Notes: a model not told the origin generated them from the letters alone. A DNA stretch of 64,000 nt from Candidatus Altiarchaeota archaeon (GCA_038891095.1 JAWAEV010000003.1:1-64000), one strand, 5' to 3'. Numbered from the stretch's first letter, positions 1-64,000 are shown. Made by a program: numbers and translations.

Positions 1-305
1 CATATAGACCAATGACAAATTCTGAGAAGGAAGAGCTAGAAAGCTTAGTTAACAAAGTTTTTGAAAATTTTATTTTTGAGATAGCAGAGAATAGAAATCT
101 ATCTTTTGAATATGTAAAAAGCATCGCAGATGGAAGTATCTACCTTGGTGAAGAAGCAAAAAAACTTGGGCTAATTGATGAAGTTGGCAATATGGATGAT
201 GCTATAAGAATTGCACAAGAGCTCGCAGGAATAAAAGGTAAGGCGAATGTTAAGGAAATTTCAAAAAGAAAAACAATATTTGATTTATTTTCAATAGAGG
301 AATAA
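1..305 (+). CDS. sppA: Signal peptide peptidase SppA (S49), C-terminal part; gene begins upstream of window
   Basis: Frame is open from the window start (YRPMT...). It has the S49 C-terminal pattern [27 protein letters not shown]. Confidence 0.85.
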
Positions 306-306
306 A

Positions 307-558
307 ATGGGAAGAATAAAACAAACTTTTTTGAAAAGAACCGCTAAGGAGTTAATGGAGAGATATAATGATGAATTTGGTACAGATTTTGATAGTAATA
401 AGAAGAAGGTCCAAGAGCTTAGTAACATTGAAAGTAAAAGCATAAGAAATAAAATTGCAGGGTACATAACAAGGATAAAGAAAAGAGAAGAAAAAGAGAA
501 GAAAAAGATGGAAGAAATGATTTCTCAAACAAAAGAAAAAGTTGCAGCGACTACTTAA
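307..558 (+). CDS. rps17e: 30S ribosomal protein S17e
   Basis: [11 protein letters not shown]...F.TDFDSNKK...[14 protein letters not shown]. Confidence 0.95.
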
Positions 559-1340
559 ACTTCATAACAAACATCTTTGAAACCACAGCTCTCACATTTC
601 TTCCCAGAACCATGTGGGCATATTTCTGGCAACTCACCAGAGAGAATTTCAAAAATTTTATCTCTTGTGTATAGAACATTCCTTCTTAATTTCTCAGAGG
701 TCATTACAGGCCTTCTTTCTTGAATTCTTGTATATTCAACAAAACCATAAGGAATTCTTACCTCAAGTTTCTCTTCTAATAGCATTGCATATGCACATAC
801 TTGCAATCTATCGGCATCCCAAATACTCTCAGCAGGATTCCCTGTTTTTATTTCTATAGGGAAATAACTTTCATCTTTCATAACTTTGTCAACTCTACCA
901 GAGAGCTTCATTCTTTCTGATCTTAGAGAGAATTCAACCTTCCATGGAGTTACTCTTCTAAGGGCTTCAGTAATTCCGAATTTTTCTATCATTGTCCTGA
1001 CTCTTTTTTCCATAATTTTTATCTCCTCAACGATCTCTGGTTTAATTTCTGGTAGAATTTTCTCAATTTCGATAGTTTCAATCTTCTCTCTATAGATGTG
1101 AGGTATGTCCCTAAGGATATTCTCAAGTTCTTCCATTAGTATTGGTCTAATCTCATCAATATCTTTTATTTTAGCTATTATCTTTGCTTGTCTCAGTGAA
1201 AATTCCTTTCTTATTGCATGTCCAAGGATACCTTTTTCTTGTTCTATTGATAGTTTCGGAGCTATTTTTAAGACATTTGAAAAGTAAATCGTTCTTGGGC
1301 AGAAAACATACCTGTTTATGTCAGAGACATTTACAAGCAT
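555..1340 (-). CDS. Stand-alone Cas4-like PD-(D/E)XK nuclease with Fe-S cysteines
   Basis: N-terminal CPR, GRVDKV...[16 protein letters not shown] and a C-terminal CxxC..C cluster. No cas1/cas2 or array nearby. Confidence 0.85.
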
Positions 1341-1344
1341 CTTA

Positions 1345-2532
1345 TTATGTAAATAGATTCAGTATGTCATTATATAAAATTTTTATCATAAGTGCACCAG
1401 CAATAAAAGTTCCAAGTGAGCTTCCAATATTTGAAAATGATATAACAAGCAAAATCCTTGTTACTTGATTTTTCCATAAATCTCTAAAGCCATTAATTTT
1501 ATAAAGACCTTCAAAATCTCTTACCTTAGGTTTTCTTAACCAAAGCTCTGCAAAACCAGCAAACCATCCTGAAGCAAGTGCAGGATGCAATGATGTGAAT
1601 GGTGCAGCAAAAAATGCAACCATTATTGCTATAGGATGTGCCAATGCTAAAGCAGCACCAATTGCTGAGAGGAATGCATGAATTAAAAACCATTTTGAAA
1701 ATAGATCAAATGTAAAATTTAATCCATGAGAATAAAAACTGAAAGCAAAAAGTGAAAAAATTAAAAGAGTTATAGCGTAAGTAAAAAGTTTAAGTGCACT
1801 TTTTTTCTTTGGAACTTTTCTAATTTCTTTCAAAGAAAAGTCAATTTTTTTCTTTTCTAAGTTCTCTTTTATGCCTTTAACATGGCCTGCTCCAACAACA
1901 GCTAAAATTTTTTTCCCCCTCAAAGATAAAATTTTTTTTGCTATATATGCATCTCTTTCATCAACCAAAACTTTTTTTACTGAAGGTATTTCTCTTCCAA
2001 GTTCATTCATCATCTCTGTTATCACATCACTATCTTTAAATTTCTCTATTGTCTCCTCTGTGATTTCTTCTTTTATAAAAATTCCTGAGAGGAATAGATA
2101 TAAAAGTTTAAATTTCTCTCTTAGTGACATTAAATTAAATGCTCTGCTTAGTGTAACATTTACATCCCTATCAACAAGCGCTATTTTTGCATTTTCTTTT
2201 TTTGCAATTTCAATAGCTTGTAGCATTTCTGCACCTGGTCTAACACCAAATTCGTCACCAATCTTTCTTTGAAAATTTGTAAGCAAGAGTTGCATTAGAA
2301 ACAAGTTTGTTTTACCTTCTTTTATTATTTCTATAATATCTGATTCTTCCCATCGTTTTTTATCAATTAATGCATGATAACGATCGCTACATAATTCAAC
2401 TGCAACAAAATCTGGTTTTTCTTCTTTTATCGTTTTCTCTACAAGCAGTACAGATTCCCTTGAAACATGTGCAGTTCCAAGCAAAAGAATTTCTTTTTCA
2501 TCAACAAAAACTCTTGTTATTTCGTTAAGCAT
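1345..2532 (-). CDS. TraB/PrgY/GumN family protein with C-terminal membrane domain
   Basis: LLGTAHVS, VAVELC, PGAEM, LVDRD, LVDERD, VVGAGHVKG. Confidence 0.9.
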   Translation of the reverse strand: MLNEITRVFVDEKEILLLGTAHVSRESVLLVEKTIKEEKPDFVAVELCSDRYHALIDKKRWEESDIIEIIKEGKTNLFLMQLLLTNFQRKIGDEFGVRPGAEMLQAIEIAKKENAKIALVDRDVNVTLSRAFNLMSLREKFKLLYLFLSGIFIKEEITEETIEKFKDSDVITEMMNELGREIPSVKKVLVDERDAYIAKKILSLRGKKILAVVGAGHVKGIKENLEKKKIDFSLKEIRKVPKKKSALKLFTYAITLLIFSLFAFSFYSHGLNFTFDLFSKWFLIHAFLSAIGAALALAHPIAIMVAFFAAPFTSLHPALASGWFAGFAELWLRKPKVRDFEGLYKINGFRDLWKNQVTRILLVISFSNIGSSLGTFIAGALMIKILYNDILNLFT

Positions 2533-2597
2533 AACATAGATAATTTAGAATTTAACAAAAAGAATGAAAAGGGATAATGAAAAGGAGATAAATAAAA

Positions 2598-3094
2598 ATG
2601 ATAATTTTCATTACAGGAAAGCCAAAATCTGGGAAAACAATATTAGTAAGAGAAATTATAAAGGAATTAGAAGGTAGGAAAATTTCAGGAATAATAACTC
2701 CTGAATTCAAAAATGAAAAATTCGTAAGAGAAGGCTTCTTTATTAAGATTTAAATTCTGGTAAAAGAGAAATTCTTGCATCTGTTAAGATAAACTCTAAA
2801 CAAAAGTTATTAAATATTATTTGGATACTGAAGCTATAGATAGAATTCTTGAATTATTTCCTAGATTATTTCAAGATTCTGGAATATGTAGTGCAGATAA
2901 CTCGAGGCTATGGAATTAAAATCAAAAAAATTTCAAAAGATAGAAAATATCTTAGAGCATAAGAAATTTTTTATTATTGTTTTGCATAGAAATCTAATTG
3001 AGAAATACAAAAGCAAAGGAGAGCTTTTTTGGATAGAAAAAATTTTGATGAAGTTAAAAAGAGGATAGTTAGCATGATAAATTGTAGTGCCTAA
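2598..3094 (+). pseudogene. Frameshifted THEP1/NTPase_1 family nucleoside triphosphatase
   Basis: MIIFITGKPKSGKT (Walker A)...GIITPE...REGF stops at 2751-2753. Later fragments in other frames read DLNSGKREILAS, KYYLD, AMELKSKKF, IIVLHR and NFDEVKKRIV, implying several 1-nt deletions. Confidence 0.8.
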
Positions 3095-3095
3095 C
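3083..3095 (+). repeat. Dispersed 13-bp repeat TGTAGTGCCTAAC, copy 1
   Basis: Exact match to copies at 27164 (rc), 29315 and 32222. Contains the terminal TAA of the NTPase pseudogene's last frame. Confidence 0.9.
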
Positions 3096-3136
3096 TTACC
3101 AACCAAGTTTTTAATTTTTCTTTTAAAATTCTTTAC

Positions 3137-4009
3137 ATGAAGTTATCTAATGCTATAAAGCTAACAATTGTTATGTTAATTTGGGCATCATCATGGATCT
3201 TTATAAAATTTTCCTTAGGATATGTGAAACCATTCTCATTAGCATTTCTAAGATTTTTCTTAGCTTCTATTTTGTTATTTCCTATAGCTATGCTCAGAAA
3301 AAAGGGAGAAATGCAAAAATTTTCTTTAAGTGATTTGAAAATCTATTGCATTCTTGCATTAACAGGAGTAACATTACTTTATGTCTTTGAGTTTATTGCT
3401 TTGCTTTATACAACAGCAATAAATGCTTCTCTCTTAATAAACCTTTCAGTTATATTCGTTGCTTTGTTTACATTTTTTTTCTGGGGTGAAAGATTAGAAA
3501 GGAGTGCTTTAGCAGGAATAGTTATCTCTTTAGTTGGAGTTTTCCTAATAGTAACAAAAGGGAAGCCATTTGAATTTTTTACTGAGAAGAGCTTTATTGG
3601 TGATCTCCTAATTATATCTTCAGCATTTCTTTGGATGGTTTATACTATTGTTGGAAAAAAATTTCTTGAAAGAAAAGATCCGTTAGTTGCAACAGCATAT
3701 ACATTCGCCTTAGGCACAATTTTTTTAATTCCTTTTGCTTTTTATGACAATTTAGCATCGATATTTGAAATCCCATTCATAACATGGCTTGCAATTCTTT
3801 ATTTAGCAATTTTTTGCTCAGTAATTGGATATTTTATATGGGCTCAAGTTATAAAAGAGGAATTAGCATCAAAGGTTTCAGTTTTTCTGTATATGGTACC
3901 TTTATTCACTGCAGTTTTCTCAGTTATATTTTTGAATGAAGAGATAACAATTTTCATTATTTTAGGAGGATTTTTAGTTATTTTTGGAGTTCATTTAGCG
4001 GAAAAGTAA
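3137..4009 (+). CDS. EamA/DMT family transporter
   Basis: About 10 TM segments in two EamA halves; IWASSWIFIK, AFLRF, GDLL, FLNEEIT. Confidence 0.9.
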   Translation: MKLSNAIKLTIVMLIWASSWIFIKFSLGYVKPFSLAFLRFFLASILLFPIAMLRKKGEMQKFSLSDLKIYCILALTGVTLLYVFEFIALLYTTAINASLLINLSVIFVALFTFFFWGERLERSALAGIVISLVGVFLIVTKGKPFEFFTEKSFIGDLLIISSAFLWMVYTIVGKKFLERKDPLVATAYTFALGTIFLIPFAFYDNLASIFEIPFITWLAILYLAIFCSVIGYFIWAQVIKEELASKVSVFLYMVPLFTAVFSVIFLNEEITIFIILGGFLVIFGVHLAEK

Positions 4010-4010
4010 A

Positions 4011-5087
4011 ATGTTACACTTGAAAGTTAAAAAAAGCGAAGGTGAAAAAACAAGAAAAATTTTAATTAAAAAAAATGTATTAAACAAAGATAAAAAAATT
4101 TTAAGTAAAGATAACTTTTTGTTTTTTCCATTAAAGAAAAAAGTTAATATCTCTGGGGAAATTGTTGATATTAAAGCTGGAAAAAAAGAGGGGAGAAAGA
4201 AAAGAATAGAAGATTTCTTAAAGGGAAAAATAAGTGAAGACGAAATTAAGCTAATTCCAAGATCATTTGATTTAGTTGGGGATATAATAATTTTAGAGCT
4301 AAATGAAAAACTTAAAAAAAAGAGAAAGATTATCGCTGAAGCCTTTTTAAATGCAAACAAACATGCAAAAACTGTTCTAAGAAAAATCTCAAAAAGAGAA
4401 GGCGAGTTCAGAATAAGAAAATTTGAGATTCTTGCTGGTGAAAATAAAACTGAAACAATTCATAAAGAGTATGGCTCCTTGATAAAGATTGATGTAGCAA
4501 AAGTTTATTTCTCTCCAAGAGAAGCATTAGAAAGACAAAGAATAGCCTCTCTTGTTAAAGAAAATGAAAAAATTTTAGTAATGTTCTCTGGAGCAGCACC
4601 TTTTGCAATACAAATTGCAAAAAAACAGCCGAAATGTAGTATTACATGTATCGATTCAAATCCAAAAGCGATAGAATACGCAAATGAAAATATTCGCATA
4701 AATAAAATTTCTGACAGAGTTAAAAATTATTGTATTGATGTTAGAGAAATTCAGAAAAAAATTAATGAAAAATTTTCCCGCATAGTAATGCCTTTGCCAA
4801 AAGGTGCTCATGAGTTTTTAGATATTGCAATACCTTTGTTAGAAGATGGGGGAATTTTGCATTTTTATCATTGGGCAAAAGAAGATGATCTATTCTCAGA
4901 AGCTGAGAATTTAATTAAAGAGAAGGCAAAAAAATTTAAAAAAAATGTAAAAATTTTGGATAGGAGAAAAGTTTTACCTTATGCACCAAGAACTTGGAAA
5001 ATTGCTTTAGATGTTTGTTTTTCAAGTGAAACTAAACACTCACAGGAAGTGAAAAGAGATTCCATCCAAAATAAAGTGGAAAAGTAA
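4011..5087 (+). CDS. trm5: Trm5/TYW2-family tRNA G37 SAM-dependent methyltransferase
   Basis: PRSFDLVGDIII, GEFRIR, TIHKEYG, KVYFSPR, MFSG, RIVMPLP, LHFY. Confidence 0.85.
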   Translation: MLHLKVKKSEGEKTRKILIKKNVLNKDKKILSKDNFLFFPLKKKVNISGEIVDIKAGKKEGRKKRIEDFLKGKISEDEIKLIPRSFDLVGDIIILELNEKLKKKRKIIAEAFLNANKHAKTVLRKISKREGEFRIRKFEILAGENKTETIHKEYGSLIKIDVAKVYFSPREALERQRIASLVKENEKILVMFSGAAPFAIQIAKKQPKCSITCIDSNPKAIEYANENIRINKISDRVKNYCIDVREIQKKINEKFSRIVMPLPKGAHEFLDIAIPLLEDGGILHFYHWAKEDDLFSEAENLIKEKAKKFKKNVKILDRRKVLPYAPRTWKIALDVCFSSETKHSQEVKRDSIQNKVEK

Positions 5088-7440
5088 AGATAACTCTCTG
5101 CTTGCTATCGCAGGTATATTTACAACTCCAAGTGCTTAGATCGTTCCAATTATCACTTGTATTGCAAGTGTTATTGCCACCAATGTTACCAAGGCTATTT
5201 GTTGTTATATAAATGTCCTTATTTAAATTACCACAGAAATTGTTGCTTAATAAGCTATTATTTGATGACTGACTTAGATAAATTCCATAGTTATTTAAAA
5301 TTGCAGTGTTATTATCAATAATATTTTTGTCTGAAGCTTCGATAAGTATGCCATAGCCATCAGTTATGTTCATGAGAGTATTATTGCATATGCTCTCATT
5401 AAAAGAATTCATTATATGCACGCCAGAACCATCATTCATGTTATAGACTAAATTTTTATAAATTTTATTTTCGTTGGAGCTAGAGGAGTAGATACCATCA
5501 CCATTACCACTACTATCAAAAACTTCATTTTCTATCAGATTATTAAAAGAACTTTCTGATAGACCTATACCATTTAATATTCTATAAATTTTATTATGTG
5601 AAATATCTGTTTTATTTGATAACTGCAAGAGGATGCCATCCCACTTAATTGAAGTTATATTATTATACTCTAAAGTATTGTTCCGCGAACAATAAAGATG
5701 AATTCCATAGCTGCTACCAATTATTTCGTTGGCTATTATTCTATTATTTTCAGTTCCTTGATCTAAAAGTACGCCTTTTGTGGAGTTTACTATTTTATTT
5801 TCAGCAACATAAGTATCTTTTGTCATACCTGTCAGTTCAATTCCATAATTAGAAACATTTTCTATGTAATTTTTTGTTATTCTAATGTTTTTCGTTACAG
5901 AAGGCGTAATCCCATCAAAAGTGCTATTTATTATCGTGTTTAATGTTATGTTATTTTCCTCACTATCATCAATTGAGATACCAGCTGTATTAAATAAGCT
6001 GTTATTCTCGATTAAAGAATAATTAACATAATAAAAATAAATTCCATAACTGCTGGCATTATTTATTAAATTATTTTTGATTATGCAACCTAACGAATTT
6101 TGAATAGATATGGCATCTTCTGCTGTGTATATTTTATTGTCTGTTATTTTAATAGCAGTGCTACCATCATAAGCATAAATTCCTTGATTATTGCTATAAT
6201 AAACTGAATTGTTAATGATAGTGCTATTCCTACTGCTACTAAGACCTATTCCCTGATTACTATATGAAGCAATATTTTCTACTATAACATTTTCATCAGA
6301 AAATCCACTTAGATAAATTCCATCATCTCCAGTTAAGCTTAAATTATTCTTGCTTATATTGTTATGACTTGAACTATCAAGATAAATCCCTTTTTGAGTG
6401 GAATTTATTATTGTATTTCCTTCAATGTTGTTATAACTGCTTCCGATAATGTAAATTCCATAATTGCAATTTTCCAAGTTATTTTGGCTTACATTAACAT
6501 AGTCATTATCACCTTCCCCATAAATTTTGATACAATAATAGTTATCATAAATATTATTGTTTATCGTTTTTGTGTAATAACCATCATCCCATATTCCTGC
6601 ATCATGTACATCAGTACCGGAATGCCCATGTATGATATTTGATATAATACTGTTATTATTACCACCAATTTCTATTCCACTCTGCCGATTTTTATAGATA
6701 GTGTTGGATGAAACGAAACTATTGTTACCATCAAGTCTTATTCCTATAGTATTATTATACACAAAATTATTTGTTATATTGTTGTTTTTTGATGAAAATA
6801 ATAAGACAATTCCATACATACCATTTGAACTAGCATTATTCCCCATTAATATGTTGTTAGATGAAGAGGATAAAAGAATTCCTTCATTATTATTCAAATA
6901 AAGATTATTATTTGTCAATTTGTTGTATGATGAGGAATATAAAGAAATTCCATAATTATTTGAACTAGCATTATTCCCCATTAATGTGTTGTTGGATGAA
7001 GAGGATAAATAGATTCCAGCACCACCATTTGAGTTGACATTCCCTATCAATGTGTTGTTTAACGAAGAGGCTAAATAAATTCCTTCATCAAAATCGCTGA
7101 TTACACAATTTCTTATTGTGTTGTTTTGCTTTTCATTTAAGTAAATTCCTTTACTATATTTTGTGTGAGTTCCATCAATTCTATAGCCTTGGCAGTCAAA
7201 AATTTTATTTGAGAAATTTTCAGGGTTGTTTATACAAGTTCCTGAAAAGTTAATTATGTCTTGGGTTAATTTTATGGTATCATAGCAATTTGTATTATCA
7301 TTTAAAGCATTCACACAATCAATACAAAAACTACAGTTACAAATTCCATCTCCTTCAATATTGTATCCATTTACACATATCGCAAAAACAAAAAATAAAA
7401 TAAATTTAGGAAAATTTAAGTAAATTGACTTATTTTTCAT
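5032..7440 (-). CDS. Secreted NosD/CASH parallel beta-helix repeat protein
   Basis: Signal peptide, Cys-rich N-cap (CNCSFCIDC; FDCQG), many GIYLxxSxNNxxxxN repeats. Ends in a GWNLFSLP motif. Confidence 0.85.
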   Translation of the reverse strand: MKNKSIYLNFPKFILFFVFAICVNGYNIEGDGICNCSFCIDCVNALNDNTNCYDTIKLTQDIINFSGTCINNPENFSNKIFDCQGYRIDGTHTKYSKGIYLNEKQNNTIRNCVISDFDEGIYLASSLNNTLIGNVNSNGGAGIYLSSSSNNTLMGNNASSNNYGISLYSSSYNKLTNNNLYLNNNEGILLSSSSNNILMGNNASSNGMYGIVLLFSSKNNNITNNFVYNNTIGIRLDGNNSFVSSNTIYKNRQSGIEIGGNNNSIISNIIHGHSGTDVHDAGIWDDGYYTKTINNNIYDNYYCIKIYGEGDNDYVNVSQNNLENCNYGIYIIGSSYNNIEGNTIINSTQKGIYLDSSSHNNISKNNLSLTGDDGIYLSGFSDENVIVENIASYSNQGIGLSSSRNSTIINNSVYYSNNQGIYAYDGSTAIKITDNKIYTAEDAISIQNSLGCIIKNNLINNASSYGIYFYYVNYSLIENNSLFNTAGISIDDSEENNITLNTIINSTFDGITPSVTKNIRITKNYIENVSNYGIELTGMTKDTYVAENKIVNSTKGVLLDQGTENNRIIANEIIGSSYGIHLYCSRNNTLEYNNITSIKWDGILLQLSNKTDISHNKIYRILNGIGLSESSFNNLIENEVFDSSGNGDGIYSSSSNENKIYKNLVYNMNDGSGVHIMNSFNESICNNTLMNITDGYGILIEASDKNIIDNNTAILNNYGIYLSQSSNNSLLSNNFCGNLNKDIYITTNSLGNIGGNNTCNTSDNWNDLSTWSCKYTCDSKQRVIFTFPLYFGWNLFSLPVSV
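6823..7017. repeat. Intragenic ~60-bp near-identical direct repeat, 135-bp period
   Basis: ATTTGAACTAGCATTATTCCCCATTAAT(A/G)TGTTGTT(A/G)GATGAAGAGGATAAA at 6823 and 6958. Confidence 0.85.
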
Positions 7441-7521
7441 TTTGAATATTGATTAATTTATATAGCCTTTCATCATATTTATATAACTTATATAACCCCT
7501 GGTATATAAAAAATTCTAAAA

Positions 7522-7674
7522 ATGGTTGTTGAGTATGAGGAATATAAAGGAAATAAGTTGATTGTTTTAAAAAGGGATGAGAACGATCGTTTTGGCTTCA
7601 AATTCGGAAAAAGAAAAGCAAAGTTAATCGTTGAAAATTTTGAAGCAATAAAAGAGTTTGCAGAAAAAGAGTGA
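7522..7674 (+). CDS. Small 50-aa conserved-looking hypothetical protein (absent from ORF track)
   Basis: MVVEYEEYKGNKLIVLKRDENDRFGFKFGKRKAKLIVENFEAIKEFAEKE. TATA-like GTATATAAA at ~7502 and AAAAATG start context. Confidence 0.75.
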   Translation: MVVEYEEYKGNKLIVLKRDENDRFGFKFGKRKAKLIVENFEAIKEFAEKE

Positions 7675-7715
7675 GGATTCTTAGCTTGTTAAAAAAGCTT
7701 GCCTGAGCTATTGAA

Positions 7716-8057
7716 ATGAAAATAGGGAGAGAATTTTATTTTGATGCTGCACACTTTTTGCCAAGATATAAAGGAAAATGTGAGAGATTCCATGGACATA
7801 CTTATAAGTTTGAAGTTATTATTGATGGAGAAATTCAGAAGAATGGTATGGTACTGGATTTTAATGATTTGAATAAAATTGTTAATGAAAAAATTTTGAA
7901 TTTTTTAGACCATAGAAACTTAAATGAAATTTTTAAGCAGCCAACTGCTGAGAGAATTGCAGAATGGATCTTTTCTAAATTAAAAAAAGAATTGCCTTGT
8001 TTATATTCAGTAAAACTTTGGGAGGGTAAAGGTAAATGGGTTTTGATAGAGAAGTGA
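7716..8057 (+). CDS. queD: 6-carboxy-5,6,7,8-tetrahydropterin synthase
   Basis: FDAAHFL, CERFHGHTY, GMVLDF, LDH, PTAE, LWE. Confidence 0.95.
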   Translation: MKIGREFYFDAAHFLPRYKGKCERFHGHTYKFEVIIDGEIQKNGMVLDFNDLNKIVNEKILNFLDHRNLNEIFKQPTAERIAEWIFSKLKKELPCLYSVKLWEGKGKWVLIEK

Positions 8058-8153
8058 TAATAAAGTTAAAAAGATGGTAGCTTAGGTTGTTATTCAAAAA
8101 TATAAAAAACTAAACTATTTTTGTTAATCCTTTTTAATATACTCTATACCACA

Positions 8154-8846
8154 ATGAAGAAAAAGGCAATCTGTTTGCTCTCAGGTGGTTTGGATTCAGC
8201 AGTTACAACTGCAATTGCCTCTCAAAATTATGAAATTTTTGCCTTAACTTTTTTATATGGGCAAAAACACAAAAAGGAGCTAAATTCAGCTAAAAGATTA
8301 GCAAAGTTTTTCAAAGTAAAAGAGCATAAAATTTTAAAAATTCCATTACAAGAGATTTCTTCTTCCTCATTAATAGACAAAAAGGTAAAAATTCCAATAG
8401 GCAAAAGCTACAAAGAAATAAAAAAATCTAAAGTTATACCAACAACCTATGTAGCTGCTAGGAATATTATCTTTCTTGCATATGCTTTAGCATATGCTGA
8501 AGAAGTTAATGCTGAGAAAATTTTCATCGGAGCTAACCAGATAGATTACTCGCATTATCCTGATTGTAGAAAAGCTTTCATAGAAAAATTTCAGGATATT
8601 GCAAAAGTTGGAACTAAAGCAGGAGTTGAAGGTAAGTGTATAGAAATTGAAGCACCTCTATTAAAAATGTCAAAGGCAGAAATAATAAAAAAAGGTCATG
8701 AACTTAAAGTTCCTTTTGAGCTAACATGGAGTTGTTATCAAGGCAGGAAAAAAGCTTGTGGTGTTTGTGAAAGTTGTATTTTAAGATTGGACGGATTTAA
8801 AAAGGCTAATCTAAAAGATCCTCTGGAATATGAAAAAAGAAATTAA
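8154..8846 (+). CDS. queC: 7-cyano-7-deazaguanine synthase
   Basis: LLSGGLDS, YGQKH, TYVAARN, YPDCR, TWSCY..CGVCESC. ATG at 8154 preferred over TTG at 8121. Confidence 0.95.
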   Translation: MKKKAICLLSGGLDSAVTTAIASQNYEIFALTFLYGQKHKKELNSAKRLAKFFKVKEHKILKIPLQEISSSSLIDKKVKIPIGKSYKEIKKSKVIPTTYVAARNIIFLAYALAYAEEVNAEKIFIGANQIDYSHYPDCRKAFIEKFQDIAKVGTKAGVEGKCIEIEAPLLKMSKAEIIKKGHELKVPFELTWSCYQGRKKACGVCESCILRLDGFKKANLKDPLEYEKRN

Positions 8847-9459
8847 ATTTTTTGTAAATGAAATTTTTCAAAGCATACAAGGTGAAGGTCTTCTCTTAGG
8901 TACAGGGATGAACTTTATAAGGTTTACAAAATGCAACAAATCTTGTAAATGGTGCGACACAAATTTTAAAAAAGGTAAAGAGATGAATATTAAAGAAATC
9001 TTAAAAAGATTGGATAGAAGATTTAGATGGGTTTCTCTCACTGGTGGTGAGCCAATGCTGGAAAAAAATCTCTCAAAATTGATAAAAAGATTGAGAAAGC
9101 AGAAATATAAAATTTTTTTGGAAACAAATGCTACTCTATTTGATGAAAAAATTTTTTCTATATGTGATTTTATTTCAATTGGTTTAAAAGCGCCCTCAAG
9201 TGGAAATTCATATTATAACGAAAAGGTTTTTTCTTATGCTATAAAACATCCAAAGAAGACTCAGATAAAAGTTGTAATCCATAGCAAAGAGGATATTTCT
9301 TTCTTCAGAAAAATTTATAAAAGTAATGAAAAATACAAAAATTGGATCTTACAACCAGAGTGGTCTGTAATGAAAAAGTTAGATTATAATGCCATAATAA
9401 GAGAATTTCCAAAAGTTAGGATAATTCCTCAAACTCATAAAATTTTGAAAGTAAAATAA
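8830..9459 (+). CDS. queE: 7-carboxy-7-deazaguanine synthase (radical SAM)
   Basis: EIFQSIQGEG, CNKSCKWCDT, LTGGEP, ETN, IIPQTHK. Confidence 0.95.
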   Translation: MKKEIKFFVNEIFQSIQGEGLLLGTGMNFIRFTKCNKSCKWCDTNFKKGKEMNIKEILKRLDRRFRWVSLTGGEPMLEKNLSKLIKRLRKQKYKIFLETNATLFDEKIFSICDFISIGLKAPSSGNSYYNEKVFSYAIKHPKKTQIKVVIHSKEDISFFRKIYKSNEKYKNWILQPEWSVMKKLDYNAIIREFPKVRIIPQTHKILKVK

Positions 9460-9460
9460 A

Positions 9461-10246
9461 ATGAATGACACACAAGACAACTTACCAAAAATTCAAGAAA
9501 ATTTAGAAAAAGTTGGGATAACAAATTTAAGAACACTTATAACAACAAATTGGAAAGGTAAGGAGTACAGATTTATTCCAGAAATTGAGGTAACTCTTAA
9601 CTTAGACAAAAAAAAGAAAGGAGTTCATATGAGCAGGCTTATTGAGTCAATCTCTGAAGTTGTTGAGAAGAAAATTAAGAAAAAGTATGGTTCAATTGAA
9701 GAATTAGAGAGAAGTATATTAGAGGAAATAAAAAGAAAACATAACTATAAAAAGGCTGAAATTTCAATGCGCTCTCAATTAATTCTTGAAAAGAAAACAC
9801 CTATAACAAAAAGGCAAACTTTTGAAACTTATGATTTTGAAATTTGTGTTATCTCAGATAAAGGATTTTCAAAATTTCTTAGAGTTGATGTGGTTGGAGC
9901 AACATCTTGTCCACATGCAATGAAAAATGGTAAAACCCATATGCAAAGAGCAGTTGCAACTCTAAAAATTAAAACTTCTTATGAGAATGAAATTGAAATT
10001 GAGGATATGATTTCTTGCGTTGAAGAGTGTTTTTCATCAGAAGTTTACACTCTATTGAAAACAGAAGATGAAAGACATATAATTAACAAAATGTTCTCAA
10101 ACCCAAAATTTGTTGAAGATGTCACAAGAGAAATTCTCCACAGAGCAAAGAAAAAATTTAAAAATTGCGAGATTTCTGCGAGAACTATCTCTTATGAGTC
10201 AATTCATCGTCATAATGTTTTAGCTGAGGGGAGATGCAAAAGCTAA
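9461..10246 (+). CDS. mptA: GTP cyclohydrolase, FolE2/MptA family
   Basis: KGVHMSRL, TSCP, HMQR, LLKTEDE, NPKFVED, ESIHRHN. Confidence 0.85.
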   Translation: MNDTQDNLPKIQENLEKVGITNLRTLITTNWKGKEYRFIPEIEVTLNLDKKKKGVHMSRLIESISEVVEKKIKKKYGSIEELERSILEEIKRKHNYKKAEISMRSQLILEKKTPITKRQTFETYDFEICVISDKGFSKFLRVDVVGATSCPHAMKNGKTHMQRAVATLKIKTSYENEIEIEDMISCVEECFSSEVYTLLKTEDERHIINKMFSNPKFVEDVTREILHRAKKKFKNCEISARTISYESIHRHNVLAEGRCKS

Positions 10247-10369
10247 TGTTATTTATCTTATAATGTTTATAATTTAATAAAAATTGAAAATATTTGCTGA
10301 ATTTTTATTTGTGCAATTTATAAGTTATCTTTCTATTTTTGTTTTTACTCCAATTTTTTATAGTGAAAA

Positions 10370-11299
10370 ATGTTTTATATAATTGGTAAATCCGATATAG
10401 GAAAAAGCCGTGATAGAAGTGGCGGCTTGAAAAAAATTAAGCAAAAACCCCACAAAAAGGAAGGAGAAGTCATGAAAATTGCTCAGAGAAATGTTTTAAC
10501 AATACATGAAACAATGCCTATAATAAATGCTGCAAAACTTATGGAGAAGAATGACTTCAGAAGATTGCCTGTTGTTGATGCAGGCACTAATCGCTTGCAA
10601 GGCCTAATTGTTGCGATTGACATTCTTGATTTCTTAGGTGGAGGAGAAAAATATAATATAATTCTAAAAGACTATAATGGAAATTTTCTTTCAGCAATAA
10701 ATTGTCCAGTGGGAAAAATAATGAGAAATGCGAGCTTTGTTGATAAGGAAGCGAATATCACTGATGTTATTGACATTATGGTGAAGAACAGAACTTCTGC
10801 AATTCCTATTGTCAACAACACTGAAGATAGGAAGGTTATTGCAATTGTGACAGAGAGAGATGTTCTACCAAAAAATGAGAAAGTTGGTATAAAGGTTGAG
10901 GAGGTCATGGAAAAGAATGTTATAACACTAAGTCTTGGAATGATGATATCAGATGTCTCAAAGGTCATGGTAAGAAATGGTTATAGAAGATTACCTGTAA
11001 TGCAAGAAGATAGACTTATTGGAATTGTGACTGTTTTTGATGTTTTGAAATTTTTAGAGTATGGTGAATTTAAAGGTGTTGATGCTGATGAGGTGCTATC
11101 AGAGAGAGTTGAAAAGATTATGGAAAGTGATGTTATAACTGTTAGGAAAGATCAGGATATAGGAGAAATTTCTGCATTAGTAAAAAACACAGGAATTGGC
11201 GGCTTTCCTGTTTTAGAGAAAAATAAATTGATTGGCATAATAACAACATCCGACATAATCCGCGGAATTTATGAACATGGTAAAAATTTTTATTTTTAA
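10370..11299 (+). CDS. Four-CBS-domain protein
   Basis: Repeated FRRLPVV / YRRLPV / GGFPV with IGIVT..D motifs. Start codon uncertain. Confidence 0.9.
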   Translation: MFYIIGKSDIGKSRDRSGGLKKIKQKPHKKEGEVMKIAQRNVLTIHETMPIINAAKLMEKNDFRRLPVVDAGTNRLQGLIVAIDILDFLGGGEKYNIILKDYNGNFLSAINCPVGKIMRNASFVDKEANITDVIDIMVKNRTSAIPIVNNTEDRKVIAIVTERDVLPKNEKVGIKVEEVMEKNVITLSLGMMISDVSKVMVRNGYRRLPVMQEDRLIGIVTVFDVLKFLEYGEFKGVDADEVLSERVEKIMESDVITVRKDQDIGEISALVKNTGIGGFPVLEKNKLIGIITTSDIIRGIYEHGKNFYF

Positions 11300-11346
11300 A
11301 GGTTTAATCTAAAGTATTAATTTGCACTTTTTGTTAAAGCTAAAAA

Positions 11347-11565
11347 TTGAAAAATATACTTGTTCCTAAACATGAGGTATTGAGTGCTGAAGAAGCTGAA
11401 CGTGTTCTGCAAAACTATAATGTAACAAGAGAGGAAATGCCAAAAATTAAAATTCACGATCCTGGAATAAAAGGCTTGAATGCAAAGGTAGGGGATATAA
11501 TAAAAATTACGAGAAATAGCCCAACGGCTGGTGAAGCTATTTACTATAGAGTTGTTATAGAATAA
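11347..11565 (+). CDS. rpoH: RNA polymerase subunit H (Rpo5)
   Basis: LVPKHEVLS, PKI..DP, GDIIKITRNSPTAG..YYRVV; TTG start. Confidence 0.95.
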   Translation: MKNILVPKHEVLSAEEAERVLQNYNVTREEMPKIKIHDPGIKGLNAKVGDIIKITRNSPTAGEAIYYRVVIE

Positions 11566-11568
11566 AGA

Positions 11569-14500
11569 ATGATTAGAGCTAAAGATTTTATCAAAAAAGA
11601 GGACCTTATAAAATTTCAGATAGAATCATTTAACTATCTAATAGATCATGGTCTGCAAGAGGTTATCAACGAAAGAGAATTAATAGATATTGAAATTCCT
11701 GGTTATGAACTTGAGTTTGGAAAAATTCGTGTTGGGACTCCTGTTGTAAATGAATCTGGCCAAGGTGCTGAAGTTCGTTATCCATATGAATGTAGGTTAA
11801 GAAATTTGACTTATTCTGCACCAATATATCTTGAATTTATAGAAAATGGAAATCCTGTAGAGGTGGAAATTGGGCACCTCCCAGTAATGCTTAAATCAAA
11901 AATTTGTCTCCTAAATGGATTGAGCAGAGAGGAGTTAATTGACTTATATGAAGACCCAGAAGATCCAGGAGGATATTTTATTATAAATGGTACTGAACGC
12001 TCACTCGTTATAGTTGAAGATTTAGCTCCAAATAGAATTGTAACAACAAAGGAAATTGTAACTGGGAAAGAAGTTTTTATAGCGAAAGTTTTCTCTGTAA
12101 GACAAGGTTTTAGGTCAAGAGTAACTGTCGAAAGAAGAGAGGCAAGTTCATCAGGAACACTTTTTGTAACATTCCCAGGAGTTCCAAATAGAATACCACT
12201 AACTGTTTTGATGAAAGCTCTTGGTTTAGAGGATAAAGAAATTTTAGATCTATTCTATGATGAAAATTCAATTTTGGAAGTTCTTTTAAATTTAGAGCTA
12301 AGGACTATGTCAAAGGAAGAAGCATTTGACTATTTATGTAAGAGGGTTGGTGCAGGTCATGCTCGCCAATATCAATCAACAAGAGCGAATCAAGTTATAA
12401 ATAACTTCCTGCTTCCACATATTGGTAATACAGAGAAAGATAGAAAGGCAAAAGGGATATATCTTGGGATAATGGCAAGAAAAGTTCTTGATTTAGTTTA
12501 TGATTTAAGAGAAGCTGATGATAAAGATCACTATTCAAATAAAAGATTAAGACTTGCAGGAGATTTAATGCAAGAACTTTTTAGAGTTAGCTTTAATAAA
12601 ATTGCTCGTGATATAAAATATCAGTTAGAAAAGCAACACGCCAGACATAGAAAAGTTAGCATAAAAACAGCTGTCAGAAGCAATAATCTTACTGAGTCTT
12701 TATGCTATGCTTTAGCAACTGGAAACTGGACTGGTGGTAGATCTGGGGTCTCTCAAGTTCTTGATAGAACAAATTTCCTCTCATCAATTGCCCATCGCAG
12801 AAGGATTTCTTCTCTACTTTCTCGTTCACATCCACACTTTGAAGCTCGTGATTTACATGCCACTCAATTAGGAAGAATTTGTCCATCTGAAACACCTGAA
12901 GGACAAAATTGTGGCTTAGTTAAGAATTTAGCAATTAGTGTTGTCATCTCAAATGATGAAGATGAAAAACCAATAGAAGACTACTTACAAAAATTTGGAG
13001 TAAAAGAAACATCACATGGAAAAACATTTGTATACTTGAATGGTAGATTAATTGGGGAACACTCAAGACCAGAGTTATTAGTTGAGAAGCTCAGAGAGCT
13101 AAGAAGAAGCAATGTTATTGCCTTTGATATTTCAATAAGCTATCATGAAGAAAATAGAGAAGTTCAAATTTATACCGACAGAGGAAGAGTTCTCAGACCA
13201 TTAATTATAGTTGAAAATGGAAAACCAAAATTGAAGGAAAAAGATATTGAAAGAGTTAGAGAAGGTAAGATAAAATTTTTTGATCTTGTAAAAGAAGGTT
13301 TGATTGAGTATATTGATTCGGAAGAAGAAGAGAATACTTATATTGCTGAAAGTTTGAATGAGTTGACTAAGGAGCATACACACATGGAACTCTCTCCTGA
13401 GCTTATACTTGGTGTTGCAGCTGGCTTAGTGCCATATCCTGAACATAATTCATCTCCAAGAGTAACAATGGGTGCAGCAATGGCAAAACAATCTCTTGGT
13501 TTATATTGCTCAAGTTATCATTCAAGATTTGATTCAAGAGCAAATATTTTGCACTATCCACAATTACCATTAGTTAAGACAAGTATTTCTGAGAGTTTTG
13601 AGTATGGGAAAAGGCCAGCTGGTCAAAATTTTGTTGTTGCTATAATGAGCTATGAGGGTTATAACATGGAGGATGCTATAATCCTAAATAAATCTTCAAT
13701 TGATAGAGGTTTAGGAAGATCTACATTTTATAGGACATATTCAACCGAAGCTAGAACTTATCCATCGGGCCAAAGTGATAAATTTGAGATTCCATCACCA
13801 GATGTGGAAGGTGCACAAGCTGAGGAGACATATGCAAAACTTGGTAAGGAGGGTATAATTTTTCCTGAAACTTATGTCTATGATAATGAAGTCCTTATAG
13901 GAAAGACATCACCACCAAGATTCTTAGAGGAAATTGGACCTTATGGCATGGTAAAGGAGAGGAGAAGAGAAAACTCTGTTACAGTAAGACATATGGAATC
14001 AGGAATAGTTGATGGTGTTCTTCTAACAGAATCAATTGAGAGAAATAAATTAGTTAAAGTTCGTGTTAGGTCTCCGAGAATTCCAGAACTAGGAGATAAA
14101 TTTGCATCACGCCATGGTCAAAAAGGAGTTGTTGGTTTAATTGTAAATCAAGAGGATATGCCATTTACTAAGGATGGAGTAGTACCAGATTTGATATTGA
14201 ATCCGCATGCAATACCATCAAGAATGACTATTGGTCATTTAATTGAAACAATTGCAGGTAAAGTCGCATGTATTGAAGGTAATGTTGTTGATGGTAGTGC
14301 TTTTGAGCATGAAGAAGAAAATGACCTAAGGAAAAAACTTGAGAAATATGGATTTAAATCAACAGGTAAAGAGGTAATGTATAATGGAAAAACCGGTCAA
14401 AAATTTGAGGTTGAAATTTTTATTGGTGTTGTTTACTATCAAAGACTACATCATATGGTTATAAATAAGATCCACGCACGATCTCGAGGACCAGTGCAAA

Positions 14501-14826
14501 TGTTAACAAGACAACCTACTGAAGGTAGGGCAAGAGAAGGTGGCCTTCGCTTTGGTGAAATGGAAAGAGATTGCCTTATAGGTCATGGAGCAGCAATGAT
14601 GTTAAAAGATAGGCTTCTAGATGAATCAGATAGAATTTATGTCCCTGTTTGTTTGAAGTGTGGTTTAATTGCAACAACTGATGCTGAGAAAAAAGAGACT
14701 ATATGCCCAATTTGTAATGACTCTAAAGTTGAGATGGTTGAAATCGCATATGCCTTTAAACTTCTGCTAAACGAATTAATGGGTATGTGTGTATATCCAA
14801 AATTGATTTTGAAAGATAAGGTTTAA
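11569..14826 (+). CDS. rpoB: RNA polymerase subunit B (Rpo2), unsplit
   Basis: GGYFIINGTER, ETPEGQNCGLVKN, GDKFASRHGQKG, GGLRFGEMERD, C-terminal Zn site; one ORF. Confidence 0.97.
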   Translation: MIRAKDFIKKEDLIKFQIESFNYLIDHGLQEVINERELIDIEIPGYELEFGKIRVGTPVVNESGQGAEVRYPYECRLRNLTYSAPIYLEFIENGNPVEVEIGHLPVMLKSKICLLNGLSREELIDLYEDPEDPGGYFIINGTERSLVIVEDLAPNRIVTTKEIVTGKEVFIAKVFSVRQGFRSRVTVERREASSSGTLFVTFPGVPNRIPLTVLMKALGLEDKEILDLFYDENSILEVLLNLELRTMSKEEAFDYLCKRVGAGHARQYQSTRANQVINNFLLPHIGNTEKDRKAKGIYLGIMARKVLDLVYDLREADDKDHYSNKRLRLAGDLMQELFRVSFNKIARDIKYQLEKQHARHRKVSIKTAVRSNNLTESLCYALATGNWTGGRSGVSQVLDRTNFLSSIAHRRRISSLLSRSHPHFEARDLHATQLGRICPSETPEGQNCGLVKNLAISVVISNDEDEKPIEDYLQKFGVKETSHGKTFVYLNGRLIGEHSRPELLVEKLRELRRSNVIAFDISISYHEENREVQIYTDRGRVLRPLIIVENGKPKLKEKDIERVREGKIKFFDLVKEGLIEYIDSEEEENTYIAESLNELTKEHTHMELSPELILGVAAGLVPYPEHNSSPRVTMGAAMAKQSLGLYCSSYHSRFDSRANILHYPQLPLVKTSISESFEYGKRPAGQNFVVAIMSYEGYNMEDAIILNKSSIDRGLGRSTFYRTYSTEARTYPSGQSDKFEIPSPDVEGAQAEETYAKLGKEGIIFPETYVYDNEVLIGKTSPPRFLEEIGPYGMVKERRRENSVTVRHMESGIVDGVLLTESIERNKLVKVRVRSPRIPELGDKFASRHGQKGVVGLIVNQEDMPFTKDGVVPDLILNPHAIPSRMTIGHLIETIAGKVACIEGNVVDGSAFEHEEENDLRKKLEKYGFKSTGKEVMYNGKTGQKFEVEIFIGVVYYQRLHHMVINKIHARSRGPVQMLTRQPTEGRAREGGLRFGEMERDCLIGHGAAMMLKDRLLDESDRIYVPVCLKCGLIATTDAEKKETICPICNDSKVEMVEIAYAFKLLLNELMGMCVYPKLILKDKV

Positions 14827-14836
14827 TTCACAGAAA

Positions 14837-17800
14837 ATGATAGTAAGAAAAAAAATTAAGGCTATAGAATTTGGACTTTTTTCTCCAGCAATGATCAAAA
14901 AGCTATCTGCAGTAAAAATTTTTACTTCAAATACTTATGATGAAGATGGTTATCCTATTGAAGGCGGTTTAATGGATCCAAGATTAGGGGTAATTGATCC
15001 AGGTATAAGATGCAAAACTTGTGGTGGTAGACTTGGAGAATGCCAAGGACATTTTGGGCATATTGAATTAACAAGACCAGTTATTCATGTTGGATACGCA
15101 AAAGAAATTTATAAATTGCTAAAAATAACATGTAGAAGTTGCTCAAGAATTTTGCTTTCTGAAGATAAAATAAAGAAGTTAAATTCTATAGATGAAATAA
15201 TTGAAAATGCTGCAAAGGTAAATGAATCTCAAGGTAAATGCCCTTATTGCAATGAACAACAAATAAAAATAAAATTTGTTAGGCCATATTCCTACTATGA
15301 AGGAGAAACATCTTTATTGCCAACTGATATAAGGGAGAGATTTGAAAAAATAACAGAAGATGACTTAAAGCTATTAGGAGTTAAAATAAGGCCTGAATGG
15401 ATGATTCTTTCCGTTCTGCCTGTTTTGCCAATAATAGTCAGACCTTCAATAACTCTTGAATCAGCAGACAGAAGTGAAGATGATTTAACTCATAAATTAG
15501 TTGATATTTTAAGGATAAACCAAAGATTGGAAGAAAATATAAATTCCGGAGCACCGCAACTAATTGTTGAGGATCTTTGGGATCTATTACAATATCATGT
15601 TGCAACTTATTTTGACAATGGTATCATAGGAATTCCACCTGCAAGACATCGATCTGGTAGACCATTAAAGACAATTACTCAAAGACTTAAAGGTAAAGAA
15701 GGTAGATTTAGAAATAATTTATCTGGTAAAAGGGTAAATTTCTCTGCAAGAACAGTAGTTAGCCCAGACCCAGAGATATCGATAAATGAAGTTGTTGTAC
15801 CAAAAGTTATCGCAACTGAGCTAACTATTCCTGAAGAAGTTAATGAAAGAAATATTAAGAAACTTAGAGAACTTATATTGAATGGACCAAACGCACATCC
15901 CGGAGCTAAAAATGTGATAGTTGAATATGGAAGAAAAAGAGTTATGGAGAGTAATAAAAAGGAAATTGCAGCATCTCTAAAAGAAGGCGATATAGTTGAA
16001 AGAACTATAAAAGATGGCGATTTAGTTATATTCAACAGACAACCTTCATTACATAGAATTTCAATGATGTGTCATCAAGTTAAAGTTCTCCCATATAATA
16101 CCTTTAGGTTAAATACTGCCGTTTGTGCTCCATATAATGCAGATTTCGATGGAGATGAAATGAATTTGCATGTCCCACAAACAGAAGAAGCAAGAGCTGA
16201 AGCAGAGATACTTATGAAAGTTCAGGAATGCATTCTTTCTCCAAGATATGGCAGGCCAATAATCGGTGGTAGACATGACCATGTTACTGGAACTTATTTG
16301 CTTACTAAGAAAGACTCAAAATTTGATAGAAAAACAGCATTAAATTTGGTTAAAGACTTAGCTGAGCTGCCTAAGGATAAAAAAACTTTTACTGGAAAAG
16401 AAATTTTTTCATTTCTTTTACCAAAAGATTTTTCTGTTAAATATAAAGCAAAATTATGTAAAAAGTGTGAAACTTGTAAAAAAGAGAAATGTGAGGATGA
16501 AGCTTATGTTGTTATAAATAATGGTACATTAATTTCAGGAGTAATTGATTCTCAGGGAATGGCAGGAACATTAGTAAATGAATTGTTCCTTAGATATGGC
16601 TCAGACATAACAAGAGAATTTATTGATAAATCTACAAAACTTGCAATAAGGGTTGTTATGCTTCATGGCTTTACTATTGGTATAGACGAGGAAGATCTAC
16701 CTACAAAAGAGATAAATGAAATAAGTAAAGTTATATCAAAGAGTGATGAGATTGTGAATTCTTTAATTAAAGAATTTAATGAAGGTAAATTAAAACCAAT
16801 TCCTGGAAAGTCATCAGAGGAATCACTTGAAGATTATATAATGGCTGAATTATCAAAAGCAAGAAATGATGCTGGTAAGATAGCAGAGAAATTTGCAAAA
16901 GATAACTTTTTAGCTGTAATGGCAAAGATAGGTGCTCGAGGCTCATTATTAAATTTAACTCAAATGAGTGCTTGCGTAGGTCAACAAGCAGTTCGTGGAA
17001 AAAGAATTAAGAGAGGTTATTTTGCAAGAACACTTTCTCATTTCAAAAAAGGTGATGTCTCTGCTAGTGCTAATGGATTTGTATCATCAAACTTTAAAAA
17101 TGGTTTATCTATGAAAGAATACTTCTTCCATGCTATGGGTGGAAGAGAAAGCTTAGTTGACACTGCCATTAGGACTGGTAGATCTGGGTATATGCAAAGA
17201 AGGCTTATTAATGCTTTACAAGATCTTAGGGTTTATCCTGATTTAAGTGTTCGTGGAACTCCAGGTATAATCGTCCAATTTAAATATGGTGAAGATGGTG
17301 TTGATCCATCTAAAAAAGGTTATCTCAAATACAAAGAGGAAAACTATATAAAGAAGGCATTAGTTGTTCCTGGTGAGGCTGTCGGTACTGTTGCTGCTCA
17401 ATCTATTGGTGAACCAGGAACTCAAATGACTTTAAGAACTTTCCACTATGCAGGTGTTGCTGAATTAGCTGTGCCACTTGGCTTACCAAGATTAATAGAG
17501 ATTATAGACGCAAAAAGATCTCCAAATAATCCAATGATGACAATTTACTTAGATGAAAAAAATAGAAAAAGTAGGGAATTCGCAGAGTCTCTTGCTAATA
17601 AATTACAAGAAATTTTCCTCAAAGATGTTTCAAAAATTGAAGTTAGTATAGAGAGAAAAGAAATTATTGTTGAAACTGATAACGAAGAAGCAAAAGCCAT
17701 TCTCGAGAAAATTTCTGAAAATAGTTCAAAGAATAAATTTGTAATAAAGAAAAAATCTTTGATAGAGCTGAAAAAATTAATGAATAAACTAGAGAAGAAA

Positions 17801-18322
17801 AGACTTTCAGGAGTAAAAGGGATCAAAAGGGTTTTTGTAAGAGAACAAAATGGTGAATTTGTGATCTATACTGAGGGTTCAAATTTAAAGGCAATTCTTA
17901 GCTTAGAAGGAGTTGATAAGGAGAGAACAACAACAAATGATATACAACAAATCTATGAAGTTTTAGGTATAGAAGCAGCAAGAAATGCAATTATAAATGA
18001 AGCAATGAAAGTTCTTGAAGAACAAAGGTTAGATGTTGATATAAGGCATATAATGCTAGTTGCTGACAGAATGTGTGTTACAGGCGAGCTACAAGCAGTT
18101 GGAAGAACCGGCATTAGTGGTTCTAAGGAATCAGTTCTTGCAAGAGCTGCATTTGAAGAAACTGAAAAGCATATATTAAATGCTGCTCTTTATGGAGAAG
18201 TTGATACTCTTAGTGGTGTTGCCGAAAATATAATAATAGGTCAACCAATTCCAATTGGAACTGGAACTGTTGAGTTAGAGGTTAAAAAAACTCAAGAAAA
18301 GAAAAATGAATCTAAAGACTGA
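14837..18322 (+). CDS. rpoA: RNA polymerase subunit A, A1 and A2 fused in one ORF
   Basis: NADFDGDEMN and TGRSGYMQRRL (A1), then in frame PGEAVG..AQSIGEPGTQMTLRTFH and ARAAFE (A2). Confidence 0.95.
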   Translation: MIVRKKIKAIEFGLFSPAMIKKLSAVKIFTSNTYDEDGYPIEGGLMDPRLGVIDPGIRCKTCGGRLGECQGHFGHIELTRPVIHVGYAKEIYKLLKITCRSCSRILLSEDKIKKLNSIDEIIENAAKVNESQGKCPYCNEQQIKIKFVRPYSYYEGETSLLPTDIRERFEKITEDDLKLLGVKIRPEWMILSVLPVLPIIVRPSITLESADRSEDDLTHKLVDILRINQRLEENINSGAPQLIVEDLWDLLQYHVATYFDNGIIGIPPARHRSGRPLKTITQRLKGKEGRFRNNLSGKRVNFSARTVVSPDPEISINEVVVPKVIATELTIPEEVNERNIKKLRELILNGPNAHPGAKNVIVEYGRKRVMESNKKEIAASLKEGDIVERTIKDGDLVIFNRQPSLHRISMMCHQVKVLPYNTFRLNTAVCAPYNADFDGDEMNLHVPQTEEARAEAEILMKVQECILSPRYGRPIIGGRHDHVTGTYLLTKKDSKFDRKTALNLVKDLAELPKDKKTFTGKEIFSFLLPKDFSVKYKAKLCKKCETCKKEKCEDEAYVVINNGTLISGVIDSQGMAGTLVNELFLRYGSDITREFIDKSTKLAIRVVMLHGFTIGIDEEDLPTKEINEISKVISKSDEIVNSLIKEFNEGKLKPIPGKSSEESLEDYIMAELSKARNDAGKIAEKFAKDNFLAVMAKIGARGSLLNLTQMSACVGQQAVRGKRIKRGYFARTLSHFKKGDVSASANGFVSSNFKNGLSMKEYFFHAMGGRESLVDTAIRTGRSGYMQRRLINALQDLRVYPDLSVRGTPGIIVQFKYGEDGVDPSKKGYLKYKEENYIKKALVVPGEAVGTVAAQSIGEPGTQMTLRTFHYAGVAELAVPLGLPRLIEIIDAKRSPNNPMMTIYLDEKNRKSREFAESLANKLQEIFLKDVSKIEVSIERKEIIVETDNEEAKAILEKISENSSKNKFVIKKKSLIELKKLMNKLEKKRLSGVKGIKRVFVREQNGEFVIYTEGSNLKAILSLEGVDKERTTTNDIQQIYEVLGIEAARNAIINEAMKVLEEQRLDVDIRHIMLVADRMCVTGELQAVGRTGISGSKESVLARAAFEETEKHILNAALYGEVDTLSGVAENIIIGQPIPIGTGTVELEVKKTQEKKNESKD

Positions 18323-18623
18323 ATTAGAGAAAGCAGAAAAAACAGGAAAAGTTGCACTTGGTGTAAAAAGCGTTAAGCATGCATTTTTAAATGGAAATCC
18401 AAAATTAGTGCTAATTAGCAAGAATTGTCCGATTGAGATTTTTGATGAATTTTTATATTATGGAAAATTATCAAATGTTCCCTGTATAGTTTTAGATAAA
18501 AACTCAGAAGAACTTGGGGCACTTTGTGGAAAACCATTTTCAGTTTCTTCCTTATGTATCTTAGACGAAGGCGAGAGTTCAATTTTAGAAATAGTAAAGG
18601 AACATGGAAAAAATAAAACTTGA
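18306..18623 (+). CDS. rpl30e: 50S ribosomal protein L30e
   Basis: TGKVALG, KLVLISKNCP, ELGALCGKPF.VS.L.I.D.GES; canonical position after rpoA. Confidence 0.93.
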   Translation: MNLKTELEKAEKTGKVALGVKSVKHAFLNGNPKLVLISKNCPIEIFDEFLYYGKLSNVPCIVLDKNSEELGALCGKPFSVSSLCILDEGESSILEIVKEHGKNKT

Positions 18624-19035
18624 TGCAAATGAGATAAAATACATAACTCTCTTTGAGAGTTTAACAGGTGCAAAAGTCAAAGACTGTGTAACTGAGAAAA
18701 ATGCACTTGGATTTTTAATTGAGCAAGGTTATATGGGACTAGCAATTGGTAAAAATGGTAGTAATGTTTCAAAGGTAATGAAATTGACTGGAAGGAATAT
18801 ATTCGTTATGGAAGCCTCAGATGACTTAAAAAAATTTCTTGATAACCTCTTTCAACCTTTAAAAATCAGAAATAGTAGAATATTTGAAGATGGTAAAGAG
18901 AAAGTCGCTATTTTAGAATTGAATAAGAAGGATAGAAGCAAAGCGATTGGCCAGGATGGAGTTAGAATAAAGATAGCAAAAAAATTAGCAGAAAGACATT
19001 TTGGGTTAAATGACATAAAAATTAAAACAGTATAG
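18604..19035 (+). CDS. nusA: Archaeal NusA (KH domains)
   Basis: YITLFESLTGAKVKDC, GLAIGKNG, AIGQDG. Confidence 0.93.
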   Translation: MEKIKLDANEIKYITLFESLTGAKVKDCVTEKNALGFLIEQGYMGLAIGKNGSNVSKVMKLTGRNIFVMEASDDLKKFLDNLFQPLKIRNSRIFEDGKEKVAILELNKKDRSKAIGQDGVRIKIAKKLAERHFGLNDIKIKTV

Positions 19036-19089
19036 CAAATCCAATTTTTTAACATATTTTGCTAATTTTATTTTCAAAAAAAATTTAAA

Positions 19090-19518
19090 ATGGCAAAGGG
19101 AGAATTTTCAGCTAAGAAACTAATTGATTTAAGGCATAAATTTAGATGGAAAAAGGAAAAATATGCTCGCAGAGTTTTAAGATTGAAGAAAAAGCATGAT
19201 CCTTTAGAAGGAGCACCACAAGCTAAGGGTATAGTTCTTGAAAAAGTTGGAATTGAAGCTAAACAGCCAAATTCTGCTATAAGGAAATGTGTGAGAGTTC
19301 AATTATTGAAGAATGGTAGACAGATAACTGCATTTTGCCCAAGAGATAAGGCAGTTACATATATTGATGAACACGATGAAGTTATTGTTGAAGGTTTAGG
19401 TGGAAGAAAAGGTAGGAGTATGGGTGATTTATCAGGAGTGAGATATAAAGTCATAAAAGTTAATGATATTTCTCTGAATGAATTAGTACATCATAGAAAG
19501 GAAAAACCTAAGAGATAA
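19090..19518 (+). CDS. rps12: 30S ribosomal protein S12
   Basis: [32 protein letters not shown]. Confidence 0.97.
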
Positions 19519-19520
19519 GA

Positions 19521-19886
19521 ATGCCAAAGACAAATAAATTTAAAAATCCAGAAAGGGAAAGATTAATAGAAAAACTTAAGCGAGAAGGAAGAGAGAAAAA
19601 AGTTAATTTGTGGATAAGAATTGCTGATGAACTTAGCAAAAGTAGGAAGAATAGAAGAGAAACAAATATATGGAAAATAAATAAATACAGCAAAGATGGT
19701 GAATTTGTTTTAATTCCTGGAAAAGTCTTGGGTTATGGAAATTTAGAACATAAAGTTAATGTTGCTGCATTTAAATTCTCAAAATCTGCTGAGGAGAAAA
19801 TAAAAAGTGCTGGCGGCGAAGTTATATCAATAGAAGAACTGTTAAGGAGAAATCCTACAGGCTCTAAAGTTAAAATTTTATGTTAG
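19521..19886 (+). CDS. rpl18e: 50S ribosomal protein L18e
   Basis: NP..LI..L, W..IA..L, PGKVLG.G, VAAFKFS..A..KI..AGG. Confidence 0.93.
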   Translation: MPKTNKFKNPERERLIEKLKREGREKKVNLWIRIADELSKSRKNRRETNIWKINKYSKDGEFVLIPGKVLGYGNLEHKVNVAAFKFSKSAEEKIKSAGGEVISIEELLRRNPTGSKVKILC

Positions 19887-19887
19887 A

Positions 19888-20343
19888 ATGACAATAATAG
19901 ATGCTGAAAATTCGATCTTAGGTAGGTTAGCAAGTAAAGTTGCAAAAAGAGCATTACTTGGAGAGAATATTATAATTATAAATGCTGAAAAAGCATTGCT
20001 TTCTGGAAAACAAAAGAATATTTTAGCAGATGAATTGAAAGAACTCAAAATAAGGAATATTGGAAATCCTTTGAAAGGCCCTTTTTATCAAAGAAGGCCA
20101 GATAGATATGTTAGAAGGGTTATAAAAAGGATGTTGCCTATGGAAAAAAAGAAGGGTAGAGATGCATTTAAGAGAATTATGGTTTATTATGGTATTCCAA
20201 AAGAGGAGATAAAGAAGAGACATAATATTGAAGTTGATGAGGTAAAAATTGAGAAAATTGAAGATTCAATAAAAAATATTAGTAACTCGCTAACAGTTGG
20301 TGAAATTTGCAAATTTATTTCAGGGAAAAATAAAAATGCCTAA
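19888..20343 (+). CDS. rpl13: 50S ribosomal protein L13
   Basis: IIDAENSILGRLASKVAK, INAEKA, KGPFY.RRPD, MLP. Confidence 0.95.
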   Translation: MTIIDAENSILGRLASKVAKRALLGENIIIINAEKALLSGKQKNILADELKELKIRNIGNPLKGPFYQRRPDRYVRRVIKRMLPMEKKKGRDAFKRIMVYYGIPKEEIKKRHNIEVDEVKIEKIEDSIKNISNSLTVGEICKFISGKNKNA

Positions 20344-20749
20344 AATTGTTCATAGAGCAGGAAAAAGAAAAACATCAATTGCAAGAGCGACTATAAAGGA
20401 AGGCTCAGGAAAGTTAAGGATAAATGGAATTCCGTTAGAGAATATCGAGCCTAAAGCTAAGAGAATGAAAATTGAGCAATGTCTTATGCTTGCCTCGCCT
20501 TATGTTGACCTTAAAAAGTTAGATATAGAGGTTAATGTTCATGGTGGCGGAGTAATGGGACAGGCAGATGCTATTGCTAACTCGATTGCACGAGCATTAG
20601 TTGATTTTTCAGAAAATGAAAATTTATTGAGAGAGTATTTGAGTTATGACAGAACTTTAATTGCTGGTGACCATCGCTTGACAGAAGTTCATAAACCAAG
20701 TCAATCATCAAAAGGACCACGACATAGAAGGCAAAAATCTTATAGATAA
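20336..20749 (+). CDS. rps9: 30S ribosomal protein S9
   Basis: GKRKTSIARA, GGGVMGQA, YDRTL, QKSYR. ATG at 20336 preferred. Confidence 0.95.
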   Translation: MPKIVHRAGKRKTSIARATIKEGSGKLRINGIPLENIEPKAKRMKIEQCLMLASPYVDLKKLDIEVNVHGGGVMGQADAIANSIARALVDFSENENLLREYLSYDRTLIAGDHRLTEVHKPSQSSKGPRHRRQKSYR

Positions 20750-20750
20750 A

Positions 20751-20948
20751 ATGATAATTCCAATAAGATGTTTTTCTTGTGGTAAGCCAATAGCACAAGA
20801 CTGGGAAAAATTCCAAGAGGAAGTTAGTAAAGGTATTGAACCAAAAAAAATTTTAGATAAATTTGGCTATGATAGATATTGTTGCAGGAGAATGTTTCTA
20901 TCTCATGTAGATCTAATTGATGAGGTAATGCTATATAAAAAATTTTGA
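20751..20948 (+). CDS. rpoN: RNA polymerase subunit N (Rpo10)
   Basis: [12 protein letters not shown]...RYCCRRMFL. Confidence 0.97.
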
Positions 20949-20949
20949 A

Positions 20950-21120
20950 ATGGAATATACAAAATATGAAATTGCTCGCCTTATAGGAGTTAGAGCGTTA
21001 CAAATAAGAATGGGTGCCCCAGTGCTAATAAAAATTCCAAAAGGTGTAGAGGATCCAATTGAAATAGCTAAATTAGAATTTGAAAAAAATGTATTGCCAA
21101 TAACAGTAAAAAGAAAATAG
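20950..21120 (+). CDS. rpoK: RNA polymerase subunit K (Rpo6), 56 aa (absent from ORF track)
   Basis: [27 protein letters not shown]...[22 protein letters not shown]. Confidence 0.95.
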
Positions 21121-21125
21121 ATAAG

Positions 21126-21848
21126 ATGACTGATGAAACCGAAAAAAAAGAAAGTAATGAAGAAACTAAAGATGTGAAAGAAATTCAAGAAATTTCAGGA
21201 GAGCTTCTTGTGCCCTTAGATGATTACTTACTCAATGGTATCCACATTGGACTTAAATACAAAACAAGTGATATGCGTGAGTTCATCTATAAAATAAGAG
21301 AAGATAAGCTATGTGTTTTTGATGTAAAAAAAATAGATGATAGATTAAGAATTGCTGCAAAATTTATTTCTCGTTATAATCCAGAGGATGTTTTGGTTGT
21401 TTCTAATAGGGTCTATGGTAAAGAACCAATTAAAAATTTTTCAAAATATACTGGCTGTAAAGCGATCACTGATAGATTTGTTTCTGGAACATTAACAAAT
21501 CCTAAAATTAAACAATTTATTGAGCCAAAGTTACTTTTTGTAACTGATCCGGCAGTTGATCAACAAGCAATTAAAGAAGCCTCAATCTCTGGAATTCCTG
21601 TTATGGCAATTTGCGACAGCAATACAAGGATTAAAAAAATTGATTTTGTTATACCTTCAAACAATAAAGGTAAAAACTCTTTAGCATTAATTTTTTGGAT
21701 TTTAACGAGGGAAATTTTAAAGATAAGGGGAATTGACTTTAATGCTCCTCTTGAAGATTTTATTTCTAAGATAGAACCGCAGCCATATCTCATAAAAATG
21801 CAAGAAAAGCAAAAGTTACAGAGAAGAAAACAAAAAAGAAGAAAATAA
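21126..21848 (+). CDS. rps2: 30S ribosomal protein S2
   Basis: [34 protein letters not shown]. Confidence 0.95.
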
Positions 21849-21849
21849 T

Positions 21850-23100
21850 ATGAAGAGCTACAAAATAAGAGATATTAATCTTTGGGAGCAAGGGAAAAAG
21901 AAAGTTGATTATGCTGAACAACAAATGCTTGCATTGATGGAGATTAAAAAAAGGTTCGAAAAAGAAAAACCACTACATGGCATAAGAATTTCTTTGGCTT
22001 TACATGTAACAAAAGAAACTGCAAATTTATTAAGAGTTTTAAAATCTGCTGGTGCAGAGGTTGCAATTGCGAGTTGTAATCCTCTATCAACGCAAGATGA
22101 TGTTGCTGCTGCTCTTGTAAAAGAAAATTTCCATGTTTTTGCCTGGAAGAATGAAACTAAAGAGGAATATTATGAAAATTTAAACAAAGTTCTTGATTTC
22201 AAGCCAAATGTTACTGTCGATGATGGTTGTGATTTAGTAACATTGATACACAAAGAGAGAGAAGAATTGCTTAGCAATATAAAAATTGGTACTGAGGAAA
22301 CAACCACTGGGGTTATAAGGCTGAGGGCTATGGAAAAAGAAAAAGTTTTGAGATATCCTGTAATTGCAGTGAATGACAACAAAACAAAACATTTGTTTGA
22401 TAATTATTATGGCACTGGACAAAGTGCTTTAGATGGTTTACTGAGAGCAACAAATGTCCTTATTGCAGGAAAAAACTTTGTTGTTTCTGGCTATGGAAGT
22501 TGCGGTAAAGGTATTGCAAAAAATGCTCGTGGTTTAGGAGCAAATGTTATTGTAACTGAAGTTGATGCATTAAGAGCTTTACAAGCAAGAATGGACGGCT
22601 TTAGTGTTATGAAAATCTCTGAAGCTGCAAAAATTGGTGATATTTTCATAACTGCTACAGGAAACAAAAATGTAATTGATAAAGAACACTTTAAATTAAT
22701 GAAATCTGGAGCAATACTTGCAAACGCTGGGCATTTTGATGTTGAGATAAATGTAAAAGCATTAAATGAAATTTCAAAAAAGAAAGTAAAAGTAAGAGAC
22801 AACTTAGAAGAATTTGAATTAGAAAATGGGAAAAAAATATATCTTTGCTCCGAAGGTAGATTAGTAAATTTAGCCTCTGCTGAAGGTCATCCAAGTGAAG
22901 TTATGTCTTTAAGCTTTTGTGGGCAAGCACTTGCAATTGAGTATGGAGTTAAAAATAAATTAAGTCCTGGTGTGCATAAACTACCAGATGAAATTGATAA
23001 CATGATTGCAGAATTACAATTAAGAGTAATGGGAATTGAAAAAGATTCATTAACTGAAGAACAGAGGAGATATCTTACTTCATGGGAAGAAGGAACTTAA
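21850..23100 (+). CDS. ahcY: S-adenosylhomocysteine hydrolase
   Basis: [52 protein letters not shown]. Confidence 0.96.
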
Positions 23101-23113
23101 TTTTTTCCTAAAA

Positions 23114-23980
23114 ATGAAGAAAAATTTCTGTTTGTTACCAAAGGAATTTTCAGATTATAAAATAGCTAAATTTGTTATATTGCCAATTCCTTATGAAAAA
23201 ACAACAACATATATCAAAGGCACTAAGAATGCTCCTTCTGCTATCATCGATGCATCTGCAAATCTTGAACTTTATGATGAAGAACTAAATAAAAATGTTG
23301 CTGAAGAATTTGGAATTGCAACTTTAAATACAATAAAAATCACTGAAAAAGAACAAAAAATGGTTGAAAAAGTTGAAAATGCATGCATGAAAGTTATTAT
23401 TGATGATAAATTTCCGATAGTCATCGGTGGGGAACATTCAATTTCCTTAGGTGAAGTGATTGCATTTAAAAATAAATATAAAAATTTTTCAGTTCTCCAG
23501 TTAGATGCACATGCAGATCTTCGTGATTCCTATGAAAATTCGATCTATAGCCACGCATGTATAATGCGCCGAATTATAGAACACTGTGATGCTGTGCAAA
23601 TTGGAATTAGAAGTTTAAGCAACGAAGAAGCTGAGTTAATAAAAGAAAAAAACCTCGATGTTTTCTTTGCGCATAATATCAGAAAATGGAATATGAAAGA
23701 TTTCGCAAAAGAAATTTTACCGAAGTTAAAGAAAAATGTTTTCATTACAGTAGATATGGATTTTTTTGATCCAAGTTTAATTCCTTCTGTTGGAACACCT
23801 GAGCCCGGTGGATTTTTTTGGTATGAAACCTTAGATTTTTTGAGAGAGATAATTAAAGGAAAGAATATTGTTGGCTTCGATGTTGTTGAGCTTTGTCCAA
23901 ACAAAAATAACAAGTCTTCTGAGTTTATAGCAGCAAAATTTATATATAAATTAGTAAATTTTATAAGTGAAAATTTTTAG
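23114..23980 (+). CDS. speB: Agmatinase
   Basis: GGEHSIS, DAHADLR, SHAC, DMDFFDP...GTPEPGG. Confidence 0.93.
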   Translation: MKKNFCLLPKEFSDYKIAKFVILPIPYEKTTTYIKGTKNAPSAIIDASANLELYDEELNKNVAEEFGIATLNTIKITEKEQKMVEKVENACMKVIIDDKFPIVIGGEHSISLGEVIAFKNKYKNFSVLQLDAHADLRDSYENSIYSHACIMRRIIEHCDAVQIGIRSLSNEEAELIKEKNLDVFFAHNIRKWNMKDFAKEILPKLKKNVFITVDMDFFDPSLIPSVGTPEPGGFFWYETLDFLREIIKGKNIVGFDVVELCPNKNNKSSEFIAAKFIYKLVNFISENF

Positions 23981-23981
23981 A

Positions 23982-25016
23982 ATGAATAAGAAAGATTTTC
24001 TTAAGAAAGAAGTAAAACACATTGATATAACTTCTTTTGATGCTACAAAAATAATTAATGCTATGCGAGAAATGTCTTTTACTGCAAGAGAGGTTGCAAA
24101 AGCTGCTGATATTTTTGATAGGATGATAACAGATAAAGAATGTACAATAATTTTATGCATTGCAGGTAGTACAAGTGCTGCAGGTTGCATGAAAATTTAT
24201 TCTGATATGGTTAAGTATAAGATGGTTGATGTTATTGTTGCAACTGGAGCAACAATTGTTGATATGGATTTTTTTGAAGCATTGGGATTTAAACACTATC
24301 AAGGCACTCAATATGTTGATGATTCTCTACTTAGAAAACATTATATTGATAGAATTTATGATACTTTCATTGATGAAGAGCAATTACAAATTTGTGACAA
24401 TACAATAAAGGAAATTGCAGATTCATTAAAGCCAGGAGTTTACTCATCAAGAGAATTTATAATTGAAATGGGTAAGTATCTTGAAAAAAATGCAAAAAAG
24501 AAGAATTCCTTAGTTGAATTAGCTTATAAACATAATGTTCCAATTTTTTGTCCAGCATTTTCTGACTCAAGCGCTGGTTTTGGTTTAGTTAAGCATCAAT
24601 ATGAAAGAAAAAATAAGCCACATGTTTCAATCGACTCTGTAAAGGATTTTAAGGAGCTCACAGAAATTAAAATTAATTCTCCAACTTCGGGGCTTTTTAT
24701 GATTGGTGGGGGAGTTCCAAAAAATTTTGCACAAGATTGTGTTATCTGTGCTGAAATTCTTGGCAAAAAAGTCCCAATGCATAAATATGCTGTTCAAATA
24801 ACAGTTGCTGATGTTAGAGATGGCGCTTGCTCTTCTTCAACTCTGAAAGAAGCAAGTTCTTGGGGCAAAGTTAATTTTTCATTTGAAAATGAGCAAATGG
24901 TCTATGCAGAAGCAACATCTGTCTTGCCATTAATTATAAGTTATATCTACCATAAAGGAAACTGGAAAAAAAGAAAGGAAAGAAAATTTAATAAATTTTT
25001 TGAAAAAGAAAAATGA
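23982..25016 (+). CDS. Deoxyhypusine synthase-like protein (bacterial-like clade; possible homospermidine synthase)
   Basis: [38 protein letters not shown] (catalytic Lys). Confidence 0.85.
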
Positions 25017-25555
25017 TACCAAGGAAATGTTTTTTTACTAAGGGTGTTGGAATTCATAGAGATAGATTAGCTGCATTTGAGTTAGCATTGAGAAAGGCAG
25101 GTATACAGAAGTGTAATCTTGTCAATGTTTCGAGTATATTCCCACCAAACTGCAAGCTCATTCCAAGAGAAAAAGGGATTGCACTTCTAAAGCCAGGACA
25201 GATAACTTTTGTTGTAATGGCAAGGAATGAAACAAATGAGCCAAACAGATTAATTTCTGCAGCAATTGGCTTAGCATTGCCTAAGGGTGGTGAAGGCTAT
25301 GGATATTTATCAGAGCATCACTCATTTGGAGAAGTTGCAAAAAAAGCTGGTGAATATGCTGAGGATTTAGCAGCAACAATGTTAGCAAGTACTCTTGGGA
25401 TAGATTTTGATATAGATAAAGCATGGGATGAAAGAAAAAAAATTTACAGAGCAAGCGGTAAAATATTCAAGACAACTCATGTTGTTCAGTCAGCGGAGGG
25501 GCATAAAGATGGTTTATGGACAAGTGTAGTTGCAGCAACAGTTTTCATTCCATAA
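25013..25555 (+). CDS. pdaD: Pyruvoyl-dependent arginine decarboxylase
   Basis: [42 protein letters not shown]. Confidence 0.93.
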
Positions 25556-25557
25556 TT

Positions 25558-26784
25558 TTAAAAATTTATACCTAAATAAAATAGTATTACTGGTATAATA
25601 AGAACTCCCATTGAATGACTTCTTTTTATTTTAGATAAAGGTGCTATAATTCCTATAGATGTACTTACTAACAATATAAGAATGCCGTTTAGTCCTGTGA
25701 AAATAAAACAAAGGAAAAATAAAAGTATGAGTATTATTAAGGAAATTTTTGAATATGGAAACTTTTGGATAAACTTCAGAATTTTATTACCAATATATAA
25801 AGTTAAAATTGCTGAAATTCCCACAGATATAAGTGAAACTGAGATTAAAAGAAGAATATCATAAATGGTAAAATTTTCTAATAAATTTCTTATAGCAATT
25901 GCTGCTCCAGATCTTGCTCTTTTTACTGTATAAAGTGAAAGGATTGATATTAGAGCAACTGCAGTGTTAACACCTCCAACAGAAATTAAAAACTCTCGTG
26001 GATCTTTTTTCTTTGTTAGTTCTTGTGTTAAAACTGTTGCTTGCGCAGCTCCAACTCCTGGGAGTAATCCAAGTAATATGCTTGCAAAGAATGCTTTTAT
26101 GCTTCCAGAAAAAATCAATTTTCTTTCAGTATTAAATATAACTTCTTCTTGTGGTGGTATATTACTCTTATGTTTTAAACTTAAAAGAAGCGTCGGTATA
26201 CCAAAAAGCCCTGTAAATATTGGGAATAAAACAAAATTTTCTGGTAGAATTCCGGAATTTAATGTTATTATTCCTAAAGAACCTGAAAGTAAAAAAACTA
26301 AAACTGAGAAGAAAATTCGTTCTTTGTTTTTTTCTGTTAGAATCATAAAAAAGCATATAACTAACAAAACAAAGGCAATGTAAAATTTTAATAGGCCATG
26401 AATTATTGGCAAAATAAAAAGCAAAAGAGGTGTTAAAACAAAGAAAAGTAATGTCGTGAAAACTCCGCCAGATGTTGTTAGAAATAATGCTTCGAGCCCT
26501 TTTCCTTGTAGTAAAAGTCTATGCCCTGGAAGAACTGAAAGTGCTGTTGCTTCTTCTGGAGCACCAAGAAAAATTGATGGTATAAAATCAACAATCGTGC
26601 TTGTTATTGCTGCTGAAATAATAAAAGTGATAAGTCCATAAACAGAAATGTTCAAATCAATAAAAAATGCTGAGAATAGGGGGATTAACAGATAGATTGT
26701 ATTTACATGAAGTCCTGGTAGCAAACCAGAAATTATTCCAAGGGATATTCCTAAAAAAATAAAAAATAAAATTTCAAGGAACAT
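25558..26784 (-). CDS. Archaeal TctA-like (DUF112) membrane protein
   Basis: GLLPGLHVN, DFIPSIFLGAP..TALSVLPGHRLLL.G.G, RARSGA; multi-TM. Confidence 0.85.
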   Translation of the reverse strand: MFLEILFFIFLGISLGIISGLLPGLHVNTIYLLIPLFSAFFIDLNISVYGLITFIISAAITSTIVDFIPSIFLGAPEEATALSVLPGHRLLLQGKGLEALFLTTSGGVFTTLLFFVLTPLLLFILPIIHGLLKFYIAFVLLVICFFMILTEKNKERIFFSVLVFLLSGSLGIITLNSGILPENFVLFPIFTGLFGIPTLLLSLKHKSNIPPQEEVIFNTERKLIFSGSIKAFFASILLGLLPGVGAAQATVLTQELTKKKDPREFLISVGGVNTAVALISILSLYTVKRARSGAAIAIRNLLENFTIYDILLLISVSLISVGISAILTLYIGNKILKFIQKFPYSKISLIILILLFFLCFIFTGLNGILILLVSTSIGIIAPLSKIKRSHSMGVLIIPVILFYLGINF

Positions 26785-27163
26785 TCTTATTAAATTCAAC
26801 TTTGTTGCAGATTATCTCTAAGTTACCATTGTATAAATTCACTTTACCATAAACACAAACATTATCATATTTTTTGATTAAATAAGGGTCAATTTCATTT
26901 TTAATTTTCTGTGCAGTTGAGTTGAATATAACGACATTTATGCTAGCATCTCTCTCTTTAAGTTTCAGAAATATATGGCCATTCTTTGAAATTTTTCTCT
27001 CAGAAATTTCACCACACGTTTTTATATAATTGTTTATATCATCTGTACTTATAGAACTTACTTCTCTTTCTTTAATTTTTAAGTTAGAGACAACAAAGAA
27101 GAGTATTATTAATCCAACTAATGATGTGACTATTGCTATATTTCTTAAATTTTTTTCATTCAT
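26774..27163 (-). CDS. Membrane-anchored OB-fold nucleic-acid-binding protein
   Basis: N-terminal TM, then GHIFLKL...INVVIF...V.VYGKVNLYNGNLEII. The ATG at 27163 directly follows the 13-bp repeat. Confidence 0.75.
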   Translation of the reverse strand: MNEKNLRNIAIVTSLVGLIILFFVVSNLKIKEREVSSISTDDINNYIKTCGEISERKISKNGHIFLKLKERDASINVVIFNSTAQKIKNEIDPYLIKKYDNVCVYGKVNLYNGNLEIICNKVEFNKNVP

Positions 27164-27176
27164 GTTAGGCACTACA
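27164..27176 (-). repeat. Dispersed 13-bp repeat TGTAGTGCCTAAC, copy 2
   Basis: GTTAGGCACTACA on the + strand. Encodes the last codons and stop of nadC (CSA*). Confidence 0.9.
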
Positions 27177-28040
27177 ATCATCCTTCACTTTCTTGCATAT
27201 TTTGTAAATTTCTAAGCTCATATCCAATGCCCTCACTGAGTGAGTTAACATTCCTATAGAGAGAATGTCAACACCAGTAGATGCAAAACCTTCAACATTC
27301 TCTAGAGTTATACTCCCAGATGCTTCTAACAAAACTTTATCTCTCAAATTTTCCTTTTTTAAAATTTCTATCGTTTTTTTAATTTCAACTATTGAGAAAT
27401 TATCTAACATAATTATATCTGCTCCATTTTTCGCTGCTAATATTGCATCTTTCACTGAGGAAACTTCGATTTCAATTTTATGAGCAAACGACACTTGCTC
27501 TTTTGCTTTTTTCAATGCATTTTTAACATTTCCAAAAATTTTTAGATGGTTATCTTTTATTAAAATCATATCATAAAGACCATGACGATGGGTATCACCT
27601 CCACCAATTTTAACTGCTTTTTTATCAAAATAAGAAAAAAGGGGTAAAATTTTTCTCGTTGCAGCAATTCTTATTTTAGGATTTTTTTTCCTTGCCTTTT
27701 CAACAAATTCTCTTGTCAGTGTTGAAATTCCTGACATTCTTGACAAAATATTAAGAGCAGTTCTTTCAACAAGAAGAATTTCTCTGATATTTCCTTTTAA
27801 TTTAAAAATAACTTTACCTTTACTTATCTTAGAACCATCTTTTATCTTTTTTATTATTTTTATATTAAAAATTTCAAAAAGCACAGATAACTCTGAAATT
27901 CCAGAAACAATACCAATATCTTTTGAAATTATTTTTGCAAGAACCGTTTTCTCAGGAACTAACTCTGAGGTTATATCACTATCTTTATAATCCTCTTCTA
28001 TCATCTGTAAGAATTTTCTTTCAAGAAATTTTCTATTCAT
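27165..28040 (-). CDS. nadC: Quinolinate phosphoribosyltransferase
   Basis: ERTALN..SGI, ATRK, GGG.THR.GL.DMILIKDNH, EIEV, IIMLDN, EASG. Confidence 0.95.
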   Translation of the reverse strand: MNRKFLERKFLQMIEEDYKDSDITSELVPEKTVLAKIISKDIGIVSGISELSVLFEIFNIKIIKKIKDGSKISKGKVIFKLKGNIREILLVERTALNILSRMSGISTLTREFVEKARKKNPKIRIAATRKILPLFSYFDKKAVKIGGGDTHRHGLYDMILIKDNHLKIFGNVKNALKKAKEQVSFAHKIEIEVSSVKDAILAAKNGADIIMLDNFSIVEIKKTIEILKKENLRDKVLLEASGSITLENVEGFASTGVDILSIGMLTHSVRALDMSLEIYKICKKVKDDCSA

Positions 28041-28076
28041 ATTTGGAGATTTAAAAAGAGAAAGAGTTTGCAGGGA

Positions 28077-28367
28077 TTACTTTTTTATTTGTGCTTGTGT
28101 TTCTACTTGTTTTTTACCTTCAGTTAATGGATTTTTTTTACAGATTACAACATCACCAACTTCGATAACTTCGTTATAGCCTATTGTTTCTGTTTGAAGA
28201 ATTTTTTTTACTTCATCTTCGGGCAATGTTCTTGCTTTAAAAGATCTTAAACATAAACGCATTACTTCACCAGTTTCTAAATTTAAAATAACATCTTCAA
28301 CTCTACCAACATGTTCCGCTTTTCTAGTATAAATTTCAAGTCCATATAGTTGGGATAATCTCTTCAT
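28077..28367 (-). CDS. PRC-barrel domain protein
   Basis: LSQLYGLEIYT..A..VGRVEDVILNLE.G, V..VGDVVI. Confidence 0.85.
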   Translation of the reverse strand: MKRLSQLYGLEIYTRKAEHVGRVEDVILNLETGEVMRLCLRSFKARTLPEDEVKKILQTETIGYNEVIEVGDVVICKKNPLTEGKKQVETQAQIKK

Positions 28368-28447
28368 TTTTATTTGTTTAATAATGTTAATTAATGTAAA
28401 ATTAAGTATAAAAACTATAAAAATTAAAGTTTAGTTTATTTATTAGA

Positions 28448-28490
28448 TTGGGGGTGGGGGGTCACTTCCACTATTCATTGTATTTGAAAT
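28448..28490 (+). repeat. GC-rich repeat copy A (inverted relative to copy B), upstream of nadX
   Basis: TTGGGGGTGGGGGGTCACTTCCACTATTC. Core 28459-28476 matches the reverse complement of 29355-29372 at 17/18 nt. Confidence 0.8.
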
Positions 28491-28502
28491 TAAATTTAAA
28501 AA

Positions 28503-29285
28503 ATGAAAAGACTTGGGCTTTTAGGTTGTGGGAATATCTCTAAAGGGATTGTAAAAGCAATTAATGAAGGTAAAATTAACTTTAGAGTTACATCTTTGTT
28601 TGATACTAACTTAGAAAAAGCAAAAGAACTAGCAAAAGATATTAAACCAAAACCAAAAATAGCTAAGAATATCGAAGAATTTCTTAGAGAGGTTGATATT
28701 GTGTTCGAAGGTGCATCTCAGGATGCTGTTTTTGAATACGCTGAAAAAATTTTAAGTAAAAAAAAGGAGTTAGTGATTATGAGTGTTGGTGCTTTAGTTA
28801 ATGAAAATTTTTTTGAAAAATTGAAAAAAATTGCTGAAAAAAATAGAGTTTGTATATATATACCATCAGGTGCTATTTTAGGTGTTGATGGTTTAAAAGC
28901 AGCAAAAATTTCAAAGTGTGAAGAAGTTGTATTAACAACAAGAAAAAACCCTAAGAGTTTTGGTTTGAAAAATAAAAAAGAAAAAATTATTTTTGAGGGC
29001 TCTGCAAAAGAAGCAGTAGTGAAATTTCCAAGAAATATAAACATAGCTGCAACATTGAGTTTAGCAGGAATTGGATTCAAAAAAACAAAAGTTAAAATTA
29101 TTTCTGATCCAAAAGTTAAAGAGAATATCCATGAAGTTTATGTAAGGGGAAATTTTGGTGAATTTTTAATTAGAACAAAAAATCTACCTTCCTTAGAAAA
29201 TCCAAAAACATCATACTTAGCTGTCCTTTCTGCAATTTCAATTTTAAGAAAAATTGAGAGTAGCTATATACAAATAGGGACATAA
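28503..29285 (+). CDS. nadX: L-aspartate dehydrogenase
   Basis: GLLGCGNI, MSVGAL, PSGAILGVDGL, TTRKNP, FPRNINIAA, NPKTSYLA. Confidence 0.93.
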   Translation: MKRLGLLGCGNISKGIVKAINEGKINFRVTSLFDTNLEKAKELAKDIKPKPKIAKNIEEFLREVDIVFEGASQDAVFEYAEKILSKKKELVIMSVGALVNENFFEKLKKIAEKNRVCIYIPSGAILGVDGLKAAKISKCEEVVLTTRKNPKSFGLKNKKEKIIFEGSAKEAVVKFPRNINIAATLSLAGIGFKKTKVKIISDPKVKENIHEVYVRGNFGEFLIRTKNLPSLENPKTSYLAVLSAISILRKIESSYIQIGT

Positions 29286-29314
29286 CATTAAATTTTTATA
29301 ATTTTTAAAACTTA

Positions 29315-29327
29315 TGTAGTGCCTAAC
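29315..29327 (+). repeat. Dispersed 13-bp repeat TGTAGTGCCTAAC, copy 3
   Basis: Exact copy ~30 bp after the nadX stop. Shares 16 bp (ATGTAGTGCCTAACTC) with copy 4. Confidence 0.9.
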
Positions 29328-29340
29328 TCATAGATTTACA

Positions 29341-29383
29341 GTTTAAATATAAGAGAATAGTGGAAATGACCCGCCCCACTCAA
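29341..29383 (-). repeat. GC-rich repeat copy B, downstream of nadX and of the Lon-like ATPase
   Basis: GAATAGTGGAAATGACCCGCCCCACTCAA on +; imperfect reverse complement of copy A. Confidence 0.8.
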
Positions 29384-29396
29384 CTACCTTATTAGA

Positions 29397-30851
29397 TCAA
29401 CCATAACCTTTATAGTCACTACTATCAAAACCACTACCAATATCCTCTCTTTCAAGACCTTTCCATATAGAGCCATATCTTTCTTTTATTTGGTGCTCAA
29501 TTGGTTTGCATTCAACAAGTGCTTTCTTTACATGCTCCTTTTCTATAAATTCTGACTTTTCTGAAATCGCTAAATCACCTGCTAATCTTATTAATCCTCC
29601 CAATTCTCTAAGCCTTAATGTCAGTGCATCTTTAACTTTATCAATAAAAAAAGCTCTTCTTTTTGCTTCCTCTATGATTTCATTAACTGCTTCAATTTTT
29701 GCATGTGGTATCTTTCCATCAAGTAAAATTTCTTGTGCTACAAATTGAGCTATTTTTTGTCTGTTTTTTTCATTATCCGGCATAGTAGTTTCAAGCAAAA
29801 TTTCATACCCGTTACCAAGAATTCTTGAGCGTAGTGGATTTAGGATTTTTCCTATATCTTGAATGTTACATGCGCCAACAAAAATAAAATCACAAGGCAC
29901 AAAGTCAACTCTAACACTAGCGCCAGCAGACATAGGATTTCTACCAACAATAGGAAAATTTTTATTTTGCATTGCTGTTAAAATGAAATTCTGTAATCCT
30001 GCCATATGTGGTAATTCATCAATGAAAAGAACGCCTTCATGAGCTTCATGAATTGCACCAGGAATAACTCTTAGATAAGCAGGAGTTCCAATTTCAGGAT
30101 GAGAACCATAAGGATCATGCCTCACATCACCTAAAAGCTCTGTTTCAGAAGCACCAGTTGCTTGAACAAATGGAAATCTATTTATAGGAACTAAAACTTT
30201 CATCAGCTTTTTTTCTTTTTTAGCTTTTAAATTTTCAATTGTTTTTTGATCAATAACTCTTATTTTATCGCCAACTCTTTGATAAATTAGAATTGTTTCA
30301 TTGCCATTGCTATCAACCTTCAATGCAGCAACTTCTCTTTCAGGAATTTTGGTAGAAAAATCAAAAACATCAGTTATTATATCACTAAAAGGTGAAAATC
30401 CTTTTAAATTTGATCTTGAAAATTTTGTAGAATTACATTTTGGGCATAAATATTCATTAGGAGAACTTAAAGAACCACAATAATGGCATCTAAACCCAAG
30501 TTGTTCAGCAATTAATGGTGGAGCAGTAGACGGATTTATAAATTCACCAATAATCTCCTCTTTATTTTCTCTTTTCTCTATTTCCTCTCTTTTCACAATT
30601 TCTAAAATTGGCCTTTCTGGGTTTTCAGGATTATGCAAAACTCTTATCTCTTCATTTGGTTTTGGTAATTTCAATGCTAAAGCTTGAGCTAACATAGATT
30701 TACCTATACCTGGGGGTCCAACAAGCAAAAGGTGTCTCCTTTGTTTTATCGCTATTTTAACTTTCTCTACAGCTTTTTCCTGACCAATTATTCTATCTAA
30801 TGGATCCTTTGGCACAGAAATTTCCTTTGTAGTTTCAATTCCATTCATCAA
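29397..30851 (-). CDS. LonB-type AAA+ ATPase with Zn-ribbon insert, lacking protease domain
   Basis: IIGQEKAV, GPPGIGKS, CHYC..CPKC, LLGDVRHDP, HEAHEGVLFIDE, PLRSRI.G.GYE, LRELGGLIR.AGDLA. Ends without the Ser-Lys domain. Confidence 0.88.
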   Translation of the reverse strand: MMNGIETTKEISVPKDPLDRIIGQEKAVEKVKIAIKQRRHLLLVGPPGIGKSMLAQALALKLPKPNEEIRVLHNPENPERPILEIVKREEIEKRENKEEIIGEFINPSTAPPLIAEQLGFRCHYCGSLSSPNEYLCPKCNSTKFSRSNLKGFSPFSDIITDVFDFSTKIPEREVAALKVDSNGNETILIYQRVGDKIRVIDQKTIENLKAKKEKKLMKVLVPINRFPFVQATGASETELLGDVRHDPYGSHPEIGTPAYLRVIPGAIHEAHEGVLFIDELPHMAGLQNFILTAMQNKNFPIVGRNPMSAGASVRVDFVPCDFIFVGACNIQDIGKILNPLRSRILGNGYEILLETTMPDNEKNRQKIAQFVAQEILLDGKIPHAKIEAVNEIIEEAKRRAFFIDKVKDALTLRLRELGGLIRLAGDLAISEKSEFIEKEHVKKALVECKPIEHQIKERYGSIWKGLEREDIGSGFDSSDYKGYG

Positions 30852-30857
30852 TATAAC

Positions 30858-32027
30858 TTATGTTCTTTCTGTTAAAATTTTGATTCCTTTTGGGTTTATA
30901 ATGGCTGCTTTACTCAATCCAATTATGTACTTTACTTTACTTTCTGCTGCACTATCAATAAGTCTTTGTGTTATTATACCATCAAAAGCGACATATGTTG
31001 GTTGTATATCCCTAAGGCTGTTAATTAAATCTTTCGTTTCAATCTCAGTTATAAGTTCCTTTTCGTCATCATATAATGCTGCCATAAATTTACCCTTTAC
31101 TGGTTTTAATAATTCTAACAAATTTTCTTCACTCTCATTAGTTCTACTTTCTATACTAAGTTCAATTTTCTCCTCTTCTTTTACATTTTCTAGTTTTTTA
31201 ATTTCTTGGTACTCTTTCATCTGAGTTAGTGGAACTTTCCTTCTCAATGCCATTATAATCTCCTTTTTTCCAAGTTCTTCAACTTCTTTTCCTTTTGGAG
31301 CTCTTGCTACATAGTCTATTTCAGCAACTTGTGCTAATTCCTTTAAAATAATCTCCCCACCACGATCACCATCTAAAAAGGCAATTGTTGTTTTTTCCTT
31401 TGAGAGTTCAGTTATTTCTTTTGGTATATTTGTACCGCCAATAGCAACAACATTTTTAATTCCTGCTTTCAACAAATTTAATACATCTGCTCTTCCTTCA
31501 ACAAGTATCACAGATTCAACATTTTCTATATCCGGACCAGCAGGTAAGCCTTTATATATTGAAATTTCTGATAATTGCACAGATTTTTTAACTTCTTCAG
31601 ATAGTTTTTCACTTTCTGGAATTTCTTCTTCAAGCATCTTCTTTAATAACTCTTTAGCTCTTTCGACTATCTGCTTCCTTTTTGCAACTCTAGCATCCTC
31701 TATTTTATTGACTGTAATTTTAGCATTACATGGGCCTACACGATCAACACTTTCAATAGCCGCAGCAATAATTGATGTTTCAACCATATCCAAACTTGAT
31801 GGCACAATAATTGTTCCACTTGATTTTCCAACTTTTGCTTCTAATTCAACTTCAATTCTACCAACTCTTCCTGTCTTTTGCAATTCTCTAAGTTCTAAAT
31901 CCTCACCTAATAAACCTTCAGATTGACCAAATATGGCACCAACCACATCTGGCTTTTCAACTATTCCGTCAACCACTATATTTGCATAAATATTGTACTT
32001 TATAGTATCTGCTGGCGCTTTTGCCAT
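30858..32027 (-). CDS. dnaG: Archaeal DnaG (TOPRIM; exosome-associated)
   Basis: [50 protein letters not shown] at 32027 with a GAGGTGA Shine-Dalgarno. Confidence 0.95.
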
Positions 32028-32047
32028 TTTAATCACCTCAAAATTTA

Positions 32048-32168
32048 GAAATAACAAAAATCAACACATCAGTCAAGATAACTAAAACTTACAAAATTTG
32101 AAGTAATACCCAAATCTAAAATACGAACATGATATGATTCTTGACGATGAGATTGATTTTGTTATTTC
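32048..32168 (-). other. Long imperfect hairpin in dnaG 5' region
   Basis: Arm 32048-32078 GAAATAACAAAAATCAACACATCAGTCAAGA pairs with 32139-32168 TCTTGACGATGAGATTGATTTTGTTATTTC. Confidence 0.7.
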
Positions 32169-32221
32169 AATAATATTCTTAAATTGAATGTTAATAAATC
32201 AAATAGAAATTTATATAAAAA

Positions 32222-32234
32222 TGTAGTGCCTAAC
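32222..32234 (+). repeat. Dispersed 13-bp repeat TGTAGTGCCTAAC, copy 4
   Basis: Exact copy between the Zn-finger gene end and the putative dnaG TATA box (TTTATATAAAAA just left of it). Confidence 0.9.
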
Positions 32235-32279
32235 TCTAATTAAATAAAACTCACATTAGTTAAAAACCAATGTCATATA

Positions 32280-32435
32280 TTATGGCCCAATAAAACCACA
32301 TTCATTGCATTTATACTTAACACCTAAAATTCTACATGAGTTGCATCTTATAAAATTTGTTTTTCCACAATTAGGGCATTTGAACTCAACATAATTTTTT
32401 ACAATTCCTTTACCACATGTTGAACAATTTATCAT
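32280..32435 (-). CDS. DUF1610/HVO_2753-like zinc-ribbon small protein, 51 aa (absent from ORF track)
   Basis: MINCSTCGKGIVKNYVEFKCPNCGKTNFIRCNSCRILGVKYKCNECGFIGP; four CxxC and a terminal GF.GP. Confidence 0.9.
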   Translation of the reverse strand: MINCSTCGKGIVKNYVEFKCPNCGKTNFIRCNSCRILGVKYKCNECGFIGP

Positions 32436-32505
32436 TTTATATGAATAAGGAATATATAGCTTTTAGTATTTAAATTAGATATACCATTAGGCTAATAAAT
32501 GAAAA

Positions 32506-33027
32506 ATGACAGAAATTATAATAAAGAAAGGTAATATAATCCAAGAAAGAGTTGATGCAATTGTTAATCCTGCAAATTCCTATGGCTTTATGTCTGGAGG
32601 AGTCGCTTATGTTATAAAAAATTTTGGAGGTAAAGAAATCGAAGAGGAAGCTATCAAAAAAGCACCAATAAAAATTGGCGATGCAATTATAACAACTGCA
32701 GGAAAGCTTCAAGCAAAATTTATAATTCATGCTCCAACGATGGAAAAACCTGCAATGAAAACTTTAGTTGAAAATGTCATAAAAGCTACTTATGCTGCAT
32801 TAAAATGCGCTGATAAGAATAAATTAAATTCGATTGCATTTCCAGGCATGGGTACTGGTGTTGGTTGTGTTAGAGCTGAAGATGCAGCTATAGCAATGAT
32901 ATCAACAATAAGAAAATTTCTAAAAGAAAGAAAAGACACGACTTTGAAGAGAATTTTACTAATTGCCTATGAAAATAAATTATTTAATGAATTTGAAAAA
33001 GCATTAAGGAAAAATGAAGCAAATTGA
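32506..33027 (+). CDS. Macro domain (ADP-ribose-binding) protein
   Basis: DAIVNPANS, GGVA, TTAGKL.AKFIIHAPTM, SIAFPGMGTGVG. Confidence 0.93.
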   Translation: MTEIIIKKGNIIQERVDAIVNPANSYGFMSGGVAYVIKNFGGKEIEEEAIKKAPIKIGDAIITTAGKLQAKFIIHAPTMEKPAMKTLVENVIKATYAALKCADKNKLNSIAFPGMGTGVGCVRAEDAAIAMISTIRKFLKERKDTTLKRILLIAYENKLFNEFEKALRKNEAN

Positions 33028-34324
33028 AAACATAATTGAGCCAGGGAATATTGTTGAAGTTAAAACAAAAGATAGCATATACAAGGGTATAATAATGGAA
33101 AGACCAAAATTAGCTGAAGATAGTTTTTTAGTAATAAAATTAGAAAATGGTTATGATATTGGTCTAAGGAAAGAAGAAATTGAAGAAATAAAACTAATTG
33201 GTAAAGTTGTAAAAAAGGAAAAAAAGAAAAAAATTGAAATTACTGAGTCAGATTCTAAAAATATAAGAGTTGCAATAATATCTACAGGAGGTACAATTTC
33301 TTCAAGAGTTGACTACTATACAGGTGGAGTTTATGCAAGTTTCTCAGCAGAAGAACTTCTTGAAAGTTATCCTGAGCTAAGAAATTTTGCAAATATAAAA
33401 ACAATTGATTTAATGCGAGTAATGTCAGAAGATATGAATCCAAAACTATGGATAAAGATAGCAGAAGCAGTTACAAATGAGTTGAGTTCAGATGATATAA
33501 AAGGAGTTGTAATTGCGCATGGTACTGATACAATGCACTATACATCAGCAGCACTTTCTTTTATGCTTCAAGATATAGGCAAGCCAATTGCTCTTACTGG
33601 TAGCCAAAGATCTCCTGATAGAGGTTCAGCAGACGCATTCATAAATTTGCTTTGTAGTGTTATATGGGCTTCAAGTAAATATTCTAATGTAGCAGTTGTG
33701 ATGCACGGTTCTATGGAAGATACTTTTTGTTTTGCTCACTTAGGAACAAAAGTCAGAAAAATGCACACATCAGCAAGAGATGCATTTCAATCAATAAATA
33801 CTAAACCACTTGCTAAAATTTTTCCTAATGGGAAAATTGAAGAAATTAGCGAAGATATAAAAAAGCGCTCTGATACAAAAATAAAATTAATGAAAGAAAT
33901 TGAAGAAAGAGTTGCTTTAATAAAAATTTATCCCGGGATAGACCCAGAAATAGTTAATTTCTATATAGAAAAAAAATTTAAAGGTATAGTCTTTGAAGGT
34001 ACTGGCTTAGGACATTTACCAACAATATTTAAAGAGAAAAGTTTTTTAGAATATATCAAAAAGGCAGTTGATTCTGGAATGAGCATAGCAATGACTTCAC
34101 AATGTATTTATGGTAGAGTGAACCCCTATGTTTACACCAATCTAAGAAAATTAAGTTCCATAGGTGTTATCTACTGTGAAGATATGCTTCCAGAAACGGC
34201 TTATGTAAAATTAATGTGGGTTCTCGGCCAAACAAAAGAGCAAGGGAAAGTCAAAGATTTAATGCTAAAAAATTTTGCAGGAGAAATTTCTGAAAGGAGT
34301 GTCATCAATAAAAAAGTTAGTTGA
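33014..34324 (+). CDS. gatD: Glu-tRNA(Gln) amidotransferase subunit D
   Basis: IKLENGY.IG N-domain, STGGTISSRVDY.TG, HGTDTM, GSQRS.DR. Confidence 0.95.
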   Translation: MKQIENIIEPGNIVEVKTKDSIYKGIIMERPKLAEDSFLVIKLENGYDIGLRKEEIEEIKLIGKVVKKEKKKKIEITESDSKNIRVAIISTGGTISSRVDYYTGGVYASFSAEELLESYPELRNFANIKTIDLMRVMSEDMNPKLWIKIAEAVTNELSSDDIKGVVIAHGTDTMHYTSAALSFMLQDIGKPIALTGSQRSPDRGSADAFINLLCSVIWASSKYSNVAVVMHGSMEDTFCFAHLGTKVRKMHTSARDAFQSINTKPLAKIFPNGKIEEISEDIKKRSDTKIKLMKEIEERVALIKIYPGIDPEIVNFYIEKKFKGIVFEGTGLGHLPTIFKEKSFLEYIKKAVDSGMSIAMTSQCIYGRVNPYVYTNLRKLSSIGVIYCEDMLPETAYVKLMWVLGQTKEQGKVKDLMLKNFAGEISERSVINKKVS

Positions 34325-34374
34325 TACTCTCCCAGTGAATCTAAAAATATAGAGCAGTCTTAAGAATCATAAAT

Positions 34375-35076
34375 TCAAACTGAAAATTCAATTTCTTTTT
34401 GCGTTTTACCAAAATCTGTTTCTATAATCCTTCTTATTATACCTTCCCTTTTTGCTTTAATTCTTGCTTCTTTGAAATTATCTTTAAGGCCTTCTGGCAC
34501 AATGAGTTTTTTTATAAAATAAATATGAGAAATTTTAACCTTATTAAATTTATCAAAACTCTCGACATCAAATGCTATTTCTTCAGAAACTTTACTTTGA
34601 GCATTGATCCCAAGCGTAGCATTAAAAAAATTTTCATCAAATTTTCCAGGTTTTGGTAAATTCTTTTTTGTTTTCATGGAAAATTCTTTATTATCAGATT
34701 TTAAATCAAAAAGAAAATAAGCATCAAAAAAGTTATCATAAAGTTTTAAGAGGTCATCTTTTAAATAAGAACCTTTGATTTCATAGCATTGGAGCCTAGA
34801 TTTTTTTACTTTTATTATATCAACAATTTCTCTCAGACTTTTTTCTATATCTGCCTTTGAGATAATCTTTCCAGAGCATTTGCATTGGTTTGAAAATTCT
34901 GAAATTATTCTACCAACAATATTAACATAGTCAACACTTCCACTAAGCTTTATCTTCTTATTATCTTTTTCTATGAGAATAACTGGTCCAGGAAATTCTC
35001 CTCTCCCATATCTTATAAATTTTTCATGGATACTCGCATTAAATTCCTTAAGAAAAATTGCTTTTATAAAGTGCAT
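34375..35076 (-). CDS. Conserved hypothetical protein downstream of topo VI
   Basis: 233-aa ORF coupled to top6A; no motif recognised. Confidence 0.7.
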   Translation of the reverse strand: MHFIKAIFLKEFNASIHEKFIRYGRGEFPGPVILIEKDNKKIKLSGSVDYVNIVGRIISEFSNQCKCSGKIISKADIEKSLREIVDIIKVKKSRLQCYEIKGSYLKDDLLKLYDNFFDAYFLFDLKSDNKEFSMKTKKNLPKPGKFDENFFNATLGINAQSKVSEEIAFDVESFDKFNKVKISHIYFIKKLIVPEGLKDNFKEARIKAKREGIIRRIIETDFGKTQKEIEFSV

Positions 35077-35079
35077 TTT

Positions 35080-36168
35080 TTATGGCAACAAATCGCCAGC
35101 TTTGATTTTCTCTGGTAAGTATTTCTCAGAAACGAATTCTAATGACTTAGAAGCTAGAGCTTGTTGTTCAATTCTAACACCTTTTTCTTGCATTAACTTC
35201 AATTCTTTTTTCCATTCTTTGCTCTGAAACCAAGGATATTGCAACAATTCATTAATTCTTTTTTTATCAACATCCTTAAGTTTCTCAGTAACTTTTTCTA
35301 AGCCATATCTATCAATATCAGTCATTGTCATCCCAACAAATTTCATTCCTGGAGTACCAAGCCTCTTAGATTCATGTGCTAAAGCCATTGAACCAGCTTT
35401 CATTACAGAGTAGATATAAAAACCCCAAGGATCGCCATCTGTGAACATTATAACAGGTAATTTTAATTCATTATGCATTCTGTGCACAAGTCTCCTACAA
35501 CCTCTTGCAGCTTGCCCTTTTGTTGCAACCATAATACAATTATTCTTGAGATGATATTTTTCTTCAACGAGCCTGTCAAACATTGCACCAGTTTCTATAA
35601 CTAAAATGTAGTCAGCTTCAACTTCCTTGAATTTATATTGTTCTACAATCGAAGGTATTGCTAAACCTGATCTGCCAAGTTTTGAGCAATCAATTCTATC
35701 ACCAGAATCTTCAATTACGATCTTCCCTATAAGTGTTCCCTTATCATCTGCTTTTAAATGAAGTTCCTCTCTTAAAACTGAGAGCATTGTCTCTAAATCA
35801 ACAATTAGCGGATCGCTTTCACTTTGGTCTTCAAATGTATTCTCTTTTGTGTCAGCAATTGTGTGTTTTAATTGATAATAAAGTTCTCTTATTGATGCTG
35901 TTTTATCTCTTGATATAAGCTCTTTGCATTTGTTTGCAATTAAGATAGTCTGCATAAATTTCTTTGAGTGCGCAACATTTAGAAATGACCTAACAGATTT
36001 TTTATCACCAAGTTCAAGAATATTTTTCTCTTTATTAAAATGAACATTACTAAAACTTCTAACAGGAACATGCATCTTTGGGCTTTCATGCTTCTCTATA
36101 TTCTCCCTTATATCCTTAGCTAAATTTAATATACTCTCTATTACTTCTTTACTTCTTTCATTTTTCAT
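35080..36168 (-). CDS. top6A: DNA topoisomerase VI subunit A
   Basis: SIRELYY, F.DQSESD, TKGQ..R..R, FTDGDPWG, EQQAL. Confidence 0.96.
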   Translation of the reverse strand: MKNERSKEVIESILNLAKDIRENIEKHESPKMHVPVRSFSNVHFNKEKNILELGDKKSVRSFLNVAHSKKFMQTILIANKCKELISRDKTASIRELYYQLKHTIADTKENTFEDQSESDPLIVDLETMLSVLREELHLKADDKGTLIGKIVIEDSGDRIDCSKLGRSGLAIPSIVEQYKFKEVEADYILVIETGAMFDRLVEEKYHLKNNCIMVATKGQAARGCRRLVHRMHNELKLPVIMFTDGDPWGFYIYSVMKAGSMALAHESKRLGTPGMKFVGMTMTDIDRYGLEKVTEKLKDVDKKRINELLQYPWFQSKEWKKELKLMQEKGVRIEQQALASKSLEFVSEKYLPEKIKAGDLLP

Positions 36169-37847
36169 TCTTCCAATACCCCCTCATCAACTTTTTCATA
36201 TTCAACTTCTTCAGAGTCATATTCGTCCTCAAGCGGTAATTCTTCCTCAGATTTGGCTTCTTCTTCAGTTTCAAGAGCTTCTTCAAGTTTTAATTTTTCC
36301 TCAATTAATTTTTCTAATTCTGAAAGAAGTTTCTTTTCATCTGAGTTTGTAATTGATGCAATCGCATAAGCAAGTTCTGTGCTATATTTCATTAAAATTT
36401 GTTTTTTTGCTTCTTTTTCAAATGCTCTTCTCTTTCTTGAATAGAAAATCTGAAATTTTCTTCCTACATCCATTAATGCAGCTCTTAGTTCTTTAAGTAT
36501 CTCTCTATCCTCTGCAATAGATTGTTTTCCTGCTGATGTATATGGCACATAAGTTGACACAATGTTAATAAATATCGTAATCGGAGAATTTTCAAAGTCT
36601 TTTATACCATATCTTTTCCAATCTATTGAATTTACAGCCTTTGTTATCACACAACCACCAGCATCAAATAGCAAAGGAGCCCTGTTTGCAAATCTCATTA
36701 TCTCACTTTTTCTTCCAGTTTCACTTTCATTTGATGCTTTACCAGCATGGCCGCCATAGGCAATTGCAACCTCAACTTGAAATGCAACTCCTCCTGAATG
36801 AGTTTTTGGCGGTCTTGTAATAACTGCCTCAAACTCAGGATCAAGGATATTAAGTAAAGAGTTCCTTATATGTTCTTCATCAATTGTTATCAAGCCTTCA
36901 GTTGGTGGGGCTAAAAATTTAATCTTCTTGAATGCATTCACTATTTCTTCACATTCTTGCCATGTTAATCTTTGAGGACTTTTGTTTAGGTCAAAACTAA
37001 CAAGGCTTTGCACTTCTCTTACTTTTGCATTTGAAATTCTTGAGAATGAGTTAACTAAGAATGACGAAACTCTTCTCGCGTTTGTTCTCTTAGCCATGTT
37101 TATTAGATCGTCAACGCCAATACCATTAGGGTGCGGTTTAACATCAATAGGTGTTTTTGGAATTTTATCTGAAGATCTCTCAAAAACTGTTTTTCTACCT
37201 TCAGGATCAATAAAGGTTATTCTAGCATGAGGATTTGCTAATGCCGTCCTTCTCAAATATTCGAAAGGACCATTTTCAGTAAGTTTAAATTTTACCCCCT
37301 TTACTTCACCTTGAATTTCTGTCCCACGCCAATATTGAGAAAACTCATTCTGTGAAACTATTTCTGGTTTATTCTTTGTTACATCTATCATAATCTCAAA
37401 TTCATGAACTTTTCCATTACCTGTAGAAGTTCTAACAAATAATGGTTTACCAGTTGTAATTTGTGAGAATAATGTCACTCCAGAAACACCAATTCCTTGT
37501 TGGCCTCTTAATTGTATATTCCTATGAAATTTAGTTCCTGCCAACATCTTACCAAAGACATCTGCAATGTGTTTCATTGGAATTCCTGGACCATTGTCTT
37601 TCCCAATAAATTTATAGTGCTCTTCACCAAGCTCTTTAATTTCAAATTCAATATCTGGCAAAATTCCTGCTTCTTCGGCTGCATCTAAGGAATTTGTTAC
37701 GATTTCATGAACAATTGTAGTTAATGATCTTACTTGGCCAGAATAGCCAAGATGTGCCTTATTCTTTCTAAAAAATTCAGTTATTGAAACCTCTTTGAAT
37801 TCTCTGAATAGTTCATCAGCTGTTTTTTCTTTTAGTGCAACTTCCAT
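36165..37847 (-). CDS. top6B: DNA topoisomerase VI subunit B
   Basis: EFFRKN, HEIVTNSLDA.E, DNGPGI, RGQQGIG, RFANR.PLL; acidic tail. Confidence 0.96.
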   Translation of the reverse strand: MEVALKEKTADELFREFKEVSITEFFRKNKAHLGYSGQVRSLTTIVHEIVTNSLDAAEEAGILPDIEFEIKELGEEHYKFIGKDNGPGIPMKHIADVFGKMLAGTKFHRNIQLRGQQGIGVSGVTLFSQITTGKPLFVRTSTGNGKVHEFEIMIDVTKNKPEIVSQNEFSQYWRGTEIQGEVKGVKFKLTENGPFEYLRRTALANPHARITFIDPEGRKTVFERSSDKIPKTPIDVKPHPNGIGVDDLINMAKRTNARRVSSFLVNSFSRISNAKVREVQSLVSFDLNKSPQRLTWQECEEIVNAFKKIKFLAPPTEGLITIDEEHIRNSLLNILDPEFEAVITRPPKTHSGGVAFQVEVAIAYGGHAGKASNESETGRKSEIMRFANRAPLLFDAGGCVITKAVNSIDWKRYGIKDFENSPITIFINIVSTYVPYTSAGKQSIAEDREILKELRAALMDVGRKFQIFYSRKRRAFEKEAKKQILMKYSTELAYAIASITNSDEKKLLSELEKLIEEKLKLEEALETEEEAKSEEELPLEDEYDSEEVEYEKVDEGVLEE

Positions 37848-37959
37848 TTTTGCTAAAAATACCAAGAACCAACCAATTCTCAGATATTAAAACAAAATTA
37901 CGTATCTCTGAGAACAAAAATTTCACATTAGATAATAATTAATACTCCAAATTAAAATA

Positions 37960-38472
37960 CTAAATTATAACTTCTCTTTTAAATCTCAATTTCTTTTCTA
38001 AAAATTTATAAACAGATCTATGAGAAGCACCATTTAGTAGCTTTATAATAGCCTCTTTTGCAATTTCTGCATCTTCATATCTTCCAATGATACTTATTGT
38101 TTTCCCATAGATTGAAATGTAAGTGTCTGTAGATTCTTCAATTTTCTCTCTTGCTCTTCCGTGTTCGCCTATAACACGGGCTTTTTTTCTTATCAGCTCT
38201 TTTTCAGTATTCGCGAAATCTTTTAACCTTATAATTTCAAAACTGTAATTTTCATCTAAAAGTTTTAGTGCTTTTTCAGGGCTAAAACCACGAGCAATAG
38301 CTTTAACAATATCCTTAGCAATCCACTCATCCATCGGTTGGCCTTCAATTGAAACCTCGCAATTATCTACTTTAATTTTAGTCCTTGTTTTTCTTTCAAT
38401 CTCTCTTTTTATAGAACCATTTTCTCCTAATAAAATCCCTACCCTTTCCTCTGGAATTTTTATGTATTGCAT
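37960..38472 (-). CDS. Dim2/Pno1-like KH-domain rRNA processing protein
   Basis: IPEERVG..G..G, KAIARGFSPE.A, ARVIG..G, IYGKTISIIG. Confidence 0.9.
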   Translation of the reverse strand: MQYIKIPEERVGILLGENGSIKREIERKTRTKIKVDNCEVSIEGQPMDEWIAKDIVKAIARGFSPEKALKLLDENYSFEIIRLKDFANTEKELIRKKARVIGEHGRAREKIEESTDTYISIYGKTISIIGRYEDAEIAKEAIIKLLNGASHRSVYKFLEKKLRFKREVII

Positions 38473-38521
38473 CTTTTAAGATTTTGTATTCTATAAAGAA
38501 ATTTAATTAATTAATGTTCTC

Positions 38522-39112
38522 CTAGCGTTTTAATTTTAAAATAATCAAGAAAACTAATATGATAAAAAACCCTAAACCTAGAATGGTTAAATATTTTTCT
38601 ATCTCTTTCATAGGTGTTATACAATCATGGGGACAATTTTGATAATTCTCGTTTTTATCGCAAATCCCATCTCCGCATTTCTCTAAAGAAAAATTTGAAA
38701 TGTCTATTGAAATAATCAGAGCACCGGTTTGATTATAAATGTTTATTTTTTTTCCATTTGAAAAGTAAGGGACGATTAGCGTGAAATTTACTTTTTCCAG
38801 CTCGATTACACCACCAGAGAGTTCTCCTGTTTTTTTATCTAAATAATCATAAAACCATTTCATAGGTAAATTAAATTTAAAAGAATACAACTCTTTATCA
38901 TCGAAAGATATTACTTCACATCTATAGCCCAAGTCAGGCTGTATTTTTCTCCCTGGCGGATAGCCACTTTTAACATACACATCATTAACTAAAGAAATAA
39001 CTCCTCTTTCGTATTTTAGATTTACAACATAAATTTTTCCAATATCTGCACCAACAAATGACAATATCACTAAAAACAAAATTAAATTTGTAATTATTTT
39101 TGTACTTTTCAT
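38522..39112 (-). CDS. Secreted, C-terminally anchored hypothetical protein with CGDGIC..E...CP.DC motif
   Basis: Signal peptide, beta-rich domain, Cys motif, C-terminal TM with basic tail. Confidence 0.75.
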   Translation of the reverse strand: MKSTKIITNLILFLVILSFVGADIGKIYVVNLKYERGVISLVNDVYVKSGYPPGRKIQPDLGYRCEVISFDDKELYSFKFNLPMKWFYDYLDKKTGELSGGVIELEKVNFTLIVPYFSNGKKINIYNQTGALIISIDISNFSLEKCGDGICDKNENYQNCPHDCITPMKEIEKYLTILGLGFFIILVFLIILKLKR

Positions 39113-39118
39113 TTTTAA

Positions 39119-40273
39119 TCAATTATAATTATTCAAAATCGAAATTATTTGTCTTTGGCATACTGGGCAGAAATGCCAAATAGAACGTGTTCTCATAAGA
39201 CAGTTATTCTCTGTTGCCCTATATAGATTTCTATAACTGCAAATGGGATAGCATCCAGTTCCAGGAGTTCCTACCCATTTTGAGCATGAAGGTTCAGTAT
39301 CACAATTTGCACCTGAGTAATACAAAGAACCCATTTCACCATAATCATACTCATCCATCAACAAGCCAATATGATGGCCACCGCATTCATGAATACTCAA
39401 CCAAGGATATGCATGAGATGAAACACAGTAAGGTGAAGATGACATACTTTCTCCACCTGCGCCAGCCCATTCATTACTTTTGAATAGCACAACTATGTTA
39501 TCGTGAGGACATTCAGATGCCAAGGTTATCACCTTAGCACTATTACAAAGAATTGACCTATCATATGCAAGGTGGCACTCAAGGTCCTCAAATTTATTTA
39601 CGTAATGTACGTTAATCTTATTCCTATAAGAGCTATAAGGTGCAGTGTTCAAGAGAGCATTCATATGTTCTTGTACCTTAGAAATAAAAATCCCTAATTC
39701 TGAGGAATCATAATCATCGCCAACAAAAACAATATCTAATTTATTTGAAGGATCACCATTATTTAAGATAGTAACGCAGTGAGTTGTAAAAATTGTAGTT
39801 GTTGAACTTAGGGGAGGAGTTGATGTAACTATTGTTGAGCTTGTTGATATAGGTGTGCTAGTTGTGGCATAACTTGTTGTAGTTGTTGACCAAGTCAATG
39901 CAGTTGTCCAAAGAATCGTAGTGGTTGTAGATTTTGGTGGTGGTGGGCAATTACATTTAAACTCCTTGACATCTCCGCCTTCAATCAGAAAATTTACTAA
40001 TGGGCAGGCAATTAAAATGAAAATCAATACAACTATAGCATATTTGATTCTTTTTTTCGCTTCTTCTCTTTCATACATATCCTCGTTTGTAAACAGTTTA
40101 ACTCCAGAGAGAATAATTATCAAGGCAACAATTCCAGCAATAATGAACATAATCAAGCAATAACATACAAGAATCCAATAATTCAAATGCGAAGAAATTT
40201 TTTCTTCAGGACTTTGAGCAAAAGCTAAACTTGAAATTACAAAGATAAATAAAATTAAATTTTTATTTTCCAT
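39119..40273 (-). CDS. Pilin-like (TrbC/VirB2-type) membrane domain + Thr-rich linker + M64-family metallopeptidase
   Basis: Two-TM module with EREEAKKRIKYAIV, poly-Thr linker, NKLDIVFVGD, HECGGH..LMDEY, CLMR..FCPVC. Confidence 0.75.
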   Translation of the reverse strand: MENKNLILFIFVISSLAFAQSPEEKISSHLNYWILVCYCLIMFIIAGIVALIIILSGVKLFTNEDMYEREEAKKRIKYAIVVLIFILIACPLVNFLIEGGDVKEFKCNCPPPPKSTTTTILWTTALTWSTTTTSYATTSTPISTSSTIVTSTPPLSSTTTIFTTHCVTILNNGDPSNKLDIVFVGDDYDSSELGIFISKVQEHMNALLNTAPYSSYRNKINVHYVNKFEDLECHLAYDRSILCNSAKVITLASECPHDNIVVLFKSNEWAGAGGESMSSSPYCVSSHAYPWLSIHECGGHHIGLLMDEYDYGEMGSLYYSGANCDTEPSCSKWVGTPGTGCYPICSYRNLYRATENNCLMRTRSIWHFCPVCQRQIISILNNYN

Positions 40274-41507
40274 AGGTTTCATCAAAAATCCTCAAAAGTT
40301 GATTGTATTTTGCTGTTCTTTCACCTCTGCAAGGAGCACCTGCCTTTATAAATTTTGCCCCTAGGCCAACACAAAAGTCAGCTATGAATGAATCTTCAGT
40401 TTCACCAGAGCGATGCGAAACCATAACTTGCCAATTATTTTCTTTAGCAATTTTAAATGCTCTAATAGCTTCAGAAATTGTTCCAATTTGATTTATCTTC
40501 AAAAGCAAAGAGTTGCAAGCTTTCATATGAATTGCTTTTTCTATTCTCGAAACATTTGTAACAAGAAGGTCATCTCCAATAATGTTGATTTCTTTACCAA
40601 ATTTTTTATTAAATTCAATCCAACTTTGCCAGTCATCTTGCGCAAATGGATCTTCAAATGAAATTATACAATATTGATCAAGCAAAAGTCTATACTTCTC
40701 TATTAATTCTTGCGGCCATAGTGAATTTCCTTCAACAAGGTACTTACCTTCATTAAAAAATTCTGATGCTGCACAATCCAACCCAAGTTTTATCTTATCC
40801 TCATAACCTAAGTCTTCTAAAACATGCGTTATTAACTCTAAAGGTTCATCAATCTTCCTCATTGGAGGAGCAAAACCACCTTCATCACCAACATTTATTG
40901 CTGTTTTACCATAACGTTCTACTATAAACTCTTTCAGATTTTGATAAGCTTCGACACAAATTCTTATTCTTTCCCTAAAATTTTCCTCCTCAATTGGAAT
41001 TATCATATATTCTTGAAAATCTAAGCTGTTACCAGCATGTTTGCCGCCATTGATAATATTCATTGCTGGAATTGGTAGTGAGAAAATTTCATTATTTGCT
41101 AATGCACCAATATATTTGTATAGGGGCACTCCTTGTTCAATTGCTGCAATTTTTACAGTAGCAGTACTCACGCTAAGAATAGCATTTGCTCCTAAATTTG
41201 ATTTATTTTCAGTTCCATCAAGTTCTATAAGCAACTTATCAATTTCTTCTTGGTTTCTACAATCTAAACCAACAATTTTTTTTGCAATGACATCATTTAC
41301 ATTTTTTACAGCTTTTAAAACACCTCTACCATTAAATCTATCATCTTTGTCTCTTAACTCAACTGCTTCATGTATTCCAGTTGAGGCACCAGATGGAACA
41401 TCCGCTATTGCAAAATTTTTTTCTGTTCGAATTTCAACCTCTACTGTTGGATTACCACGAGAATCAAGTATCTCTCTAGCTTTTATTTTTTTAATTTGAA
41501 AATCCAC
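40263..41507 (-). CDS. eno: Enolase
   Basis: REILDSRGNPTVEV, PSGASTG, GDEGGFAP, SHRSGETED, ERTAKYNQL; GTG start. Confidence 0.97.
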   Translation of the reverse strand: MDFQIKKIKAREILDSRGNPTVEVEIRTEKNFAIADVPSGASTGIHEAVELRDKDDRFNGRGVLKAVKNVNDVIAKKIVGLDCRNQEEIDKLLIELDGTENKSNLGANAILSVSTATVKIAAIEQGVPLYKYIGALANNEIFSLPIPAMNIINGGKHAGNSLDFQEYMIIPIEEENFRERIRICVEAYQNLKEFIVERYGKTAINVGDEGGFAPPMRKIDEPLELITHVLEDLGYEDKIKLGLDCAASEFFNEGKYLVEGNSLWPQELIEKYRLLLDQYCIISFEDPFAQDDWQSWIEFNKKFGKEINIIGDDLLVTNVSRIEKAIHMKACNSLLLKINQIGTISEAIRAFKIAKENNWQVMVSHRSGETEDSFIADFCVGLGAKFIKAGAPCRGERTAKYNQLLRIFDETYGK

Positions 41508-41523
41508 TTTGAATTTTATATTT

Positions 41524-41542
41524 ATTCATTTATCAAATGAAT
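41524..41542. promoter_or_regulatory. 8-3-8 inverted repeat between enolase TATA-like box and start
   Basis: ATTCATTT-ATC-AAATGAAT. Confidence 0.4.
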
Positions 41543-41590
41543 TTATAAATCTTTTTTAGTTTTATAGTTATAATGCATTAAATATTAATT

Positions 41591-41667
41591 ACCCCCTCAT
41601 AGGGTCACCTATGCTGAGAGATGACATAGTTATATAGATCAATGAAACTTGGAGTTAATGAGGGGGT
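41591..41667. ncRNA. Candidate structured RNA (strand unresolved)
   Basis: Perfect 10-bp terminal stem ACCCCCTCAT/ATGAGGGGGT and internal hairpin CATAGG-GTCA-CCTATG. GC-rich within an AT-rich intergenic region. Confidence 0.5.
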
Positions 41668-41905
41668 CATAATAGCTCTATATTCTTAAAATTCAAGAGT
41701 ACTATGAAAACTTTTTTCTAATAACATTTTGTTTATCTTTTTAGAAATACACAAATGAAAAAGCATAGTGATAATACAACTGGTCAACCTAATGAAAAAT
41801 AATATGGAAACCAAGAATAGTAAAATTCAAATAATCAAAATGAAAATGAAATATAATAAGTAATTAAGAAGATTGGAAAATTATAAACTTAACTCTAAAT
41901 TTAAA

Positions 41906-43135
41906 ATGTTCATTGGTATTGATGATACTGATTCAAGAAAAGGTGGTTGCACAACATATATTGCTGCTTTACTATGTGAAAAACTTAAAGTTGTTGGTTA
42001 TCCAAAGCTGATTCGTTTAAATCCAAATATCCCTTTTAAAACTCGTGGCAATGGTGCCATCTCTCTTAAAATTTTTAATGATGATAAAAAGGCCAAAGAA
42101 ATTGTTCTTGAAACAGTTGAGAAATTTTCAAAATTTCCAGATGATGACACAAATCCAGGAGTTGTTTTTCTTTCTGATATAAATTTCAGAAAAAATAAAA
42201 AAACCTTAGAAAAATTTTACTTGAAAGCAGTTTCAGAATTAGTAACAATGAAAGAAGCAGAGAAAATTGCAAAAAAAATAAATGCTGAAGTTTACAAATT
42301 CAAGAATGGCAGAGGTATTATTGGAGCATTAGCTGCAATAGGTTCAGAATTAGAAAATGATAAAACTTACGAGCTTTTATCTTATAGAATTCCTGAAAAT
42401 TATGGAAAAAAAAGAAAAATTTTTAATAACTCTATTTTTGAGATGAATGAAAGGACATTTCCTGAAACTTTTGACAATATTGATTTTGAGACAGGAGAGA
42501 TAAGAATATTACCTCATGGCTATGATCCTGTTTTCTGTGGCATAAGAGGTGAAACTCCAAATGCAGTTGAAAGTGCTTGGAAAATTTTAAAACCTTTGGA
42601 GAAAATTGAGAGGATTCAAATTTTCGAAACAAATCAAGCAACTGATGCTCATCTAAGAGAAAAAAAAATTTCAAATATAAAGCCTTATGATTGCGTTGTC
42701 ATTGATGCAATAGTAAGAAAAAAACCAAAGAAAATCTCTGGAGGTCATGTTATCTTCGAAATTGATGATGGCACCGGAAAAATTGATTGTGCAGCATATA
42801 AAAAAACTGGTAATTTTAGGGATTTAGTAATGAAATTAACTTCTGGAGACAAAATAAGAGTTTTTGGAGGAGTTGCAAAATACATAAAAACAATAAATTT
42901 AGAAAAACTTAAAATTTTAAAATTGAAAAAAATTTTCAAAAAAGAAAAACCATATTGCTGCGGGAGGGTTATGACATCTGCTGGAAAAAACAAAGGTTAT
43001 AAATGTAGAAAATGTGGTAAACGAGCAATTAAAGATAAAATTTTAGAGCTTAAGAGAGATTTAAATCTTGGCTTTTATGAAGTCGCAGTTAGAGCAAGAA
43101 GACATATAGCAAAACCTCTTATTAGAATGAAGTGA
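41906..43135 (+). CDS. tiaS: tRNA(Ile2) agmatinylcytidine synthase
   Basis: IGIDDTDS..GGCTTY, RLNPNIPFKTRGNGA, GRGIIGALAA, TNQATDAH, OB fold, Zn ribbon. Confidence 0.95.
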   Translation: MFIGIDDTDSRKGGCTTYIAALLCEKLKVVGYPKLIRLNPNIPFKTRGNGAISLKIFNDDKKAKEIVLETVEKFSKFPDDDTNPGVVFLSDINFRKNKKTLEKFYLKAVSELVTMKEAEKIAKKINAEVYKFKNGRGIIGALAAIGSELENDKTYELLSYRIPENYGKKRKIFNNSIFEMNERTFPETFDNIDFETGEIRILPHGYDPVFCGIRGETPNAVESAWKILKPLEKIERIQIFETNQATDAHLREKKISNIKPYDCVVIDAIVRKKPKKISGGHVIFEIDDGTGKIDCAAYKKTGNFRDLVMKLTSGDKIRVFGGVAKYIKTINLEKLKILKLKKIFKKEKPYCCGRVMTSAGKNKGYKCRKCGKRAIKDKILELKRDLNLGFYEVAVRARRHIAKPLIRMK

Positions 43136-43220
43136 ATCTTAAATAAAATTAATTCGCAGTTCGCTTGGAATTTAGCTGAATCTAAGCTGATGGCTAAGAA
43201 GCCTCAAAATTTACTGATAT

Positions 43221-43329
43221 CGGACCCGGCGGGATTTGAACCCGCGACCTCCGGATTTCTTCCATATTTCTTCTAAAAGAAAATTTTAGCTAGAAGTCCG
43301 GTGCCCCGTCCAGGCTAGGCTACGGGCCC
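43221..43329 (-). tRNA. tRNA-Arg(TCT) with 34-nt canonical intron (43257-43290)
   Basis: GGGCCCG/CGGGTCC acceptor stem, CCGGA-CTTCTA|A-TCCGG anticodon arm, GGTTCAAATCC T arm. Bulge-helix-bulge formed by CTTC/GAAG. CCA not encoded. Confidence 0.95.
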
Positions 43330-43360
43330 TTAATATATTATTAGATTTAAGAAAATTATA

Positions 43361-43945
43361 TCAGAAAAGAAAAATTATGGAAATTATTGTTAAACTAAAT
43401 GGGACTAAAAAGTTATCATCTATCTTAGGCAACAACTCTACTAAGCCTCCAATTATCGCAAATGTTATTGCTCTTGAAAAATCAACAAAAATTATTGCAC
43501 CAAAAAAACTTGAAAAAATAAATGCTAAGAAACCTTCAATTGTTTTTTCTCCAATATTGTGCTTTCCATAAAATTTTCCAATTAGAGTTGAGAATGCATC
43601 ACCAGTGCTAATAACAATTATAATTGCACATGCAACATTTATTGAATTTATAAAAAGAATTGGAAATAAAATTCCAAGACCATACCAAAAAGCACCTTTA
43701 AATGGGAAATTAATTATGTTTTCATCCCTTTCAAAATGGTAAAGAATATGATTAATAATCTTTATTTCAGGAAAAAATTTTGGAATGAGTAGCATTAATA
43801 TCAAGGCTATTATCAGCGGAATTGCTGTAATTATTTGACCTATAATAGGCCTTAGAAAATAAACTGCAAAAGTTATCGATAAACCTAAAATTAAATGAAA
43901 CATCTGCCTTTTAAATTCCAAATTATTGCTGTTTTTTTTAGACAT
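43361..43945 (-). CDS. SEC59/dolichol-phytol kinase family membrane protein
   Basis: RQMFH, FER, GDAFSTLIGK.YG, KTIEG, IDDNFLVP. Confidence 0.85.
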   Translation of the reverse strand: MSKKNSNNLEFKRQMFHLILGLSITFAVYFLRPIIGQIITAIPLIIALILMLLIPKFFPEIKIINHILYHFERDENIINFPFKGAFWYGLGILFPILFINSINVACAIIIVISTGDAFSTLIGKFYGKHNIGEKTIEGFLAFIFSSFFGAIIFVDFSRAITFAIIGGLVELLPKIDDNFLVPFSLTIISIIFLF

Positions 43946-43950
43946 TCTTA

Positions 43951-45198
43951 CTATTCAACTTTTTCCCATCTATTATATGCTTTTCCTTTTAAAAAATCAT
44001 AAAATGCCGGAAATGTGTGTAATGATGAAACGAATATTGTATATGGAAAGTAAAAGAATAAAGCAAATAAATTTCTCATATCATATTTGAATCTTATTAA
44101 CATCATGAATGTATAGAGTAGATATAAAACAAATAAAGTAAAAGCAGCTATAAAATATAGATCCATTCTGTAAAAACCAGTAAAAACCCTATAAGCATAC
44201 TCTATCATACCATAGGCAGAAAGCCATGAAAAAAAATATCTAAAAACATCAATGCTTATAACATTATTTTTAGAGAAGAAGTATGTAAAATAGCCAGATA
44301 TCATCGAAAATAAAATTGATGGTATGTAAACGCTGCAATGAATATACCAATAAAATTGGGTACCCATACCATATAAAAATCTAAAATTTTTGAAGAATAA
44401 CTTTTTATGTTTCTTCAAAACTTGTAATCCTCCGCGACCCCATCTTATCCTTTGCTTAATTAATCCATTTATACTATCCGGAACTTTTGTCCTTATTGTT
44501 GCATCCGACATTGCTACTCTATATCCATTGGCTCTGAGTTTCAATCCAACATCCACATCTTCAGAAAGAGTATCTGTTGAAAATCCACCTACTTTCCATA
44601 GAGCTTCTCTTCTAAAGGCCGCAAATCCTGGTAGCATATATCCTGCATCAATCTTATCACAAATGTATCTCCAACTTGATGAAATCACATAATCTAAATC
44701 CTGAAACCATGTTAGAGGATTCCTACTCAACTTTGCTCTTATAACTCCTCCAACTGCCATGACATCCTTATCTGAAAACGGACTGCAAATTTTAGTTAGG
44801 CCATCTTTTTCAATTTCTGAATCTGCATCTAGGATCAGTAGAATTTCATTTTTTGCTTTTTTAATTCCAAAATTTAATGCTTTTGCCTTTCCAAGATGTG
44901 GAGTATTGAAAAATTTAACCTCATTATGGTTTTTGCAAATTCTCATCAAAATATTTTCAGTGTTATCTGTTGAACCATCATTAATCACTATGACCTCCTT
45001 CTCTTTAGGATATACTGCTTCTAAAATACTTTTTATAGTTCTCTCTATACTCTTTTCTTCATTATGAGCAGGAATTACAATTGAGACATCATAAAATTTC
45101 TTCTCATACTGCCTTTTTGGTAATAGATAAATTATTATCCAAGATATGTAGAGCCCAGATAAAAAGAAAAATAACAATGTTAGGATTGTGTTATACAT
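43951..45198 (-). CDS. GT2 processive-type glycosyltransferase
   Basis: IPAHNEE, NDGSTD, GKAKALN, LDADS, SED, QRIRW; C-terminal TMs. Confidence 0.9.
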   Translation of the reverse strand: MYNTILTLLFFFLSGLYISWIIIYLLPKRQYEKKFYDVSIVIPAHNEEKSIERTIKSILEAVYPKEKEVIVINDGSTDNTENILMRICKNHNEVKFFNTPHLGKAKALNFGIKKAKNEILLILDADSEIEKDGLTKICSPFSDKDVMAVGGVIRAKLSRNPLTWFQDLDYVISSSWRYICDKIDAGYMLPGFAAFRREALWKVGGFSTDTLSEDVDVGLKLRANGYRVAMSDATIRTKVPDSINGLIKQRIRWGRGGLQVLKKHKKLFFKNFRFLYGMGTQFYWYIHCSVYIPSILFSMISGYFTYFFSKNNVISIDVFRYFFSWLSAYGMIEYAYRVFTGFYRMDLYFIAAFTLFVLYLLYTFMMLIRFKYDMRNLFALFFYFPYTIFVSSLHTFPAFYDFLKGKAYNRWEKVE

Positions 45199-45243
45199 TT
45201 TGCATTTAATTAATGTTTTTTTATTAATTATAGTTAGATAGCA

Positions 45244-45741
45244 ATGGAGAATGAACAAAAAAAGATAGAGTATGCAACTTTAAGGCAAAGAATTTATGCA
45301 TTACTTATTGATCTATTCTTACTGATGCTTCCAATTTATTTAGTAACAGTTGTTGTTTGGGATTTTGCTCTTATAATATCAGAGAAAAATTTTCCAGAAA
45401 TTTATAATGAAATGCAAAGATCTATGACATCGCCAACACCATATATATTACCAGAACTTAGCATTATCTACTATATCCAAACAATTGCTGCATTTTTACT
45501 AATCGTTTTATACTTTTCCATATCTGAAGTAAAAATGGATGGCCAATCTGTTGGGAAGATAATAACTAACATAAAAGTAATTTCTGAAAATTCAAGACGA
45601 TATAACTTCAAAACTGCATTAACTAGAAATTTTCTTAGAATTTTTGATTTTCCTTTTGGTTTTCTCTTAATTTTAAAATCAAAAAAAAGACAGAGACCAG
45701 GTGATATATTCACAAAAACAGTAGTTATTGTTGATAAGTAA
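45244..45741 (+). CDS. RDD family membrane protein
   Basis: RQRIYALLID, GQSVGK, RN.LR.FD, QRPGD..KTVV. Confidence 0.88.
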   Translation: MENEQKKIEYATLRQRIYALLIDLFLLMLPIYLVTVVVWDFALIISEKNFPEIYNEMQRSMTSPTPYILPELSIIYYIQTIAAFLLIVLYFSISEVKMDGQSVGKIITNIKVISENSRRYNFKTALTRNFLRIFDFPFGFLLILKSKKRQRPGDIFTKTVVIVDK

Positions 45742-46981
45742 AACTTTTTGGTGTTCTATGCCACCACATACTCTTGTTTAGAGTTGCTTTTATAGTAGCA
45801 ACACTAAGTGCAATAACCATTGTAATCCCAATGATGAATATAGCCAAAAAAGATGATGGAAAATTTTTCAAAGATTTTTCTTTTAACATTGCTATAAGCA
45901 TAGAGAATGCAAAACCCATTGTTATTAAAAGTGTTGTTAGAAATCTTATTATATCTTCAAATTGAATCTGTTTATGTCCACCAGTGATCCAACCCATTAT
46001 CCCAAAAAAAGTCATTCCAACTATGAAAAATGAGAAATAGCTACCTAAGGTTATAAAGCCAATTGGAATTCTCTGTCTAAATGAAAAATTTTTTGAAAAT
46101 ATTTTCTCACTATTTTCTATGAAGGCTCTAACCATTCCATAGCTCCAACGCATTTGTTGTCTTAAAAATCCTCTAAGTGTATTAGGAACTTCACCAGGAT
46201 TTACTAAATCTTTTAAAAATTTTATTTTATATTTTTTATGCATAAGTTTAATGCTTAAATCAGCATCTTCTGTTATTGAATTTTCATTCCATCCATTAAA
46301 TTCTTCCAAAACATTTCGCCTTATAGCTAAACCTGTTCCTCCAAGGAATGTAACTCCCATATTCGAGCTTATATTCATTACAATGTTATAGTATATCATC
46401 AATATGGACGAAGCATACTTTGTTATTATATTTTGTGTGGCATTCAAAAAACCCATTTTTGACTGAACTGCAGCAATCTCTTCATCATGGATTAATGGAT
46501 CAATTAATTTTCTTAAAAAATTTCTACTTGGTGCGAAGTCAGAATCAAATACAACAATAATCTCCCCTTTCGCATATTTCATAGCAGCATTTAAAGCACC
46601 AGGTTTAAAGCCATTTCTTGTGCTTCTCCTGATAATGCTAATATTGCTTCTACTTCTACAATTTTTTACAACTGCATCAATCAATTCAATTGTTCTTTTG
46701 TCATCACTATCATCAACAACTTGAATCTCATATTTATTTTTTGGATAGTTAAAATTTATACAATGCTCAATACATCTTACCACAATAGGATCATTATAAA
46801 CAGGTATTTGTATTGTTACCATCGGTAATCTATTTTTCTTTAATTTCATATTCTTTTCATTTTCTATTCTTTCTCGTGGTAGAATTTCTGCTAATGCTGC
46901 AATATAGAAAACAAGTGAGAGAAATACAACTGGCAATAAAAAAGTGTGATACAATACTAAGGTCAGTGAATGTATGTCCAT
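45725..46981 (-). CDS. GT2 cellulose/glucomannan-synthase-like glycosyltransferase
   Basis: TIQIPVYN, QVVDDS, GFKPGALN, FDSDF, TEDADL, QQMRW, W.RTPK. Confidence 0.9.
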   Translation of the reverse strand: MDIHSLTLVLYHTFLLPVVFLSLVFYIAALAEILPRERIENEKNMKLKKNRLPMVTIQIPVYNDPIVVRCIEHCINFNYPKNKYEIQVVDDSDDKRTIELIDAVVKNCRSRSNISIIRRSTRNGFKPGALNAAMKYAKGEIIVVFDSDFAPSRNFLRKLIDPLIHDEEIAAVQSKMGFLNATQNIITKYASSILMIYYNIVMNISSNMGVTFLGGTGLAIRRNVLEEFNGWNENSITEDADLSIKLMHKKYKIKFLKDLVNPGEVPNTLRGFLRQQMRWSYGMVRAFIENSEKIFSKNFSFRQRIPIGFITLGSYFSFFIVGMTFFGIMGWITGGHKQIQFEDIIRFLTTLLITMGFAFSMLIAMLKEKSLKNFPSSFLAIFIIGITMVIALSVATIKATLNKSMWWHRTPKSFTYQQ

Positions 46982-47038
46982 TTTATTATTTATTTCTATA
47001 ATATCAATATATCAACCTAAGTTTAAAATATCTATGAT

Positions 47039-47707
47039 ATGAAAAAAGTATATATTGTAGCAGCAGTTCTTTCAATATTTTTTTATCTAATAGGACTATT
47101 TTCCGGTTTGTTTATAGAAAGATCAATTTTTAGCTATACTGAAGATAAAATAGGTATTCTCCAGAAGGAAATAAAGCAATCTGATGAAATTTATTCATCT
47201 CTAAATAGAAGGCTTTTAAGCTTGCAGTTAGAACATGCTTATCTAAGTATAATTGGCAAAGATTTACAATGTAGCTCTTTATCTACATTAGTCCAAGATA
47301 CAACAAAAAAAGTTTGGGAATTAGGAAAAGAACTCAATGAAGAAAATCCAAAATTTGATGAGTTGAGAAGAGATTATGCTTTACTTTCAATAAGAGCATG
47401 GATTCTTAATAATTATGTGAAGGAGAAATGCAGGAATAATGTTACAATAATTCTTTATTTTTACTCAGTTCCATGTGAAGATTGTATTAAACAAGGAGAA
47501 ATATTAGATAAGTTAAGAGAGGAAAAATTCAAAGATAAAATTTTGATTTTTGTTTTAAATTCCGATTTAGACGAGCCAATTGTAAATACATTAAAAACAG
47601 CATACTCAATTAAAAAAACACCAAGTTTGGTTATTGGTGAAAAAACCTATTCTAATCTAATTTCAGAAGAAAATTTAACTAAGATAATTTCTGGAGAATT
47701 AGGATGA
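47039..47707 (+). CDS. Membrane-anchored protein with coiled coil and thioredoxin-like C-terminal domain
   Basis: N-terminal TM, LYFYS..CEDC..QG.ILD, Y.I.KTPSLVI. Confidence 0.75.
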   Translation: MKKVYIVAAVLSIFFYLIGLFSGLFIERSIFSYTEDKIGILQKEIKQSDEIYSSLNRRLLSLQLEHAYLSIIGKDLQCSSLSTLVQDTTKKVWELGKELNEENPKFDELRRDYALLSIRAWILNNYVKEKCRNNVTIILYFYSVPCEDCIKQGEILDKLREEKFKDKILIFVLNSDLDEPIVNTLKTAYSIKKTPSLVIGEKTYSNLISEENLTKIISGELG

Positions 47708-47940
47708 ATCTAAAGGAATTTTTTAAACTGAATAAACAAGATATTTTGTTATCAACAGTTTTATCTTCAGTTATGTTAGAGTTACCTCGTATAATGCTAA
47801 AAAGTCAAGACATTTTTCTATATTCTTTTTGGTGCGATTTATATAAATTATAAAAATGGAAATACTATCCTCAAATTCTTCCTTATCTTTTTCAGAATTT
47901 AGATTTTTATATGTTTTTAGTCGTTGTGAGGATATAAAAA
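47704..47940 (+). pseudogene. Possible decayed small membrane protein
   Basis: ATGA overlap with the upstream stop. MNLKEFFKLNKQDILL... ends at 47853; a hydrophobic fragment continues in another frame. Confidence 0.3.
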
Positions 47941-48030
47941 ATGATCGTTCTCCGCATCTCGAAATAAATATACTGAAATTCAAAGTACAAGTATCAACAT
48001 ATACACAGAATAAAAAAGATTTAATTTAAA

Positions 48031-49341
48031 ATGGCTTTTGAAAATCTAAGCGAAGGTTTAAGAAATGCAATAAACTCTCTTAGGAAAGCTGTAGTACTTG
48101 ATAAAAAAACTGTTAAGGAATACACTAAGGAGATACAGAAAACTTTACTTTCTGCAGATGTAAATGTAAAACTTGTTTTTGAATTAACTAAGAGGATTGA
48201 AGAGCGTGGTCTTTTGGAAAAGCCACCTGGAGCATTAACAAAAAAGGAAAATTTGATAAGAATAACCTATGAAGAACTGGTAAATTTACTTGGCGAAAAT
48301 GTCTCTTTAGAGCTTAAAGATGGTCAGAAAATTTTACTTGTTGGAACTCAGGGTTCTGGAAAAACAACTACAGTTGCAAAATTGGCAAAATTTTTAAAAA
48401 AGCATGGTTTTAACCCAAAGATAATTTGTGCAGATACTTTTAGAGCGGCAGCATATGAGCAGTTAAAGCAATTGAGCCAAGAAATAGATGTTTCATTTTA
48501 TGGAAATCCAAATGAAAAAAATGCTATAAAAATAATAAATGATGGTTTAAAAGAGCTGAAGAGTGGAATTTTTTTAATTGATTCTGAAGGTAGACATAGT
48601 TTAGATAATAAACTTATGAATGATATTAAAGAAATTTGCAAAAATATAAAAATCGACAAAACATTTCTTGTTTTAGATGCAACAATTGGTCAAGCAGCTG
48701 GAGAGCAAGCAAAGGCATTCAAAAATGTTTGTAATGTTGATGGCATCATCCTAACAAAACTTGATGGAACTGCAAAGGGAGGTGGTGCGTTATCAGCATG
48801 TAAAGAAACTAATACATATGTTTATTTTATTGGTACGGGAGAACATATTGATGACTTTGAGGAATTTAATGCTAAGAGATTTGTATCAAAGTTATTGGGT
48901 TTTGGAGACATTCAGGGGTTATTAGAAAAAGCTAAAGAAGTTAAAATTGATGAAGAATCTGCTGAAAGATTTATTAGCGGTGAATTTACCTTAGTTGATC
49001 TGCAACAACAAATTGAACAGATAAGTAAATTAGGGCCATTGAAAAAAGTTATGGAGATGATGCCTTTTGGCTTTAACATACCTAAAAATTTGCTTGAAAT
49101 TCAGGAAGAAAAACTTAAAAAATTTAAGGTTGCAATGCAATCAATGACTAAGGAAGAAAAGGAAAATCCGGAAATTATAAGAGGTTCAAGAATAGAAAGA
49201 ATTGCAAAAGGTTCAGGTATTAAACAAGAAGAAGTTCGAGAATTATTAAGCTATTATAAAAAAATGAAAAAACTCACAAAGATGATGAGCAATGAAAGAA
49301 AGATGAAAATGCTAATGCAAAAGTTTGGTATGGGTACTTAA
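48031..49341 (+). CDS. srp54: Signal recognition particle 54 kDa protein
   Basis: LLSADVNV, GTQGSGKTTT, DTFR.AA..QL, TKLDG.AKGGGALS, SMT..E, SRI.RIAKGSG. Confidence 0.96.
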   Translation: MAFENLSEGLRNAINSLRKAVVLDKKTVKEYTKEIQKTLLSADVNVKLVFELTKRIEERGLLEKPPGALTKKENLIRITYEELVNLLGENVSLELKDGQKILLVGTQGSGKTTTVAKLAKFLKKHGFNPKIICADTFRAAAYEQLKQLSQEIDVSFYGNPNEKNAIKIINDGLKELKSGIFLIDSEGRHSLDNKLMNDIKEICKNIKIDKTFLVLDATIGQAAGEQAKAFKNVCNVDGIILTKLDGTAKGGGALSACKETNTYVYFIGTGEHIDDFEEFNAKRFVSKLLGFGDIQGLLEKAKEVKIDEESAERFISGEFTLVDLQQQIEQISKLGPLKKVMEMMPFGFNIPKNLLEIQEEKLKKFKVAMQSMTKEEKENPEIIRGSRIERIAKGSGIKQEEVRELLSYYKKMKKLTKMMSNERKMKMLMQKFGMGT

Positions 49342-49386
49342 AGCATTTAAATACTAAATTAATAATAATAATTAATAATAAACGAA

Positions 49387-50250
49387 ATGGAACTATCAAC
49401 GAGCAATATTTTAGGCGTTGTAAATACTGTTCTTATGTCCATATTGTTACTCTCATTTATTGTATATATCATCACTACTGAAAAAACTACTCCTGCCAAG
49501 ATAACTACCACAACTTCTGTTGAAACTTTTCTAAAGTTGTATCTTTGCCCGGATGGAGAAACTATTATATATGATAAATCAAAATGTCCTGAAACTGATA
49601 TAGAAATAGCTAACTGCGAGAAGCTTTTCGTCGGAGACTATTCTAATAGTAGAGATAGCTGCTTCTCGTACCTTGCTCAAATTAGAAATGATAGCTCATT
49701 ATGTAATAGAATTATATCACCATATACTAGGGAAGAATGTTTCTTCGATTTAGCTCAATACAATAATGACATTACTTTATGCAATAGAATAACAACAAGT
49801 TCTAAAAAGGGCGAATGTTTTGCTAATATAGCTGTTACATTAGATGAACTCAAAACTTGTAACCTAGCTGGAGCTGCACGAGACTATTGTTATAAATACT
49901 ATGCCTCTAAAACAATAAATCCCTCTGCTTGTGACTTTATGACATCATACTATGAGAGAGATAATTGTTATTCCTCTATGGTTTATTACTTAAAAAATAT
50001 TTCGCTTTGTGATAAGATAACTACAATTTCGAGTAGGGATTCTTGTTATTCAGACTATGCGACCTCTAACTACGATGTAAAAGGTTGTGATAAACTAACA
50101 AACAACTATATAAGAGATAATTGTTATCGAACTTTGGCAAGATATCTATCAAATCCAACAATTTGTGAGAAGATAAGCACAGAAGCAGGAATAAAAATCT
50201 GTAAAGAATACATTAGTATGCCAACTACTACTTATATGTACTACAGATAA
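49387..50250 (+). CDS. Membrane-anchored Cys-rich ~25-aa repeat protein
   Basis: N-terminal TM; about eight repeats of C..I.....RD.C...A.....C. Confidence 0.8.
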   Translation: MELSTSNILGVVNTVLMSILLLSFIVYIITTEKTTPAKITTTTSVETFLKLYLCPDGETIIYDKSKCPETDIEIANCEKLFVGDYSNSRDSCFSYLAQIRNDSSLCNRIISPYTREECFFDLAQYNNDITLCNRITTSSKKGECFANIAVTLDELKTCNLAGAARDYCYKYYASKTINPSACDFMTSYYERDNCYSSMVYYLKNISLCDKITTISSRDSCYSDYATSNYDVKGCDKLTNNYIRDNCYRTLARYLSNPTICEKISTEAGIKICKEYISMPTTTYMYYR

Positions 50251-50289
50251 TGGACTAATTTTTCTATATACTCTGCTAAGTGTGATCAA

Positions 50290-50664
50290 TTAATCATAAA
50301 ATTCAACTTCATCACCTTCTTTAATATCATTGCATACTTTTTTATTTCCTAACTCAAGAGCATATTTTGCTTTTTCTTTTGGTTTATAAACTTTCCAAGT
50401 TGAAATTTTAAATATAGAAGATGGTGATATAGCTCTCTTTATATTCACAATTTTTCTCTTAGAATTAATCCAAATTACATCAATAGGAAATCTCATAAAA
50501 AACATGTGTATTGCTGCAGTATTTATGCCCTCTCTTGGAAATTTTATCAAGATGTTTCTCTTTTCTGATGAGAACATTAAACCAAGAAATCTTGAGAAAA
50601 AATTATCTGCTAGTAGAGCGTCATCACATATAATCTTCTTAGCAGTTTTATCAAAAATTTTCAA
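50290..50664 (-). CDS. DUF192 family protein
   Basis: ADNFFSRFLGLMF, IHMFFMRFPIDVIW, AKYALEL. Confidence 0.88.
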   Translation of the reverse strand: MKIFDKTAKKIICDDALLADNFFSRFLGLMFSSEKRNILIKFPREGINTAAIHMFFMRFPIDVIWINSKRKIVNIKRAISPSSIFKISTWKVYKPKEKAKYALELGNKKVCNDIKEGDEVEFYD

Positions 50665-51420
50665 TTAAATTCTGAAAAATGCTTTAATTTTATCGATTAA
50701 ACTTTCCCTCTCTTTAATTGGTTCTCTGCCAAGAATTCTAGCAGCAATTTTTTTCAATTCATAGCTTATCCTATGGTTAGGATATTCTAAAACAATAGGA
50801 TTTTTCTTCTCAATTGATTTTCTAACTCTATGGTCCTCAGGAATTACTCCTAAAATTGGTAAATCAAAAAATGTTGAAAGATTGTCTTTTTTAATTTCAT
50901 CATCTCTTGTTACTCTGTTAAGAACTATTCCTAAAACATTCTTTGAAAATTTTTTCGCAACAGATTTTGTGCGTAGAGCATCTGAAATTGTGGGAAGCTC
51001 AGGATGCGTAACTATAATTAATTCATCACACATCTCCATTGCTTTTAATGTTTCTCTATCTAAACCTGTTGCAGCATCAATCAAAATTATATCTTTTCCT
51101 AAAGCCTCTAATTTATCTCTCAAATTTTTTGGTTCTGTCTCAAGAACTTCTTCAAATGATAGTGATGCAGGAACAATATCAACTCCTGATTTGTGCTTAT
51201 AAACTGCCTCTTTTATTGCTGCTCTATCCTTTATAACATCATGAATTGATGTTGGATATGAAATCAAACCATAATGTAAACCTAAATTTGCTCCTGTTAA
51301 ATTTGCATCAACAACAGCAACATCTAAACCTTCTTGAGCGAGTAAAACACCTAAATTTGAAACAAGAGTAGTTTTTCCTACACCTCCCTTACCTGAGAAA
51401 ACACCTATAATTCTTGCCAT
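50665..51420 (-). CDS. minD: MinD-family ATPase
   Basis: SGKGGVGKTT, VDANL..ANL, IDAA.GL, GIVLNR, IPED..VR. Confidence 0.9.
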   Translation of the reverse strand: MARIIGVFSGKGGVGKTTLVSNLGVLLAQEGLDVAVVDANLTGANLGLHYGLISYPTSIHDVIKDRAAIKEAVYKHKSGVDIVPASLSFEEVLETEPKNLRDKLEALGKDIILIDAATGLDRETLKAMEMCDELIIVTHPELPTISDALRTKSVAKKFSKNVLGIVLNRVTRDDEIKKDNLSTFFDLPILGVIPEDHRVRKSIEKKNPIVLEYPNHRISYELKKIAARILGREPIKERESLIDKIKAFFRI

Positions 51421-51461
51421 GTTAGTATATTAGAGTATTAATTTAAAAATCTTTCTCTTAG

Positions 51462-51620
51462 CTATGATGCACCCTTTGCTGTCTTCTTCTTGTGTTTTCT
51501 TCTTATTTTACCAACTTTACCGCATTTCCTACACTTTGTTGCATTTATTGGATTTCTAGCATTGCAATTCATGCAAACTCCTTTAAATAAGCGAACTTCA
51601 GCTTCAGGAAACCTTGCCAT
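51462..51620 (-). CDS. rpl40e: 50S ribosomal protein L40e, 52 aa (absent from ORF track)
   Basis: [34 protein letters not shown]. Confidence 0.93.
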
Positions 51621-51714
51621 TTTTACTTAGAATTTAATAATTGTATTGTAAGTTAAAATTTAAATTTAATACTAAATTAAAAAGTTTAATAACAAATAAC
51701 ATAATAACTATAAA

Positions 51715-51789
51715 AGCGGGGTAGAGCAGTCAGGAGTGCTCGTCGGGCTCATAACCCGAAGGTCCGTGGTTCAAATCCACGCCCCGCTA
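51715..51789 (+). tRNA. Initiator tRNA-Met(CAT)
   Basis: A1-U72 pair, AGCGGGG/CCCCGCT acceptor stem, TCGGG-CTCATAA-CCCGA with three G-C pairs. Confidence 0.95.
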
Positions 51790-52592
51790 TTTTGTAACAC
51801 AAAAAATCCAATTAGGAAACCAACTACTAAGCCAGTAGCAATAGGCGGTAAAGCAGGTAGTGCGACTTTTTCTCTTTTTAAAATATAAGAAAAAAGCGAT
51901 AATAAACCTATAAAACCACCAATTAAAGCAAATAGTGAATGTAATATAGAGAATTCATGCAATATTGAAACTACAAACATTGAAGGAATTGCTAAGTCAC
52001 CAGTACCAATACTCAAAAATCTTTCTCTCACTGGAATGGAAAACATTGGCACATTATCTTTTGCTTTTGTTGCAATAGCTACCATATGTTTTGTGAAAAA
52101 AACAGCGACAATATCATAAATTGAAAGTGATAAAAGTAAGAGAAGTGAAGGTATAAAATGTAGTGATGCTCCTAAATAACCACCAATTCCAGCAATTGTT
52201 AAAATTAGAATTCCATTTGAAATGATAAAATTTCTTCTTTTTAGAATGAATAGAGCATATAAGAATATTAAAATGTAAAACCAGATATCTGGAAAAAAAC
52301 TCCAGAGAGTTATTGACATTCCAGTAAAAACTGCTAATAACATAAGAAATTTTATAAAACTCCCAAGTTTGAATTTTATTAAAAGTAGTATCACAAATGT
52401 TATGAGAATTATATAAAGAAAAATTTCCCCAGATGTCTCAGCCTTTTCTGGATCTTGAACAGCAGGAGGAATCTCTCCTGAAGAAATTTTTGGCATTAGT
52501 GCTAACCCAATATTTAGTGCAATTCCATGAACAAGAAAATACATCAGTGTAAGAAAAATTAAAGATTTAAGAATCTCTTTCAATTTTATCAT
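51771..52592 (-). CDS. Presenilin/SPP-family intramembrane aspartyl protease
   Basis: SIYDIVAV, IGTGDL, LPALP; multi-TM. Confidence 0.9.
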   Translation of the reverse strand: MIKLKEILKSLIFLTLMYFLVHGIALNIGLALMPKISSGEIPPAVQDPEKAETSGEIFLYIILITFVILLLIKFKLGSFIKFLMLLAVFTGMSITLWSFFPDIWFYILIFLYALFILKRRNFIISNGILILTIAGIGGYLGASLHFIPSLLLLLSLSIYDIVAVFFTKHMVAIATKAKDNVPMFSIPVRERFLSIGTGDLAIPSMFVVSILHEFSILHSLFALIGGFIGLLSLFSYILKREKVALPALPPIATGLVVGFLIGFFVLQNSGAWI

Positions 52593-54619
52593 CCCTCAGT
52601 AAACATAAATTTACCTTGTTTTGGTTCAAATATAACCCCCTTTCTTTTAAGCTCTTCAATAAGTCTTTCAGCAGTGAATTTATCTATACCCTTTGCAGAG
52701 GCTTCATTTAGAATATCATCATAAGATGCCGTTTTATCGACGCTTTCATCAATTAAAGATTGAATTATTTCTTCTATACTCCTAACTTTTTCTCTCATTG
52801 CTTGTGGGTGCTCGGTTGCAATTCTATCAATATCTATTCTTCCAGTTTCATCAGTTGCAACTTCTCTCAAGACAAACTCCGTTAGTTTTATTGCCCTTTC
52901 TGCATCACTAATTGTAACAATATCAGAAAGTCTTACTTTTGCTGATGCCTCAGCAAGCCGTATTAGAGCTTCTAACTGTCTTGGAGTTGAACTTACCGTT
53001 TCTTTGCTTCTTGACCTTAACTCAACATAATAGCTTCCAAGTTTTTCTGCTGCCTCATCAGTAAGAACAGGAAAGATATTTTTTCTAGCATATGCAATAT
53101 ATTTCCTAAATAATTCAGGCTCAATTGCTGGTTGAATTCCTTCCATATCCTCTTTTTTTCCTTTATGCATTTTGAGTATATGCTCTGCAATTTTTTTGTC
53201 CATCTCTTTATCAAGAATATCTCTTATAGGGAAAATTAGATCAAACCTAGAAACTAATGTTGCTGGGATATCAAACTGCTCATGTAATGGCTTAAATGGA
53301 TCAAATCTCGAAAATTTTGGATTAGATGCTGCTAAAACAGAAGTATTTGCTTTAAATCTTGCAACAATTCCAGCTTTTGCTATTGATATTGTTTGCTGTT
53401 CTAAAGCTTCATGCATCGCAGCTCTATCTTCTTTCTCCATTTTATCAAATTCATCAATTGCTGCAATTCCACCACTAGCAAGAACTAATGCACCAGCTTT
53501 TAATGTCCATGCACCTTCTGCAAATTCATCTTTTTCTGCTGTTGCAGTGAGTCCTGCACCAGTAGTGCCTTTTCCTGTAACATAAATACTTTTTGGAGCA
53601 ATTTCATTTACATATTGTAAAATTCTTGATTTTGCAACGCCTGGATCTCCAATCAGAAGTATGTGGATGTCTGGCCTAACTGATGTTTGATCAGGCAATT
53701 TTTTACCTGGTCTGCCACCAAAAAGTTGTAGTGCTATTGCTTCCTTTATTTCACGATAGCCATAAATTGAAGGAGCAATTGAGTCAATAATCTTATCATG
53801 AATTTTAGGATCTTTTGATAATTTTTTTATTTCTTTCTCTTCTTCTTCAGAAATTTCAATCTCTTCAAATTCCATTCTAATGGCTTCTATCCAATTGGCT
53901 TCTATAAATTTTTGATAAACTGCTCCTCTCCTTTGTGGTGGCCTCAAGCGAACTATTCCATTTATGATCACATTATCACCTGGCTTAACTAAATCAACAA
54001 TATCATCTTCAAGCCATATCTCAATTCTCCTTGCTTCTTCACCACCTCTTAAAAGTTCTAACGGCTCTTGAATCTCTAGTCTTTGAACATCAGTCCACTC
54101 AGAATTATCAGGATCAAACCTAAAATCACGCTTTCTGCAATTTTTACATTGTAATGGTTCAGAAAGCCATCTTGTTGTTTGAATCTCATAATGCTCTTGT
54201 TTACATCTATTGCAAATAAATTTTGCTCTATAAACCTTCGGTAAAACATCACTGCTTTTATTGACAACACCTTCAACAGCAATAAATTTGTTTACATATT
54301 CAGATGTTATATCCCTTACCATGATGGTATAACCCTTTTCTTTTGGTAAGTTTTTAAATCTTACATGAAATCTTGGATTTTCAACTAAGGTTTTTATATC
54401 TTTCTCAGAAAAATATTTTTCAAAGAGAGAAATTATCTCATCAGGATTTTTTATAAGTTCATCAGAAAGCTCTGGACTAAAGCTCTCTAACTCTTCATAA
54501 TCGATAATTAATGATTTTTTTTCTGGATAAAGCTCAGCTAATTTATTTATTTCTTTTGATTTTTTCTTCAAAAATTTTTCTATTAACTCTGAAAAGTTTT
54601 CATTAGCGTTTTCTTCCAT
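52589..54619 (-). CDS. mcm: Replicative helicase MCM
   Basis: Zn finger, GDPGVAKS, AGLTA, IDEFDKM, HEALEQQTISIAKAG, SRFDLIF; no intein. Confidence 0.97.
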   Translation of the reverse strand: MEENANENFSELIEKFLKKKSKEINKLAELYPEKKSLIIDYEELESFSPELSDELIKNPDEIISLFEKYFSEKDIKTLVENPRFHVRFKNLPKEKGYTIMVRDITSEYVNKFIAVEGVVNKSSDVLPKVYRAKFICNRCKQEHYEIQTTRWLSEPLQCKNCRKRDFRFDPDNSEWTDVQRLEIQEPLELLRGGEEARRIEIWLEDDIVDLVKPGDNVIINGIVRLRPPQRRGAVYQKFIEANWIEAIRMEFEEIEISEEEEKEIKKLSKDPKIHDKIIDSIAPSIYGYREIKEAIALQLFGGRPGKKLPDQTSVRPDIHILLIGDPGVAKSRILQYVNEIAPKSIYVTGKGTTGAGLTATAEKDEFAEGAWTLKAGALVLASGGIAAIDEFDKMEKEDRAAMHEALEQQTISIAKAGIVARFKANTSVLAASNPKFSRFDPFKPLHEQFDIPATLVSRFDLIFPIRDILDKEMDKKIAEHILKMHKGKKEDMEGIQPAIEPELFRKYIAYARKNIFPVLTDEAAEKLGSYYVELRSRSKETVSSTPRQLEALIRLAEASAKVRLSDIVTISDAERAIKLTEFVLREVATDETGRIDIDRIATEHPQAMREKVRSIEEIIQSLIDESVDKTASYDDILNEASAKGIDKFTAERLIEELKRKGVIFEPKQGKFMFTEG

Positions 54620-54683
54620 CTTAAAAATTTAGAGGGTTAATATCTTAGAAAAAAAATTTAAAAGGTGATAAGTTTAATTATGT

Positions 54684-54697
54684 TAGACAATTGTCTA
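54684..54697. promoter_or_regulatory. Perfect 14-bp palindrome, candidate operator
   Basis: TAGACAATTGTCTA between divergent mcm and the HTH regulator. Confidence 0.55.
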
Positions 54698-54755
54698 TTT
54701 AAATTAGGATAATTTAAATATACAATAAGAGAAATAAAAAGAAAGATAAATAAAA

Positions 54756-55454
54756 ATGAGTAAAGAACTCTTAGCTAGGTCAATAGCTAGCGAGATTGTA
54801 CTTTCTAAAAATCCTGGGAATGTTATGAGAAAGTGGAGAGAAATTCTTGGAATAAAACAAAATCAGATAGCTGCACATCTTGGAATTTCAGCATCTGTAA
54901 TTTCAGATTATGAAGCAAATAGAAGGTCTCCTGGTGTGGTATTTGTAAAAAAATTTATCGATGCCCTCATATCCTTGGAAAATAAAAACAGAGTTGAGAT
55001 GTCCTTTTTTGAAAAATTTTTTTCTGGTAAAGAGCATGCAATTCTCAGCATTAGAGAATTTCTTGTTCCAATGAAAATTTCAAAGTTTGTAAAAATTGTC
55101 AAAGGTAAAGTTCTCTCAAATAATAAATTAATTGAGAAGAAGATTTATGGTTATACAGCAATTGATTCAATAAGGGCAATTCTTGAGTTAAATGAGGATG
55201 AATTCTCAAAAATTTATGGTTTAAATACAGAAAGAGCATTGATATTCACAAAGGTAAAAACAGGTAGATCACCAATGATTGCAATTAAAGTAACTCCTCT
55301 GAAGCCAAGTGTTGTTATCTTGCATGGATTGTCTTGGAGAGAGGTTGATAAATTAGCAATAAAAATTTCAGAAGTTGAAAAAATTCCATTAGTTGTTTCA
55401 ACGGAAAAAGATGAAGAATCATTAATAAAAAACATTAATATGATAGAAAATTAA
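54756..55454 (+). CDS. XRE-type HTH transcriptional regulator (COG1709-like)
   Basis: [47 protein letters not shown]. Confidence 0.88.
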
Positions 55455-55455
55455 A

Positions 55456-56502
55456 ATGAATTCTGGCATAGTTGGTTATGGTTGTTACATACCAAAATAT
55501 AGAATAAAGGTTGAGGAGATTGCAAGAGTATGGAATGATAATAGTGAAAAAATTAAAGAATCATTAGAAATTTATGAAAAGTCTGTTCCTGCTATTGATG
55601 AAGATTCAGTGACTATCTCAGTTGAAGCAGCAAGAAATGCTGTTAATCACGCAAAGATAAATCCAAAGGAAATTGGTGCAATTTATTGTGGCTCAGAATC
55701 AAAGCCATATGCAGTAAAACCAACTGCTACAATTGTTGCTGAAGCCATAGAGGCAACTCCAAATTTAACTGCTGCAGATTTTGAGTTTGCATGCAAAGCT
55801 GGAACAGCAGCAATTCAAGCTTGCTTAGGTTTAGTTGAAAGTAAAATTATAAAATATGGTTTGGCAATTGGTGCTGACACCTCCCAAGGCAGACCAGGAG
55901 ATGCTTTAGAGTATACAGCATCAGCAGGAGGAGCAGCATTTATCATAGGTAAGGAAAATTTAATCGCTAAAATTTTAGATACTTTTTCATATACAACAGA
56001 TACATTAGATTTTTGGCGGAGAGAAGGTCAGGAGTTCCCATCTCATGGAGCAAGATTCACTGGAACACCAGCATATTTTAAGCATGTAATATCTGCATCA
56101 AAACATATAATAGAGAAAAACAGAATGAAACCACAAGATTTCAAATATGTTGTTTTTCATCAACCAAATGGTGCTTTTCCGATGAAAGCTGCAAAAATTC
56201 TTGGTTTTAAGGAAGAGCAACTTAAAACAGGTTTACTAACTCCTCTTATAGGTAACACATATTCCGGCTCTAGTTTACTTGGTTTATGTGCAGTTTTAGA
56301 TGAAGCAATTGAAGATGATCTAATTTTGATGACTTCATATGGTTCAGGTGCTGGCTCTGACTCATTTATCATAAAAGTTCTAAAAGAGAATGAGAGAAGG
56401 AGAAATAAAAAAACAGTAAAATATTATATCCAAAATAAAGAATATCTTGATTATGCTTTATATGCAAAATTTAAAAAGAAAATTAAGAGTTTAGAAAAAT
56501 GA
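55456..56502 (+). CDS. Hydroxymethylglutaryl-CoA synthase
   Basis: [42 protein letters not shown]. Confidence 0.95.
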
Positions 56503-57653
56503 AAGTTGCTATTGTTGGTGCAGGTATGACAAAATTTGGGGAGTTGTGGGAGTACTCATGTAGAGATCTTATCACATTAGCAGGAATAGAGGCAATTCAG
56601 AGTGCAGGAATTGAAGGAAAAGATATACAAGAAATTTATGGTGGTTCTATGAGCCCAGGCTTATTTGCTGGTCAAGAGCATATATCAGCAATGTTTGCAG
56701 ATTATGCTGGTTTAAAGGGAATACCATCAACAAGAGTCGAGGCAGCTTGCGCATCTGGGGGTTTAGCTCTAAGGCAAGCATATCTTTCAATAAAGTCAGG
56801 TAGAAATGACTTGGTTATTGCAGGCGGTGTTGAAAAAATGACAGATGTACCAACACAATCGGCAGTTGTTACTCTCATGGGCGCAGGTGATGAAGAATGG
56901 GAATCCTTTCAAGGATTAACTTTCCCTGGTTTATATGCTCTAATGGCAAGACGCCATATGTTTGAATATGGCACAACAATTGAACAAATGTCTTTAGTTT
57001 CAGTAAAAAATCACTACAATGCGAGTTTGAATGAAAAAGCACAATTTAACTTTAAAGTTACTTTAGATGATGTTATGAATTCACCAATGGTTGCTGATCC
57101 TTTAAGGCTTTTACATTGCTCACCAATAACTGATGGTGCTGCTGCAGTTGTTTTAGCAAGTGAAAAAAAAGCAAGAGAAATAACTGATACGCCTATATGG
57201 ATTCTTGGGAGTGGACTTGCAACTGACACAATTGCATTACATGACAGAGAAAGCCTTTCTCAGTTAAGATCAGCAAAATTAGCAGCAGAAGTTGCTTATA
57301 AAAATGCTGGAATAAAAGCAAAAGATGTTAGTTTTGCTGAAGTTCATGATTGTTTTGCAATTGCTGAAATTTTAGCTATTGAAGCTTTAGGATTTTGCAA
57401 ATTTGGAGAAGGTGGAAAATTAACTGAAGCTGGAGAGACAGCATTAAATGGTTCTATACCAATAAATCCAAGTGGTGGTTTGAAAGCTAAGGGGCATCCT
57501 GTTGGTGCTACAGGCATAGCACAAGCAGTTGAGTGTTTCCTCCAGCTTACAGGAAAGGCAGGAAAACGCCAAATAAAAGATGCAGAAATAGCTCTTGCAC
57601 AGAATGTTGGCGGGTCAGGAGCAACATGCGTTGTGCATATATTTAGTAAGTGA
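56499..57653 (+). CDS. Acetoacetyl-CoA thiolase
   Basis: [41 protein letters not shown]. Confidence 0.95.
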
Positions 57654-57656
57654 AAA

Positions 57657-58055
57657 ATGGTTAAAGGATTACCATCATATTGGAGGTTAATTCCCCATAG
57701 ATATAATTTAATTGGCACAGAATGCGAAAATTGTAAGGAGAAATTTTTTCCTCCAAGAAAGTTATGTCCTAATTGCAGAAGGTTAGGAAAGATTAAGGAA
57801 TTTAAATTTTCAGGTGAGGGGAAAATTTATTCCTATACTATAATTCACTCTCCTCCTGAAGGTTTTGAGTATCTTAAACCATATGTTGTTGCTATTATAA
57901 AACTTAATGAAGGACCAATGATAACCTCCCAAGTAGTTGATTGTAAGCCAGAAGATGTTGCTATAGGCAAAAAAGTGGAAATGGTTTTTCGTAGGATTTC
58001 AGCTGCTGGTAAAGAAGGGAGTATAAGATATGGATATAAATTTAAGTTATGCTAA
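57657..58055 (+). CDS. DUF35 Zn-ribbon/OB-fold scaffold of thiolase-HMGCS complex
   Basis: CENC..FFPPR..CPNC, G.IYSYT, YGYKF. Confidence 0.93.
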   Translation: MVKGLPSYWRLIPHRYNLIGTECENCKEKFFPPRKLCPNCRRLGKIKEFKFSGEGKIYSYTIIHSPPEGFEYLKPYVVAIIKLNEGPMITSQVVDCKPEDVAIGKKVEMVFRRISAAGKEGSIRYGYKFKLC

Positions 58056-58088
58056 AAGAATGCAATGAACAATTTAACTGAGATATTG

Positions 58089-59246
58089 CTATAAGCCTGC
58101 TGCTTTTCTTAGTTCATCAACCATATCTAATTTTTCCCAAGTAAATTCTGGTTCATCTCTACCAAAGTGTCCATAGCATGCGGTTTTTCTATATATTGGC
58201 CTTCTTAGCTTTAATTTTTCAATTATTCCATTTGGTGTGAAGTCAAAATTTTTCTTTACAATCTCCAAAATTTTTTCTTCCTGAATTTTTGAAGTTTTGA
58301 AAGTATCTATAAAAATTGAAATAGGTTCAGGAACGCCAATAACATAAGCAACTTGTAATAAACATTTTTCTGCAAGACCTGCTGCGACAATATTCTTTGC
58401 AACATACCTTGCCATATAAGCTGCTGAGCGATCAACTTTTGTTGGGTCTTTTCCTGAAAATGCACCACCACCATGAGGAACAGTTCCACCATAGGTATCA
58501 ACAATTACTTTTCTACCAGTCATTCCAGTATCAGATTGTGGGCCACCTATCACAAATTTTCCAGTTTCATTTACAAAAAATTTTGTTTTTTTATCAATAA
58601 ACTCAGAAAGCACAGGCTTTGCAATAACTTCTATAATCTCCTCTCTTGCTTTCTTACTAAGCATATCTGTTTTTTTATCGACAACTTCTTCAGTATGCTG
58701 GCATGCCAAAACAACATTTTCTACTCGTATGTTATTAGCATCATTATACTCAATAGTAACTTGAGATTTACCATCTGGACCGATATAGCTAAGTATATTT
58801 TTCTTTCTTACCTCTGCCATCCTTTTTGTTAATTTATGAGCAAGAACTATTGGTAATGGCATTAATTCTTTTGTTTCATTGCATGCATAACCAATCATCA
58901 TCCCTTGATCACCTGCTCCGCCTTTATCAACACCTTTTGCTATGTCTGGAGATTGAGTATGAATTGCATTGAGTATAGCACATGTTTTGTAGTCAAAACC
59001 ATATTTTTGATCATCATAACCAATATCCTTTAATAAATTTCTACATATCTTATGTATGTCTGCATATGCATTTGTTGTGATTTCACCACCAATTATCACA
59101 AGACCCATTGTTATATATGTTTCACAAGCAACTCTCCCATATGGATCTTGTCTTAAAATTTCATCTAAAACAGCATCTGAAATCTGGTCGCAAACTTTAT
59201 CAGGATGTCCTTCAGCAACACTTTCTGATGTGATATATCTCTTCAT
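58089..59246 (-). CDS. metK: S-adenosylmethionine synthetase, bacterial/eukaryotic type
   Basis: [47 protein letters not shown]. Confidence 0.95.
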
Positions 59247-59260
59247 TTTAATTTTCTAAA

Positions 59261-60193
59261 TTAATCGGTTATTCCATTGCTTGTTACCTGAAAAACACAT
59301 TCACCTTCAGGCATTGATGGTGAGTCTATAAGCCTAGCAATTCTTTTATCACCTTTACTTTTTCTTAAATAAATTCTATATGTTGCAGTATGCCCAACAA
59401 CATGTCCTCCAATAGGTTCAGTAGGATCACCAAAGAGAATATCAGGTCTTGCCATCACTTGATTTGTTACAACAACTGCTATATTATATGGATCAGCTAA
59501 TTTTCTGAGAAGTAAATGTAGTAGTCTGTTCAACTTTTGTTGTCTATCAGCCAATGTTCCTCTGCCAACATATTCTGCTCTAAAGTGAGCAGTTAATGAA
59601 TCCATAACAACAAGTTTTGTGTTATATTCCTTTGCTACTTCAGCAGCCTTTTCAACAAGCAAAAATTGATGGTCAGAATTATATGCTCTTGCAATATGCA
59701 CATTTTTTAGAACCTCTTTTGGATCTAAGCCAAGATAATTTGCCATGCTCTCTATCCTCTCAGGTCTAAATGTATTCTCAGTATCAATAAAAATTGCACT
59801 TCCTTCTAGGCCACCTCTTTTTTTTGGCAACTGAACATTTACAGAAAGCTGTAGTGCTAATTGTGTTTTTCCAGAGCCATACCTACCAAAAAGTTCTGTT
59901 ATCGCTTGAGTTTCAATTCCCCCGCCAATTAAATTATCTAATTCTTTGCTACCTGTGGTTATCTTTCCCACCTCTTTTCTTCTTTCTAAGTACTCTAAGC
60001 CAGTTTCAAAGCGCATCTTCTTAACAATTTTTGTTGCAGATTCAATAATTTTTTTTGCATTTGATTCTGAAAGCCCTATATCCTTTAAACTGCCGATTGA
60101 AGCTGCTGCTACTGATTCAACTGTTTCAAAGCCAGCTTCCCTTAGTTTTTCAGCGACTGCTTTTCCAACACCATCAAGCTCTTCTAATTCCAT
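59261..60193 (-). CDS. radA: DNA repair recombinase RadA
   Basis: HhH N-domain, [34 protein letters not shown]; no intein. Confidence 0.97.
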
Positions 60194-60238
60194 TTTTGCT
60201 TATATATTGGATAGAGAAATAAAAAGCAATAAAAACCG

Positions 60239-62176
60239 TTAAATTTTAAATTCTTTTGAAACTTTTTTACCATCGACTAAAGCATATCTAAGAACATCAC
60301 TAAGTGTTTCTGCAGTTAGAATTTCAATTTTACCTTCATATTTCTTATCAAGAAGAACATCACTTTCATTACTTTTTGGAATAACAACTTTTTTTAGACC
60401 AGCATCTATTGCTGCCTCAATTTTCTGAGTTACACCGCCAACAGGGAGAACTTCGCCCCTTATTGTTAGTGATCCTGTCATTCCAACAGATTGGTCAATT
60501 TCTATGTTTTTCAAAGCAGAAATTACTGCGACTGCTACAGAAATACTTGCTGAATCACCTTCAACACCCTCATAAGTTTGCAAGAATTGGACAAATATAT
60601 CATACTTCTCTTTTATATCCTCACCATAGGCTTTCATAATAACAGCAGAAACATTTTTGATAGCTTCTTTTGCAATTTCTCCAAGTTTACCAGTTGCAAT
60701 AATCTCAGATTTTTTACCACCAGGTGCAACTTCTGCTTCAATTGGCATCACTATACCAGATTCACCTAAAACAGCTAAGCCATTGACTCTGCCAATTCTT
60801 CTACCTGAAGTTACTAAAACCTTGTACTCCTTTCTTCTTTCAATATAGATGTCACCTATTTGATGTTCTAATGTCCTTGCAGATTTTTTACCCTCAATAA
60901 CATCCTCAAGAGTCACATATCTATGGCCTTTCTCCTTTGCTATATCCCCAGAAGCCCTAATAAGGCCCCCCATTTCTCTAAATTTTAAACTAAGTTTACC
61001 CTTCATACCTGCCTTTCTTTTAAATTCTTGTATAATCTCTTCAACAGCCTCTTTTGTGAAGTGTGGTATTTTTCTATCTTTTTCAACTTCTTGAGCAACA
61101 AATTGCACAATTTTCTTTCTTGTTTCATTTGTGTCTGGAGCTACATCTTCCATATAAATTTCATAGCCATAACCCCTTATTCTTGATCTAAGAGCTGGAT
61201 GCATTTGCTCAATAACATGGTAATTACCTGCAGCAACTAAAATGAAATCACATGGCACAGGCTCCGTGATTACCATTGCTCCTGAGCTCATTTCACTTCT
61301 ACCGGTTATAGCAAGTTTCTTATCTTGCATAGCTGTCAATAAATCTTGTTGTGATTTCCCAAGAGTTCCAATTTCATCAATAAACAAAACACCTTTATGT
61401 GCTTTATGTATCATCCCAGCAACAACTCTTAAGTGTGCAGGAGTTCCTAAACCACCTGTTTGTAATGGGTCGTGTTTAATATCTCCTAATAATGCTCCAG
61501 CGTGGGCACCAGTTGCATCATAAAATGGTGCAGTTTTTCTGTCCGAGTTATCGACTATAAGTAATGGTACATTTGTTTTAAATGCTCCAATCATCATTGT
61601 TCTGATGTTTAAATTTGAAAATAAAAGGAAGAAGAAACCCAATGCCATAACTACCAAAAAGGGCATTTCAGAAACTTGTACTCCTTGAAGAACTAAATAG
61701 AAATATGCAATCAAGGGAAATATAAAAAAAAGCAATACATAGAACATAGGATTAGGTCTTTTTCCTTTTTCATTTGATAATTCTTTATTTCTTTCAGCTT
61801 TGATAATTTTCCTACCTTCACCAGCAGGCACAACCCTTATCTTTGGGTTATTTTCATCTTCAAAATTTGGATAAGCAAGAATATCAACTAAATCCTCAGA
61901 TGGTAGAAGCTCAGCCATCGCATTTGCGAGCATGCTCTTACCAGTTCCCGGCTCTCCAATAAGAAGAACATTTCTCCTCTGTTTTGCAGCTTTTTTTATA
62001 ATTTCAACTGCTTTATCCTGGCCTATAACTTGGTCTATCAATTTTCTTGGGATTTCAATTTCATCTGTTGTCTCGAAATCATCCCAAGATTTCATATCTT
62101 CAACTTTCTTCTTTTGTTTCTTAACCTGCTCAGTTGTTGTATCTGCTTTTACAGCCTCTTTCTTTCCAGAATCCAT
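60239..62176 (-). CDS. lonB: Membrane-anchored LonB protease
   Basis: GEPGTGKS, two TM insert, FIDEI, EGDSAS (Ser), GGVTQK (Lys). Confidence 0.95.
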   Translation of the reverse strand: MDSGKKEAVKADTTTEQVKKQKKKVEDMKSWDDFETTDEIEIPRKLIDQVIGQDKAVEIIKKAAKQRRNVLLIGEPGTGKSMLANAMAELLPSEDLVDILAYPNFEDENNPKIRVVPAGEGRKIIKAERNKELSNEKGKRPNPMFYVLLFFIFPLIAYFYLVLQGVQVSEMPFLVVMALGFFFLLFSNLNIRTMMIGAFKTNVPLLIVDNSDRKTAPFYDATGAHAGALLGDIKHDPLQTGGLGTPAHLRVVAGMIHKAHKGVLFIDEIGTLGKSQQDLLTAMQDKKLAITGRSEMSSGAMVITEPVPCDFILVAAGNYHVIEQMHPALRSRIRGYGYEIYMEDVAPDTNETRKKIVQFVAQEVEKDRKIPHFTKEAVEEIIQEFKRKAGMKGKLSLKFREMGGLIRASGDIAKEKGHRYVTLEDVIEGKKSARTLEHQIGDIYIERRKEYKVLVTSGRRIGRVNGLAVLGESGIVMPIEAEVAPGGKKSEIIATGKLGEIAKEAIKNVSAVIMKAYGEDIKEKYDIFVQFLQTYEGVEGDSASISVAVAVISALKNIEIDQSVGMTGSLTIRGEVLPVGGVTQKIEAAIDAGLKKVVIPKSNESDVLLDKKYEGKIEILTAETLSDVLRYALVDGKKVSKEFKI

Positions 62177-62235
62177 CTCATCTTATAATAAAAATTGTAA
62201 AAAGAAAAATTAGATATTTAGTAGACGATAAAATT

Positions 62236-63207
62236 TTACCAAACTATTTTTACTTCGTCTGCTCTAAAATTTTGCTTTACTACCGTTTCTTCTATCCTTT
62301 GTTTTACTCCTGCAGAATACATTTTTGAGCCAAGTATTGCGATCATAACACCATTATCGCTACAATACCCTTTTGGAAAAGAGAATTTTGCTTTGTGCTC
62401 TTTTACCATAGTACTTAACATCTCTTGAAGTCTTAAATTATTTGCAACTCCTCCAACAAGAAGAAGTTCATTCACTTTCAAGTGAGCCAATGCTCTTTCA
62501 GTAACTTCAGCAAGCATTGCAAAGGAAGTTTCTTGTAATGAGAAGCAGACATCCTCTAAAGGAAAAAATTTTGCTTTTTCTATAGCAGATGTTAAAACTC
62601 CAGAAAATGATAGGTCTGTACCTTTAACTACATATGGTAACTCAATATATTTTTTACCTTTTTTTGCGAGTTCTTCTATTTTTGGACCAGCAGGATGTTC
62701 TAAACCTAATTCTCTACCAAATTTATCGAGCATATTACCTATTCCAATATCAATAGTCTCACCGAAAATTCTATAATAGCCATGATTTAACTTTAAAATT
62801 TGTGTATTGCCACCAGAAACATACAAGCACAAAGGATCTAAAAATTTGCTAAAAAATTTTCCAATTTCAATATGAGCTATGCAATGGTTTACCCCTAACA
62901 AAGGAATTTTATGATGTAAAGCCAAAGCTCTTGCTCCTGTAGCAATAGTTCTTAGACAAGGTCCCATTCCAGGTCCTTGAGAAAATGCAATAAGGTCAAT
63001 TTCATTAAAATTTAAATTTGCTTGAGATAGTGCTAAATTTATTGCTGTGCTATAGTTATCACCTAAGAACTGTGCAGCTTCTCTTGGATGAATTCCATAT
63101 CTTGCTTTGTAAATCTTTCTAACATCTGCTAAAATTTTTTCTTTTTCTGAATCAAAAATTCCTACGCCGAGAGTGTGGGCAGTTCCTTCAATACCAAGAG
63201 TTATCAT
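62236..63207 (-). CDS. kae1: Kae1/TsaD t6A synthesis protein (KEOPS)
   Basis: LGIEGTAHT, GIHPREAA, SQGPG, NHCIAHIE, YVSGGNTQ, DNGVMIA. Confidence 0.95.
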   Translation of the reverse strand: MITLGIEGTAHTLGVGIFDSEKEKILADVRKIYKARYGIHPREAAQFLGDNYSTAINLALSQANLNFNEIDLIAFSQGPGMGPCLRTIATGARALALHHKIPLLGVNHCIAHIEIGKFFSKFLDPLCLYVSGGNTQILKLNHGYYRIFGETIDIGIGNMLDKFGRELGLEHPAGPKIEELAKKGKKYIELPYVVKGTDLSFSGVLTSAIEKAKFFPLEDVCFSLQETSFAMLAEVTERALAHLKVNELLLVGGVANNLRLQEMLSTMVKEHKAKFSFPKGYCSDNGVMIAILGSKMYSAGVKQRIEETVVKQNFRADEVKIVW

Positions 63208-63264
63208 TTTATCCTAAAATTACAATAATAAATTTGTTTTTAATTTTTATTACTTGAAAATAAT

Positions 63265-63284
63265 ATATTGATGTTCATCAATAT
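63265..63284. promoter_or_regulatory. 9-2-9 inverted repeat, likely ArsR autoregulatory operator
   Basis: ATATTGATG-TT-CATCAATAT ending 6 bp before the ArsR ATG. Confidence 0.7.
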
Positions 63285-63290
63285 TTTATA

Positions 63291-63596
63291 ATGAAAGAGG
63301 CTCTAAAAATTTTAAATGCATTAGCAGATGAAACAAGGTTAAAAATATTAGAATTCTTGTTAGATGGTGAGAAATGCGTCTGTGAAATATTTCCTTATGT
63401 TAAAAGGAAACAATCAACAGTTTCAATCCAACTAAAAAAACTTGAAAATCTTGGTGTTGTGAAATCTAAAAGAAAAGGCAGAAAAACTTTTTATAGTATC
63501 AAAGATTTTAGGGTTTTTGATGTTTTCAGAGCGTTAGGATATGCAAAAGGAAAAATTTTTAAATTTTATGAAAATGACTTAAAGCAAAAATCGTAG
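63291..63596 (+). CDS. ArsR/SmtB family regulator
   Basis: ALADETRLKIL, EKCVCEI, QSTVS.QL..L. Confidence 0.92.
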   Translation: MKEALKILNALADETRLKILEFLLDGEKCVCEIFPYVKRKQSTVSIQLKKLENLGVVKSKRKGRKTFYSIKDFRVFDVFRALGYAKGKIFKFYENDLKQKS

Positions 63597-63623
63597 AAAG
63601 ACCGGAATTAAAATTTAAAGAAA

Positions 63624-64000
63624 ATGGAAAATAAAAAAATTTTGGCAGGGATTTTTACACTTTTGTTTTTAATTTCTTGCTGTATTGATAGCAAAAAAGA
63701 AAATTTGCAAGAAGTGAAAACGACAGAGATAACAGAGTTAACTATGGTAACATCAACTCAAGAAACAACATCTACTATAGCAACAACGACAAAATTACTT
63801 ACTACAAAAATTTTAACTACAATAACATATACTAAAATTCCTTTTGCCAATCTTGTGAAGTTATCATTCTCAACAGACAAAGAAATTTATCATTCAAATG
63901 AAATAATGAAAATTAAAGTCCTTATTAATGCAGAAGAAGAAATGAATAATGTTCCTGTTAAGATATATGGAATTATGTCAGGATACTACAGACTACAGAT
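63624..64000 (+). CDS. Secreted/lipoprotein-like protein with Thr-rich linker, truncated by window end
   Basis: MENKKILAGIFTLLFLISCCIDSKK..., Thr-rich stretch, STDKEIYHSNE; open to 64000. Confidence 0.75.
   Translation, partial: MENKKILAGIFTLLFLISCCIDSKKENLQEVKTTEITELTMVTSTQETTSTIATTTKLLTTKILTTITYTKIPFANLVKLSFSTDKEIYHSNEIMKIKVLINAEEEMNNVPVKIYGIMSGYYRLQ

Follow-up and report, generated by a model that had tools for sequence, protein, structure and literature searches.

A 13-base word, TGTAGTGCCTAAC (designated W here), occurs four times in the stretch of archaeal DNA analyzed in this study (64,000 nucleotides, referred to as the window), each time at a gene junction. This placement raises the question of what kind of element W is, and whether it serves recombination, as an integron-like core noted in its last bases had suggested in the initial annotation, or some other process that reads a short word in DNA.

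Occurrence and form of the word

A search of the window recovered the four exact copies that the initial annotation had located (Table 1). Allowing up to two mismatches returned the same four, every one exact; in 100 dinucleotide shuffles of the window the mean was 0.58 matches at this threshold, and none of the 100 reached four. The earlier figure of about 0.001 copies expected per window agrees with our own estimate. In the whole genome (958,546 bp, 15 contigs) there are six exact copies, compared to 0.005 to 0.016 expected under Markov models of order 0 to 4, and the initial view of W as nonrandom and tied to gene ends is borne out. The excess in this genome is restricted to exact copies, given that we counted two one-mismatch and nine two-mismatch variants and a hand estimate from base composition predicts about 0.7 and 15, respectively.

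Across genomes, W reads TGTAGTGCCTAA(C/T) and is succeeded by a flank rich in pyrimidines. Relatives differ at the last C, which is T in the TGTAGTGCCTAAT arrays of G011 and G004. Among 62 distinct contexts, bias outside the word was confined to position -1 (A/T) and to the T-rich positions +1 to +4, with +1 being T in 45 contexts, C in 10, A in 7, and G in none. A small dyad, TAG-N3-CTA, can be read within W. We found no published paper that contains the word.

Table 1. Copies of W and adjoining genes in the window
Feature	Position	Strand	Remarks
Broken THEP1-like NTPase gene (P-loop GKPKSGKT)	2599..3094	+	Three frames; last frame (...SMINCSA*) terminates inside W copy 1
W copy 1	3083..3095	+	Gives the stop (CSA*) of the last NTPase frame; ATG of an EamA transporter 41 nt downstream
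W copy 2	27164..27176	-	Provides the TAA stop (CSA*) of nadC; ATG of the next gene one base later
nadC (quinolinate phosphoribosyltransferase)	27165..28040	-	C terminus ...DDCSA* encoded within W
nadX (aspartate dehydrogenase)	28503..29285	+	
W copy 3	29315..29327	+	Between convergent nadX (stop 29 nt away, sense) and the LonB-like ATPase gene (stop 69 nt away, antisense)
LonB-like AAA+ ATPase, without protease domain	29397..30851	-	
Archaeal DnaG primase	30858..32057	-	Conserved dnaG-ATPase pair, on one side of the W polarity flip
W copy 4	32222..32234	+	45 nt past the stop of the zinc-ribbon ORF and antisense to it; upstream of dnaG
Zinc-ribbon ORF, 51 aa, four CxxC motifs	32280..32435	-	3' end faces W copy 4; unlisted ORF

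The first description of the adjoining genes (longest-ORF calls throughout this work) also holds with respect to the junctions, the shared CSA* ends of nadC and of the last NTPase frame, and the start codon beside copy 2, which belongs to a membrane-anchored OB-fold protein. Its statement that W lies in no gene body is correct for the window but not for the genome, where the copy at C1:39675 is in frame (VVPN) within a 421-aa glycosyltransferase-like ORF, nor for relatives, which have many intragenic copies.

Conservation among relatives

The exact 13-mer was present in 32 of 41 related genomes, including all 21 other genomes of the same family, compared to two matches in total for a reversed control. 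For the 12-mer core, which excludes the variable last C, 61 genomes of the phylum yielded 574 occurrences, compared to 12 for its reversed control, and nearly all of them fell in one order; the 12 genomes of two more distant families (f8 and f9) had zero or one copy each. Copy numbers range from 6 to 60 per genome (maximum, 60 in 1.4 Mb), and host density is one per 24 to 160 kb; these counts pool related genomes that are not independent of each other. W is a real, strongly conserved DNA element common to an order of uncultivated archaea and to some viral contigs.

Conservation extends to position. Copy 3 of the window occupies an orthologous site that is conserved family-wide: W lies within 150 nt of the stop codon of the LonB-like ATPase gene in 13 of 17 loci of family f1, antisense every time, and it lies farther away with unchanged orientation in G005 and G015. 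Ten relatives from families f1 and f7 have an antisense W at 0 to 24 nt past the nadX stop (117 nt in G001), and W stands in sense at the 3' end of nadC, or of a nadC-cutA unit, also in G014 and G018 (f1) and in G029 and G039 (f7). Orthologous gene ends carry W in fixed orientation across genera and families, in genomes whose GC content ranges from 0.31 to 0.62 and around sites whose spacers are unalignable. Tandem arrays of up to six copies occur, and array copy number varies between close relatives, with perfect 28-nt tandem units in G011.

Where intergenic copies are flanked by genes on both sides (n = 84), 39 lie between convergent and 11 between divergent genes, and W often abuts or supplies a stop codon. 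The antisense bias in hosts is modest, at 23 versus 11 copies between tandem genes and 11 versus 4 copies inside checked genes. The intragenic copies of relatives lie in real genes, namely those for AcnX, NadB, TatD, TiaS, Sua5, an epimerase, and TnpB, as well as apgM and nadX. Antisense copies are read as xLGTT in 11 of 11 cases and sense copies, which include those in Sua5, TiaS, and the epimerase, as VVPN in 4 of 4. In nadX, homologous residues were replaced without an indel; intragenic copies arose by substitution and not by insertion. As a separate observation, TnpB genes are present in relatives, and two of them contain W.

Polarity and the dnaG locus

Neighboring W units within 10 kb of each other, outside the island contigs, had the same orientation in 31 of 37 cases (P = 4e-5, with genomes that are not independent), and this co-orientation holds whatever the gene direction. 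On island contigs, neighboring pairs comprised 18 with the same orientation, 16 minus-then-plus, and only 1 plus-then-minus. The flip from minus to plus occurs at one conserved locus with the genes dnaG, lonB-like ATPase, (ssb-serB), nadX, and nadC, so that the two groups of W point away from each other, and it falls in the same gene neighborhood, which lies in the window, in families f1, f4, and f7. Exceptions to local polarity are copy 1 of the window and, in G018 and G004, the copy lying upstream of the DUF167-dnaG operon, and many dispersed copies on large contigs have mixed orientation. At the flip locus a single rearrangement was seen: the ssb-serB module, bounded by inverted W arrays, is inverted symmetrically about the flip point. 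The inversion state differs between genera, with a single state per genus, and the bounding arrays form a perfect 65-nt inverted repeat in G017. W arrays lie at or next to contig ends in G001, G006, and G009.

The relation of this locus to replication was considered in several ways. Skew tests at the island were weak (best |t|, 2.3 to 4.6) and in G033 not centered on it, and a simple replichore rule relating W orientation to orc1 on shared contigs fits 10 of 14 copies in a hand tally that is not significant. Archaeal origins have ORB (Orc1/Cdc6 box) clusters, in inverted orientation around an AT-rich region by orc1/cdc6. We rejected W as an ORB, given that orc1 lies on contigs other than that of the W island in 10 genomes and that no W arrays were found beside orc1 in G024, G029, G033, and G039.

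Copies in viral contigs

The viral contig G041 (45,496 bp) carries 14 exact and 5 one-mismatch copies, or about one per 2.4 kb, and all 19 are on the plus strand. Of the sequence covered by ORFs, 37,683 bases are on the minus strand and 3,213 on the plus strand; 12 copies lie inside ORFs, and the complement of W is on the mRNA-sense strand for 19 of 19. G041 encodes a tyrosine integrase, and its TerL was not found in the 41 relatives. In G043, all four copies are on one strand, on both sides of a point at which gene direction changes. One tandem W pair is present in each of four head-tail-like contigs of about 11 kb, in the main noncoding region, which adjoins terL; in G046, four TCCASTGGA motifs are interspersed with the two copies. 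Beyond two weak matches, no proteins were shared by the W-bearing viral contigs and the host.

Discussion

We tentatively favor, with confidence that falls short of even, the reading of W as a lineage-wide cis-acting signal kept by selection: a polar, putative protein-binding site that would serve as a one-way barrier or guide and is most like the Ter type. This reading coincides with a protein-binding site, which the initial annotation had listed among its alternatives. Ter sites occur in few to tens of copies per genome and have a strictly conserved asymmetric core, as in the E. coli Tus-Ter and B. subtilis RTP-Ter systems and plasmids R6K and R1. In W, too, about a dozen bases form a strictly conserved, asymmetric core, and copies number about ten to a few tens per genome, within or between genes. 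Ter sites are also direction dependent, as W presumably would be, with two opposed groups flanking one chromosomal region, and extrachromosomal replicons borrow the site near their own origins. W differs in its arrays of up to six, its 60 copies in one genome, which exceed known Ter systems, its strong preference for gene 3' ends, and its dispersed copies of mixed orientation; moreover, 19 copies in one virus are more than a one-way replication barrier would need. A second likeness is to eukaryotic rDNA, whose 3' ends carry barriers (TTF-I Sal boxes, Reb1, and the Fob1 RFB) in the form of polar word arrays just downstream of genes. Each is an exact protein-binding word that passes co-directional traffic and stops head-on forks or terminates transcription. 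These barriers are confined to rDNA, whereas W is genome-wide and also intragenic.

By analogy with these systems, we infer protein binding, a barrier function, and a link to replication. A putative sequence-specific factor would bind W and make it a one-way barrier or guide for machines tracking along DNA. No factor that binds W, Myb-type proteins included, was identified, and ParB_N had matches in 3 of 41 genomes. The dnaG/lonB-like/nadX locus could then act as a fork trap, and gene-end copies, most of which are antisense to the gene in front of them, would be permissive to co-directional traffic and block traffic arriving head-on. W-bearing viral contigs may exploit the same host factor so that traffic on their DNA runs in one direction. 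The picture as a whole, in which archaea have a W-based one-way barrier for forks (perhaps also for RNA polymerase), a fork trap, gene-end guard sites, and viruses that copy the word, is one that we regard as doubtful. If borne out, it would give Archaea their first Ter-like system and their first defined zone of replication termination. In Sulfolobus, termination has been described as stochastic fork collision (PMC3020120).

The polarity of W also bears on a Chi-like role, in which an end-processing helicase-nuclease reads the word on one strand and switches from degradation to repair, so that W marks self and viruses accumulate it in the protective orientation. Chi is likewise a short, asymmetric, polar word, oriented with replication as W may be, and Chi-enriched phages show the one-strand accumulation seen in G041, where many copies appear to have been forced into coding sequence; local co-orientation with a flip at one locus would also fit a replication-oriented motif. 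Chi sites, however, have 5 to 8 nt and occur once every few kilobases, whereas W is longer (12 to 13 nt), arrayed, and 5 to 30 times rarer in hosts, which by analogy with known Chi is far too sparse for an encounter with a resecting enzyme. Given also that tandem arrays and tight stop-codon placement are unlike Chi, we consider this role unlikely.

An action at the level of the transcript is somewhat harder still to sustain. W with its T tract could be a one-way terminator or 3'-end signal, or its complement in mRNA 3' ends could be recognized by an RNA-binding protein or a small RNA. The convergent excess, the stop codons that W abuts or supplies, the T-rich +1 to +4 positions, and the mRNA-sense complement (for every copy in G041, for 11 of the 15 intragenic copies checked, and for the 3' regions of the ATPase gene and nadX) are all consistent with this. 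Nevertheless, orientation tracks position and not gene direction: one arm in G014 has both antisense intragenic and sense intergenic copies, one locus (L065) is all-sense and another (L026) all-antisense, and there are sense copies within Sua5, TiaS, and the epimerase. Many copies also lack a T run of at least 4, no structure was found, and pairing with 16S rRNA was no better than 10 to 12 of 13 positions with G:U allowed.

A nonpolar protein site, such as a global regulator's operator or a parS-, matS-, or NBS-type site serving the nucleoid, partition, or condensin loading, would account for a near-invariant word in tens of copies per genome that is both genic and intergenic, clustered at one locus, used by extrachromosomal elements, and endowed with an internal dyad. 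We think it improbable, given that the divergent, promoter-bearing regions are avoided, that strong co-orientation and single-strand viral use are unexpected of symmetric sites, and that ParB_N is as rare as noted above.

The recombination proposal, in which W would form the core used by a system for site-specific recombination or gene cassettes, or else an att site at which elements integrate, now appears very unlikely. Its starting point was that the last seven bases, GCCTAAC, fit the RYYYAAC core of integron attC sites, a box that can contain a stop codon. This 7-mer is not enriched in the genome (37 observed versus 30.9 expected), and RYYYAAC was rejected as the conserved unit in favor of the 12-mer upstream of the variable final C. 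The initial annotation had seen no full attC hairpins, and folding agrees: scored against shuffles, the four window sites with 25-nt flanks had z values of -0.43 to +1.12, indicating no better folding. An imperfect palindrome and a paired core are likewise lacking, and no oppositely oriented W within 150 nt appeared in the position lists inspected. The genome, 93.65% complete, had no match to PF00589 (tyrosine recombinase) or PF00239 (serine recombinase), in a search for which all 14 control genomes matched PF00589. The initial annotation had named few further copies genome-wide as a refutation; just two copies exist beyond the four of the window, and the proposal fails on this count. It also conflicts with synteny, given that a 27-kb contig from another sample is collinear over three W copies and that none of seven listed contig joints in three other samples fell at a copy, the latter being weak evidence from contigs only. 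Positions and orientation that are constant across genera and families indicate stability and not shuffling, and intragenic copies made by substitution point the same way. The ssb-serB inversion exactly between inverted arrays, the array-ended contigs, and the integrase of G041 do fit recombination, but only one inversion state was seen per genus. In a separate comparison, an att site that mimics a tRNA end was rejected, as 0 of 12 ARAGORN tRNAs of the genome matched W or its complement at up to four mismatches.

Two further explanations are ones that we regard as highly improbable. Uptake bias could drive accumulation of W, as for DUS of Neisseria or USS of Pasteurellaceae, with which it shares conservation of an exact word throughout a family or order, substitution-made copies read in frames that genes tolerate, frequent placement at gene 3' ends, and, for USS, a T-rich flank. 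Known uptake sequences, however, occur about once per kilobase, fairly evenly and in both orientations, whereas W is about 100-fold less dense (6 copies in 0.96 Mb here and at most 60 in 1.4 Mb), strongly oriented, arranged in direct tandem arrays instead of inverted pairs, enriched in viral contigs, and without excess of one- or two-mismatch variants in its own genome. A selfish short repeat, REP or MITE-like, spreading into neutral gene-end sites would match the placement at gene ends, the changing array copy number, and the 28-nt units of G011, but 13 nt is too short for an element. W has neither the palindromic unit or terminal inverted repeats of REP/REPIN or MITE sequences nor conserved sequence beyond the core; its flanks are unrelated, no hairpin is formed, and close strains do not differ by presence or absence of whole units with target-site duplications. 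Instead, the intragenic copies are substitutions, and orthologous sites persist across families even though their surroundings have diverged.

RESULTS

The 13-bp word TGTAGTGCCTAAC (W; 12-base core TGTAGTGCCTAA) was recovered in four exact copies by a search of the window, and the placement at gene ends described in the initial annotation holds (nadC, NTPase, nadX/ATPase and zinc-ribbon ORF contexts; see table). Allowing two mismatches added no other match in the window, four such matches were not attained in any of 100 dinucleotide shuffles, and the flanks of the four copies show no relationship to one another. Across the assembly (958,546 bp in 15 contigs, 31% GC; its contig C3 begins with the 64-kb window), exact W occurs 6 times against 0.005 to 0.016 expected under Markov models of orders 0 to 4. 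Its variants are not in excess genome-wide, with two copies at one mismatch and nine at two mismatches, compared to about 0.7 and about 15 expected from a hand estimate based on base composition. Two copies are found elsewhere in the assembly, one of which lies in frame within a 421-aa glycosyltransferase-like ORF. The THEP1-like NTPase gene that ends at copy 1 is a pseudogene, given that it is broken into three reading frames.

Coordinates of W copies and other features in the window, the own genome and viral contigs
Feature	Position	Strand	Observation
W copy 1	3083-3095	+	Last frame of the broken NTPase gene ends ...INCSA*
W copy 2	27164-27176	-	nadC ends ...DDCSA* inside W; next ATG one base on
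W copy 3	29315-29327	+	Between convergent nadX and LonB-like ATPase gene
W copy 4	32222-32234	+	45 nt past the 51-aa zinc-ribbon ORF
THEP1-like P-loop NTPase gene	2599-3094	+	Split over three reading frames
51-aa ORF	32280-32435	-	Four CxxC motifs (zinc ribbon); below ORF-listing cut-off; between dnaG and macro-domain gene
Largest RNA polymerase subunit	14837-18322	+	One 1161-aa ORF, Rpb1 domains 1-5
tRNA gene	43221-43329	-	109 nt, presumably with intron; found by Rfam, missed by ARAGORN
Element GGGGGGTCAYTTCCWGTATTC	about 29353-29377	-	21 nt
76-aa ORF, own genome	C5:36197-36427		44 residues matched by the integrase of viral contig G041
1374-aa ORF, viral contig G041	L280, 9577-13701		PAPS-reductase domain fused to ATP-dependent DNA ligase domain
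terL-upstream region, viral contig G046	L296, about 9150-9450		W pair interleaved with four TCCASTGGA

Of 41 related genomes, 32 carry the exact 13-mer, in up to 58 copies, and these include all 21 other genomes of the own family; W read backwards, used as a control, gave two matches in total across the 41. Among 61 genomes of the phylum, the 12-mer had 574 matches versus 12 for the control. All genomes with at least three copies of the 12-mer fall in families f1, f4 and f7, which are of one order, and each of the 12 genomes of the two more distant families has none or one. The GC content of the W loci spans 0.31 to 0.62. Beyond W itself, bias was seen only at position -1 (A/T) and positions +1 to +4 (pyrimidines) in 62 distinct contexts, with T 45, C 10, A 7 and G 0 at +1. 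T can replace the final C: G011 shows ...CCTAAT in four tandem units of 28 nt that repeat perfectly, and the T form is also present in G004. We considered and rejected a different "dialect" of W in the W-negative genomes: none was seen past nadX, nor did any emerge from the 10-12-mers that recur within 80 kb of the W-negative genome G026 and in four other loci. Neither W nor its complement, written as DNA or as RNA, appears in any paper of the library searched, and searches there on Altiarchaeota with integrons, repeats or motifs gave nothing on W. We rate W as a genome-wide functional oligomer, here in Archaea.

Sites were compared by position around orthologous genes. Searching 41 genomes returned an orthologue of the LonB-like ATPase in 39, and W (at most one mismatch) lies within 150 nt past the ATPase stop in 13 of the 17 f1 loci with at least 83 nt of downstream sequence, always antisense. 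In two genomes, G005 and G015, the ATPase-side W is more distant with its orientation unchanged. In other families, no W lies within 450 nt past this stop at any of 12 loci; the f7 genomes G029, G033 and G039 have same-polarity arrays a few kilobases downstream of the ATPase gene. An antisense W follows the nadX stop by 0-24 nt in ten genomes of f1 and f7, and a sense W follows nadC or nadC-cutA in the window, G014 and G018 (f1) and G029 and G039 (f7). The non-coding sequence neighbouring orthologous W sites is unalignable, and the persistence of W in such DNA implies purifying selection on each site. In two species of one genus, the copies were retained, the spacers had diverged and copy number had altered.

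We classified 129 copies of the 12-base core from 67 loci and the genome using our own longest-ORF calls. These comprised 39 between convergent genes, 23 between tandem genes and antisense to both, 11 between tandem genes in sense, 11 in divergent (promoter) regions, 35 inside ORFs and 10 at locus edges. In relatives, as many as six copies follow one another in direct tandem arrays, spaced 17-134 nt apart, with no helical periodicity in 41 spacings. Clear Pfam domains were present in 13 of 18 W-holding ORFs, and the genes concerned include AcnX, phosphoglycerate mutase, aspartate dehydrogenase, L-aspartate oxidase, TatD (twice), TiaS (twice), Sua5, an epimerase, an FAD oxidoreductase and TnpB (twice). 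In the 14 ORFs examined for translation, all 11 antisense copies read (K/E/G)LGTT and all four sense copies read VVPN. In nadX of genus g8, ELGTT aligns to the SLGSG, SFGLK or TLGVD of other genera with no indel; W thus arose on the spot through nucleotide-level substitution and not by insertion.

The copies also share a direction along the chromosome, which we scored from hand-copied position lists after collapsing arrays closer than 150 nt. On contigs outside the island (the conserved dnaG, lonB-like ATPase and nadX neighbourhood), 31 of 37 neighbour pairs within 10 kb were co-oriented (binomial p=4e-5, a value that overstates the case because related genomes are not independent). Gene direction does not set this co-orientation, given that one locus is all sense (L065) and another all antisense (L026), and every copy in the right arm of the G014 island is on the plus strand, with one antisense within a gene and the intergenic ones in sense. 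Island contigs gave 18 same-strand pairs, 16 minus-then-plus and 1 plus-then-minus. The minus-to-plus flip occurs in one common gene neighbourhood in f1, f4 and f7 (DUF167, dnaG, lonB-like ATPase / ssb-like OB protein, serB / nadX, traB-like, PRC, nadC), and the flip in the window is bracketed by the copies at 27164 (-) and 29315 (+); copy 1 is among the exceptions to the pattern.

We mapped ssb and serB in 15 genomes, namely nine with the module between arrays and six further. In the nine, inverted W arrays bracket a module of a small SSB-like OB protein and SerB. The serB gene adjoins the ATPase gene in five genomes (g2, g3, g4 and g5) and ssb adjoins it in three (g7 and g9); G012 (g6) has serB alone in the g7/g9 orientation. 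Outside the nine, G005 (g6) has an array-flanked serB in that same orientation plus uncharacterised ORFs. This is one clean inversion bounded by W arrays. In G017 the arrays are a perfect inverted repeat of 65 nt; the module is absent from the own genome, which has kept the ATPase-proximal W.

We considered a replication origin at the island and set the idea aside, given that orc1/cdc6 was never on the island contig in 10 genomes. Beside orc1 there is no W array (G024, G029, G033 and G039) and no TCCASTGGA cluster. Plain GC skew tracks gene strand. To tell whether the island is a terminus or an origin, third-position skew was run with gene strand as a covariate. The resulting breakpoints were weak and unstable, with the best at 30 kb on the own C3 (t=2.3) and, in G033, at 505 kb for GC3 (t=2.8) and 460 kb for AT3 (t=4.6). 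Where W and orc1 lie on a common contig, a simple replichore rule accounts for only 10 of 14 W copies by hand tally.

IMG/VR was scanned for W plus T, and the matches were mostly single and presumably due to chance. G041, a 45,496-bp contig with terminal repeats, has 14 exact 12-mers and 5 with one mismatch, all on the plus strand, where composition predicts about 0.006 W copies; its ORFs cover 37,683 bases of the minus strand and 3,213 of the plus strand. Twelve copies lie inside ORFs and all translate xLGTT; seven, including two 15-nt tandem pairs, are in the 1374-aa ORF. The contig also encodes portal and terminase-like proteins, an integrase and two ParB-like proteins. Its TerL was not found in 41 relatives, and apart from the integrase match the sole own-genome match to the viral contigs is in the ligase region. 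Altiarchaeum head-tail-type viruses are reported with terminase, portal and PAPS reductase (PMC8324899). All 4 copies in G043 (25 kb) share a strand, even past the point where gene direction switches. Genes for terminase, portal and capsid occur on four related contigs of about 11 kb, each of which has one tandem W pair in its main non-coding region adjoining terL. In one of these, G046, the pair is interleaved with TCCASTGGA, which we take to resemble archaeal origin boxes, and this region may be a replication origin; G046 is a tailed-virus-like genome of about 11.8 kb without Pfam-recognised replication genes. In G042, G044 and G045, the 11-mer recurs with synonymous variants because a giant ORF repeats the peptide that holds it, and it was set aside as a protein-level coincidence.

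DISCUSSION

A putative DNA-level, direction-dependent protein site is the reading of W that fits best. It draws together an asymmetric, letter-perfect 12-13-mer under selection at tens of copies per genome, the tolerance of coding sequence, the preference for gene 3' ends and the arrays. It also suits regional co-orientation independent of transcription, use of a single strand in viral contigs, and two opposed groups at the island, whose sole rearrangement has the flip as its centre of symmetry. The closest known kinds would be Ter-type and rDNA-type fork barriers. If the 5' (TGTAG) face of W blocks, the island would trap forks trying to leave, and a gene-antisense W would stop head-on traffic and let co-directional traffic pass. 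Antisense copies prevail in G041 (19 of 19), between tandem genes (23 versus 11) and inside genes (11 versus 4), and this putative assignment of the blocking face is self-consistent. The reader, we infer, must be a conserved, highly specific factor; no candidate was found by searching 41 genomes for ParB_N or by comparing viral-contig with host proteins.

The rivals to a direction-dependent protein site are a Chi-like signal, a terminator or RNA element, a non-polar site, a recombination site, an uptake sequence and a selfish repeat. W frequently abuts or supplies stop codons, in either orientation. Rfam identified two tRNAs only in the window, with nothing at 29200-29500 or at the W sites.

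The initial annotation had suggested that W may be an integron-like core marking scars or targets of recombination, and this is not supported. In its favour are the ssb-serB inversion between W arrays and the tendency of relatives' contigs to end at W arrays; G001:C82 ends 2 nt and C40 9 nt past W, and G006:C50 and G009:C210 stop just past the ATPase gene. However, the supposed core GCCTAAC is not enriched on its own (37 seen versus 30.9 expected) and its last C is variable, the W sites show no fold, and the recombinase families PF00589 (Phage_integrase, XerA-type) and PF00239 (resolvase) have no match in the own genome (93.65% complete), the sole trace being the 76-aa ORF on C5. Stable site positions across families also speak against the proposed shuffling. 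A 27-kb contig from another sample matches the window collinearly over 24000-34322 and differs from it in 109 places. All seven joints listed for 24000-34500 (contigs only; three DNA runs and one RNA run, the latter too thinly covered for transcript inference) lie away from W and have sides shorter than 30 nt.

Three further identities were discarded: tRNA mimicry, as no tRNA in the genome resembles W; rRNA pairing, where W paired at best at 10-12 of 13 positions, G:U included, with 16S sequences from four relatives, which was judged chance level (a 16S gene is missing from the own MAG); and ParB/parS, prompted by the two ParB-like genes of G041, as just 3 of the 41 host genomes have ParB_N.

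Insight into bacterial chromosome replication, repair and segregation has depended centrally on short genome-wide signals such as Ter, Chi, KOPS, parS and uptake sequences. To our knowledge, almost no such genome-wide signals have been defined in Archaea beyond origin boxes. W is letter-perfect over 12-13 bases throughout an order in which the DNA around it varies from 31 to 62% GC, and used as bait it could fish out its reader directly. The termination of replication or the repair of breaks would become testable in uncultivated archaea should W turn out to act as a fork barrier or as a signal for end processing. It could also be used as a lineage marker and as a possible virus-host link, and it matters for assembly because relatives' contigs often stop at its arrays.

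Other features were noted in passing. The source organism is an archaeon, with an intron-bearing tRNA, archaeal DnaG, GatD, TiaS, topoisomerase VI, Orc1/Cdc6 and Rpb-type RNA polymerase subunits; the largest of these subunits is usually split into A' and A'' in archaea. The element GGGGGGTCAYTTCCWGTATTC (loci L074-L103) lies directly or within about 45 nt past the LonB-like ATPase stop in most genomes of the order, irrespective of W in the genome; it has no Rfam match and may be a conserved 3' element or small RNA. The single-contig G026 has an unrelated hairpin-type intergenic repeat around GATTCACGGGAC, present in 4 copies in 80 kb (L148-L151; G026:C1, 356-436 kb).
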